From contig NC_068986.1 of assembly GCF_001194135.2 (NCBI RefSeq), forward strand, positions 90,779,130 to 90,843,129: a DNA stretch of 64,000 nt, written 5' to 3'. The notes beneath the pieces are model-generated. The model did no database searches and had not been told where the DNA came from. It worked only from the letters and a program-made list of their open reading frames with translations. Below are positions 1 to 64,000 of the stretch, piece by piece; positions within the stretch are counted from its first letter, which is position 1, and every line of letters begins with the position of its first letter. This stretch comes from Octopus bimaculoides (taxonomy: Eukaryota). The translations under genes were made by a program, and so were the position numbers.

Positions 1-3000
1 TCTATAAGAAACTTAACTAGATCAAAATGATAAGTTACATGTGTCTGTATATGCACAAGTGTATACATGTATGCATAAAGAGATTCTGTGGGGGGGGGGG
101 ATGTTTTTAAAATAAGCCCAAATTGACAAAATTTGGTAGAACACATAATTCAGATTTTATATATATATATATATGCACCAGCATGACCGCAGCCACTTGG
201 CTGAAACACATAAATAAATAAATAAATATATATATATATAACAGAAGCCAAGATAACACCCCTGTTTGCCGTCGGTTTATACTGAAACTATTCTTCAGTA
301 TGTATTATACAGTCCCTTTAACTAGGTACATCTCCTTCATTGTACTGTTCTTCATGTGAAAAGCTGCTCAATGTGTGAATTTGCTGTTCTCTGTGCTGAG
401 AATACCGTTCTATTAATCATGCCTCATAAATAGCGCTGGTGCCAGTGCTAAATAAAAAGTACCCTATACACTCTGTAAAATGGTTGGTGTTAGAAAGGGC
501 ATCCATCTGTAGAAACCAAGCCAAAACACACAATTGGAGCCTGGTGCAGCTCTCTGCCTGGCCTGCTCTAATCAAAACTGTCCAACCCATGCCAGCATGG
601 AAAACGGACGTTAAATGATGATGATGATGATTTATTGTAGACGTGGATGCTTCATCTCATGTTAGTGATGCTGCTTTTATGTAAAAGATTGTGTCATATA
701 GGCGGCGACTCCTCTATATGTGGGATCATTGGGGACTGTGTTCTATAAAGAACTGGTTTTTGTACTATACATTATATTTCACAGGCAAGCGAAAGCGAAA
801 TCGTGATGGAACCTGTGCCCAGCGTCGCCTTCCTGGCACTTGTGCCGGTGGCACATGTAAAGACATTCGAGCAAGATCATTGCCAGTGCCGCTGGACTGN
901 NNNNNNNNNTGTAAAGACATTCGAGCAAGATCATTGCCAGTGCCGCTGGACTGGCTCCTGTGAAGGTGGCACGTAAAATACACCATTTTGAGCGTGGCTG
1001 TTGCCAGTACTGTCTGACTGGCCTTCGTGCTGGTGGCACATAAAAGCACCCACTACACTCTCAGAGTGGTTGGCGTTAGGAAGGGCATCCAGCTGTAGAA
1101 ACTCTGCCAAATCAGATTCGAGCCTGGTGTAGCCATCTGGTTCACCAGTCCTCAGTCAAATCGTCCAACCCATGCTAGCATGGGTTGGACGATTTGACTG
1201 AGGACTGGTGAACCAGATGGCTACACCAGGCTCGAATCTGATTTGGCAGAGTTTCTACAGCTGGATGNNNNNNNNNNNNNNNNNNNNNNNNNNNNNNNNN
1301 NNNNNNNNNNNNNNNNNNNNNNNNNNNNNNNNNNNNNNNNNNNNNNNNNNNNNNNNNNNNNNNNNNNNNNNNNNNNNNNNNNNNNNNNNNNNNNNNNNNN
1401 NNNNNNNNNNNNNNNNNNNNNNNNNNNNNNNNNNNNNNNNNNNNNNNNNNNNNNNNNNNNNNNNNNNNNNNNNNNNNNNNNNNNNNNNNNNNNNNNNNNN
1501 NNNNNNNNNNNNNNNNNNNNNNNNNNNNNNNNNNNNNNNNNNNNNNNNNNNNNNNNNNNNNNNNNNNNNNNNNNNNNATATACATATATATATATATAAG
1601 TCCTATGCCTTTATACATTCTGTTCAGGCTAAAGTTTAGTAAAAGATTGATAAAAATATCTCCTAAGTATTAAAGCTCTTAAATGATTAAAAAATCCAGA
1701 TACTTGTTGAAACGGACCATAACAGTAAGAAAGTTCTAACTCAAAGGGACAGGTGGAGAAGCAGTGCTCTCAAAAATTATTTAAACACTGATAAGTATGT
1801 AGAGATAATACAGCTAACTGTTTGGTTTGTTTCATAAAAGACTTGTGGGCTGTGAAACAAAAGTTCTGAGATGCATTTCTGGAGAAGAAGGATTTAACCA
1901 AGAATTTAATACAGAGTTTCATGGGGCAGGGTTGTTATTTGAAAATGTTGTGAAACATAATTGGAGAGGTGAGTTTGTCCAGTAGAATTAAATGTGTGCA
2001 GGAAAAGGAAGTGTTACGTTCAGAAACCTTTACATAGAAGAAATTGAAGAAAAAGTGAAGACACAGCCCAGATAAATTGTGCAGTCTCATTTTTTTTTTG
2101 TCTTTTTGTTTTTAATATCAATTCTATAAGTAAACAGTAAATGCTGAAAAACATTTGGAAATAAAGAGGTGGAGAAATTCTTAGCCTGAATTTATTAATG
2201 TAAAGAAATGCAAACTGATGAAAGCATATACCTTGATAATTATTTGTGAATGAATTCAAAACACAATTTTGTATCACTAGTTGACAAACCCCATGGTAAA
2301 ACCCTGAACAAGAAGAGCTATAATCAAAAGGGATTCCAGCCTTGATTCGACCATCTTTGTTTGAAGGTGGTTTGGCTATTTCTTGGAGATCAAACTGTGT
2401 ATAGTCTCCATCAGTAGCTCAGGATAAGTATCTAAAGGAAGCAATTCCATCTACTAATCAAAAAAGTAAATATGATGATTTGCATATTTATACTTAATAC
2501 ATTCTGGCAGATTAGAAGAGTGAATATACTAATCACTTGTGTTTCATGACAAGAAAACAGCTTAAAGCAGTGAGTGGGTTTCCATAATTCATCAGTGCAA
2601 GGGACTCTGGAACATTTTATATTTCAACATCATTGTGTCTTATCAGCCAAAGGCACTCAGACTAATGAATCTAACAAGAGTTCAAGGCTCTTGTTTATAA
2701 CTTTAGTAGCAAACAAATAGTTTGCTGAAGCATGTTGACATCTGCCAACCAGTACTAAATCATAATATGCATGGTGAACAGTGAGAATCAAAACGATGAC
2801 TTACATATTCTTAATACATTCCGGCAGATTTGAAAATGAATATGTTAATCAATATTGTGTTTCGTCACATGGCAGTGATGGGAAAAAAATGGCAGGAATG
2901 AAAAGAGTCCAAACCTCAAGAAATAAAGTAATCAAAAGTAAAAAATATAAATTCTTTTAACAATACGGAAAATTTGTCTAAAGATAAGAAATAAATCCAA

Positions 3001-3935
3001 AGAGCCCAAATTGGGAGTAACTATCACTTTTAGCAGTATAGACAGATTGGAGAATGCATAATTATGATCCTGGAGGAAAAGATCTATTATGGTCTCTGAT
3101 TATGGAATTCTCAGAAAATAAACCCATAGAGAAATGATATTAGAAGCAAAATATTTTTTCACCAAAATATTATTTTCTAAACAACTGAGAATATATTTTG
3201 TTGATTATTCAAGAAGTCTGATCCCTCTCACTTGCTAAGTCCTCTTATTCTAACATAAATAAAAAGGGCCAATTATTTCTTTTGAAGCATTAAGGCAAAT
3301 GCTTAGAGGGAAATTTACAGATGTTAATGTAGTACAATAACATCCAGTATTCAGTGACATGACAGAGCTAATACAATTTCTAGCTTTAGCTCAAAGCAAA
3401 AAACTTCATGGAACAAGATTTACTTGATTTAGCTGCTCCTCTTGGAATAAGACAAGGTTTATAAGACAACACAAACAAAATTTGAAGCTCAGGATGTAAA
3501 GGGACAAAACTGAATATCACAGTCAGCACTACAATTTCCTTAGTAATATTTTACCACTAAAGTCGGTTTAATAATATACATTCATCTATTCTTGGATGAC
3601 TAGTTTAACCCTCTTAGATCATCTCTTATGGCACCTATTGTTGTCATTGCAAAAAAAAAAAAAAAAAATGCCAAAAGTACCGAGATAAAATTCTTTAGTC
3701 ACTGTATTTATTACATACTTAGAGATCTTTGAACTACAGTGACTTACAGACTCAGTTACTTTCAGTTGGGATTATATGCATACAAAAATTAAATAGTTGT
3801 GTTTGGGTCCAAAATATTCAACAATAATAATTCTCAAACTAATGTGAAGCAATACTCTAAGATTCAAACAATTTTAAACACAATCCAACATACGTGATGA
3901 GAGTTAGCTTCATTAGTTCAGTTTTTAACAATGAA

Positions 3936-3994
<59 letters not shown>

Positions 3995-5779
3995 CTCAAA
4001 AAATAGTCATGGTCTAGAGTATTCTAGGTGCTATGTTAACTGAAGTACCTTTCTAATTAAAAAAAAAAAAATTAAAAAATTGAGTAATGATCAACATTGG
4101 TTTCAGAATAATTATTTTCGCTGTATGTGAGCATAAGTACACACATGATGTAAACCTGACTGACCATATGATGGATCACATGACAAACTACATCTACACT
4201 TTCTTTTTCTTTTAGAGAACTAGGACATTGATTATATTTAACTGATCAATGTTTTTATACATGGTGCTCCAGCATGACTGTAATCCTTTGAGTGTAATCA
4301 TTAAAAAATGTGTATGAGGTCGCTCTTGAGTTCTACTGGTAACCTGCAACCCAGTACAACCAGTCGCAAGGTAGGCCATCAGGAAGTAACCTATCAATAC
4401 CTCTAGGCCTGCTTGGAAAGTAGGGTTGTTTTTAGACACCCTATGGAATGAAAAACAAATCCAGTTGAAGGATGAAGAAGCTCAGGAAAATCAATGGCCA
4501 TCCAATTACATGATACGTATGTATGTATATATGTATGCAAGAGGACTTAGTTTCTGGTTTGGCATCCTAGATATGCATTTAGCTTACTGGGATTGGTTGG
4601 AAACTGGCATGATCAACTAATCCAGGAGATGGAAAACTAATAGAAAAGCTTGAGAACTATGTTGATCATTATGGCAAACATTTGCACCAACATTCTCTGA
4701 CGAGCATTTCCAAAAAGTGTGGTTGATCCTATACATTCCTTTGCAAATCAAGTGTGGATAGACTAATAGCCATTACACTGGCTGTTAAACCTTCATACAA
4801 AGTTGACAGGAGAACTCACTATATAGGATTAAAGCTTATACCGTCATCTTAAATTTTGAAGCATCTTATTTCTTTATGATGCTTTAAAATATATTACTTA
4901 CACTTAAAGACTTTGCAACTAAAATGTTGTTTAAACTAAACGTTATTTGTGAACAAACCAGGTTCTTCCCTAATATTAGAAAATGCATGCCAAACCACTC
5001 AAGTGTGTCGATACTTCTTAGCCCACAGCAATGCGATGCAAAGTATCTACATCACTGGTTTGGTTGAATACACTTGGTCAGCAGATTGAGCACCCAAAGA
5101 ACATGTTATTGGATTAAAATTAGTATTTTAAAAATATATAACAATAGATAATGTAACAAACAATGGAACAGGAGAGAAAATTGTGTTAGCATAAATATAA
5201 CACCTTAAATACTGTGGCAGCCAAATGAGTTTCTTTGGCAAGAGATTTGGAATGTTTTCCTTCAAATATTAATATTGTGAATAAAGAAAAAAAATTAAAG
5301 TTAAAAAATACATAGTTATTTGCTTGGCAGAGTTTGAAAGAAAATCTCCAAGCTGGAGAAGAAGTCAACTTAACTTTCTTTTGTGGAACTATTCTGTTGC
5401 TTTTCATTTTTAAGCAGGGTTTAAAAATTGATGCTGCAAAATGTGTGATTTTATATATATTATATATATAATTGTAAAGGCCAATTTGGGAAATATTCTG
5501 TTTTTGTTATTGAGTATTCTGAGGTAGAGAAGCTAATTCCAAGGCCAGACTTTCTCTCACAGTATATCAATCTCAACTCTCCAAGCATGCTCACACATTC
5601 AACCTTAGATTTTTGCACCCTATTCAATCACTCCTTTCATATCAAATTATACAACGGACCCAACATCAAAATCACACACACTTTACAATTAGCCATCGGC
5701 ACCCTAACATTCTCAAACAACTTTCACTCAGAGCATTGATACCCCTACCCCCTGGCAACACTGAAAGGAGAAGAGAAGT

Positions 5780-5819
<40 letters not shown>

Positions 5820-6266
5820 ACTTTATATATATAAAACCCTCCCTCATTCTGCTATTTTTGGTGAAGATACATGCAGTAAGAAACCATAACACTTTTCAAG
5901 ATGCCACTGTGGTTCCCCCAGAAGAAATAGTTTAGTTTGTTTGGTTATCTCTGTTGTAAAAAAAGTGGATGCATGAATATTTAAAAAAAAAAAGAAAAAC
6001 GTGGTGTAGTGGTGGACCAAGTTATAGGTGAGATGTCTCAAAGTTTATGCATGTATATGTGTACAAATGCACTGTCTGACACAAAAATGTACATTGTGCA
6101 TATAGGCTTTACACACCTCTCTAAATTTGTTCATCTTCACTTTTCATGCACACATTCATACCCAAAATATATAGGTATATATACATACACATTTATGGAA
6201 TATATACATGCATATCCCAGAAGTTATACGCACACACAGTATATATTCACACATTCAATGTCACAA

Positions 6267-6777
6267 TCACTTTTCACTCTCTTTAGTTTGTTCACACTTT
6301 TCAGATTCCTTCCCAACATCCTGTAACTGCCATGGAGTATCTGACTCAGCAGAATGTAAAGATTCAGATGCTTGTGGGTTTTTATTATCAACAAGCTCTT
6401 CTGCCAGTTCTTGTTCTTCCACTTGTGGCTCTGTTGGTTGCATTTCAGCTTCCAGGGTTTCAATTTCTGTCAAGGGCTGCATCTCCAGCTGGGTCTGTTT
6501 TAATGGAACCCTCTCGGAATCTTCCACAGAAAGTTCACATATCTCTGGTGAAGAGGGCAAGTTGTGGGGGTTAGCTGTCTTGGCAGCTGGCGAGAAGGAT
6601 GGCACTTCTGGTGAGGGTAGAGGAGGCGAAGGCAGTGCAATTACCAATGGCTGAAAGTGGACTGAATTCATATTTGTAGGGTCTTGATGGTCCTGTGGTG
6701 AATTGGAAGACACCAACTGCAATGGCTCGAGACATATAGATGCAGATGCAGCAGCAGCTGCCTTTTCCTTGCGTTTT
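6267..6777 (-). CDS. EMI-domain membrane protein, coding exon 5 (cytoplasmic tail, stop)
   Basis: Polypyrimidine tract plus TTGCAG acceptor. Basic stop-transfer KRKEK, then the Pro/Ser-rich and acidic tail seen as ORF 6267..6722. Exons sum to 1020 nt = 339 aa plus stop. Confidence 0.88.
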
Positions 6778-8109
6778 CTGCAACAAAAGACAATGAATGA
6801 GAGAAAAACTGATCTGCATCTTGATATTCAAATTCAAAGACAAAAAAAAAAGATAGAACAAACTTTAGAAATATAGCTAAAAATTGTAAATTAAGAAATC
6901 TTTCGGAGAATCTACACAATCATTATAGATATCAAGCAAAAAAACATACTTTAATCAATCATCAATATTACAAAACAAAATCTCTTGATCTGATCTTTCT
7001 TGATCAACTCTTTAACTTTGCCAAAACTGCATCCCTACTTCCCCTAAAACAGATTTCCTCTTCATGGCCAGAAAATAATTCAATCCTCATCAATTGGTGA
7101 CCCTCTATGAAACTCGAACAAGATCCAAATTACAGTGCTCATATGTATAGAACAGTGTTTCTACTTTCAACTAAATACGTATCAGAGAACATGTAATAGA
7201 AAGCCAACCTATCAGTTACTAAAAACATCTTCATCAATGGGTAACAATCTCTGGTTAAAAAACATGTGTAATGATATCTATGTCTTCAACAATGGCTTCC
7301 ATTCCTCTGAACTGTACTACCTCAGTCTAAGTCTACATGGTCCATGAAGCTCACATTTTTCTATTCATTCTTACAGATTTGGTAAAGTGCTCTGAACCCT
7401 TTACTTAATCCATCCTTTGCCTAACTTTGGCCATGCAGTATCCCTCCTTCCCCCACACTATTCCTACTGATATCAACTTTCAGCAATTCATGTTGCACCA
7501 AAGAAACCTCACCAATCAAAGGTACTTCCTCTCCTGATGAAAAGAATTCATGAAAGCTAGATTTATTCAATATTTAGGTTGCAAACCCCAGAAAAATTAA
7601 CATATTTTAAAACCTATTTATGGAGCAGGAATAACTCTGAAAAAAGCTCAAAAAACTGTTACAAGCAAACTCTATAAAGTTTGCATCAAGAGTGTGCATG
7701 TGATGCAAAAGACAAACTAAAATATATAAATAATGCATGATAGCAAGACATAAGCACTAAGTGTGGAGGTTGGAGAGAGGAATCGAGCAAGATTCATTGG
7801 ATGTGTAAGGTTAATTTGCAGACAAAAGGTGGAACCAAAGCAATCTGAGAAATTAGTTAAGCATTAAAAAGGTGTTGGCTATTCAATGTTAAACTGAGCA
7901 GGAGTGCAATGTAATGTGTACCCATAGTAGACATTTAAAAAAAAAAAAAAACTGCTGGACCTCATAGCAGACTGAGAAGTATGACAATATGCAATACTTC
8001 ACAAGTGTCTAACCAATACCAGTATGAAAAAAGGGTAATGTGATTCCCAGTTGTCTGAGTATGTCAATGTTTAGAAAGACAGCTAAAAATAGTTGATAAC
8101 AATTAGTAT

Positions 8110-8264
8110 GATGGCGTAGCAAGAAGCTTGCTTCCCAACCACATAGCTCCAGTTTCAGTCCCACTGCGTGGCACCTTGGGCAAGTGTCTTCTACTATAGC
8201 CTAGGGCTGACCAAAGCCCTGTGAGTGGATTTGGTAGACGGAAACTGAAAGAAGTCCATATTGG

Positions 8265-8296
<32 letters not shown>

Positions 8297-8540
8297 TTAT
8301 GTTAGTCCCCCCCCCCNNNNNNNNNNTATATATATATATATATTTATGTTAGTCCCCCCCCCCCACCATCACTTGACAACTGATGTTAGTGTACTTACAT
8401 CCCCATAAATTTAGTAGTTCAGCAAAAGAGACTGACAGAATAAGTACTAGGCTTACAAAGAATAAGTCCTAGGGTCAATTTGTCCAACTAAAGGCAGTAC
8501 TATGGTATGACTGCAGTCAAATGACAAAGAAATAAAAGCA
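8110..8540 (+). mobile_element. tRNA-derived bipartite SINE, same family as 56852-57308
   Basis: Colinear head, CORE-like segment, microsatellite and tail. Confidence 0.8.
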
Positions 8541-9619
8541 TGTATCTTTGTGAGTTGAGTTCATTCTGATTTCAATACCAGGCTGAAGATATTTTGATTC
8601 ACATATCAACAGCCAAAAGAAAAATGTTCCTCTTAACCTACTAGAAGATCAATTATTCAGAAACATACTTCATCCCACTCATTTGTTGCATCCAACCCTA
8701 CTATCCCCATTCCTTCTTCCCCAGAATATCTGCTTTCTGAAATGTTCCTGCTCACACAGAACTTTAAAGGTATCGATCTAACCAGTCCAAGAGTGCCTGC
8801 AAGGACCACAAACTCTGGCCCTTCTAGACTCAATGAGTGAGTGAGCAACTAAGTATAGCCCTATGAGCTGGCAGAAACAAATGAAACCCACATATTTGCT
8901 CCCTGTATAAATAAGAATGCCACTGGTCTCAACTTTGGTATTCGTGTGTACAATTGTAAGGAGAAATCTCCACATCAGTTGGCATGAGTACCAGTAATAC
9001 AGAACAGCTGATTCAATCAACAAGACTCAAGCCCCTAGCTAGCCTAATTACACCTTCCATCAGAAGTCTTTTAACAATAGCATAATGACTTTACATTGAC
9101 CCAATATAACATTTATTGCTAAGCGGACATAGAATCAAGTCACTCTAATCATGACTATACAAACATAATTAGTTACAGTCTGTCTAGAAGTATATTAACC
9201 AATGTGACTTATTCTAAAGCTGAGGATGTGATTTAAGGGTGATTAGGTTGCTATTTCTAGCAGGTCAAGTGACCACAGAGGCTCTCCCATGGGAACTGGT
9301 GTAATGGATTGCATCAATCGCAGTACATACCTAGTACTTATTTTGCCAAGTTTGTAGGGACAACAGTCATAATCAATCCTAGCAGAAATAAAACAAAATA
9401 CTTTTAAGATAATTTGTCTTATACTCTTCACTTTCTACCAAATCACAACCTTTACAATATTGCCATTCCTAAAGGTAGCGAATTAAACATACTTTGAGAT
9501 GGGAGTAAATTACATGTTAAAGGATACAGATATGGCTGCATGATTAAGAAGTCCTCTTTACAACCCATTGGTTCCAGGTTCAAATCATCCCACAAAACCT
9601 TAAACAAATGTCTTCGGTA

Positions 9620-10892
9620 AGGTGCATTCCAGAAGTTTTGAGACTTTTAGAATAGGTAGTTCTGTCCTAGATAATTGTAATTTCAGTTTAGCATTACTAT
9701 ACATCAAATAAGCTGACCTGCCAACTTATTCTACATTGAAGAAGATGGCTAACAGCACTTTGAACACACCCTACTAAACACTGCACATTAGTCTGCAGAA
9801 TGCAGTCAGTGGATGAAGACAACTTGGAAGCTCACTCAATATGCAATAAAATCTTGTATTAAACTAGGCAAAATGCTACAGAAATTTATGAAATGCTCCA
9901 GACTGCTTATGGATTCACTTGCAGGAGCCAAGCATTTTTTTCTTTTTTTTGCTAGCATAAAAGGTTGCAGGAGAGTAGAGAAGAGGTAAGAAACAATGAG
10001 ATGTGACAGGGAGGTCAAAACATCAGAGCTGGTTGAAAAAAATTTGCTATTTTCTGGAAGAAGACCACCAAGTGTCTATAAAGACTAAGCCTGCAGTTTG
10101 GAGTTGAGGTGGCAACTGTACACAGAATTATCCATGAAGATCTGAGCATGCACAAAATTTATGCAAAGTTTGTTCCCAGGGTACTCAATGACAATCAGAA
10201 GGAAAGATGTGTTGGTGACAGCAGGGTGATGGTGGAGTTCATTACCTCCTATCAAAGATTAGAGTTTCTGGTGACCTGTGACAAAAGCTGGATCTACTTT
10301 CATGATCCAGAGACCAAGAGACAGAGTGCACTATAGAAGCAGCCTGGCTTCACCAGACCCAAGAATACTAATATTGATACCCTTTTTTAACATCAAGTGC
10401 ATCTGCTAGACAGAACCCAGTGCATATAGATAATGCCCAACAAAGTGTACTTTGAAGGTTTTGAGGGAGTTCAGGAAGAGATTCCCTTGCAAAAGGCCAG
10501 AGCTCCTCCATTCAGGTCAGTGGCCTCTGCACCAGGTCAATGCACTGCCCACAGTTACATCCTGGTGACCAACTACTTGACAGAGAGGGATATCAAAACT
10601 GTTCCTCACCCTCCCTACAGTCAAGACCTTGCTCTCTCTGACTTGATTGTTCCTCAAGCTGAAGGAGAGCCACGTGGGCAGTTGTTTTGAAGACTGAGAA
10701 AATGAAGAAGGCTGTAATAAGAATCCTGGGCTCCATCACCTTGAAGGGCTTCCATGAGAACTTCACAAAGAGGCTGGAGTACTAGAATAAGAGCATTAAA
10801 ATCTGAGGATCCTACTTTGAAGGAGATTAAAATTTTGTACTTTGAAATCAATATCTCTTTAAAAAGAGTCTGAAAATTTCTGGAATGCACCT
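9620..10892 (+). mobile_element. Mariner (DD34D) transposon, full length, inactivated
   Basis: About 1.27 kb. TIRs AGGTGCATTCCAGAAGTTTTGAGAC versus its imperfect reverse complement, TA duplications at both ends. Remnant motifs FVPRVL (WVPHEL), VTCDKSW (VTGDETW), HPPYSQDL (YSPDL). Confidence 0.9.
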
Positions 10893-12493
10893 TATGCCAT
10901 AGTCTTAGGCTGACCAATGCTTTGTAAGAGGAATTTAGTAAAAAGAAACTGTATAGAAGTCCATCATTACTTGTATCAGCATTCACTAGGGATTAAGATG
11001 AGCCAATTCCAGCCAGTGACTCCACAAACAGAAGCTCGTTATACCTGACAATCACAGATGTCTGACACTGCACACCACATTGCAAGAACCAGATATTGAT
11101 TCAAAATCAATGTTTTCATCACACTTATACACATATGCCTGTGCAGTGATAATGATGTAGCTTTCAAATGACAACCACCCAACTGTAATTTTGCAAGAAG
11201 TATTCACAGATAAAAAGACATTGATAAGCAATTCTCATTTTCATGTAAACACAATGCATAATTTAACCTCTTAAACTAAACCAACCTTTTTAATTTATTA
11301 TTAATAATTATCTTAATTATTATACTTCATTTATCTGCTTTATATAAATTTTCCTCATTTATTTGCTTTATGTAAATTTTCCACTGATAACACTGAAGGG
11401 AGGCAGAGTAAATGGGAGATAAAATGCGATTGAGATTTGTAAAAGAGTATAAAATGTTCCAGTGTGGGAAGATGTAAATTTAATCTTAGTATTTAAACTG
11501 GTCATATCAAGCCTAAATATTCTGTCTGGTGCTCAAATTACCAGCTCTGGCCTCTCACACTTGCTCTACAATGTCATTCAAAAATTAATCATTGAAATCT
11601 TGAAGCCATGAGACAATACATAATTCAAAACATTGTAAAATAAGCATTACATTTGATAGGGAAAACAAAGTTAAAAAGCATTTACTGACAAACCACCGCA
11701 ACCAGTACTAACTTTTACAACCAGATATCCAAGGTAGATCAAAAACTCAAAAAACAGATCAAACTTCAGTGATAAGCTTCCCAGATATGATGAAGCACAG
11801 ACAAGATTCTAAAATGTGTTGTATTGCATATTCTCTCAAACTTATTCTGGTTGTTCAAAGTTTGTTTGCTTTCTTGAAATAAGTTCACTTATCTGTACAG
11901 ATGGAACATCTATTTTAACTAAGACTAGTATTTAGCAGAGAATTCTATAAATGTATACATATTTAAAATATTTTAAAGAAATTAATGACATTTTTTTTTT
12001 TTAATATTTCAAAGCTTTCAATAAATTTCTGAGGAAATATATATTGGTAATTACAATTTCACAAACTTAAAATATTACATATAAGGTTCAATTATTTCCA
12101 AGTCAGCCAAGATTAAAAAAACTCATGATCAAAAGATCACCCCACATGTTCAATCATCTTTTTTATAAATCTAGCTACATAGTCCAACATGTCCTATTTT
12201 GAAGGATAGAAGAGTGCAATTTGAGGAAAATTGGATAATGCTTTTCTGCCAGGTTAAACTTCCACATTGTTTTGACTCTTATTCTACATATCAACAAGCC
12301 TAACCTTCAATTGTTCCAGAATCCTATAAATGCATATTTCAACTAGTTTCAACTCAAAATTTTTATTGTGAATGCAGACTTAACTCCAAGCTGAGATCAG
12401 TGGCATAATTACTAAAACTACTGAAATGTTAAAAGACATGAAAAAAAAAAAAATCTTTTCTTCATCCAAAAAGCACAAATAAATAAAACTTAC

Positions 12494-12623
12494 TTTTTCC
12501 AGACAGCTTTTACAATGAAGAACAAGATGATCATGATGAAGAAACTTGCACTGCAAATGGCAGCTAAGGTTCCAATAGAGAGTTCATGAATTGATGGTAA
12601 AGGCTTAGAGCCCTGAGCTAGTT
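12494..12623 (-). CDS. EMI-domain membrane protein, coding exon 4 (transmembrane helix)
   Basis: Acceptor TTGTTCTGCAG; LAQGSKPLPSIHELSIGTLAAICSASFFIMIILFFIVKAVWK; donor AA|GTAAGT. Phases match both neighbours. Confidence 0.9.
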
Positions 12624-13245
12624 CTGCAGAACAAGAAAAGTCACAGATTTGAAAATACATACATACCATTTAGATAGTATTTTGAAAGTACTGAGAAATT
12701 TGTAAATAGGTCTTAATTTTTTAGAGCGACTCAAATTTGCTATTATTTATAGCTACGTTTGCATTTGAGTAACTTAATAAAAAAATCACACTAATGTGTG
12801 TGTGTGCATACACACACACACACAAAATTTTTTTTTCAGTATAGCCTTGCTGAATAGTTAATTTGTATCATTTTACAATTGTGTCTTTCCAAGAAACTAC
12901 CATTTAGCACAGTCTGCAAACATCTTCAAGCATAACCTTTAGGTGATCAATGCCTGCAAATATAATTTGGTAAATAGAAACAGTGCAGAAAACTATCAGA
13001 CACAGATCTGCATAAATCCTTCACTAATATATACTAAGAAACAATGTAAACAGCAGTGAGTAAACCGACAAGCTGATATATATCTTAACATTTGAGGTTT
13101 CATTTTTTTTTTTTTTTCTGCTGAAGTGGCCGATGCTTCTTTGTTACTCTCTGGCTACTATAAAACAGTGAACCAGTGGTTGGCTTATTAGGAATATTCA
13201 CATTGTTCACAAAAAATACAATATTACGAGAAAAAGCAAACTTAC

Positions 13246-13349
13246 CAAAACAAGTTTCACTATCAGATTTAGCCCAGCCTGGACAACAGTCTAACACTGT
13301 GTGGTATATAGTTATATTTTGGTCATATCGTTTCAAACAAGTTGTTGTC
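13246..13349 (-). CDS. EMI-domain membrane protein, coding exon 3
   Basis: Acceptor TTTCCACTAG; TTTCLKRYDQNITIYHTVLDCCPGWAKSDSETCF, including the EMI C-terminal CCPGW motif and an NIT sequon; donor G|GTAAGT. Confidence 0.9.
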
Positions 13350-13882
13350 CTAGTGGAAAATATATAAAAAGGATGATGGACTTGTGGACAGGAATAAGCT
13401 TCTAATGATCATATTTTTAACACAGACATGAAATGCACACATGGCCTGTCAAGTGTTTGTTTTATATACCTCATTTATAAAAGTAGGTCACTAACAAGCT
13501 TTGTCCAAACAAGACAATGTAACAAGAACAATTTATTTTCACAGCAAAAAATTGATTAAAAAAGAAAAAGAGCATAAGTCAAATGCTATACTATTAACTA
13601 GATGCTTCATATGACAGTGGGAAGATACAACTATCTATTCTTACAATAGAGATTGATTGGAAGATGCTATGAGAGATCTAGACTCAATATTGTGCATGCA
13701 GCAAGACTTAAATTGCAAACTAATATCTTATTCTAAACAGCATTAAACAGTTGAATAACATGGTTAAAAAGATTTTTTTTTTTAATGTGTATAATTTTCA
13801 GAAATCTGGAGAGAAATTAAAGATACTAACAAAACTCAAATACAAGGAAAAGTTCAAATAAAAAGCTCATTGTATAACATAC

Positions 13883-14008
13883 TTGTAAAAAGTACACGAG
13901 TCCAAAGAAAAAAATCCACAACGAGTGACATATTTTTGAATGCATTTCTTTCTCTCAACAACTTCCCTTGTTTTCTCTTCCTTGACGCTCTTTTGGCACC
14001 ATCTTCCA
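13883..14008 (-). CDS. EMI-domain membrane protein, coding exon 2
   Basis: Acceptor CCCTTTGCAG; GRWCQKSVKEEKTREVVERKKCIQKYVTRCGFFSLDSCTFY; donor AA|GTATGT. The Y-x-T-R-C-G...C pattern is EMI-like. Confidence 0.88.
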
Positions 14009-16889
14009 CTGCAAAGGGATTAAAAGAAAAGAACTTTTTAAAAAGATTGAGGAGAGGAATCAGTAAGTCATCCTAAATTCTTGGAAAGTAAATCCATCAT
14101 CCCCACCAACTGTTCAAGATTTTCCAGGAAATATTTTCAAATCAGCTGATTACCAGTTAGACCAATATTCTGCAAGTACCCAGGGATATGTGAAGGAATG
14201 TGTCTAAGTGATTAGGGTGTTGGACTGATAAAGACATGAGTTCAATTCCTAGACTGGGCAGTATGCTGCATCCACGATCAAAGCACATCATCTCACATTG
14301 CTCCAGTCTATCATCATCATCATCATCAGTTTAACATCCATGGCTTTGGGTGGTTTGACAGGAACTGATGAGCCAAAGTTCTGTGCAAAGCTCCAATGTC
14401 CATTTGGAATGGTTTCTATAACTGGATTCCCTTCCTAAAGCCATTTACTTCACAGCATGTACTTGTGTACTTTTTACATGGCACTGGCACTAGTCAGATG
14501 AAAATGAATACAGTTGATTGCTGCTTCAGCCCTCCTTGTCACATCCTTGATATTCTGCTGGATCAAGGTTGAGAAGGAATATGTCTACTCATGACTACAT
14601 AGGCAGTGAAAACAATTTGCCAAAGTGGTACAAACTCCCAGGTTATATTCACTTGTGGATGAGTTAAACCTGTACATGTATACAGCCAAGGATTTCCTTC
14701 AAATTACATTATCCATACCGCCTTTTTACATAGTTTGCTAGAATAGTCCGTCTCCCTTACATCACTTTATACTAAGTGACAATACTTTGGCTTGCTGGAT
14801 CAACAATTCATATGCTGCTACTACAGAAAGGAATACATCAAAATATCCTCAGCCCAGAGAACTATACCTAATGCTTACAACAGTGTGAACACTGCAAAAG
14901 CACTCAAGAGCCATAGAGTGGTAACTTTGATATTGGTACAAAGCATTTTTTTTTTAATTATGTCAGAATATGAGGGTCCGGTACCTATAGTGTAAATTTG
15001 TTCAAATAAATACCAGTAGACAAAACAGATTCTTGGTCACAATTTTGGAAAGTTTAACGAGGAAATTTGTCATATGAGACATAGTAGGAATGATAAAACA
15101 GGTGGGTTTACCTCTTGCAAAATATCAACTACTTGGCAAAAATGCAGTAACAAATTGGCCAGTTATTCACAAAACGAAATCAATACAAGAGGCTTGGTTT
15201 ACCTGCTAGATGCAGACAGAGACACAAAGGTACCAAGAGAGCTCTAAAGAAATGGGTAGACAATATGAGAAAAGATAGGAGGAAAGGAATTAAAGCAGAC
15301 ATAGGATGGGGAGCTCAGGATTAGAGGGCTTCTTTAGGTATAACATTCAAGCAGGTTCAAAATCTAGAAACATTCAAACTTCCCTTTGATAAAACATTTG
15401 AAATATTTAGAGAGGTGGTGTAGAAGAGGGTGAGATAGAATGAATACAGAGTAACCAGAGACTATTGTGATGATGAAAACCAGAGAAGACAACCTCCTCC
15501 ACCTTGATATATAATTCCCATCACCCTGACAGCTAATTTATAAGAGGACAGCAGTAAAACTGTAATAAACCCTCATCTCAGTCAACTGTTACCATGCTAA
15601 CCATGAGAATATTACACTAAAATGACCAGTCTGTGTTCCCCTAACATTTAATGACATTTAAAAGATGATCTTGCCAATAAATAATTAAACCAAGCTTTTA
15701 TCCTTTTCATATCCTCAAAGGAGGTGTGTGTGTATGTACACACATACACACACAAATGCATATATTTGTGTGTGTATGTATTATACATGTATATACTGAA
15801 GAGATACTATTTTAGGTTTGTGCTTTAGTTTTCCCTGAATCCTTGCTTGCTCGCTCTCTCCCCTATACTACAGAGAATGACATGACAAAGAAATACTTAG
15901 TTACTCATGAAGGGACTTCCAAAATGAACACATCGAGAATGTGTGTCTGAATTCAGAACACAAAGATCCTGTCCAACATTAATAATTCCATAACTGCACC
16001 ACCCAAGACTGCAGGACAAATATCATAAAGAACTGTATCCAATGGTTTACTGACTGCCAGTTCATCTGCAAATGCATGGACATACACACACTTGGATTGC
16101 ATTACCCTACTCAATAAAACAGACCAAATATCATGTACATAGTGTTAATGTTTGATTTTGTACAAATGTATGGAAGCCTGTGGCATATAAAAACAAAAAT
16201 AGCTATAAAGAAATTATATATATATATGAGGTTAGGTGTAAATATACTGGCATTCCATTGGTTACAACAAGGATTTCAGTTGATCTGATCAACAGAACAG
16301 CCTGTTTGTGAAATTAACGTGCATGTGGCTGAGCACTCCACAGACATGTACCCTTAATGTAGTTCTCAGGAAGATTCAGCATGACACAGTGTGACAAGGC
16401 TGACCCTTTGAAATACAAGTACAACTCATTTTTGCAAGCTGAGTGAACTGGACAGAGCATTGTCAAGAATTGAACTCTTAACCTTATGATCACGAGCAAA
16501 TTACCCCAACTACTAAACCACGCACCTTCACTTAGTTATGAATAGTTAAGAGGAATCATTTTACAGACTTTTACATTGTGTATTTTATAATATTTATAAT
16601 GTTTTTTTCAATCTAGTCATCCGTCTTATTACTGGATAGACATGGTTTTAAACTGGATTCAAACCAACTCAGAAACTATTTCTTTACTGAAGACACTAAA
16701 CTTAGGATAGTTACATGAAGGATCCTAGCTAGAATTCAGTTAATGATGTGTTTGTGTGTGTGTGTGTGTGTGCGTGCACATGCACACACATTGTCCCCCA
16801 CAAAAATGTGTACACACTTTAAAAGCAGATAATTTCCATTGTGGATTTGACCCTTTAGAAATAATGAAGGGAGCCAGACCAAGCTTTGA

Positions 16890-17887
16890 ACAGAGGAAAT
16901 TTAGTCCTAAAGTACTACTGGAAGTTTGAAATACAGTTGAAGTGCAAAAACAGTTTAGGTGGAGTATCAAACAAATCCATCTATGTGACTTCCCATCACT
17001 TGAAGTAGAGATAAGTCAAAAAAGATAGAACTATTTAAAATGTCCCCAAGTAGTATTCCAGAAAATGACCTACACAAAGCAAGAAAGGATACCAGAAATG
17101 TATTTCTCGAGTTGAAGAAAATCTGTGTAACAAGCAAGTCATAGACAAATTTCAAAATCAAGCATTCTGAAGTGCTGTCATTGAAAACTTCTATTCTAAG
17201 AGTAGTCCAAGATCTCAACAAAGATTATCCAGACAGAAGTGTAGAGTTTTTCAAGTGGTACTTTAGAAGATATGTAGAGGATGCACACTTTCCAACAAAG
17301 ACTGGAGTAAGGAGGTTAAATTTAAATTAAATGGCTCAATCAATCATCACAATTGCACTCACTGGGAACTTAAGCATCTGCATACTACAGAGGCATATGT
17401 TAATTTATTAGGATCTACTGATTTATCAAAAGGATTGGACTTCTTTTTTGTTATGGTACAGTGAATGCTTCCATTAACTTTAACATGTGACAATGTCATG
17501 TTGAGCATTCAAGAAGACATTGAAGATGTAGAGATTTATTTCCAGCAAGATGGGGTACCTGACATGTTCACCAGACCTCATGCCAATAGATTTTTTATGG
17601 AAATACTCAAGGGATAAAGTTTACAGTACAATCCCAGCAACAGACAAATCAGGAGAAGCCACTGAACAAAAGTGCACAGAGATACCGAACAAAATTTTTC
17701 TTGATCTCCACAATTCCATCGTTTTATCAACAGTGCCTGGACCAGAACAATCACCAGTTTGAAAACAAACTTCCATTTAAAAAACTGAATTGTCTAGATT
17801 CCATTAGATTTCAAAAATGAAATTCATTTCAATAAACACTGACTTATAGTCATTCAATGTGTGCATACATTTTGGAGGATACTCTGT
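16890..17887 (+). mobile_element. Decayed Tc1/mariner-superfamily transposon
   Basis: Remnants DLNKDYPDRSVEFF, KLNGSINHHNC, QQDG, SPDLMPIDFLW; degenerate right TIR; left boundary approximate. Confidence 0.75.
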
Positions 17888-20800
17888 TTTTATGTGTGTA
17901 TGTATATATTCACTTTGTAAGGTGGTTGGTGCCAAGAAGGGCATACTGCCATAAAAACCATGCCAAAACAGACGGTGAAACCCAGTGTAGTCTTCTGCCT
18001 AGCCAGCCCTTATCAATCTGTCCATACCAGAATGGAAAATGGACATTAAATAATAAGAAATAAGACACCTGATTGTAATTGGAGACAAAAATAAATACTG
18101 TAAATATACATTTTGATGAGATTAATAACCTAGAAAATTATAGGGTTGGTCCTAATTTAAATAAAAGGGATTGTAGAAAGATCTCATATTAACAGATTAA
18201 AAAAAAACAAAAAAACTTAAAACACTAAAGTGGGCCAACTTACCTAGAGAAATTTAGAGTTGCTTGACCTACTAAAAATAGATACATATACTATCAAACC
18301 TACACCAACTGATGGTCATTTCTATCTTCTCTAAACATGTATATAATACAATTAGAGAACATGAATAATTAAGATAGCAGTAATATTTGGAAAAAAATCT
18401 AATTCAGTCAACAATGCATTCATTCAGTTGTAAGACTTAACAAGGTTCTCTTATTGATTTACGTAACTCATTTCAACACAAGACCAAATATTCATATACA
18501 AAATCACTACAACAAAAAGATATTGTAAAAGTGACATTGAACAATTACTACAAATGAAGATGAAGGATTCTTATTGGAAACATGTAACACAGTCGGCAAT
18601 AAAAAAAAAAAAGAAAATAAGGACACAATGGATTGAGCAATTTGGTCTTTTTCATCACAGGACTTATTTGAAGCTGACCTCAGATTAAACAAAGTTGTCA
18701 CAATCAGAGGATGAAGAGCCTCAAAGAACTAAGTTTAATTTGTATTCAAATGTAAAACTAGCCACTGGCAAAGTCTGCAAAAGGCCTAGAGGAAAAAGTT
18801 GTTTAAACCTTAAATCCAAAACAGTTGCTTACCTGTCAACCTGAAAGTAAAAATTTATTTACTACAGGCACTTACAGTTCTCCTCTAGTACTAGAAAGGA
18901 CCCTGCCCTGATCTTAGTCTAGATCAAACATTTCAAGGATACTTTAGCAAAACAGTCATCCATCTACCACTTAATCATGAAGGTAATATGGCTTAGAGGT
19001 TAGAGTGTTGGGCCCGTCATCATAAAATTGTGGTTTTGGTTCCTGGACCAGGCAATACATTGTGTTCTTGAGCAAAACACTTCATTCTCATGTTGCTCCA
19101 GTCCACTCAGCTGACAAAAATGAATAATCCTGCAATGGATTGGCGTCCTGTCCAAATGGGGAACATATAAGCCATGAACCTTGGAAACAGGCCCTTATGA
19201 GCCAGTATGACTTGAAAAGGTAACTTTATTTAATGTACACACTGCCTTTCTAAAAGATCTCAGATCTGGTGTCTATTCACATCAGTTGGCTGAAGTGAAG
19301 CTTGATAAAGTCTCATAAAAGTGCTTGATAAAGTCTCCTTTCAAGGGATTAAAAACAAACTAGTAATCCATGCCTTATCCAGTAAATCATTTTGCCATAG
19401 CTATACTATTATTCACAGAATCTAATTTATACAGATTACTGCCTGAATTATAGTACTATAACCAGAAATGTAAATACATTAACTAAGTTGATACACATAA
19501 GAGTTACAGCAGGAAACAAGGGAGAAGGAAGTAGAAATCATGAAACAAATATAATTAACCTTTCAAATTATGCCAACAAGTGTTAAAAAATAAAAACAAA
19601 CTTCTAAAATACAAAAATGACATTAACCTATGTGTTTATTATATCATTCTGGGAAGTTATGGTTGTCTACCAGACCTACTGACATTATTATTAAAATAAA
19701 CTTTTAAGCTATCACAAACATATCACACACACTATAAAACATCAATCAGCTAAGTATATTTCATGATTGTGTAGCTAATTCATCTATTTCAATAGAAATA
19801 GCAACTTGCTTAAGCCAACCCTAAATCTCCTGTTAGTGACCCAATATACACTATCCATGCTTAAAATATTGTACTTAAATCAAAATCTAATTTGAAATCT
19901 CATTCCATAAAACCTCAGTAAGTGACAATTTTGTTATAGAATTTTTATTTCAGTTTTTTTTAAAGATCTTACTATTACTAATAATCAAGAAATTCACTTA
20001 ATTGCTAGAGAAAGCAGCTCTATCTCCCTCAAATCACATTGCCTTCATAAGATAAAAAAGCAGGGGACACAAACACTGATGAAACATTTTAAATTATAGG
20101 TCTCCTAGAGATACACAACCAATAAATTGACCACTGTAGCCCCTAAAATACATGTTGAATGGTCAGAGTTAGAATACTTCTGATTATAGGTCAAACAACA
20201 AGAACCTACTCGTAAAATCTGTTTTAAAAGAATGGAGACCATAATTGGAAAACTGAGTAAAGAGGTTTTTATACCAAACAGCTAAAACTTTGATGTCAAG
20301 AGAGCATTATTTTTAAAGTTCTCAAGAATAAAGGCACAAAGATAAATGACAAAGCAAGTGTCCAGTAGATCTGTTCTACATAAATCATACCAATTATCAC
20401 TAAAGGAAAGACTGAAACTTAAGGAAACAAAGGAGTGATTCTTTATAAATATTTCCATTATCTTTAAGGTGTTGGATGTGAAGGTAGTATACTCCTGCAC
20501 TACCTTTAAAGATTGAGTTATGTGAGGGGTGAGAAAGGATATAATTAAGAGAATGGGTTCAGCAACTTACTATGCTACCCAAAATGGACCATAGGAGAAA
20601 CATTTGCTGCTATAATTGGCATTGAACTTGCAAAGCTGACAAGAAGTATTGAAGTATCAGTGAAATACAACTGAACAGTGCAAGAGGTATTAACATGATT
20701 AGGCAAGAATGAGACAACAGAGTTGATGTAGAGATTATTATCAGAAGTGAAAAAGATGTCAAGGTTATTTTGAGTGTGGTCTGCCAGGGACATATTTAGT

Positions 20801-23800
20801 AACTGTAGCTAGTCACTAACATAATTCAGAGTGACAAAATATTTAGCCTATGTGCAAGAACTAAGGAGTCATGTATACTGCTAGCAAGATTGGGTCCTTA
20901 AGGACATGAAAATTTCATAACTGCTAGTTATTGAATAAGTTGAACCTAGAATTTGAGAAGTGGGGAAAGTGTTTTATGCATGCATGACCATCACCCTTCA
21001 GAAATATAGATTGAAATATAGATTGCGACATGAATATTTATGTCTCAGAAGAATAAAGAATGTTAAGGGTTAAAACTAAATAGTGCACAACATTGAAACT
21101 GACTTTCTATGGTGCTATAACCAATATATAATCAATGAACTATGAATAAATAACACTTCAAAAGTGCTGCTGCTACTACTAACACAAGCTTACAAAAGCT
21201 GGTACCGTTAATTAAATCAACTACCCCTTCCCACACACACACATATATATATATATACTACCAGCAATACACAGGGTTGAATGAATTCAGCCCAGTGTAT
21301 TCCTCCTTTGCAAAGATTGGTCTTGTGCCAAACAAAGAAAAACCACACTTAAACATTAAAATAATGTAATGAGATTAAAACATACTATATGTGTGCATGT
21401 GTGTGTGAGAGAGAGATCATACCTTAAAATTCTTAATTGATAATCTCAGATCAATATTGTAGCAGTTTGCATGGCTATCTTTTAAGACATCATGACTGCA
21501 CAAATTGAATATAGGACAGTGCAGCATTCTGGACATTATGCTGGGTCTGCTGGTGCTAGCAATATTCTGCCTGTCTATATCAGAATGTATTTTATATTTT
21601 ATTAAAAACGATGAATCCAACAAAGCACATTTTTGTTAGACTCCTTGTTAAAACATAAATGCTCACACTGAGTATCTTTATTCTAAGCAACCCATGTTCT
21701 TATGAACAGGTAACCCCAGGACTGTAATATGCTATTATATATATATATATATATATATATCTCAATCCATCCATAGAAACCATGCAAAAGGTGATGACTG
21801 GAGCCTGGTACAGCCCTCTGGCTTGCTACCTCCTGTTAAACTGTCCAACTCACCAGTATAAAAAACAGACATCAAAGGATGATGATGGTGATATATATTT
21901 ATTGTTTCTGTCATTGGATTGTGCCCATGCTGGGACACCACCTTGAATAGCTTAATTGAACAAATCAACCCCAGTACTTGCATTTAAGTCTCGTACTGAT
22001 TTTATTGATCTTTTATCAAAGTCCTAAGTTACAGAGACAAACAAACCAACACCGGTTGTCAGAGAGTGGTGGGGGACAAACACAAAGGAATACATACGCA
22101 CACACATATATATATATACATATATACATGATGAGGACATGTGAAAGCTTGAAAGAAATTAAGCCAGCATGCTCTGGTAGCAGACAATAGGACTGAAACT
22201 ATGAAGTTAGGAATCAAACTTAACCAAAGAGCAATGCTTGTGTGTATATATTTTATCTTTCTCTGGTTTCAGGCATAAGACTGCAGCCATGCTGGGGCAC
22301 CACTTTGAATTTTAGTCAAACAAATCAACCCCAGTACTTATTGTTTTGGAGCCTGGTACTTATTCTATCAGTCCCTTTTGCCAAACTGCTAAGTTACAGG
22401 GACACAAACACCAGTTGTCAAGCAATGGTGGGAGACAGAAACAAAGACAAACATGCACATACACACACAATGTTATATCCAATGTATTGCTGTAAAATTG
22501 GGCCCCATAAGGTTTTTATCAGTAGCTTTGTATGAGGCTTGAACCAAAACCTACAGATTTTTTTTTTTAGCCCAACAATATGCAAAAGAGTTTTAGAGGT
22601 GACATAACCCTGTAAATGCAATTTATGTAAGAGGGTAATAAAAGCTGATACAGGACTGATACTGCAGTCCTCAACTGGTACTAGGCTTTCCAATGAAAAT
22701 CTCATGTAGAAATGGCATCATAAAATGCACCAAGTCAATACTGTAATATTATTGCCAATTGGAAGGCAATGAGTCATAAGAAAACATCAATTCACAAAAA
22801 CTAGGAGATTCTTTGCTGTTTGTGCCAAATGATGAAGGATTGAGACAGGTGATGAAACACTGTGGTACTAATTCAATCAATACACCAGAATGGGAAATAC
22901 TGCTCTAAACAGATACACATAGTAACTTTATGTGAATGTATATACACATACACATCATCATCGTTTAACGTCCGCTTTCCATGCTAGCATGGGTTGGACG
23001 ATTTGACTGAGGACTGGTGAAACCGGATGGCAACACCAGGCTCCAATCTAATTTGGCAGAGTTTCTTCAGACTAACCATTAAACAATCTAAACACTTGCT
23101 TGGGTGCACCAGTCTTTTCTTCCTAATACTGGATTTATCAGGAAGCAAACGGCAAATAAGTCTTTTCTTTTAAAAAGAAGTATTGACAATTTGCCTTTTA
23201 ATTGTTACCCTAGTTTAAAACAATTTGCTTATATTGCTGTTATTAAACAATTCTGTGGTGGCTGACCAAGGGATATTGTTTCCAAACTTCGCTAACTAAT
23301 GCTTCTCGCCTCCTTGTCAACATCCCCATTCCCCCAATATTCATATACATACATCTAATATCAGACCAGAGTAATTTAAATCCGGGTTTGACGATGCCGT
23401 TGCTATTATAGTCAACGCAGTTCACCAAGATAATACACTAAAAAAAAAAAAAAAATTATACATAAGCACAATTTACTTAGTGAGTGCAACACCCAGTTTT
23501 CCAAGAGGATGCTCAAAGCATTTTCATTGCCTCTGCCCCACCCCAAAAAAGAAAAAAAATTAGAGGACGCACTTGCACCCCCTGTTCCAGAGCCTATGTA
23601 ATAAGTTAATATTATATAGGAGCAAAATCATTTGAGAGCTATCCCATCTCCTTCGCTAGAATTTGATCCTGAAAGTGTATGGTTGTGATTCCGCGCACGT
23701 GCTTGCATGTGAAAAGGTTTGCGTATAAACACGCACACGAGTGAGCGAGCGAATAAGGAAGTTAACGCACAGATTGGGGATGGGTCAACTTTCCAGTGTT

Positions 23801-25989
23801 CCAGTTTTAAGTAGCTGACAATAAAAGAGAAACGGTCATGTGTTTTGTAAGGAGGATTTTTACCAGATTGAATGTCCTAAGAAATTTGCTGGTTATTGAA
23901 GAAATGAGTTGATTATGCACAAATAATAAAGAATACTATTTTAAATTTTCATCCACAATTGATTTATCAGTTTTTGTTAAAAATGTTTTTTTTTAAACTT
24001 TTTCCGCCCACGCACTTCCTTTACTACAAAACTGAACACATGCATCCTATCACGGGATTCTGTAACAAGAGCAAAAAAAATAAATAAACAAACAATTAAA
24101 TGTCATTTCCCCACACACCCGATTCACCTCATACATTTTTCTACATGTACCCTTCGGTATTTAGACAACTTTTAATATATAACGTTACATCTGCTTTGTA
24201 ACTCAGGTGAAACGGATGTCTCGTGTAGTTGTTTATAGGAATAAAAGGGAAAATGACTGTAAATCATTGTAGATGTAGCTTTATTTTTCAGACATTTCAA
24301 CGAGCAATAAAGCGACGAAAGGAGAGAGATTAAGTTTGTGACGTAAACATGGAATATGTAAGGTTAATGAGTTAATGAATACTTATTAACTCTCGTTACA
24401 GATCATAATGTGACAAATACGAGATGAGTCAGCTTCTACGTGGATTTTCGACCTGCTAGAAATAGGTACCAAATCTCTAATTCACACACCACCTATCTTG
24501 GAAAAGGACAATGGATAAGGTGGTCCTGGGTTCCCTGGACATACGAAATTGACGGGAGGATAACGGCCGGAATTTCTTTGTTTTATCAGAGCTGACCGTG
24601 GGTTGAACAACACACACTAGTGATCTTTAATGAATATAATTTTGAAAGTTTTTCCTATGTTACAAAGCCACATATTTATGGGGAGGGATGTAGTCGATGG
24701 ACTAGATTCATTTGCACTTTATGAGGATAAAAATATACTTCAGAAAATAAAATAAAAAGCTAAACGAACGTCGGCGATGAGACTTTTTTTTTTTTTGTTA
24801 ATATTAGCAAAGGGTTACAAATGTGGTGTGTGGTGGAACGGGAGTAGGGGCAGTAAATTCGATTAAACTTTCTCCAGTAAATGCGTTGAGGGGAGAAACT
24901 GAATCACTAAACTCATACATCAGCACGTGAGAGTGAGTATGCAAAGACACTCCTTAAGAACAGTTCAATGACCGTTAATCATACACCGTATACAAAATCT
25001 GCATGATGCAATATTCGACACACTGGATAAAAAAACTGGAGGGATTAAAGTCAGTGATTAAGTACAAGGCTACATTTGTGAGAAAGAAAGAGAAAGGAAA
25101 TGAGAGAAGCGAATATGAAAGTGGTTCGTATATAACTTTTACTCGTTTCAGTCATTGGACTGAGGCTATGTTGGGGCACTGCTTTGAAGGATTTAGTCGA
25201 ACAGATCGATCCCAGTACATATATATTTTTCTAATCTGGTACATTCTATCGCTCTCAAACCGGTGTTACGGTGACGTAAACAAACTATCACTGGTTGTTA
25301 CGCAGTGGTGCCGAAGGGGCAATAGTTAGAAGCACCTTCCCAAGGTTGAAAAGCGAAGATCTTTTCAACACCTAAATTATGAATAAGGAACAGTGAAATA
25401 CGGAGCTATTTAAGAAATCATTTTCAAAGAGGGTACAGTGTGACTTGGGTGTTATTTCTACCAGGTTGAACGATTCCTTGAGGATGGGGTAGGGAACTTC
25501 ACTAGAACCAAGGGTTAAGTGCAAGAACTTATAGACTATGAGCAAAGCTGAATTTACTATTAAGAAAAATAAGCAGGCAGGTCAACAAATAAAGAAAAAG
25601 AGAAGCAGAATATTTTTCCAGTGTTGAACTTTAGTGCACACACTCAAGCAGTCTTCCTGCAATTTCCATCTGCCAAATTCATTCATATGGTACAGGCTGG
25701 CCCAATACTATAGAAGACACTTATCCAAGATGTCATAATACATCTTTATTTAAAATTCTAAAACAATTTGACACTAAACCGAAGGATTACTAGATACTCT
25801 TTAGCAGAGTACATGTAAATTTTTACAAAGATGGCAAACAAGCTTAAACTTCGAAGTTATCCTCTCACAGAGAAGATAAAACTTTGTGAGGAATGGTGAT
25901 ATGCGGTGCTTAAGAAAATCCTGCCAGCTATGCTAGCATGGGAAAACTGAGGTTCTGAAAGCATAATGCGTGTGCACACAACAGTCAAG

Positions 25990-26570
25990 CTTGCACCTTT
26001 TTCTTATATATCATCATTTAGCGTCTGTTGTCCATGCTGACATGAGTTGGCCAGTTTGACTGGGCTGGCATGCTAGAAGGTTGCACCAGAATCCAGTCTG
26101 ATTTGGCATGGTTTTCTACAGCCGAGTGCTCTTCCTAATGCCAACCACTCCAAGAGTGTAATGGATGCTTTTACGCACCACTGGAATAGGTACCATTTGC
26201 ATGACACTAGGGTGCATTTACATGCCACCAGTACAGATGTCAATTTGCGTCACTTATCTGCTACAACTGCAATTTTGCGCAGTTCAATAGGTCTTCTCTA
26301 GCACAACATAATGCCAAAGGTCTTGGTCATTGCCTCCAAGAGGTCCCCATGCTTGAAACGAACTCAGCCACTTCGCCTCTGTGAGGCCCAACATTCAAAA
26401 GATGTTCTTTACGTGCCACCAACACAGCTGCACATGGCTTGTCAGGTCCTCTCAAGCACAGTACATCACTAAAGGTCTCAGTCAGCAGTCACTGCCTCTG
26501 TAGGGCTCAATGTTTGAAGATCATGCTTCACAACCTTGTCCCTTGTCCTCCTGTGTCTACCTCTACCACA
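25990..26570 (-). mobile_element. Degenerate RTE LINE 3' end
   Basis: Partly duplicated homologues of the GRPRKTW...TEAM region followed by the shared RTE/SINE tail. Confidence 0.65.
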
Positions 26571-27237
26571 GGTTACCTCCACAAATTATTCTCAGATTAC
26601 AATAATAGTTAGCTACTTTTCGTGCATTTGAAAACATTGAAATTTAAAGAGTATAGAAGATTACATAATTCAAATGAAATTCATAGACGGAATACAATCA
26701 GTTGAATATCATGTAAATCATTAAAAAAAAATCTTCAATCAAAACTTAATACAGTGGAAGTTCAGTTTAACAAATACCTCTCAACATGAGCAAATCGGTT
26801 TGTGAACAATTTTTTAAACACAAATATTTCAGGTGATGAACAGTGTCTCGAGTAACGAACATGCAAGCTGGCAACGACAGTTGGTGATAAGCTGGGAGTA
26901 TCAAAGGGAGATAGTTCCTGCTGAGGTTCTACTATGGGGAAAAATAATTTTGGTTTATTAACATTTCAGGTGAAAAAGCCTTCGGGTAAAATTTAAATTT
27001 GTTAACAGGTTCCACTGTACAGGCATTGAATTTATACAATAGCATGAAATGATTTCTAAATTTCAAATAACCAAATTGAAAACACAAATATTAGGGTGGC
27101 CTTGATATTGCGACATGTTGATAAAAGAATAAACCTGGTTCTAAGCATTGTTTTAGTGGATATAAGCATAACCCATCAAAATATCCAGTCAGTGGTTAAG
27201 TAAATTAAATTTAATATAAACATTTATTTTCAAGCAG

Positions 27238-27486
27238 TTTGTAAATCCACAAAAGCAGTTGAAGGATTTGAAAATAAGATTTCAAGGATTCATGAAATCG
27301 GTTGAAAGCAATACTAAAATGACCAAAGCAAAAGTCAATCTTAATGTTAAGATGCAATTTATCACTGACAGTGAGATAACTGATATCTCAAAAGTGGATT
27401 GGTTTTATAAACCAAAATGCAATCACAAGTTAAAACAATTTGTTCCATCATACATTGATATTTTGGAGAAACTTGAAGCACTTGTT
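27238..27486 (+). other. Candidate exon or decayed coding remnant with weak C1orf109/AIRIM-like similarity
   Basis: 83 open codons between TTTTCAAGCAG and GTGAGC. NL..MQ...D...F...K...KQ...DILEKL aligns by eye to C1orf109 as recalled. No downstream exon was found. Confidence 0.3.
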
Positions 27487-30400
27487 GTGAGCATTATTGT
27501 TACTGGTTTATTTGTTATAGGAGGATGAATATCAAAAATGTTCAACATTGATTTATGAGATGTACATTCCAGGGGGAGATTACCTAAACTGATGCAAGTA
27601 GAAAAAGGTACATTAGAAATACTTCCAGAAGATGGACATCATATCATGATAAGTAACTATAGCTGAAGCAAGTTGCTAGGCATGGCTGTGCAATTAAGAA
27701 GCTCTCTTTGCAACCATGTGGTTTCAGGATCAGTCTTGGGCAAGTGTCTTCTATTATAACCCCTAGCTGACAAGTAGCTTGCGAGTGAATTTGGTAGAGG
27801 GAAACTGTGTAAGCACCCATTGTAGGTCGCTGTTTAAGAACTGGTGTTGGTTTCTTTACATGTCCATAACTTAGTGGTTTGGCAAAAGGGACTGATAGAA
27901 TTGAAAAAGACTTGAAAAATTGGGTACTTGAGTAGATTTGTTTGACTAAGCCAGTCAAGGTGGTGCCCTAGCATCACCATAGTCCAATGACTGAAACAAG
28001 TAAAAGAAGGTAGAAGAAATATAGAAAAGGAAACCTTGAAAACTGTATGGTGCACATAAAAAGCAAAGCATTTTCTCTTTGGTCAAATATTTCAATTGGC
28101 CTCACTCAGTACAGAAATGGTGATATGAAATAAGATGCAACTTCTGCTTTTATTAATTACAGCAGCAGAATAATACAGCAAATAGGAGAGTAATGGAGGG
28201 ATGAGTAGGGATAGGAGTGGGGTTAGGGCAGCAAGAGTGTTGGGGAGAGTTGGAGAGGAACATAAGCAAGGGTGCAGATGGTCAATGCTAAATGAAGTGG
28301 GCAGTGACAATGCTAAAAATAAGGCTGGATGTCAAAAGGAATTCGCTCAAGAGTGGGACCTAGCAGTCTATTGTTGGGATAAGAGAAAGCAGGTGTAAAC
28401 TTGACAGGGACATTAAGGGATCCAGTTGTGTGCACACACATTATGCTTTTGGAACCTGTTTCCTTATACTGTATGGATTGTCATATCACTATCTTCTGTC
28501 TTATCTCTATGAGGTTCAACATCTTGAGATCAGTCTTCCTGTCTTCCCAGATTTTCTACTTACACAGGTTCCATCTACAGTAGTCATGGACACTTCATAC
28601 AACTAGCTTTATCCATATGCACCACATTCCCAAACTGAGTCTTTTCTCATGCACAATACATCTGATTCCTAATAGCATATCCTTAAGAACTTATTAACAT
28701 GAGGTTGAACGTGATGATGCTGTTGAACTTGATAATGCTGATGTAGAAACTAGTGTTACAAATGTGAATTTATAAAATTGGAAACCACCCATGATAATAT
28801 TTCATCTGAGTATGTTCAAAAATTATTTTTAATTCAAGCAATTGTTTAGTTGCTGAAAGGCTGTTAAAGTCACTGAAAATTAATAGAATAAAACTGGAAT
28901 TAAACTGAACAGAGTTATTAAGAACCATTTTGCTGAAACAGTGCTCCAGAAGTAGTGTTTGACGAAGCCAGTAAATATCAATGAAATATGTGTATTGGTT
29001 TAATAAAATTGGATGTAAACCTAAGACCTTTACATCATCCAAAGAGAAACACTGACACAATAGTCAAAAGTTTTAAAATGAGTTTCAAAGCTTAATCATA
29101 AAGAAATCAAATTATTTTAACTGGAGATCACATCTGCAAATTTGATATATTCAGATCAATCCAGAAGTTCTGAGGTATTACCACCAGAAAGAGACAACTG
29201 CCTGTATCAACTTGCATCTGAATATTGAATATCTTTTTTTTTTTACTAATCATTTATAGCATTTCTTTAGGAAAATTTCGTAATTACTAGTAGGATCATT
29301 TACAATTTCTTCAAAGTCTTTTGTGGAATTACAAACTACCCGGAATTTTTTAAACCAAATTTAATGTTATGCTGCTAGATAGTTTGATGGTATAAGTAAA
29401 GCAACATTTGAACTTGGTTTATAACTGTTTCTACTTCCATTTATGTTCTAGTTATGCACTCACTCTGCCCGATCCTCTGTATCGCTTAACACCTGTTTTT
29501 GCCCTTCTGTCATAATTTAACATCTCATCACCTAGCATAAATCCCCTTCCCTCAATACAACACCCAGCTCATTTGGAGGATCTAATTTTGTGAGTTACTT
29601 GGCGACCTCACTAGTGCCAGTACCACATAAAAATCATCCAGTGCATTTTGTAAATTGATTGGCATCCAGTCATAGAAACCACCAAAGCAAATACTGGGGC
29701 TTGGCTTAATTCTCTGGCTCACCAGCTCCTGTTGAACCATCCAACCCACCTTGGAAAACAGGTGTTAAATGACAATCATAATGCACATTTGCACTATAAA
29801 AATTAAACAATACCTCACTCCGGAAAACTTGATCCATCTGCTTTGAATGGTAGACAGATATAATCACAACATCTTATGAAATTACAGCTATTTGGTATGG
29901 GCAATAAGAGAAATTAACCAAAATGTATTTCAAGTATGCAATAATAGTTTTGGCTCTTAAAAGGTATACTTGCTCATGCAGATCAAATAAACAGGCATAA
30001 ATAAGAATCAGTCTGTCAAACATTGACTTATATTCTAGATTACTAAGAAACACTAATTTTGATTTTACAACTGATACAGGAACAAGCATTGCAAATGATG
30101 TTCGACACTGTTCTTGAATAAAATAATCATTTATCGTCCATGCTGACATGGGTTGGACGGTTTAACCAAGTTTGGTAAGATGGAAGGCTGCACCAGACTC
30201 CAGTCTGATTTGGGATGGTTTCTTATGGCTGGATGCCCTTCCTAATGCCAAACCACTCCAAGTGGTTTCAGGAAAATGTAAGGTCATTGTTACACTAATA
30301 ATATTACATTGCTACATGCATTTCTCATTGCTTATCTATGATCAGGACTAAGTGTGGTCACTAGCTTCATGTCAGAGGGCTCAGCTATTCAGTAGAATTG

Positions 30401-31244
30401 AACTTTAATGTAAGAAAAACACACACAGAGACTACAGCTGTAAGTGTATAAAGCTATTATTAGCTTACACACACACACTTTTCATGTTTACTATATCCAT
30501 GCTGGTATGGGTTAGAGAGAAGTTATTGAAGCCATATTCTACAACTTCCCATAATTAACATTTGTTTTTAGATAAGGTGTCTATTGTACTGGTCTTCACA
30601 CATGGGTTATGGGGACAAACTGTTTATGAGATATAAATCCTGTCATTGTTTTTATTCACATGGTGACAATGTGAAAACATGTGGAAATGCACAATGAGTT
30701 TCTGTACAGTTTCCATCTACCAAATTTTATTCCCAGGCTCAAGACTATAAAGGGTACTTGTACAAGGTGGCATGCAATAGGATAGAACCCAAAGCTACAT
30801 GGTTGCAAAGCAAACTTCTTAAACAGCCAAGCATTTAGACAAAGAGAGACAAGAAATGTACCTGTGCCTATAAACGTTTGTGTATGTTTGTATCCTTATT
30901 TTACACACAGTCATATGTTGGCATGGGTATGGTAGTACAAGATTCAGACCTGAGGTTATGTGTTCCCCCAATGTTACATTTTTGGCTATGCTCTCTACAA
31001 TAGTTTGTTGCTCTTCCTGATACCAACCAGTTTACAAAGCTTACTAATGAACCTTCTCAAACCCTGCGTTATTGCTGCTTAAATTGATACCATTTACAGA
31101 ATGTACTGGGTATTTTATGTAGCACCAGCACTTTTGGAGTCGCCTTGTAGCTGGCAAAACGAAAGAGGTCACATGGTGGAAGGAACACAGTAAAAGAAGA
31201 AAGTGTTAGGGCTGGATTAACAGAGGCAGAGCGATGGATTAAAC

Positions 31245-31565
31245 CAGGAGTTTTCAACCTTTTTTTTTTTTTCATCTATGGACCTCTTTATTATTCTGGG
31301 TTTAAAAAACTAGTTTTATAAAAACTTTCAAAATTCCTATTTTTTCAAGCATCAACTTGTGTAAGTTGAACTACGTAAAATGTTAGAGAAAGAAACCTAA
31401 TTGTTTCATGCAATACACACCAATACATACATCTCAAGTAAAATAACTTTCAGGGGCCCTGAAAATACAATTGTGTACCCCCAATTGACTATTTTGTTAT
31501 GTGGACCTCCAAAAATCTTGAATGGACCCCAAGTAACCATATTGGACCCCGGTTGAAAACCACTG
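31245..31565 (+). mobile_element. hAT (Buster/Charlie-type) MITE
   Basis: Ends CAGGAGTTTTCAACC / GGTTGAAAACCACTG. 8-bp TSD GATTAAAC/GGTTAAAC with central TA. Confidence 0.85.
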
Positions 31566-32087
31566 GGTTAAACGAAGTAGTAATGGAACGGGTTGAGTAG
31601 ATGGACTCAGGATGGGTCAGTCTATCTACGAGTTCGTCAGAGTCCAAAACAGTTACTGATATTACAAGTTTTTTGCTGAGAGAGGGTTGTTGGGGAGAGA
31701 CCAACAGAGTGTTATAGAAGTGGGTAATAGGAGAGAAAATGAAAAGTAGTATCAAGAGGTTAGTGAGAGAGAGACAGTGGTTAAGCGAAGAGAGAGTAGG
31801 GAGGTGTGAAGGTACAGCATGGGCAATAGGAGGGGATGCATGCACATAACAGAGGAGAAGTGCATCCACTAAATTTCTGCAGGTCAAATCTTCGGTGACA
31901 CATTTCGCCTGTTGAACAGTCTTAGGTCATCTCCGTCAAATGTAACATTAACGTCATTTTCACCACTTCAACCCAAATCTTTTCTCTCTCTCTCTCTCTC
32001 TCTGGTAACCATTCACTTTGAGCCCTTGGTACTTAACTAATGCATCCAATTTCTTTTTTGTGTGTGTGCGGTACAAATTTGGATTGG

Positions 32088-32121
<34 letters not shown>

Positions 32122-32372
32122 CGCGATATATACAGAAAGAAAAATGTATACACAGAAATAAACGAGTAGAGAGCAATGTAACAATTGCAATACAGAAGAA
32201 TATTTAACTATCGTATAGCAGACGACTTGCTATTACAATGTAAATATCATAGTATGAAATGAAACTACGAAACTGAATTCTCTCAGACACGAGATGCATA
32301 GTTTCGCAGAATTAAAAAAAAAATAATAATAACTTGCCAATATATGAATAATAAAATTCAGTTCCAACTTAC

Positions 32373-32521
32373 TGTGATTCAGTGGCCGACAATGCTGGAA
32401 GTTGGGACAAACATACGAGCACAATAACAATAACTTTAGTGGATCGTGCACAGCTACCATGCAATGGAGCTATAGACGACAGCGTGTCTAGTAGAATTTG
32501 GGCACAACAGTTCTTGTTCAT
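32373..32521 (-). CDS. EMI-domain membrane protein, coding exon 1 (signal peptide)
   Basis: AAACC-ATG at 32521; MNKNCCAQILLDTLSSIAPLHGSCARSTKVIVIVLVCLSQLPALSATES. Hydrophobic core plus ALSA-T cleavage-like site. Strong donor CA|GTAAGT in phase 2, matching the exon at 14008. The join spans 18 kb, so it is inferred. Confidence 0.7.
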
Positions 32522-33509
32522 GGTTTATCTGAAGAGAAAAAGGCTATCTTTTGTATAAGCTCCAGGCAACGTGAACATTACCTTGGGAAATGCGTTGAAT
32601 AAGTGTTGAAGTGTTGAATAAGACGACACCAGTTTCCACAAGAATATAGAACGTCGTTAGTTTAAAATAAAAAATTACTAGTATTTTGAGGAATGAGCGA
32701 CTGGACTCAACAACAGGGTTTGGAATTAGGGTTAGCGAATAAGTTTTTTACAGGTAATAGAGTTCTCCTTAGATATAGTCCTTTCTTATCACGCGAGTCT
32801 CACAAGGTATATCCGTTCTTTTACAATACAACCACTGGTGCACTAAATGTGGGGTGTCTTTTGTCGTGAAGTCTTGACTGCAAAACTCCTCTTCGCTAGT
32901 AGAAGACAATTCCAGTTCCATATAATCTTACAGGAAATTTCCTATCTTTTCTTCTACAAAAATCTCAAAATGTGTGTGTATAAACACAAAATACTCTGCA
33001 AGACATAGCAGATATGTAAACTAGGGGTTGAGTCCAAACACAAAAATGAATAAAAATAAGACAACAAAATAGTCAAGAATTATATAATTAGCAGGGTTGT
33101 CTATTAAATTTAGACTTGGCTTCTTCAAATTTCTTTTTCCTTCTTATCAATATTTCATGGCTCCAATTCAATAATGAAATTAAGATTCGAACATCCTTCA
33201 CTACCAGTTCGTTTTACCTTTCGATAACGGAATTACATCTGTAATACTGCTCTGTTTACGAATGACTAAGAATTTGTAACTAAAAACGAAGCAATAAAGA
33301 GAAGACTAGTTTGTTTCGTTGTTTTTGAGTACGGAGTTCGTCAATTTGAGTTTCTAACTCTTCGACGAAGTTGTGAGTTCTGTAACATTGGCTTCCTCCT
33401 CTGATCAGCTTAACAACAAGTGCTCGATACGTTAATTCAGCGACGTGGTTTTCATAAATAATTACATGCCCCGAATAGCGTTTGGTTACTAAACTACAAA
33501 TACCCTGCC

Positions 33510-33517
33510 TTTTTATA
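33510..33517 (-). promoter_or_regulatory. Candidate TATA box for the EMI-domain gene
   Basis: Minus-strand TATAAAAA about 27 nt upstream of an Inr-like TTAGT (about 33490), in a CpG-retaining zone about 1 kb upstream of the ATG. Confidence 0.35.
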
Positions 33518-34540
33518 GTGTCTAAGAAAAAGAACACATGTTTAGGTTCCCTGCCTTGATGTAGCGTTCCATAAACTCAGTAATATTGCCTCGTAAATCA
33601 TTTCCGCAATATTCACTTGATATTCCCTGCCTTCGTACAGCGTTTCAAAACAACTAAATTGATATTCTCTGCTGAGAAGAATAAACTAGAATTTTGTCAA
33701 CATATCATAGAATTAATAAAATCCAGAATCTGTTTACGACATTAATAATTTTTTTATTGCTTTCTCCGAACAAGGGCACCATATTTATGTCTATAAGGCA
33801 GACGAACTTATTCAAATTTGCGAATTTTCTTAACATAGAGTTACGTCCCATGTATTACTCATCGAAGCGCATATTGCAACACAGAGTAATGCTACTTAAG
33901 CTTGGCTTTCCTTACCATACTGCTAAATGATAAAAAAAGGATCCAAATTTTTTTTCCCCATTAAGAAAGATTATTTCTGTCTATATGTATCTTTTATTTT
34001 TAACTTGTTTCAGTTACCCTTGACTGCGGCCATGCTGGGACACCTACTTGAAGAGTTTTAGTCAAACAAATCGACCCCAAGGCTTATTTTTTAAAAAGTC
34101 TGGTACTTATTTTATTAGTTTCTTTTGCCGGACTACTAAGTTACGGAGGCCATAAACACACCAACACCGGTTGTCGAGCGGTGGAGTGGGACAAAGACAC
34201 ACACACATACATTATATATAAATATATATNNNNNNNNNNNNNNNNNNNNNNNNNNNNNNNNNNNNNNNNNNNNNNNNNNNNNNNNNNNNNNNNNNNNNNN
34301 NNNNNNNNNNNNNNNNNNNNNNNNNNNNNNNNNNNNNNNNNNNNNNNNNNNNNNNNNNNNNNNNNNNNNNNNNNNNNNNNNNNNNNNNNNNNNNNNNNNN
34401 NNNNNNNNNNNNNNNNNNNNNNNNNNNNNNNNNNNNNNNNNNNNNNNNNNNNNNNNNNNNNNNNNNNNNNNNNNNNNNNNNNNNNNNNNNNNNNNNNNNN
34501 NNNNNNNNNNNNNNNNNNNNNNNNNNNNNNNNNNNNNNNN

Positions 34541-35145
34541 TAAAGGGGGACACTACAACACATGTGGGGACATATAACAATTAAAATAAAGATATGATGT
34601 TATGAATGACACATGAAAAACATTAAAATCACGTAACCTTTTTCACCGAGGGAGGGGTCTTGTAAATTTTGTGATGTCTGTTCTTTCTTCTTTTTTTTCC
34701 TGTGAGGAGAGGGGGTGTGTGTGTTTGGTGTCTGTATGGGGAGGGTAAGTGTGAGTGGTCTTGGGTGGGATGGAGTTGGTCTGGGGTCCCACATCACACT
34801 GACTGTTGTTCCTCTTCTTTCTCTTTTTCCTTTTATTCTCTGTCACTGTCCATTCATCCCCCTTGTTCCTTCCATCTATCTGTACTCCTTACTTTTTTCT
34901 CCTCCGTCTCCATCACCGCTTCTTCTGTCGTTTTCCTCTGCAGAGGGCAGTGTGCTCTAATGTGGCCCTTTTGGCCACATTTAGAACATTGTGGGATTCT
35001 GCCCTCCATCCACACAACACAATCTCTCCCAATGTCACCGTCTCCGCCAAACTCTCCAATTGCCTCTCCTCTGCCTGTATAATGAGGAGGTCACCAAATA
35101 ACTTGCAGATAAGACCCCTCAAGTGGGGAGTAGTATTAAGGGAGA
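34541..35145 (-). mobile_element. 5'-truncated ORF1-only retroposon with intact CCHC knuckle
   Basis: EGRIPQ-CSKCGQKGHIRAHC-P at 34947-34988; stop at 34643; related 3' UTR follows directly. Confidence 0.7.
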
Positions 35146-35629
35146 TGGCTAAATGCCAGGGGATGAGAAGTTAGAATATGAATAGAGGGACAGAAATAGA
35201 GGTCTTGCAGTAAAGGAGATACATGACTACCTCAGCTAGAGAGAATGGAAAGGGTTGAGAGATAAGATGGTAAAGATGTGACAGGATGCACAGCCGAGTT
35301 ACAGGGAGGTATATTTAGCAAAGTGAACTGGGATTGGGTAGGGTTGAAAGGTGGGTAAGTTCATGAGGGTGGGAGATGGAGGAGAGGAAAATGTAGTGAG
35401 CGATGACTGGGAGAGGGAGGGAGGTGTTTGGAGGGTCTGTTGTGGGAAGTGATATGACAGACACAGAGTTCACAAGGAAGAGTGAGTGATAAATAAGTGG
35501 GAGATACAGTGAATGTGGAACATGAATAGCAAAGAAGTTTGGGGGAAGAGGGGATGTGGAGAGATGTTTGCCAGAGACTGATTGAGTGTGGGGGAGGGAC
35601 ATGGACATAAAGGACATGCCTTTTATGGC

Positions 35630-36210
35630 CTTGATTCTACTTTGTTTGACAAGTCTTCTCAAACACAAGTTACCAATTATTTTCGTCTTTTGTTATCTCC
35701 TCAATGAGGTTCAACATCTAATCATTTTGCATCACTTTGTCCCACATCTTTTGAGGTTTTCCTCTTCCACAGGTTCCCACTACATCTAGAGATCAGCATT
35801 TCTTCATGCAACTCTCCTCATCCTTATCAGCATTTCTTTATGCAACTCATTTGTATCACATGACCATATCAGAGCAGTCTTCTCTCTAGCACACTACATC
35901 TGGTGTCTCTAATACCCACTTTTTCTCTCAAAACACTGACATTGGACACCCAACCAAGCATACTGGCTTCATTTTTTTAAGCCTTCATGTGTTCCTTGCA
36001 TTCACAGCCCTGTGGCATAGCTACCCTGTAGCATAGCTGTTTGTACAGATGCATCATATCATCAGCCTTTCACTCTGAGAGAGAGGCCATACGTTACCAG
36101 CCGAGATAGTAGCTCTCTGAACTTTTCCCAGCTGGCTCTTATTCTACCAACTATGCTTACAGAGCATCCACCACCACTCCTCATTTGGTCACCTAGGTAA
36201 TGGAAACTCT
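35630..36210 (-). mobile_element. Degenerate RTE LINE ORF2 fragment
   Basis: Reverse complement is colinear with 42136-42410 (CCTAGGTGACCAA...CTCTCTCTCAGAGTGAAAGG...GAAGCCAGTATGCT). Confidence 0.7.
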
Positions 36211-36517
36211 CTTTATATGTATGGGGGGGGCAGTACATATCTGTATATATATATAAAACTGAGAAGTTGTGTCTGCCTGTCTCTGTCTGTATGTGTGCAT
36301 CACTAAAACTTGAGAACTACCCAACTGATTTCATTCAAATTTTACACATGCCTTGCTTAGGGTCCATGCAGTGTCATGGGCCAAAATAATTTTCAACTTC
36401 TTGCCTAATGTGAGCCTGGAGCAATCTCATATCTCTTACACTATTTCAGTATTACATGTCAAAAGTGAAACAATAACATCTCTCTTTCTCTCTCTCTCTC
36501 TCTATATATATATAATA

Positions 36518-36562
<45 letters not shown>

Positions 36563-37050
36563 TGGGTTGNNNNNNNNNNNNNNNNNNNNNNNNNNNNNNN
36601 NNNNNNNNNNNNNNNNNNNNNNNNTTTTTTTTTTTTTTTTTTTTTCTAGTTAACTTTAGTTAATTTTTATTTATTTTCAGATCATTAAAATGGAATGTCA
36701 AGTTAAGAAAAACGAGCATTTTCAACACCTTTTTGTCTTTAATCAAGGTTCTAAGGCCGCAAAAGCTGCTCATGACATTTGTGCTGTGTATGGAGAGGGT
36801 GCCATAGCTGAAAGAACCGCTCATGATTGGTATGCCAAGTTCAAAAATGGAAATTTTGACCTCAAAGACGCACCTCATTCTGGCTGTCCAGTTGAGTTCA
36901 ATGAAGAGTGATTAAACCAACTTTTGCACAAAAATTCTCATCAAATAACAAGGGAACAGTGCTTCCACTCTACTATAGTGAAGCATCTTCACTCAATGGG
37001 AAATGTTCAGAAGTATGGAGCATGGGTTCCAAATGCTTTAAGTAACAACA
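36563..37050 (+). mobile_element. Mariner transposase 5' fragment (HTH region)
   Basis: MECQVKKNEHF...AKAAHDICAVYGEGAIAERTAHDWYAKFKNGNFDLKDAP resembles Mos1/Hsmar N-termini. A TIR-like TATTGGGTTG runs into the N gap. Confidence 0.8.
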
Positions 37051-37722
37051 CTTTATAACTACTTTTCATGCAGGCATAGACAGGTTGACATGGTTGAAGT
37101 CAGTTCCTCTTCAGAATTACTGTTCTCCTAAATGAATCAGATGACACCTCACTTATATATTCCATTTTTGGAATGGTTTCCATAGCTAGATGCTGTCCTT
37201 AATATTAACCAGTTTAAAGAATGTATTGGGTGCATTTTTGCCCAACACAAAATATAATAAAATGTGAAATTTCACATCAAATTCAAATTTCATTTCTTAA
37301 TTGAATTTCAATTTAAGCTTCAATTCCATTTTTTTGTCGAGAGGGAAAACAATATATTTTTAATTTTCTTTTTACAATTTTAGCTTTTTTTTTTCAAAAA
37401 AAAAACACCTTTTGAGTTTGTTGTAATATGACAAAGAAACCAGCACAAAGGAAAGTTGTTATGTCTTCAACAAGACTAAAGAGCCCTTCCCCCTACATTG
37501 TTTCCATTTCCTTGTCAACCACTTTACAGTGCATTGGGTGCATTCTGTCATGACACCAGAACTAGACATATTGCCTTGTCTCCTCTCTGCTCCATATTGT
37601 TTCTTTCCTTTCAAAGTAAGCATTTTCAAGCGTGTGAATAAAAAAAAGAGTAATGACCAAGAGGAGGAAAGAAAAAAAAAGAGTATAAGTGGGATGGCAG
37701 AAACAATGATAAAAACAGTAAA

Positions 37723-38520
37723 TCATCATCATNNNNNNNNNNNNNNNNNNNNNNNNNNNNNNNNNNNNNNNNNNNNNNNNNNNNNNNNNNNNNNNNNNNN
37801 NNNNNNNNNNNNNNNNNNNNNNNNNNNNNNNNNNNNNNNNNNNNNNNNNNNNNNNNNNNNNNNNNNNNNNNNNNNNNNNNNNNNNNNNNNNNNNNNNNNN
37901 NNNNNNNNNNNNNNNNNNNNNNNNNNNNNNNNNNNNNNNNNNNNNNNNNNNNNNNNNNNNNNNNNNNNNNNNNNNNNNNNNNNNNNNNNNNNNNNNNNNN
38001 NNNNNNNNNNNNNNNNNNNNNNNNNNNNNNNNNNNNNNNNNNNNNNNNNNNNNNNNNNNNNNNNNNNNNNNNNNNNNNNNNNNNNNNNNNNNNNNNNNNN
38101 NNNNNNNNNNNNNNNNNNNNNNNNNNNNNNNNNNNNNNNNNNNNNNNNNNNNNNNNNNNNNNNNNNNNNNNNNNNNNNNNNNNNNNNNNNNNNNNNNNNN
38201 NNNNNNNNNNNNNNNNNNNNNNNNNNNNNGTCGTCAAATTTAGTTTGGTTTCAATTTCACTTGCCTCAACAGGTCTTTGCAAGCGGAGTTTAGTGTCCAA
38301 TGAAGGAAAGGTATATATAAGTGGGCTGGCTACAACCCTGGCAGAGGCCTTGGAATAAGGTCTCACTTGGCTTGCCGGGTCTTCTCATGCACAGCATATT
38401 TCCAAAGGTCTCGGTCAGAAGTCATCGCCTCAGTGAGGCCCAATGTTCAAAGGTCTTGCCTCACCACCTCATCCCAGGTCTTCCTGGGCCTACCTCTTCC
38501 ACGGGTTCCCTCAACTGCTA
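37723..38520 (-). mobile_element. RTE LINE 3' end
   Basis: GTRGRGRPRKTWDEVVRQDL*TLGLTEAMTSDRDLW, the RTE ORF2 terminus; (GAT)n tail beyond the gap. Confidence 0.8.
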
Positions 38521-39588
38521 AAGAAGAGAGTAATTGAGAAAGGACTGACTTCTACATATTGGTTGTTGGTAAGGAGAATGAATACAAAAACTGTATGAGC
38601 AGCATGATGGGATTGCAATAAAGATGGGTGATAGAAAGAAATAGTGAACTAGGGAGAGCAATAGAAGTGGGTGATAGTAAGAGAAAATGAGTAAGGGATA
38701 GCAACAGAGATGGGTAGTGGTAGGAGTACTGAGCACAAACTATAGATAGATTCAATGTTATTCCTCGTTACACAGGTATTTTGATAGAAGAGAGATAGAA
38801 TGATAGAGGGATGATAATAGAAAAGAAGATAAGTGATAGAGGATGACAGTGGAAGCATTAAATATAGAGAAAACAAATGCCATTTCTTGTTATACAGAAG
38901 AAATCATAATGGATGGGAGAAAGAAGGGTGGTAAGTGAAGGAGTAATGAAAAGGTCTGTAAATAGAAACTTAACATCCCAACCTCAACCATTCTAACCAC
39001 TTTAACAACTGTCTTTTGTTATGCTTGCACCAGGTCTTCTTCAGTACCATATACTGTTATTTGTCACAGTTCTTTGTCAACACCTGCAAGAGATTCATTT
39101 CCTAAAATTGTTGAGGGAGTAGTAAAAGAAAAAAAAAAAAGACACTAAATTCAAATTTCATTTTTTAATTGAATTTCAATTTAAGTTTCAATTTCGTATT
39201 TCATTACCTGCCTTTGCTGAATTCCAGTTTATGTAGTACAGTTTTCAATTTTTACCAATAAGAAATTTCAAACAGATAAAACAAATTTTAGAAAAAAACT
39301 TAAATCAAAACTCCTTAATGGCAATAATAAAAGCATCTTTTATTCTGTTCTAAGAATATTTCATTTGTTTTGGATTGGCAAAGCACTGTTTTATTTTTTG
39401 TTTTATTTTTCAGTATATTTCCAATTGTTTTTTCATTTTCAGTATTTCTTTTTTTTTTTCATTTTATGTTTTTTAATTTTTTTTCCAAAAATAAAAAAAA
39501 AAAGCTTTTCTAGTTTATTGTTACACAAAAAGGAAAACAGCACAGCAGTCTTTTTAAGTTTTGGTGAAACTTCAGGGTTGCTTGTAGT

Positions 39589-39717
39589 TTATTCAAGTTT
39601 CTCATCTCCTTCCTCTATGTCTTTCAAACTGAGAATTTCAACATGCCCTTTACCTTTGGTTTCAGTGTGAATTAATTCACTGAGTTCTCTATAACAACCA
39701 GGATCAATCAACACAGT
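39589..39717 (-). CDS. SBDS: SBDS coding exon 6 (129 nt including stop)
   Basis: Acceptor TTTTGTAG; [42 protein letters not shown], the SBDS C-terminus. Exons sum to 759 nt = 252 aa plus stop. Confidence 0.96.
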
Positions 39718-40249
39718 CTACAAAACAAAGAAAAGAAAAGAAAAAGAAAATAAATACTTTTTCATTGCTTTACATTTATGTTTAGTCATAATAGCATGAG
39801 CAGGATGTTGTATCATCATCACCATTTAACATGCTTTCCATGCTGGCATGGGTTGGACAGTTCCACAAGAGCTTGTCAGCCAGAGGGCTGTGTCAAGCTC
39901 CAATGTTTGCTTTGGCATGGTTCCTATAACTGATGCCCTTCCAAATGCCAGCCATTTTACGGAATGTAGTGAGTGATTATATTTTTTTGTAGCAAAAAGA
40001 TAAAATTAGCCTCATGAGGAATGTGCAACAGAAGTAGTATTAGATTATAATAGGCATTGTGTATCATACTTAATGCAAAAACATCACAAAAGACAAATTA
40101 AATGTGGTATTCATTCAGAGCCAACAGGTTTCCACAGTCTTCGTTTACTCAATTTTATTCACAAAGTGTTGTTGATGCCAGAACTATGATTACAAAAGCA
40201 AACTTCATAACCACAAAGTTATGTAGGTGTATGCATGTGTGCATGTATG

Positions 40250-40251
<2 letters not shown>

Positions 40252-40321
<70 letters not shown>
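40252..40321. repeat. (CA)n microsatellite
   Basis: About 35 uninterrupted CA units about 50 nt from the SBDS exon 5 donor; reads (TG)n in the pre-mRNA. Confidence 0.98.
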
Positions 40322-40324
<3 letters not shown>

Positions 40325-40370
40325 CTGGCTTCACCATACTTTATTCCTATATTAAAAAAACATCAGTTAC

Positions 40371-40456
40371 CATTTCCAGTTCATCATCAAAATCTTCTTT
40401 CTCCACTCTGGTAGACAGCTTTTTAACCTTTTCTTTCACCCTTTTAGCATCTTTAC
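40371..40456 (-). CDS. SBDS: SBDS coding exon 5 (86 nt)
   Basis: Acceptor TCTCTCAG; (G)KDAKRVKEKVKKLSTRVEKEDFDDELEM; donor ATG|GTAACT. Phase matches exon 4. Confidence 0.95.
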
Positions 40457-40924
40457 CTGAGAGAAAAATATTTTTTTTAAAATGTCATTCTTACGTTAAA
40501 ATAATTAATATAAACCAACTTATTGTTAAAATCTAAATACAGAGACACAATATGATCATCTGGACATTAGTGTCTCAAGCCCTAGGACTCATAGGATCAG
40601 TTACCTGGTTTCCGTGGTGACCTAGATCATAACATTGTCCTTGAATAGGACACCAATCCTTCACAGGGTTACTCATTTCCAAATGAGTGAAGTGGAGCAA
40701 CATGAAATGAAGTGCTTTGCTCAAGAACGCAATGCACCACCTGGTATGAAAATTGAAATCACATTCTTGCAATCATGAGTGCAACACCTTAACCACTTGA
40801 CCACCTGCCTTCTCTCAAACACAGTATGCAGCTTGGAAATTTCAACTCAGAACAGTGATCACTAAAGTTGACACAGTAAAGAGAATCACTGCTAGAAATA
40901 ACAGCCAAATCACATTGCATAACA

Positions 40925-41420
40925 CCATTCTTTATTTCATAATATTTGCCATTGAGGCATTACACAGATTAGCAAGAAGCCAGGGCTGGACAAATACATC
41001 AATGAAAAAATGAGAAAAAGACATGGATGAAGAAATGGGAGGGGCACCAGCGCCCACTGACTGGCAACCCCTCGAAAACCTTTGTTCAATACTAATCAAT
41101 AGTTACAATAATAGCATCAATATTACAATGTTTCAAGAATTAAAACAATTAGTCATAATTAATTCATCCCGTCACAGCTCCTGAGCAAATTACTCACTGC
41201 CTTCAGACAAGTCCGCATTGACAAGTCGGAGTCTGTGGCGAGGCAGGTAAAATTATTCTTGTCAAAGTTGGATTTGATCTTTGACAAGATCCTGTTAGTT
41301 ACAACCTCCGCATAACACCGTTCTTGATATAGTATATCTGAAAGAAAAATAATAGTTTTCACCACCCGACTGCTGCATGAGATCTTACCTGGGACTAAGC
41401 AACAATAAAGAAAAAAGACT
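40925..41420 (-). mobile_element. 3' fragment of the ORF1-only retroposon family, in SBDS intron 4
   Basis: AEVVTNRILSKIKSNFDKNNF aligns with AEKVITKLKSIIRVKLPKEMY of the 62.6-62.9 kb copy. 3' UTR shares AGTGGG-GCT, CCATTTC, ATG-TTTGTCC and AAATAAA-GAAT. Confidence 0.55.
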
Positions 41421-42120
41421 AACACTGTCTCCAACAACATTAATATTACCAACACTACCAGTCTTTCTTCAAACTGAACAAAAATATGAATACAAATGCC
41501 AACAACATTAACAAGCATATCATTGCTACCAAGCAACAACAACAACTCTATAGGCCAGCTTGATCAGGAATGGCCTTAAGTTATACAACATCAACAGAAT
41601 TGGCAGCTAAATCTCTCTCAAATCCCATTCATCTATATTTTTAAAAAAGTGCACATTGGATAAGGTAATCCTACATACACTATGTTTGGATAAAAGATAA
41701 GATAGTCACAGATAGAACACTTTTGATCATATATATCGGTTGAATTAGAGTTCAACTGGATTAAATAACATTATTTCTAATTTCAGCACAAGGCCAATAA
41801 TTTGAGGGGAGCAGGGCCAGTTTATTACATCAACCCCAATATTTGATTGGTACTTTATTTTATCATCCCCCCCCCCCAAAAGTGAAAGGCAAAGTTGACT
41901 GGTGGAATTTGAACTCAGAATGTAAAGAGGCACAAGAAATGCTGCTAACCATTTTGTCCACAACACTAGCAATTCTGATAGCTCATTGTCTTAAATAATA
42001 ACACCAACCAAAATCACATTTGGATATTTTTTGCAGCCATTTTTTCATTATGATAGAAAACCTTTGTTACTACATACTTTGTTCCTCATTTGATTGGCAC
42101 AGACTCAAGCCTCATGGATT

Positions 42121-43082
42121 AAAAACTAGAGGTAGTCGATAGCTTCCGCTATCTGGGCGACCAAGTTAGTAGTGGGGGTGGGTGCGCTGAAAGTGTAGCT
42201 GCTAGAATAAGAATAGCCTGGGCAAAGTTTAGAGAGCTCTTACCCCTGCTGGCGACAAAGGGACTCTCACTCAGAGTAAAAGGCAGACTGTATGACGCAT
42301 GCGTACGAACAACCATGCTACATGGCAGTGAAACATGGGCTGTAACTGCTGAGGACATACGTAAGCTCGCAAGGAATGAAGCCAGTATGCTCCGTTGGAT
42401 GTGTAATGTCAATGTGAATACCCGTCAGAGTGTAAGTATCTTGAGAGAAAAGCTGAACATTAGAAGCATCAGTTGTGGCGTGCAAGAGAGACGATTGCGN
42501 NNNNNNNNNNNNNNNNNNNNNNNNNNNNNNNNNNNNNNNNNNNNNNNNNNNNNNNNNNNNNNNNNNNNNNNNNNNNNNNNNNNNNNNNNNNNNNNNNNNN
42601 NNNNNNNNNNNNNNNNNNNNNNNNNNNNNNNNNNNNNNNNNNNNNNNNNNNNNNNNNNNNNNNNNNNNNNNNNNNNNNNNNNNNNNNNNNNNNNNNNNNN
42701 NNNNNNNNNNNNNNNNNNNNNNNNNNNNNNNNNNNNNNNNNNNNNNNNNNNNNNNNNNNNNNNNNNNNNNNNNNNNNNNNNNNNNNNNNNNNNNNNNNNN
42801 NNNNNNNNNNNNNNNNNNNNNNNNNNNNNNNNNNNNNNNNNNNNGGCTTGTGCGGGTGGCACATAAAAGACACCATTTCGAGCGTGGCCGTTTTCGTGCG
42901 GGTGACACGTAAAAGCACCCACTACACTCTCTGAGTGGTTGGCGTTAGGAAGGGCATCCAGCTGTAGAAACTCTGCCAAATCAGACTGGAGCCTGGTGTT
43001 GCCATCCGGTTTCACCAGTCCTCAGTCAAATCGTCCAACCCATGCTAGCATGGAAAGCGGACGTTAAACGATGATGATGATG
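42121..43082 (+). mobile_element. 5'-truncated RTE-clade LINE in SBDS intron 4
   Basis: VDSFRYLGDQV...RIRIAWAKFRELLPLL...KGRLYDACVRTTMLHGSETW, typical of the RTE ORF2 C-terminal region. 3' UTR ends in a (GAT)n tail. The middle is gapped. Confidence 0.9.
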
Positions 43083-44115
43083 TATAAGAAATTGTTGTTG
43101 TTCCAAGTTAGTTTTGGTTCAGTGAATCTATACTCAAAAGCATTTTAACTATGGCTGTCCCATTTTGTTGTACATCCAGAACTAGAATTGTGCAATGAGT
43201 CTTTTTTTAAGACAGTCAGGTGTGAGATGAGGGAAATTTGGCTGCTAATTCTAGCGAATTAATCAACCACATAGAGGCTCCCTTGTTGGTTTGTTGTAAA
43301 AGAACTTTTCTAGTGCTGGTGCCACACTAAACACATGGAGTTTGTGTTGGTGGTTAATAACAAGAATTCCATTTGAAAAAGAATCCCACATTTCTCATTA
43401 AAACATCAAAATCCTACAATTAAGTAACCAGAAATATCACAATTTTTTCTACTTTGCTTGTCATCCATCTGAAGTTCACAAAATAAGTACATTATCAGAA
43501 GCAGCAGCATTGACAGCAAGCCCTTATTTTGTTTCCAAGGAAGGTACTATGTTTTGATGGCCTTCACACATTGAACAGCTGAGGCAGATATTTTGTTTAT
43601 AGGGGACATAAATAAATGTCACTGATAACCAAGTGATATTAATAAAAAACACACAGAACCAAACACACACACATATGAGGGGCTTCTCTATGGTTTTTGT
43701 TGACTAAATTTCACTAACAAAGCATTGGTCAACCTGTGATAATAGTAGAAGACTCTTTTCCAAGTTTCCATGCACCATGATTGAACTCAAAATCATGTGG
43801 CTGTGAAGCAAACATTTTAACTACATAACCACATTGTTAAAATAACTACCTGGATCAATCTAATAGACTATATCCTAGAAGGCAGGGTTGTAGCATGGCC
43901 ACAGTTTAATAAGTGAAAGCAGTATAGAAGCGGGGAGAGTAATGGCAACATTTAGGATTTGAGGTTTTGAAATGATCTATTTCTAAATATATTTTCAGTC
44001 TCTAAATATATAACCAATGTATTGTGAGTGATGTTTAGCACACATGATACCTTATTTTCTTTTCAAGAATTAAGAGATGAAAAAGGAAGCCAAAAACAGA
44101 AAGGGAGACACTCAC

Positions 44116-44200
44116 CTGAAACTCCTATCCTTAAACGCATCTGTGCACGTTGAATTTTGATAGTGTCTGATGCCTTTAGTTGTTTGATGACTTCTAGTGC
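44116..44200 (-). CDS. SBDS: SBDS coding exon 4 (85 nt)
   Basis: Acceptor TGTAG; ALEVIKQLKASDTIKIQRAQMRLRIGVS; donor G|GTGAGT, phase 1. Confidence 0.95.
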
Positions 44201-45959
44201 CTACAATAGTAAAACACGAATTTAAGGGGATGCAAGACAAAGAAAAATTATAAAAGAAATTCTTTAAAAATAAGTATCAACATAGTACTTTAGAATGGGT
44301 TTCTTTTTCAAAAAATATGTTTGCAAATTCAAACAGGTAACAATGATAGATTTTTTTCTCTTATCATTCACGAGTACCAATGACATTTTCAACAGAAAGC
44401 TCTACAAAAAAGACATTTTTTTTTCAATGGCACTGAAGACTAAAATATTTGAAGAACATTGTAAAAGAATTAAGATACCATTATGTTTTATTCAAGTGTT
44501 TGACTAAATTTTCTGTCTAAGATGTATCCATTCTATTTTTTTTTTTTTTTACTGGTTTTCATTCACTTTACCATGTAAGGGATGATTAATTTGTAGTAGT
44601 ATTTACAGCTAGTTTTTCTTCCTACAATTAACTGCTTAATAGAAGCAGAGCCAGTTTCACTAAGTCGATGGATGGCAGAATCAACAGAGAGTAAGACTTA
44701 ATACCCAATAGTATTTAGTTATATTCAGAATCCAATTAACATTGTCTTCCATTTAGCCATTATCTTCCTTCAAATCCCACTCTATTATCTTAAAAAAAGA
44801 TTACATTAGATAATGTAGTCTTCAAGACACCTTATCTGAATGAAAGATAGGATGGTCATAGTTCTAGTACCTTCAATTATAGGTCAGCTCAATCAAGACT
44901 GACCACAAGCTAAACAGCCTAATAAACCTAGTATTATATTGATTTCCTGAGAGCCATGCTTAAATTCACCTTCATAGCATAAAGCAGGTGAGAGATAAAC
45001 TCACTTTTGATAGGACACTTGTTCTTTCACAGATTAACATAACCAAATAATTTATGAGCAAGTTTTGGGAGTTTACACATGTAACAAGACTCCACACCAG
45101 TTAGTGAAGTATGCTATAAGTGGAAAATTAGGTGTAAAACAGAGAAAAATCTATTTTGGGGATCAAGTCATGCAAGGTTATAAAATATAAACATTCCAAC
45201 TTGAGCTAATGAAGTAACCTCTACATGGCTGCTCATCTTGATAGAAATACCAGCTAAATTTTCTTCAAGCCTGTTTTCTCCATCACATGAATGAGAAAAT
45301 GACCTATGTGGTTGTATTTCATTGTGCTACCCAACCACATAGAATGGCAACAGGCAAAAAAGCTGTTTTTCCACATCTGAGCAGGCCAAGTAATCATGTA
45401 GAGGACACCTTATGGGTTTGTCATTTGACAGCTGTTGTATAAAACAAGGACTGACAGAGTAAACATGATGGAAGGTATTCTAGTTGTGACCATCCTACGA
45501 TTTTGGAAGCATAGCAGAACCCAGACCATAGCAGGATATGGTTTGAGGGAGATTTAACAGCTAACTAGTCATAACCAAAAAAGCAGCCATGTAGAAGATC
45601 TCTTCTTAGCTGGGATGGTTGGAATCTTATCGATCTTTTCAAACCCATCACTAATTTGATGACAAAGCATTTGAGAAACTGGATAAACAAGCAAATAGAT
45701 TTAGCCAAAGATTGATTTTTAACAGAGGCACAAAGCCTCTGATTTTGTGGAGAGTACAATCAATTAAATGAGTCCCTGTACTTGAGTACGTTATTCTGTC
45801 AACCCAAGAAAGATGAAAAACAGTCAACTCCAGCTGCCATTAATCTCACAATATGAAGGGATGTAAATAAAGCCTGATTATTTTGTCTAACACTCATCAT
45901 TTCAGCTAATTCACTACTCCCAACTGAATGAATGCTAGAAAGAATGCATCCAAAATTAC

Positions 45960-46160
45960 CTGTTGTTTAGTGTTCTTGTTTGGTTTGACAGAAATGTGTA
46001 GGTCTTTCATAGCTTTTTCTATCAAGGTTACAGGAAACGGTCGATTGTTCTCAAGGTTTACACATTTGTCAGCAACAACTGTAGCAATGTCTCGGTACAT
46101 AGACTCCAGCTGAGCCTGTCTTTCCTTCTCTGACACCTGCTGTTCACCCTTTGCTAAAAT
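45960..46160 (-). CDS. SBDS: SBDS coding exon 3 (201 nt)
   Basis: Acceptor ACAG; [67 protein letters not shown]; donor CAG|GTAATT. Confidence 0.97.
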
Positions 46161-46799
46161 CTGTCAGAAAATACAAATGAAAAAAGAAGAGAGGTGAAAA
46201 CGGTGAAAAATTTATAAAAAGTAAACAGAAAAGTAAAATTTAGCATTTTAATATGGAATTTAAATATTCTCGGTTTTTCAGAATGGTAGTGTTTGATCTG
46301 AAGATTTGGTTGCTATTTCTAGAAAGTCAAGTCACTATATAGAAGCTTGGTAATAGAGGCATATTGTAAAGGCAGTTCAGATAAAGTGTAGCAATGAATA
46401 TTGGTAGTCCTCTGCTCATTATCAGTAAGGAGTGTACACAGAAATTTACAACACCTCTCCCACACTGGTTCTGATGACTTTGTAAGCACTCTAGACATTA
46501 AATCCCTTTGAAAGCAACATGACTTTGTTATGACATTAGCCTTGGTTTGATTCCATCAATTTATCAGTTGTAATTTTGTAAATAGATTTCTTGGGAAAAG
46601 AAAGATCAGACTCTTCAATAAATGATCAAACGTACATGCCTTTCAAGAACTCGGTACATCTTTGTCTCAAATGATAACCAAGTTCTTTGTTTGGAAAAGT
46701 TTGTTCTCAAATGCATGGCCAAAAGAAAGCATTAGATGAGAATGTTGCATAGTATGACATGTTCCAATTAATTTACACACAGGGACCTTTGGCATTATG

Positions 46800-47101
46800 T
46801 CGTGCTTGAGAAGGAGACCCATCAAACCAAGCAAAATCGCAGTCGTGACAGATACTGGTGTCACGCAAATGGCACCCATACTGGTGGCACATAAAAGCAC
46901 CCTTTACACTCTCAGTGTGGTTGGTGTTAAGAAGGGCATCCAGCCGTAGAAAACCATGCCAAATCAGACTGGAGTCTGGTGCAGCCTTCCAGCTTACCAG
47001 CCCTGGTCAAACCGTTTAACCCATGCCAGCATGGACAATGGACGTTAAATGATGATGATGATGATGATGACGATGATGATGATGACGATGATGATGATGA
47101 C
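46800..47101 (+). mobile_element. RTE-tailed SINE or RTE 3' end with long (GAT)n tail
   Basis: AAGGGCATCCAGC-GTAGAAA...CCATGC-AGCATGG...GGACGTTAAA-(GAT)n, shared with 42845-43082. Further copies at about 416-630, 790-1180, 14325-14490, 22954-23070, 30130-30260, 39810-39970 and 52262-52600. Confidence 0.8.
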
Positions 47102-48214
47102 AGAAGAATCATTTCTTTCAAACTAAAAATGTTGTACATAATGTGTGCTAATTATCAGGCAAGAATATTTTAACACTAACAGAAGCAAATACTAGAAATC
47201 CCTTCCCTAAACGACTTTCAAAATTTGTATTCAGTAAATAAATTTATAAAAAAAAAATCTAGTGCATTTTTTTTCAATATGTGTTTTGTAAATTATTAAA
47301 CTCTGTATTGCAACTTATAAAAACTTAAACAACATACCTTTTTTATTAAGATTGGTGAACATCATCATAAAATTAACTGCATACTCAGAATTGGTTGTTG
47401 AATGTGTGTATGTAGATACAGATACACACTGACACACATATGGCCCAACCAGAGCCTTCTGAGCGGATTAAGTTGACAGAAAATGAAAGAAGCCTGTTGT
47501 GTGAGTGTGTGCACGCATGCATGTGTGTGTATGAAGTGTATGTGCATGTGTCCATCTCCTTATCTTGACATCACATGACCATTCTAAATGACCATCAACA
47601 TCATATAAGACATTGTTGTTTCTAGCCTTGCATGAAAAACATGTCTGATCGTGAGGAAATATTACCTTGGTTGGAAGCAAGTGAGGGTTGGTGACAGAAA
47701 GAGCTCATGGTCGTAGATGATCTGCCTCAGGGAATTCACATCTTTCCACCACCTGTGCAGAGTACACCATCCACTTCACTTCCCTCTGATTCTCTCACTT
47801 TTCTCTATGAGCAAATAGAAGGGGCTGCCAGTGGGATAATAAAATGCACCCAATTCACTCTGCAAAGTGGTTGGTTATAAGAAATACATCCAACCATAGA
47901 AAACAAGGCAAACTGTAGCCTATAAGAGATAGACTCCATAAGCTGCAACACAAGCTATGTATTTAACAGAGCTGTAACTGAGAATAAGAATTGATACACA
48001 AGTAACAGGATAAAGTCTCTAAATGCATGGAGCATGATAAAATCCTCTTAAGACATACATGAAGTTGGGTTTTTTTCTATTGTTGTATGTGCAACATGAA
48101 GCACAAAAAATTTCACTAACATGAAAGAAAAATAGACAAGATGATTGTAATGATGAATGATGATTAAAACAAAGAACTACAGGTGAGGTGAAGTTAAGCT
48201 TAAGAAAAGTCTAC

Positions 48215-48344
48215 CTGTAAACAAATTTCATCTTGGTTATCCGTACCAAAAGCCTTTTTCAGATCTTCAGCCTTGGCCACTTGACCTTTAGAAACATTCA
48301 TGAACACAGCATGTGTCTGTAGAACTTCATCAATGTCTTTCTCT
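48215..48344 (-). CDS. SBDS: SBDS coding exon 2 (130 nt)
   Basis: Acceptor TTTTAG; [43 protein letters not shown]; donor CAG|GTAG. Confidence 0.97.
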
Positions 48345-48617
48345 CTAAAAAAGATAAGTAAATGCTCCAATAATTCTTTCAAGCATAAACTAATGAGAAA
48401 TTTACAGGCAATATGGCTTTGCTTACATTCATGCTATTTCTCTCATATATAGGATGGGTGGAACTTTTTGGGGCAATGTTTTACAACCAAATTCTCTTCC
48501 TGAAGCCAACTCTCAATTGCTTCCCAAGACATGCAGATATGATATGCCTATTCAACAAAAAACAGGATATGTAGGTGTGTGAGTGTGTGTGTATATATAA
48601 TATACATATATGAGTGT

Positions 48618-48920
48618 GAAGGCGCGTGGTTTATTGGTTTGAGTATTCAACTCGCAATCGTAAGGTCGTGAGTTCGATTCCTGGCAGCACATTGTATCTT
48701 TGAGCAAGACACTTTCCTTCACGTTGCTCCAGTTCACTCAGCTGGCAAAAATAGTAGTACCTGTAACTCAAAGGGCCAGCCTTGTTATGTTATGTGTCAT
48801 GCTGAATCTCCCTTAGAGCTATGTCTGTGGAGTGCTCAGGCACGTTAATTCTACAAGCAGGCTGTTCCATTGATCAGATCAACCAGAACCACCCTCATCA
48901 TCATAATCGATACAGTGCCA
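48618..48920 (+). mobile_element. tRNA-derived CORE-like SINE
   Basis: GAGTTCGATTCC B box, TTGAGCAAGACACT CORE-like motif, shared central domain. Confidence 0.8.
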
Positions 48921-49637
48921 GCTGATATATAAATTAGTATCAGATGTAGATTCAAAGAAGTATGTGGCTTTCACAGTAAGCTCTTCTTACAGACTCAGCT
49001 ATTGGTCCACAGAGCAATCAATTACAAAGAAATGCAATGTAGAGTGTCTATGTAACTGTAAATTCAGAAAATCCAAGCAATCAAATTATTTCATAAGGAG
49101 TACATAAAAATGTAAAGTCAGGAGGTATGAGAGGTGAAAATATAAATTTAACCATTTGAATTCCATAGGATTACAGCCATTTTGCAGCCTTATTCTTGTA
49201 GTGTTTAATTTTAATGTGGAAGAAATTTTGCATACGTTTGCATTAATATGTATGTATTGTATGATGCTGACCATACATGTTAATGTAAACATGTATGCAT
49301 AATATCTTCAATACTGAAATTAATACTACATGAATAAGATTGCAAAATAGCCATAACCCAGTGGAAGTCACATGATTTAATAAATATATATTCTCCTCTC
49401 ATACCTCCTCATGATACATACAAAGACTAACAGACAGACATAAGCATATATATATATAAATATGCACTGGCATGGGTATGTCCACTTCTACATGGTTTCA
49501 AGTTAGTCCTACAATGTGCCACTTTGACCAAGTGTCTTCTACTATAGCCCTGGGTTGATCAAAACCTTGTGAGTGAATTTGGTAGAAGGAAATTGAAACT
49601 TGTCGTAAATATATGTGTGAGTGTGTAAACATATATA

Positions 49638-50763
49638 TAGGGTGTCCAAAATAAATGAACACCTGTTTTCGAAATTACTGTTCTGGTCCAGGTACTGTTA
49701 TAACATGAAGTAATGGAATCGCAAACATTAAGAAACATTTCATTCAGTATTTGTGCACATTCTCAGGAAATGGCTGCCCTCAGTTTGTCAACTGTTGCCA
49801 GTTTCTACTGTAAACTTTATCTTCTAAGTAACCCCATAAAAAAAACTCTAACGGTGTGGAGATTTAGTGAATGCAGAGGGTATTCCACAAGACCTCTTTA
49901 TCCAATCCACCTGTTTGGTAAAATCTCATTAAGGTAGGACCTTACTATAATAGTGTAAGGGTGCCTCATCTTGCTGGAGATAAAACTCCACATCTTCAAA
50001 GTCCTCTTGAATGCTTAGCATATTAAATTATCACGAGTTCAAGTAAATGGAACCAATTATAGTACCCTCAAAAAAAGAATGGTTCAGTTAATCCTTTTGA
50101 TGATAAGCCACACCACCTTGTAATTTCTGGCAAATTAACATGATGTTCTTCCGTATGCAGACTCTCAGGTGCCAGCAGGTGCAGTTGAGGAGATGAATTG
50201 ATCCATAAGATTTAAACATTGCCTAATCACTCTAAACAATTTTTGTTGGAAAGTGAGCATCTTCTACACGTCTTGCCAAAATCCACTCTTCAGCCCAGAT
50301 CATCTTTATTGAGAGCATGGATTATTCTTGGGATGTAACTTTCCCAATGATGGCACTTCGAAATCTGATGTGTACTTGATTTTGAAGTTCCTATGTCATT
50401 ACTCACTGCGAAGATTTTCTTGAACTCTGGCAATACATTTCTAGTACTCTTTCTTACTTTGTGAGGTTCATCAATGTCCATAGCCTACCAGAATGTTTCT
50501 TGTGAACATTCTGAGCAGTTCCATTGGCTTCAGACTTATCTCTAATTCAAGTGAGGATAAGTTGCACAGGTGGATCCATTTGAAACTCCCTTTGCACGTC
50601 AACTTCATTTTCAAACTTCCAAAAGAGCTTTAGGACAAATTTCCTTTGTTCAAAGCTTTGTCTGGCTTTCTTCATTATTTCTAATGGGTTAAATCTAAAA
50701 AGAAATGAAAATTACATTATCAGCAGTTAAAAGTGTGTATACATTTTTGCAGGACATTTTGTA
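49638..50763 (-). mobile_element. Decayed Tc1/mariner-superfamily transposon in SBDS intron 1, same family as 16890-17887
   Basis: Remnant IGTSKSSTHQISKCHHWESYIPRIIHALNKDD. Degenerate TIRs in TA context. Shares CCTGGACCAGAACA with the 17.7 kb copy. Confidence 0.75.
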
Positions 50764-52072
50764 CATATATATATATATATATATATGCATATTTGTCTAC
50801 ACATATAATTAGTTATTGAGTGTAAACAATGGCTTCAGTGGTGGTGTAATTTGCTTGTAGTCCACCATAAAAGCACATCCAAGTTTTGAGACAGGTTTTA
50901 ACATGCTACGCAAACTTTGTAAACAAAACAAGTTTATTTCATAGAGTATCATTTGTTTCCATGTAAACATGTCCAGACTGTTTTTTGTTCAGTAGAGTAG
51001 GAGAGAATTACCTCACTCGGTAAAAAGTGGGGCTCAGCAACAGGAAGGATATCTGGCTGTACAAAACACTGCCCCAAAATACTCATCTCACTCATGCAAG
51101 TATGAAACGTCCGTCTTCCATGTTGGCATGCATATATATATATATATATAATTTTTTTTTCTGTGTGTATGTACAAGCATGATTAGGTTATGTGATTAAG
51201 ATCACTTCCCAATCATGTGGTTTCGCCTAAATATTTACAATAAAACAACAAAGTCTACCTCACTAAAGGTATCCAAGGATCAGATGATGGAGTTTAACTA
51301 TGTGCCAGACAGAGTCTACTATCATGGAGTTAATTTATTCTTTTGAAAAACTGATGATTCACACTATTGCTGACTGAACACAAAACGGTGAGAAATTCAG
51401 TTTATGGAGGATGCTTCATTTTACAGGTAAATTCTGATTTTAACATTAAAGCAAATGGAAGGAGAAGCTATAATCAATTGCATTCTGTTTTGGTTAATCA
51501 CTTAAACAGTTCATAAAATAGTTTCTATAATATAAGTATTTCTAATCATCTTTCACTTTCCTGAACAGATAAGGTTTGTAAATCATTAAGTTATAGAGTA
51601 CTCATAAAGCCTGTCTCCATGTAATACATATGTGTCAAGACAGATTGGTAAAATATTCCCATCTCCAAATGACACATAAAGAAGGGACTAAATTCAAAAC
51701 TATGTAATGAATCTCTAATTAATTTTACAATGCTACAGCTGTTCATAGCAGTGATTTATTCCCATCCTGCAATATTTATTAACAGACAGACTGGGGTGTT
51801 TGAAAGTTAAGTTTCTTGTCCATGGACACAACACAGTGCTGATGGGAAGATACAAATCCCCATCATTTTAGTTAATTATGCAATATTCTGTTGACATCTG
51901 AGTGGTAAATCACTTAAGTTTAACATTACCATCATGAGCCAACCTATGTTCACTAAACTTGCTAGAAACAGGCCACATCCTATGATCTTAAGAATAGGCA
52001 CACCAGATAATGTGCTCATGGTTGTGGTAACTGGGATAAAGACAAGATGAGTACAATTAGAATACTGCAGAC

Positions 52073-52648
52073 CAGTGGTTCCCAACCATTTTTTGTCTGT
52101 GAATTCCTTTGTTTCCTATTTTACTATACTGGACCCCCATAGCCATTCAAAATATATATATTTTTTTTTTTAATCCTACTGTATTTTCATAATTGAATAT
52201 TATTGGGAATTTTATTAAAAAATTAAAATATTCTTTGTATTGTAGATGTATAAGCAATTTAGTGTCGCTAGTGCTGCCGAACTGGCTCCTGTGCAGGTGG
52301 CACGTAAAATACACCATTTTGAGCGTGGCCGTTGCCAGTACCGCTTGACTGGTATTCGTGCCAGTGGCACGTAAAAAGCACCCACTACNNNNNNNNNNCC
52401 GCTTGACTGGTATTCGTGCCAGTGGCACGTAAAAAGCACCCACTACACTCTTGGAGTGGTTGGCGATAGGGAGGGCATCCAGCTGTAGAAACTCTGCCAA
52501 ATCAGATTGGATCCTGGTCTAGCCATCTGATGCACCAGTCCTCAGTCAAATCGTCCAGCCCATGCTAGCATGGAAAGCGGACGTTAAACGACAATGATTA
52601 TATGGATCCCCCACCAAGGGCTACATGGTCTCTGATTGAGAACCACTA
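52073..52648 (+). mobile_element. hAT MITE interrupted by an RTE-tailed SINE
   Basis: CAGTGGTTCCCAACC ... TTGAGAACCACTA ends; imperfect TSD CTGCAGAC/CTGTAAAC; SINE at about 52262-52600 inside. Confidence 0.7.
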
Positions 52649-53209
52649 CTGTAAACCATAGCACTACTCAATCAGGTCTGATGCAGGACTAAACAGTTTC
52701 CCTGTAGTCTCTTGACTACCAACTAATCTCCCCTGTCATAAAAGACACATTGGATGATAAGTTAGTAGCTGGAATGACTTTCATCATAAATCTGCTCAGT
52801 CAGCACTGAAATAGAAATGAATATTTTTTAAGGCTTAGTCACTGGGAATTGTGGGAAGAACAGCACTTGTATTTTTCAGATACTCAGTGCTGGCTGGGGA
52901 CAGGGACGAAGAAAGTTGTCTACAACTAGAGACATGATCAGAATGTTTGTAACAGAGTGAACTCTGATAAAGATACCTATCAGTCAATTGATAGTAGTAG
53001 TAGTGTTAAACAGACAATTTAATTCTAAAATCCAAGCTGCATGATCAAGTGCAGTGTGACAGACACAGTATATATACGAGGGAGCCTAGCAGCTTGTTTT
53101 ACATTTTACAGAAACAATGGTTTGTAACACCGTACCCCACTCCCACAAAATATACTTTGACTGACATACTTCTATCTAAGCAACTTACTGCATTAACAAA
53201 CCTCTACAC

Positions 53210-53560
53210 CAGGGGTTCCCGACTGTTTTCATCTACGGACACTTTTGTTTACTATTTTATTCTGGTGGACACCATTGCCATTCGATGTTTAAAAACTAGT
53301 TTTATAAAAACCTTTCAAAATTCCTGTTTTGTTTTTCACACATTAACTTGTGTAGGTTGAACTATTTAAAATGTTAGAGAAAAAAACCTGGTTGTTTCTT
53401 GCAATAAATACAATGCATACATCTAAAGCAAAATTTTTTCAGGGGTCCTTAAAATACTGTTGTGGATCCCCAATTTACTATTTTGTTGTGTGGACCCCCC
53501 CCCCCAAAAAAAAAGCTTATAAGGACCCTCTGGTGCCATAAGGAACCTAGTTGAGAACAA
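53210..53560 (+). mobile_element. hAT MITE, same family as 31245-31565
   Basis: Starts CAGGGGTTCC after CTCTACAC. The interior is colinear with the 31.2 kb copy (AAAACTAGTTTTAT...GGTTGAACTA...CAGGGG). The right end is degraded. Confidence 0.75.
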
Positions 53561-54578
53561 TTCATTCGACCTGCTAGACACAGCAGCCAAATCTCCCTAA
53601 AGTCATAGTTTATTGTCTTAAGAAAAGGCCACATTGGATATAATGGTATCATAAATAAACAAAGTCTGAATAAAAGATAGGGTAGTCGTGGCTGGAATAT
53701 ATGTTATAGGTCTGCGCGATTAAGGTCAATCTATGGATAAATAACGTAGTTTGTATACAAATCAGACGAATGTGTTGCACGGAGCAGAGGATCAATTATT
53801 CTGCAGTGTTATTAGAAATCGCAGTCCCATAGTTCTGTTCAAGCAAAAACCATCTTATATAAACATAACAGCAACTCTTAAGCTATACATATTACGATAA
53901 AACAACTAAAAATAAAAGAAAAAGAAGTAAAAAGAAAAAAAAATTAAATCTCTAACGCGATCCTTCTATTTACTAAAAATAGCCTATTCTTTCAAATCGC
54001 AACATGCCGTCTTACAGACATAGACCTGATCATAAGTTTGATCATTCAGAGATAGTTTGTGGCTAAACAACGAAATAGTATAATAAAAAGAAAAAAAAAG
54101 TTTTATTTTGCTCTCATTAACTTGGTATCTATTAGTTTTGACAACTTCAGAATACTTTTTTAATTCAATGGAAGGGATAATGCATTTTATTTATTCTTAT
54201 TTCCATAAAAGGTAATTACAAAGCCCTGCCTAGAAAACCTAAAGGTGGCTACAAAGCAGGTAAAGCACGGCTGATTAAAATGGAAATATACTTTTCAAAA
54301 TTTTACTTTAGTGAAAAAAAGAAAATTACAAATATATTTTTGTCATTCGGATGCATAAAAAATTTTGTTTCTGTGATTGTTTTTGGAGTCCCAAATAACA
54401 ATTAGCGTATAACAATCACTTTAATTACGAAAAGATTAGTTTTACACATGAAGAAAATAAGGTATAATAGTGTAACTGCGGGAATTAACACTTACGTGGA
54501 CTTATTTCGAGTGAAATACATTGACTACGTTCAATCAAGTTCTTACATAAAATACATTAAATTTATTTTAAATAAAAT

Positions 54579-54935
54579 GGTCCAGATGGACTATATGTAA
54601 TCTGAACCTTTCCCCCCTTGTTTTATTATTATTTTTTTTACGGAATCCCACGTTTTAGGCTATGGAGATTCCGATTCTGAAAAAANNNNNNNNNNNNNNN
54701 NNNNNNNNNNNNNNNNNNNNNNNNNNNNNNNNNNNNNNNNNNNNNNNNNNNNNNNNNNNNNNNNNNNNNNNNNNNNNNNNNNNNNNNNNNNNNNNNNNNN
54801 NNNNNNNAAATTGAGATTTTTGAAAAAAAATTTTCAGAATCGGAATCTCCATAGCCTAAAACGTGGGATTCCGTAAAAAAAAAATAATAAAACAAGGGGG
54901 GGAAAAGTTCAGATTACATATAGTCCATCTGGACC
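54579..54935. mobile_element. Long-TIR MITE with 8-bp TSD (Merlin-like)
   Basis: About 105-bp near-perfect inverted arms starting GGTCCAGATGG, flanked by an exact AATAAAAT duplication (54571-54578 and 54936-54943). The centre is an N gap. Confidence 0.85.
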
Positions 54936-55438
54936 AATAAAATATTTAAAAACAGAACACAAAGGTTTTTTTTTTAACTAGAGAACCAGAAGCGGTCTTT
55001 GGTGAGTTAATTATCAAAAGGATTAAAAATTTTTCTTTCTCAGTAATTATTACGATGACTCCAAATTCAGGCACGTTGTTGTTTAACTAAAAGATCGTCC
55101 TGATTGTGCAGACCAATCATCAAAGGGTTTCTGCTGTCACCATCTCGTTTCATTTAGGCTTAATGTACCTCGAACTACATTAACTACTGCGTCGTTCCGT
55201 TTTTTTTAAAGATGGGAGGATGCGAAGGGTGCGATTTGGCTGCTAATTGTAACAGGTCGAGTGCCCCGTTAGCAGTTTTAAATGTCCACAGTCAAAATAC
55301 AAAAAATCCTATGAATACATACGCCTCATCATTTACATGCATACTATGCTGTCTTATACTTATTTTCTTTTGTGTATGTATATGTATAAGTTTTGTAAAC
55401 AAACTCGGTTACTTAATAAACTATTTCCATTCACTCAC

Positions 55439-55566
55439 ACTTTGTTGCGCCACGACATGACTTTATTCGGATAACAGGCAATTTCGAATCGTTTCCCTCC
55501 TTTTTTCAAACGTACAACAGCAACATTGGTCAATCGTTTTTGGTTTGTAGGTGTAAATATCGACAT
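55439..55566 (-). CDS. SBDS: SBDS coding exon 1 (128 nt)
   Basis: ATG at 55566 reads [43 protein letters not shown], the recognisable SBDS N-terminus. Donor GT|GTGAGT, phase 2. Missed by the ORF track. Confidence 0.97.
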
Positions 55567-55789
55567 TTCTGCGGAAACTAATTTGACTTATATAAATAAG
55601 AAATTATTTTCATCCCAAGTGAACTCAACGACGTAAATATAAAACTACTTTTATATTCTCTAATACAAGAGAGTTCTACTTCCACTTGTTCACAAACCAA
55701 CAAGAAAATTTCTGTATGGTCGCACGATTTGCTAGAAATAGCAGCCAAATATTTTACTGTCCAAAAGGGGGAAGAACTCATTGGTTAAT

Positions 55790-56179
55790 GTCCTGTTGTT
55801 GGCACTCCATCGCTTACGACGTCGAGGGTTCCAGTCGATCCGATCAACGGAACAGCCTGCTCGTGAAATTAACGTGCAAGTGGCTGAGCATTCCACAGAC
55901 ACGTGTACCTTTAACATAGTTCTCGGGGATATTCAGCGTGACACAGTGTGGCAAGGCTGACCCTTTGAATTACAGGTACAAGAGAAACAGGAAGTAAGAG
56001 TGAGAGAAAGTTGTGGTGAAAGAGTACATCAGGGTTCGCTACGATCCCCTGTCGGAGCCTCGTGGAGCTTTTAGGTGTTTTCGCTCAATAAACACTCACA
56101 ACTCCCGGTCTGGGAATCGAAACCGCGATCCTATGACTGCTAGTCCGCTGCCCTAACCACTGGGCGATTGCGTCTCCAC
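55790..56179 (-). mobile_element. tRNA-derived SINE with conserved central domain, upstream of SBDS
   Basis: A box (CAGTGGTTAGGG) and B box (GGTTTCGATTCC). Central domain is shared with 48618-48920 (+) and about 16245-16540 (-). Confidence 0.8.
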
Positions 56180-56851
56180 TTAATGTCTTGTATGCTCTAA
56201 GTAAAGATTAATCATATATTGTATCTGGAATGTTATTGATGACAGTTTTACCCATAGAGAGCTGATTCGGAGTTAAACAAGAAAAACTAGGATGTATTGA
56301 TGAAGTCCACTCTAAAGAGTTTTAGTTTTTATTATAAGTCCCTTTATGTTTTGCCGTTTTTAAATACTAAATCGATCCAAGTACTTGATTGATAACTTAT
56401 TTTATCAAATCAAGAAGGACGGACGATAAATTTGACTCCAAAATGATTTGAACTCAGTAGCAGGTCTCTCCCCATTTTAAGCCTGGATTCTTTTTTCAGT
56501 CATCAGGTTTTAGTGATTAAGCTTCACATTAAGCGATGACGTCATTAAAAATCCAACCAACGATATCAAACGACATACCTCCCACATCCTGGATATTGCG
56601 ATAAATGGGAGAGTCACTGCTTCCATTGCCGAACAGAACAAAATCGGGACCTGTCAGTGAGCTATCTCTGTCGGGCTGGGTCGCTAACAACGAAGTCCTT
56701 GTCATCGTTGGCAGCTCGCCTTACTGAGATGTCAAGGGATGCTCGTCAGCCTCACCATCGATCGTGGTTGTACCGCGAGCGTGTTGGCTTGCTTCTGTAA
56801 GTTCTGTTGAACCTTGTGGTGTGCGACCAATTGAGGCACTAGGTGTTAAAT

Positions 56852-57068
56852 TACTCTTTTACTTTTTTACTTGTTTCAGTCATTTGACTGGCCATGCTGG
56901 AGCACCGCCTTTTACTCGAGCTAATCGAACCCAGGACTTATTCTTTGTAAGTCTAGTACTTATTCTATCGGTCTGTTTAGCCGAACCGCTAAGTTACGGG
57001 TACGTAAACACACCAGCATCGGTTGTCAAGCGATGTTGGGGGGGACAAACACAGACACACAAACATAT

Positions 57069-57147
<79 letters not shown>

Positions 57148-57308
57148 CGACGGGCTTCTTTCAGTTTCCGTCTACCAAATCCACTGACAAGGCTTTGGTC
57201 GGCCCGAGGCTATAGTAGAAGACACTTGCCCAAGGTGCCACGCAGTGGGACTGAACCCGGAACCATGAGGTTGGTAAGCAAGCTACTTACCACACAGCCA
57301 CTCCTGCA
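56852..57308 (-). mobile_element. tRNA-derived bipartite SINE with internal (TA)n
   Basis: Head TGGCTGTGTGGTAAG...GGTTCAGTCCC, CORE-like CCTTGGGCAAGTGTCTT, internal microsatellite, tail ending (AGTAAA)n. Related copies at about 8110-8540, 21950-22460, 27655-28010 and 34000-34210. Confidence 0.85.
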
Positions 57309-57994
57309 CCTTGTTTTTCTTTTTTCTTTCCTTTTCCTCTTCTTCCATTTTTATTTTTGGATATTGGACTTTACAGATACAGATGCAAATCAATTCTAAA
57401 GCTGTCTATGTTAAATCCATGGTTAAGATAAACTTATCGGATTTCGAAACTGAATAACGAAAAAATAAATAAAAGAAAGTCGAACAAATTATATATCAAA
57501 TTCGAGAGATTTGAACAAAAATTCTATCGAATCCAAAATAGTTGATTGAAAATCAGTCAAACTTTGATTAAGCTAAGTAAGTAAAAGTAAAATTCGTACC
57601 CGAGTCATATACACTCATAGGGCCGGTTTCCATGGCGTACATATATCCAAACTGGACGGGACGCTGGTCCGTCGCAGAATTATTCATCATCGTGACAACG
57701 GAGATTCTTAGTCATCTATTTGAGCTGTCATCCTGGGTCGTTTGCCTGGTCGTCTGTCTGTAAAAATGCGCGCCGAACATTTTTTGTAGGAGACTGGAAG
57801 CCAAATTCTAGAATGCTCAAGAAAAGCCTGCCCATTCCATCGCTTCACACTGATTGGTTAATAGGCCGATCACTTGAAACTATGGTGATTTGCTCGTGAT
57901 GTCTGACCGCGTATACAGGGATTCCGTTTCGAATCACCACTATAATGTCACTGACAAAAGAGAGATGAAGTCATGTGTTAAGATAGACCAGATA

Positions 57995-58238
57995 GAAGGC
58001 AGCGAGCTGGCAGAGACGTTAGCACGCCAGGCGAAATGCTTAGCGGTATTTCGTCTGTCTTTACGTTCTGAGTTCAAATTCCGCCGAGGTCGACTTTGCC
58101 TTTCATCCTTTCGGGGTCGATTAAATAAGTACCAGTTACGCACTGGGGTCGATATAATCGACTTAATCCATTTGTCTGTCCTTGTTTGTCCCCTCTGTGT
58201 GTAGCCCCTTGTGGGCAGTAAAGAAATAAGAAATAAGA
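57995..58238 (+). mobile_element. tRNA-derived SINE (GAAGGC family)
   Basis: GAGCTGGCAGA A-box-like, GAGTTCAAATTCC B box, (AAGAAAT)n tail. A degenerate reverse copy lies at about 41750-41980. Confidence 0.75.
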
Positions 58239-59084
58239 TAGACCAGGTTCAATAGATATTTTTCGATAAATAGATTGCAACACCCAATGATCAAATTGCT
58301 ACTAACTAAAAAGTCAACCAAAGAAGAGAACACTCCTACTCATTCATTTACCGCCCCACCCCCGTTTCGTTCTCTCTAAATCTCTAATTCATCTATACAC
58401 AATTATGCTAGCTGTCCGATTAGATAAATTACCAAGGCGACAACTTTCTCTGTAGAATTGTTAATATTGGGACAGTCGTGTTCCAGTTTGCGTTCCTTTA
58501 TGGGTAATTCATTTTGCCGATATATCTTTCAAAGCTAACTCTCCAGTGTAAAATGGTCCGTATTTACTCATCTAAACACAATGTTCAAATACACACACAC
58601 ACACACACACACACAATATTTCTCACTCCTCACATACTCCACTATACTGTATGTTCCAACTTACACAAGTTGTCAGCTAGAAACTGCAAACAACACATTC
58701 TCAGTTAAGCATATACATACGGTTACACACACCCATGCACACGCCCCCCCCTCCACACACACACGTACGCACGCACGCACGTACGCACACTACACACATT
58801 TATGAACAAGACACAAATCATTTGGCATTCTTTCGTTTTCACCCATTTGGCATTAAAGAACTTCGTTACATATTTGTTGCTATGAATTTTTTGTACAGAA
58901 TAACAAGTATCTACTATAATAATACTCTTGTGTCTTTCTTCGTGATGCCATATGAATGAATAAAGAAGGAAGGCAAACTTGGTAGTGAGATGATGGAAGT
59001 TCTACAGTGAAAAAAAGATCAAACAGCGTTTCAACTCTGCGTGAGTATATGCGTGTGCATGTAAAAGGGAATCATTTGAATATT

Positions 59085-59125
<41 letters not shown>

Positions 59126-59821
59126 AATGGAAGTGGAATGGTGAACAATCAACGCTGAAAAGAAAAATTCAACAGCATTTCAACTCAGTGTAAGTATGTG
59201 TATGTGTGTGTGTGTATACAACGGAAGTATGTCAATGCTTGTATCTATGATCATTTTGTAACTTATCTTGATAATACTAAAACTCTAGAGATGTTTGTGT
59301 GTATCCCACATATCTCAGAAATAGTATATTTTATCATAATTTTTTTTTGTATATTTTTTTATACTTACTTTCGGCAGTGCAGTACAAATATTTGTGATAT
59401 TTGGGACTCTATCTATTAAGGAAAGCGATTAAACACAATTTTTGTTTGTTATTTCTTTACGAAAACAAAAAAAACATCGCTGCCGTGACGTCAACACACA
59501 TACGAACATACAGAATACATACACTTATAATGAATGTCATGGCGTGTCAATTAACACAAACACACGTCCGCTATCTGTGACACATACACACATATAGTCT
59601 TCGCCTCTCTAAAGATAAAGAAACGTCGACTTTTTGACGTACACAATATTTTCATTATTTAGAAATATTTTTAACTGAATGTAATTTCAAAAATGTAAGT
59701 TATTTGTACAGTCAGTATTTATATTTTAGCTTTCTTTAAACAGACTGATTATGTCCCGTATTATGACGACGCATTTCGTCGTCTGCATGACTGTCCCGAA
59801 CAGCATACCTCCCTGACTGTA

Positions 59822-61432
59822 ATTCTTTATTTGGCACCTAGGCCATAACATAGAGGGAAGAGCACAAGGACAGACGGAACGCCACAGCGGGGACAAAAAC
59901 ATAAAAACGAATGAAAAATGAAAGATGTATAAAAATGATAAAATTAATGATAGTGAAATGGCTGCGTTGAGCCCCACTCTCAAGCAGTACCATTTAACAG
60001 TTAATTTATACAATTAACAAATCTTTCTTACACTCTCTTTTTCCCTTTCAGCATGGTTTTTTTAATATTTTTGAAAGTCTATTTTTCTTTTTTTTTTCTT
60101 TTAAATAAATTCCACTCACTTTACTCTTTTTAACAGTTCATTAAGGGTTTCAAATCCTCATACTCCACGACGTGCGAGTCGTTCCACTTGGTTCCTATCT
60201 TGGTACATCAAAATAACATAATTAATCTTTTTTAACCCCCCCCCATCGCGTTGCAATGATGTTTCCGCCTCCACTCCACTTTCCATTGTTGATTCTGCTG
60301 GTGTCTCAAACTTGTTCCCTTTCTCTTCCATCTTTCTCCTTCATCCTTTTCTGGCTCTCTGGTAGAGAGCTTACCCTCTCTTTCCTTTTCCTCTTATTCA
60401 CTACAGTGAATGATTCCTCCACTCTATCTTTCTCTCCTTCCAGCACCACCACTTCGGTACTCTGTTCTTCACTCTGTTGTTTCTGCTCCTCTTCGTTTTC
60501 TTTCTGGGGGCACCTCGTCTTCATTGTACCCCTTTTGATCACATAAGAAACATGTTGGTGGTCTTCCTTCTGCCACTAATTTTTGTCTGACGTCTTCTGA
60601 GAGAATAATTTCCTCTGTAATCTCGTACAAGTCTTTTAGGCTCACTAGTATGGCCATCTCGAGGTCATACTCCCACCAATTAACCTTTTTGATTCTCGTA
60701 ATCTTCATGATTTTCACTTCATCCTCCATTCTGTGCATGACTGCTGCTACCAGCCATGCTTCCTTAATCTCGAGGGATACTCTGCCAATTCTTACATTGG
60801 CGACGCGTTTTCTAAAGTAAGTCGGCAGAAGTACCCATTCCTGTGTTCTTATCGGCACAGTGGAGTGGTTTATTGCATCTTCTTCGTTGCCAAACCTTAC
60901 TTCTACTGTGTCGTACTTCCTTCCACGCGTATAAAATGTGGCAAGCCTCTTTACGTCCTTGAGGCACTCTTCTATTGCCTCTATTGGGGCAACCTCTGTC
61001 TTTTTAGAGGACGTGGACAGCGTTCTGTGCATTGTTAGTCAATTCTTCCGGTGGAGTCAGCCTCAAACTGGCTCCTTCCCTTTCTATTAATTTACTGCCC
61101 CCCTTCCACTTTCTGGGCTCTATCTTAATTTCTCGTACTTACAGGACGTTGGTAGATACTCCTTTAATCGTGGCTGATGGGTAACTTCCAGCTGGTTCAT
61201 TTTCCATCTCTCCTCTCTTCTTCACTTCACCCATAATTGAGGAAGAAAACAAAAAGAGGCAAAAACAGCAACAATAGTTCAAAATTCAACAAATTTAATA
61301 GATCCTAGGGTTCACCCACACGTGGAGACCTTCAACAAGTATAACAAACAAACAGCTTACTCCAGAATCACAAGTGATTTAATCAAAAATACTACCAACG
61401 CGAAAAAAAATACTCGCTGACTGACACTAATT
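59822..61432 (-). mobile_element. ORF1-only (gag zinc-knuckle) non-LTR retroposon, near full length, frameshifted
   Basis: T-rich 5' UTR, ATG at 61234, ORF1 with degenerate knuckle CFLCDQKG-x-MKTRC (60510-60552), acidic/basic linker, 3' UTR with AATAAA at 59826-59831. No ORF2. Confidence 0.75.
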
Positions 61433-61644
61433 ACTGAGTCTGTCCACTATTTGTTAGTAGCGGACCAGCCCACTTCTCACCAGGGGGCGTCCACCACAAC
61501 ACCTCCCGCCTTTGAGATTTTTCTCTTCTTTCAGCACATTATATTTTCTTTTTTATTTCTTTTTCTTCTAACCAGAATTATTTTTGTCTTCCTATTTAGA
61601 TTTTTCTTGTTTCACACAGAATTTCATATCTTATTCTTTTCAAC

Positions 61645-61864
61645 ATGCCACGGGTAGTACCAGTCTACATTCTTTACTGGTAGCGCTACTACATATAGCA
61701 ACCTGACTTAAATCTTTCGCACGGACTTATTATTATTAGTATTTTTGTTCCACAGAGAACCATTTTGTTTTTCTTCAAAATGCCGCCGGTAGTACCGGTC
61801 TACATTGTTTACTGGTAGCGCTACTACATATAGCAACCTGACTTAAGTCCTTCGAACGGACTTA
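61645..61864. repeat. Direct duplication of an about 85-bp CpG-rich unit
   Basis: ATGCC..GGTAGTACC-GTCTACATT-TTTACTGGTAGCGCTACTACATATAGCAACCTGACTTAA-TC-TTCG-ACGGACTTAT at about 61645 and about 61780. Confidence 0.9.
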
Positions 61865-62062
61865 TATAATTTTTCACTTTGTGTAGTTCAGTTCTGTATT
61901 AGAGTTCTAGTTTTATCAGACATTTTTTCTTCAGAATCTTTTTTCATATATATTTTTCACTGTGTGTATATTGCTTTTCAGTGTATGAAGTTCAATTCCG
62001 TGTTAGAATTTCAATTTTATCTGACATTTTTTTTCTTCAGAATACTTTTTTTCCTTCAGTAT

Positions 62063-62093
<31 letters not shown>

Positions 62094-62455
62094 NNNNNNN
62101 NNNNNNNNNNNNNNNNNNNNNNNNNNNNNNNNNNNNNNNNNNNNNNNNNNNNNNNNNNNNNNNNNNNNNNNNNNNNNNNNNNNNNNNNNNNNNNNNNNNN
62201 NNNNNNNNNNNNNNNNNNNNNNNNNNNNNNNNNNNNNNNNNNNNNNNNNNNNNNNNNNNNNNNNNNNNNNNNNNNNNNNNNNNNNNNNNNNNNNNNNNNN
62301 NNNNNNNNNNNNNNNNNNNNNNNNNNNNNNNNNNNNNNNNNNNNNNNNNNNNNNNNNNNNNNNNNNNNNNNNNNNNNNNNNNNNNNNNNNNNNNNNNNNN
62401 NNNNNNNNNNNNNNNNNNNNNNNNNNNNNNNNNNNNNNNNNNNNNNNNNNNNNNN

Positions 62456-64000
62456 AGTGGGGACAAAAAGCATAAAACGAATGAAAAATAAAAGATGTAT
62501 AATGAAATCGAGGGTGATGAAATGGCTGCATGTGCCCCACTCACATGCAGTACCATTTAAACGTTCTTAACTTTTTCTTTTTCTTTTTCCTGTTTTTTTT
62601 CACAATTAGCATTATTTTATTTATTCTTTTTTCCCTTTTTTTTACAAACAATTTATCTCTCTTTTAAAAAAAAAAATCTTATGTATGGCTCTAGTTCACT
62701 TAATTCTACTACTGGCGGCAGTTCGTCGAACTCCACCTCAAATTCCAGCTGCTCAATTTGACACCTTTCCTTCAACTTTTTATATTTTTCTTTATCGATT
62801 GAAATAGCTTTTACATTTTCACCATACATCTCCTTGGGCAACTTAACTCTTATAATGGATTTAAGCTTGGTTATCACTTTTTCGGCATTTACGCTTTTAA
62901 CATATGTCACGAAATTCCAACTATGTTTTCTCGGCCTTCTTGTTTATTTGCTATGTTCCACTCTTGGCGTCACCGCTTCTATCCTGATTAGTATTGCTGT
63001 TTCTTCTCGTTGCTATCCTGAAAAATTCTCTAGTGTGCTTGCTTCTATCTCCTCCTCTACCATAACCTCCTTCTAAACCTCCCGTTCTACCTCTTTCTCA
63101 ACCTCTTTTTCAACGTCCTTTACGACTTCCTTCTCCACCTCTTTATCTGCTTCTTTTTTCTTTTTCTGAGGGGACAGCACAAGGACAGACAGAACACCAC
63201 AATGGAGACAAAAAACAAAAAAACGAATGGAAAATGGAAAATGTTCACAGTTATGTGAAGGGCCGTCTCGATTCCGTATCTCCATCAGTTCACTCTTTTC
63301 GTTCTTGTTACTCTCAGGATTTTCGCATCCTCCTCCATATTGTTCATTACTGCGGCAACCAACCATGTTTCATCCAAATCTGATGGCACTTTTCCCACCC
63401 TTACTCTTACAACTCGTTTGCCACAGTATGTTTGTAGGAGTACCCACTCTTCTCTTTTTATGGTATCAATGGAGTGTTTGCGAATCGCACCTCCACTGTG
63501 CCACATCTTCTTCCTCTTGTAATAAATGTGGTGACCTTTTTGACCTCTTTTAAACACTTCTCAATCTCTTCTATCGTAGCTATTTCGATTTTGCTTGTCG
63601 ATACCTTCAGTGTTTTGTATATCACTGTCCTTTTTTAAACTCCATTCGTTAAGTCAACTGGGAGCGTCAATTTAAGGTTGTGGCCTTCCTTTTCCAATAG
63701 CCTGCCACTTTCTTTCAGCTTTCTTGGCTTCTCGAACTTCCAAAGCTTCTACTTCTATCCTTCTGCCAGTTGCAGCCGCATAACTGTGGCTATTTGCTGG
63801 TCCAGTTTCCATTTCACTTCTTCTCTCCGGCTCTCCCATAAATGGAGGGGAAAAAAACACAATTCAACAAAAACTCGGAATTAAAACAGCAATTTCAACA
63901 AGAAACAAACGTGGTACATCCACGAGGGGACACCTTTAACAATTATAACAATATCACCACTTACTTCAACGTAAAAAACACACTGCTACAACGAAAAAAA
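62456..64000 (-). mobile_element. Second ORF1-only retroposon, internally rearranged
   Basis: ATG at 63839 (MGEPERRSEME versus MGEVKKRGEME). The central region aligns with ORF 60469..61032. Same 5' and 3' UTR motifs. The 3' end lies in the gap and the 5' end runs off the window. Confidence 0.75.

What the first reader, a model, noticed from the sequence alone, without database searches (positions are those of the whole stretch)
6267..32528. Unannotated-looking receptor whose ectodomain is a single EMI-like domain
Seen: five phase-compatible exons give signal peptide, an 8-Cys EMI-like domain (C...C..Y.TRCG...C..Y...C...CCPGW...C), a stalk of about 17 aa, one TM helix and a 170-aa tail. Established: EMI domains on membrane proteins (CED-1/Draper/MEGF10/NimA) are normally followed by EGF repeats, and secreted EMILIN/multimerin/periostin carry other modules. 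Inference: an EMI-only type I receptor is an unusual minimal architecture, possibly a lineage-specific adhesion, engulfment or decoy receptor. Four of the five exons are invisible, in whole or in frame, in the ORF track.
Basis: partly seen in the sequence, partly recalled or inferred. Interest (0 to 1): 0.72.

Follow-up and report, generated by a model that had tools for sequence, protein, structure and literature searches.

The report
Octopus membrane protein with one EMI-like domain
The five exons are a real, already annotated Octopus bimaculoides gene for a small cell-surface protein that carries a single divergent EMI-type cysteine-rich domain; it belongs to an unstudied family found across molluscs, which makes it a modest curiosity, not a surprise.

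Summary
The five minus-strand exons have GT/AG borders and compatible phases. They translate to 339 aa, identical over the full length to RefSeq XP_014771182.1 (LOC106869812 isoform X2, Octopus bimaculoides). So the gene is annotated, and UniProt calls isoform X1 an "EMI domain-containing protein". The N gap (8317-8326) lies in intron 4 between exact 37-bp duplicates and touches no exon.

The protein has a signal peptide, an 8-Cys domain, a 17-aa stalk, one TM helix, a polybasic stop and a disordered acidic tail with no tyrosine. The only extra exon (9378-9331, isoform X1) adds 16 cytoplasmic residues, not an EGF repeat.

Pfam EMI is matched end to end but below threshold (19.5 against 25 bits). 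Profile comparison ties the domain at 98.4% probability to oyster sequences that do pass that threshold.

An exhaustive HMMER search found only 31 cluster representatives. Every named one is a mollusc (cephalopods, gastropods, bivalves, a chiton). The 28 I aligned share the same core of EMI, stalk and TM.

None of those 28 has EGF repeats or NPxY/YxxL motifs, so CED-1-type engulfment signalling is unlikely. A surface adhesion or ligand-capture role is the best inference. Function is untested. Interest is low to moderate.

The parts
32373..32521 (-). Coding part of exon 1 (ATG 32521-32519; aa 1-49 plus 2 nt). It encodes a long n-region and the signal-peptide hydrophobic core VIVIVLVCLSQLPALSA. 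An AG acceptor-like site at 32530-32529 suggests that an untranslated exon lies upstream. This was not verified.
   Evidence: Kyte-Doolittle 1.9 for residues 28-48. The donor is GTAAGT. Relatives carry a classical short signal peptide at the same place.
13883..14008 (-). Exon 2 (aa 50-91): the N-terminal half of the EMI-like domain, with Cys 54, 72, 80 and 88 (RWC...C..Y.TRCGFFS...C).
   Evidence: Pfam EMI aligns to aa 52-118. In the 28-sequence AlphaFold2 model, pLDDT is 89-97 over residues 51-110 and 86-91 over 111-130.
13246..13349 (-). [quoted passage not shown]
   Evidence: A sequon lies between C5 and CC in 25 of 25 relatives, and the Cys spacing is nearly invariant.
12494..12623 (-). 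Exon 4 (aa 127-169): the stalk ELAQGSKPLPSIHELS, the TM helix IGTLAAICSASFFIMIILFFIVKAV and the start of the polybasic stop (WKK).
   Evidence: G144 and A147 are invariant and I149 and K169 are nearly invariant in the 28-sequence family alignment. Model pLDDT is 85-95.
9331..9378 (-). Optional 48-nt cassette exon of RefSeq isoform X1. It inserts IDYDCCPYKLGKISTR just after the TM helix on the cytoplasmic side. It is phase-symmetric and flanked by AG and GTATGT.
6267..6777 (-). Exon 5 coding part (aa 170-339 plus TGA at 6269-6267). It holds KRKEK, an Ala run, and an acidic tail rich in Pro, Ser and Glu that contains PPLP/PxxP motifs and no Tyr. The tail is predicted to be disordered.
   Evidence: pLDDT is below 50 over most of residues 193-339.
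8317..8326 (.). Assembly gap of 10 N inside intron 4. It is flanked by an exact 37-bp duplicate (8280-8316 equals 8327-8363) within an interspersed repeat. It has no bearing on the coding sequence.

Best explanation
This is the annotated O. bimaculoides gene LOC106869812. It encodes a 339-aa (X2) or 355-aa (X1) single-pass type I membrane glycoprotein.

Proposed working: a signal peptide directs the N-terminus into the ER. One divergent 8-Cys EMI domain (aa 52-126, N-glycosylated) is then held about 17 residues above the membrane. The TM helix has a face of small residues (G144, A147, A148, S151, A152). A polybasic juxtamembrane helix follows, and then a disordered acidic, proline-rich tail.

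The gene belongs to a mollusc-wide family. In that family only the core of EMI, stalk, TM and polybasic stretch is conserved. Stalk length (about 16 to 130 aa) and tail (1 to 170 aa) vary freely.

Inferred mechanism: the EMI domain acts as a surface-displayed protein-binding module for cell adhesion or ligand capture, as EMI does in NimA and PEAR1. Any output passes through lateral TM or juxtamembrane contacts (self-association, a partner protein, or the cortical cytoskeleton). It does not pass through CED-1-type phosphotyrosine signalling.

Shown: the gene model, the architecture, the family and its distribution, and the absence of EGF repeats and Tyr motifs.
Inferred: signal-peptide cleavage, glycosylation, and all of the function.
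For: Gene model:
- Identical to XP_014771182.1.
- The isoform X1 cassette is cytoplasmic.

Domain:
- Pfam EMI covers profile positions 2-68 of 69 at aa 52-118, E=0.0018.
- Oyster P0035 and P0037 pass the Pfam EMI cut-off (25.8 and 27.1 bits). I counted in them the same spacing, C-x17-C-x7-C-x7-C-x7-C-x16-CC-x10-C.
- hhalign of the family domain against these two gives 98.4% probability, E=4e-15, over 77 gapless columns.
- UniProt labels several members 'EMI domain-containing protein'.

Family:
- 31 representatives among 1.84 billion. All 14 named species are molluscs, from four classes.
- In the 28-sequence alignment, seven Cys plus G144 and A147 are invariant. The first Cys is invariant among the 25 members with a complete domain.
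- The sequon is present in 25 of 25, which supports a lumenal, extracellular position for the domain.

Structure: the 28-sequence AlphaFold2 model gives pLDDT 89-97 for the main beta-hairpin of the domain (86-91 at its C-terminal end), 85-95 for the TM helix, and below 50 for most of the tail.

[quoted passage not shown] EMI is a singular, N-terminal protein-interaction domain (PMC11949838).
Against: - The Pfam gathering score is not reached. Only 2 of 28 members reach E<=0.01, and the family consensus does not hit EMI.
- No structural match to any solved structure. Foldseek's best E is 0.2, and the hits are generic beta-hairpins. No PDB sequence matches either.
- The C1xxxx[S/T] O-fucose motif of canonical EMI is absent in Octopus and present in only 9 of 25 relatives.
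- No expression, localisation or binding data were available.
- No signal-peptide or topology predictor was available.
- The cephalopod-like orthologues have 50-80 residues before the hydrophobic core, which is unusual for a cleaved signal peptide.
Confidence: 0.6

Rival explanations
1. It is a membrane-tethered trap or decoy. The EMI domain sequesters a secreted ligand at the cell surface, or after shedding of the ectodomain, in the way EMILIN EMI domains are reported to bind secreted growth-factor precursors. No signal is sent inward.
For: Only the ectodomain and TM helix are conserved across the family. Tails range from 1 to 170 aa and share no strong motif. The stalk LPSIHELS is invariant in cephalopods, which would fit a processing or contact site. 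The EMILIN ligand-binding precedent comes from my own knowledge and was not checked here.
Against: The TM helix and polybasic segment are more conserved than a passive anchor needs to be. No ligand is known, and no protease site was identified.
Confidence: 0.2
2. It is an auxiliary single-pass subunit or chaperone of another membrane protein such as a channel, receptor or transporter. The conserved TM helix does the docking, and the small Cys-rich ectodomain modulates the partner.
For: The TM and juxtamembrane residues are nearly invariant between octopods and the other cephalopod-like sequences, while the rest has drifted to 38% identity. A small-residue G/A/S face is conserved family-wide: G144 and A147 are invariant and I149 nearly so.
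Against: This rests on analogy alone. Small-xxx-small motifs are common in single-pass proteins, and the weak Pfam hits to EphA2_TM and Cadherin_C_2 fall below their cut-offs. No partner is indicated by anything in the window.
Confidence: 0.12
3. It is a CED-1/Draper/MEGF10/NimA-type engulfment receptor, either a truncated paralogue or an isoform.
Against: There are no NIM or EGF repeats in either isoform, in the gene span, or in any of the 28 relatives. The Octopus tail has no Tyr, and no relative has NPxY or YxxL. These motifs are present in all three reference receptors (PMC8092387). The exhaustive profile search did not retrieve MEGF- or Draper-type proteins at E<=1e-3.
Confidence: 0.04
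4. The Cys-rich domain is not a true EMI domain. It is an independent beta-hairpin module that merely shares a CCPG motif.
For: It scores below the Pfam threshold. The consensus fails to hit EMI. It has 8 Cys where canonical EMI has 6-7, and the O-fucose motif is not conserved. There is no structural confirmation.
Against: The Pfam alignment runs the full length in register. The hhalign link to sequences above the Pfam cut-off is 98.4%, with identical Cys spacing by my count. The domain sits N-terminal and alone, and has the characteristic CC, as described for EMI (PMC11949838; bioRxiv 10.64898/2026.05.13.724420).
Confidence: 0.08

Closest known systems
Nimrod/MEGF engulfment and adhesion receptors (CED-1, Draper, NimA, MEGF10, PEAR1)
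   Same: They are type I membrane proteins with one EMI-type domain at the N-terminus, directly after the signal peptide. In NimA and PEAR1 the EMI domain is needed for adhesion (PMC13076899).
   Different: Here no NIM or EGF repeats follow the EMI domain. The ectodomain is about 90 residues, against hundreds in those receptors. The tail lacks Tyr, NPxY and ITAM/YxxL. The domain has 8 Cys with a fixed x7 spacing and scores below the Pfam cut-off.
EMILIN/Multimerin/EMID (EDEN superfamily) secreted matrix proteins
   Same: They carry a single N-terminal EMI domain with the CC motif, used for protein-protein interaction (PMC11949838).
   Different: Those proteins are secreted and carry coiled-coil, collagen or gC1q modules, and their EMI domain has the C1xxxx[S/T] O-fucose site. 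This protein is membrane-anchored, has no other module, and lacks that site (K59).
Uncharacterised mollusc proteins of the same family, for example XP_052227079.1 (Dreissena), XP_064612673.1 (Liolophura), KAK6192221.1 (Patella), XP_034337177.1 (Magallana gigas) and the Argonauta hians protein Ahia01_001268500
   Same: They are collinear: signal peptide, 8-Cys domain with the same spacing and sequon, stalk, TM helix containing G-x-[YFL]-A-[GA]-I, and a polybasic stop.
   Different: Cephalopods have CCPGW where the others mostly have CCPGY. They also have a very short stalk, a much longer acidic tail, and no PDZ-ligand-like C-terminus.
Minimal single-cysteine-rich-domain receptors (for example BCMA and Fn14 of the TNF receptor superfamily), as an analogy of design only
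   Same: One small disulfide-rich domain on a short stalk, one TM helix and a short or unstructured tail.
   Different: The fold and family are unrelated. This comparison comes from my own knowledge and was not tested here.

Membership tests
EMI domain (Pfam PF07546) | Score at or above Pfam's gathering cut-off (25 bits) | tested here: not met
   The score is 19.5 bits, E=0.0018. Only 2 of 28 relatives reach E<=0.01. The family consensus gives no EMI hit at E<=1.
EMI domain (Pfam PF07546) | End-to-end alignment to the domain profile | tested here: met
   Profile positions 2-68 of 69 align to aa 52-118.
EMI domain (Pfam PF07546) | Homology to sequences that do pass the cut-off | tested here: met
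   P0035 and P0037 pass (25.8 and 27.1 bits). The cephalopod profile finds them at E=2e-4 and 5.6e-4 in 1.84 billion proteins. hhalign gives 98.4% probability over 77 gapless columns.
EMI domain (Pfam PF07546) | Characteristic CC followed by PG[WYF] and a last Cys; a single copy at the N-terminus after the signal peptide | tested here: met
   C113-C114-P-G-W...C125, with the domain starting at W53-C54 after the signal peptide. The criteria come from PMC11949838 and bioRxiv 10.64898/2026.05.13.724420.
EMI domain (Pfam PF07546) | C1xxxx[S/T] O-fucosylation motif | tested here: not met
   Octopus has K59 at that position. The motif is present in 9 of 25 relatives. It is described as only partially conserved in human EMI domains (PMC11949838).
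EMI domain (Pfam PF07546) | EMI three-dimensional fold and disulfide pattern | tested here: inconclusive
   The model is confident for the domain (pLDDT 86-97). Foldseek against the PDB gives only generic hairpins (best E 0.2). No library of predicted cellular structures was available, and the model coordinates could not be inspected for disulfides.
CED-1/Draper/MEGF10/NimA receptors | NIM and/or EGF repeats after the EMI domain | tested here: not met
   There are none in isoforms X1 or X2. No EGF-like stop-free segment lies in 6000-33000. None occurs in the 28 relatives.
CED-1/Draper/MEGF10/NimA receptors | Cytoplasmic NPxY and/or YxxL/ITAM tyrosine motifs | tested here: not met
   The Octopus tail has 0 Tyr. 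No NPxY or YxxL occurs in any of the 28 tails. The criterion comes from PMC8092387.
CED-1/Draper/MEGF10/NimA receptors | Single-pass type I topology | tested here: met
   There are two hydrophobic segments only: the signal core at 28-48 and the TM helix at 143-167. A KKKRKEK stretch follows the TM helix, and a conserved sequon lies in the ectodomain. No dedicated topology predictor was available.
EMILIN/Multimerin (EDEN) | A secreted protein with coiled-coil and gC1q (or collagen) modules after the EMI domain | tested here: not met
   No other Pfam domain was found, and a TM helix is present.
Mollusc EMI-stalk-TM family (unnamed) | Collinear signal peptide, 8-Cys domain (x17, x7, x7, x7, x16, CC, x10), sequon, stalk, G..A/G-containing TM helix and polybasic stop | tested here: met
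   Octopus has the modal Cys spacing, shared by 15 of 25 members.

The most novel reading that the evidence does not exclude
Molluscs have kept, in four sampled classes including chitons and cephalopods, a minimal receptor in which one EMI domain on a stalk is the whole ectodomain. If that domain alone is enough for adhesion or ligand recognition, the family would be the simplest natural system for defining what an EMI domain binds and how. Signal output would go through a conserved TM and polybasic segment, not through tyrosine motifs.
Probability: 0.3. Interest if true: 0.5.

Novelty: new variant of a known kind. Interest (0 to 1): 0.3.

Why it matters
EMI domains are known on large multi-module proteins: matrix EMILINs and multimerins, and MEGF/Draper/NimA receptors. 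In those proteins it is hard to separate the contribution of the EMI domain from that of the other modules.

A conserved family in which a single divergent EMI domain is the only extracellular module shows that the domain can serve on its own at the cell surface. It also offers a compact protein for binding, adhesion and structural studies.

For genome annotation, the result groups a set of mollusc 'uncharacterized' or 'hypothetical' proteins into one family with clear defining features. It does not open a long-standing question, and no function is demonstrated.

Tried and rejected
- Word-indexed protein search with the trimmed cephalopod alignment returned nothing, not even the query's own proteins. 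The search with the 28-sequence alignment returned only six known members. Neither extended the family.
- Foldseek of both AlphaFold2 models against the PDB found only long beta-hairpins of pore-forming toxins and flagellar rings, at E>=0.1. I rejected these as geometry matches with no homology.
- PDB sequence searches with two profiles gave no hits.
- Pfam on the family consensus gave no EMI hit. The only hits were sub-threshold, TM-driven ones (EphA2_TM, TMEM154, SIT, Cadherin_C_2), which I treat as generic single-pass similarity.
- A scan of the gene span on both strands for Cys-rich stop-free segments, to look for hidden EGF exons, found only microsatellite-derived or patternless segments.
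- Literature searches for the locus names, for 'EMI domain' together with molluscs, and for the run accessions of the orthologous transcripts turned up nothing on this family.
- Rfam and tRNA scans of the window found nothing.
- Pfam on three repeat-like ORFs elsewhere in the window found nothing.
- I considered and rejected the idea that the model is a fragment of a larger EGF-bearing gene. The RefSeq isoforms, the intronless orthologous transcripts and all 28 relatives agree on the short architecture.


Full report
**1. The observation**

Reading the minus strand at the stated places shows five exons with canonical borders:
- 32521-32373, beginning with ATG in an AAACCATGA context and followed by GTAAGT.
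- 14008-13883 (AG before, GTATGT after).
- 13349-13246 (AG before, GTAAGT after).
- 12623-12494 (AG before, GTAAGT after).
- 6777-6267 (AG before, ending in TGA).

Joined, they give 1020 nt with no frame break and a 339-aa product. That product is 100% identical over its full length to XP_014771182.1, 'uncharacterized protein LOC106869812 isoform X2 [Octopus bimaculoides]'. It is 95% identical to an O. vulgaris protein of the same length. The gene is real, and it is annotated. UniProt names the isoform X1 entry (A0A0L8HMG1) 'EMI domain-containing protein'.

**2. The assembly gap**

The ten Ns at 8317-8326 lie in intron 4, 1540 nt from exon 5 and 1005 nt from the optional cassette exon. The 37 bases after the gap are an exact copy of the 37 bases before it, inside an interspersed repeat that has other copies in the window. 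This looks like two contig ends that overlap and were not merged. No exon or reading frame depends on continuity across it.

**3. Further exons**

Isoform X1 (355 aa) differs by 16 residues, IDYDCCPYKLGKISTR, inserted after W168-K-K. I located this as a 48-nt phase-symmetric cassette at 9378-9331, flanked by AG and GTATGT. It is cytoplasmic and juxtamembrane, not extracellular.

A scan of 6000-33000 on both strands for stop-free segments rich in Cys found nothing EGF-like, and nothing at all in intron 3.

Three cephalopod-like orthologues come from short intronless contigs of sequencing-run assemblies (1.5-3.2 kb). One of them is seen in 127 blocks of the collection. They must be cDNA, because the octopus gene spans 26 kb. 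They are collinear with the octopus protein, with no insertion, across all four exon junctions. I could not look at octopus RNA-seq reads directly.

**4. Anatomy of the protein**

- Residues 1-29: a polar n-region.
- Residues 30-46: the hydrophobic core of a signal peptide.
- Residues 52-126: eight cysteines (54, 72, 80, 88, 96, 113, 114, 125) and one sequon (N103-I-T).
- Residues 126-142: a short stalk.
- Residues 143-167: the only other hydrophobic stretch, with Kyte-Doolittle up to 2.83.
- Then KKKRKEK and an Ala run.
- The remaining 169 residues are acidic (31 D/E against 12 K/R) and rich in Pro and Ser. They carry PPLP/PxxP motifs and contain no tyrosine.

With a 28-sequence alignment, AlphaFold2 gives pLDDT 89-97 over most of the Cys-rich domain and 86-91 at its C-terminal end. 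It folds as a long beta-hairpin (53-79 and 87-113) plus a small one. The TM helix scores 85-95 and continues into the polybasic segment. Most of the tail scores below 50.

The exons map onto the modules. Exon 1 is the signal peptide, exons 2 and 3 the domain, exon 4 the stalk and TM helix, and exon 5 the tail.

**5. Is the domain EMI?**

By Pfam's own standard it is not quite EMI:
- PF07546 aligns end to end (profile 2-68 of 69), but at 19.5 bits against a cut-off of 25.
- Only 2 of 28 relatives reach E<=0.01.
- A consensus of the family does not hit EMI at all.

Three things argue that it is a divergent EMI domain all the same:
- It has the hallmarks described for EMI. It is a single copy at the N-terminus, it starts at WC, and it has the characteristic CC followed by PGW and a last Cys (PMC11949838; bioRxiv 10.64898/2026.05.13.724420).
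- The exhaustive search retrieved two oyster sequences (P0035 = XP_052690908.1, and P0037) at E=2e-4 and 5.6e-4 in 1.84 billion proteins. These pass the Pfam cut-off (25.8 and 27.1 bits). By my count they share the identical spacing C-x17-C-x7-C-x7-C-x7-C-x16-CC-x10-C.
- hhalign of the family domain against those two gives 98.4% probability over 77 gapless columns.
- UniProt's automatic annotation calls several family members EMI domain-containing.

Differences from canonical EMI:
- It has eight cysteines, not six or seven.
- The C1xxxx[S/T] O-fucose site is lacking in Octopus (K59) and present in only 9 of 25 relatives.

Structural confirmation was not possible. Foldseek against the PDB returns only generic hairpins, PDB sequence searches are empty, and no library of predicted cellular structures was on hand.

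**6. The family**

A profile of the cephalopod core (EMI, stalk, TM) was scored against 1.84 billion cluster representatives. Only 31 reached E<=1e-3.

Every one that carries a name is a mollusc:
- Cephalopods: Octopus bimaculoides, O. vulgaris, Argonauta hians.
- Bivalves: Dreissena, Pinctada, Potamilus, Crassostrea/Magallana.
- Gastropods: Patella, Haliotis, Elysia, Arion, Bulinus, Babylonia.
- A chiton: Liolophura.

All are 'uncharacterized', 'hypothetical' or 'EMI domain-containing'. The unnamed ones come from run assemblies and cannot be placed.

Twenty-eight of them align as signal peptide, the 8-Cys domain, a stalk of about 16 to 130 residues (mucin-like and alternatively spliced in Babylonia), a TM helix beginning L-S-x-G-A-Y-A-G-I, a polybasic stop and a tail of 1-170 residues.

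Conservation:
- Seven of the eight Cys plus G144 and A147 are invariant in all 28.
- The first Cys is invariant in the 25 members with a complete domain.
- G116, I149 and K169 are nearly invariant.
- A sequon between the fifth Cys and CC is present in 25 of 25. A second sequon, before the last Cys, is present in 20 of 25.

None has an EGF repeat. So the 'EMI-only' architecture is not an Octopus oddity. It is an old, conserved design across molluscs. Canonical MEGF- or EMILIN-type proteins were not retrieved at this threshold, so the family is a distinct, divergent branch. More distant relatives in other phyla cannot be excluded with a cephalopod-only profile.

**7. How it most likely works**

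Shown: the architecture and what is conserved.

Inferred from it:
- The domain faces the outside. This follows from the signal peptide, the conserved sequons, and the positive charges after the TM helix.
- It is the functional head, since it and the TM segment are the only parts under family-wide constraint.
- EMI domains are protein-protein interaction modules (PMC11949838). [quoted passage not shown]
- The most economical reading is therefore a surface adhesion or ligand-capture protein.

It is unlikely to signal like CED-1, Draper or MEGF10. Each of those carries a tail tyrosine in an NPxY or ITAM/YxxL motif (PMC8092387). The Octopus tail has no tyrosine, and none of the 28 tails has either motif.

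The TM helix with its small-residue face is strongly conserved, as is the polybasic juxtamembrane helix. This suggests that whatever happens on the inside goes through lateral association or the membrane cortex. Binding of polybasic juxtamembrane segments to ERM proteins is a known precedent, but that comes from my own knowledge and is untested here.

I put about 0.9 on the identity and architecture and about 0.35 on the adhesion or ligand-capture mechanism. Rivals that remain open are a tethered or shed ligand trap and an auxiliary subunit of another membrane protein. An engulfment receptor of the CED-1 type and a gene-model artefact are both unlikely.

**8. Novelty and verdict**

The gene and its relatives are in public databases, but I found no paper on them. 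The architecture is a stripped-down variant of a known kind, EMI-headed type I membrane proteins. It comes with its own 8-Cys flavour of the domain and a distribution that, so far, is mollusc-only.

That is useful for annotation and offers a neat minimal system for studying EMI domains. It is not very surprising, and no function is shown. Interest is 0.3.

Noticed in passing
window 8280-8363: The 10-N gap is flanked by an exact 37-bp direct duplicate (8280-8316 equals 8327-8363). The duplicate consists of a TA run plus TTTATGTTAGT plus a C run. This is probably two overlapping contig ends left unmerged, so the true sequence is likely about 47 bases shorter.
   Followed up: yes
window 8358-8475; 56929-57044 (-); 22311-22392 (-): The sequence to the right of the gap is an interspersed repeat with at least two other copies in the window, at 79-82% identity. 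The window also holds ten N gaps in all, most of them next to TA or TG microsatellites.
   Followed up: partly
window 32529-32540 (-): A polypyrimidine tract plus AG (ttttctcttcAG) sits 7 nt upstream of the start codon. Exon 1 may therefore be preceded by an untranslated exon further upstream.
   Followed up: no
window 60469-61032 (-) and 63285-63557 (-): Two ORFs of 187 and 90 aa are clearly related to each other: EWVLLPTYFRKRVANVRIGRV...AWLVAAVMHRMEDEVKIMKITRIKKVN against EWVLLQTYCGKRVVRVRVGKV...TWLVAAVMNNMEEDAKILRVTRTKRVN. Neither hits any Pfam family. They are probably a repeated mobile-element ORF.
   Followed up: partly
window 42315-42500 (+): An ORF beginning MLHGSETWAVTAEDIRKLARNEASMLRWM runs into an N gap. 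From memory it resembles the C-terminal part of retrotransposon reverse transcriptases, but it has no Pfam hit.
   Followed up: partly
P0004-P0006 (orthologous transcripts, loci L001-L005): The cephalopod-like orthologues carry 50-80 extra residues, including a conserved CRKC, before the signal-peptide hydrophobic core. In two of them no internal Met could serve as an alternative start. This is odd for a cleaved signal peptide and might mean an uncleaved anchor or a regulated start.
   Followed up: no
family members P0009, P0011, P0014, P0016: Four of the 28 relatives end in ETDI, ESEI, ESVV or ETNI. Two are named bivalves (Dreissena, Pinctada) and two are unnamed run-assembly sequences. The endings look like class I PDZ-binding motifs. 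Cephalopods and most gastropods lack them. Many gastropod tails share an [ST]-[EQ]-[KQ]-M-[IML] motif instead.
   Followed up: no
P0023 versus P0024 (Babylonia areolata isoforms): The two isoforms differ by a 106-aa Thr/Ser/Lys/Gln-rich repeat (DKTQTS...) inserted in the stalk. In this family, stalk length is therefore varied by alternative splicing of a mucin-like segment.
   Followed up: no
window 9331-9378 (-): The cassette of isoform X1 puts a CC pair (IDYDCCPY) right after the TM helix. Juxtamembrane cysteines are common palmitoylation sites (my own knowledge). I found no independent support for this isoform outside RefSeq.
   Followed up: partly
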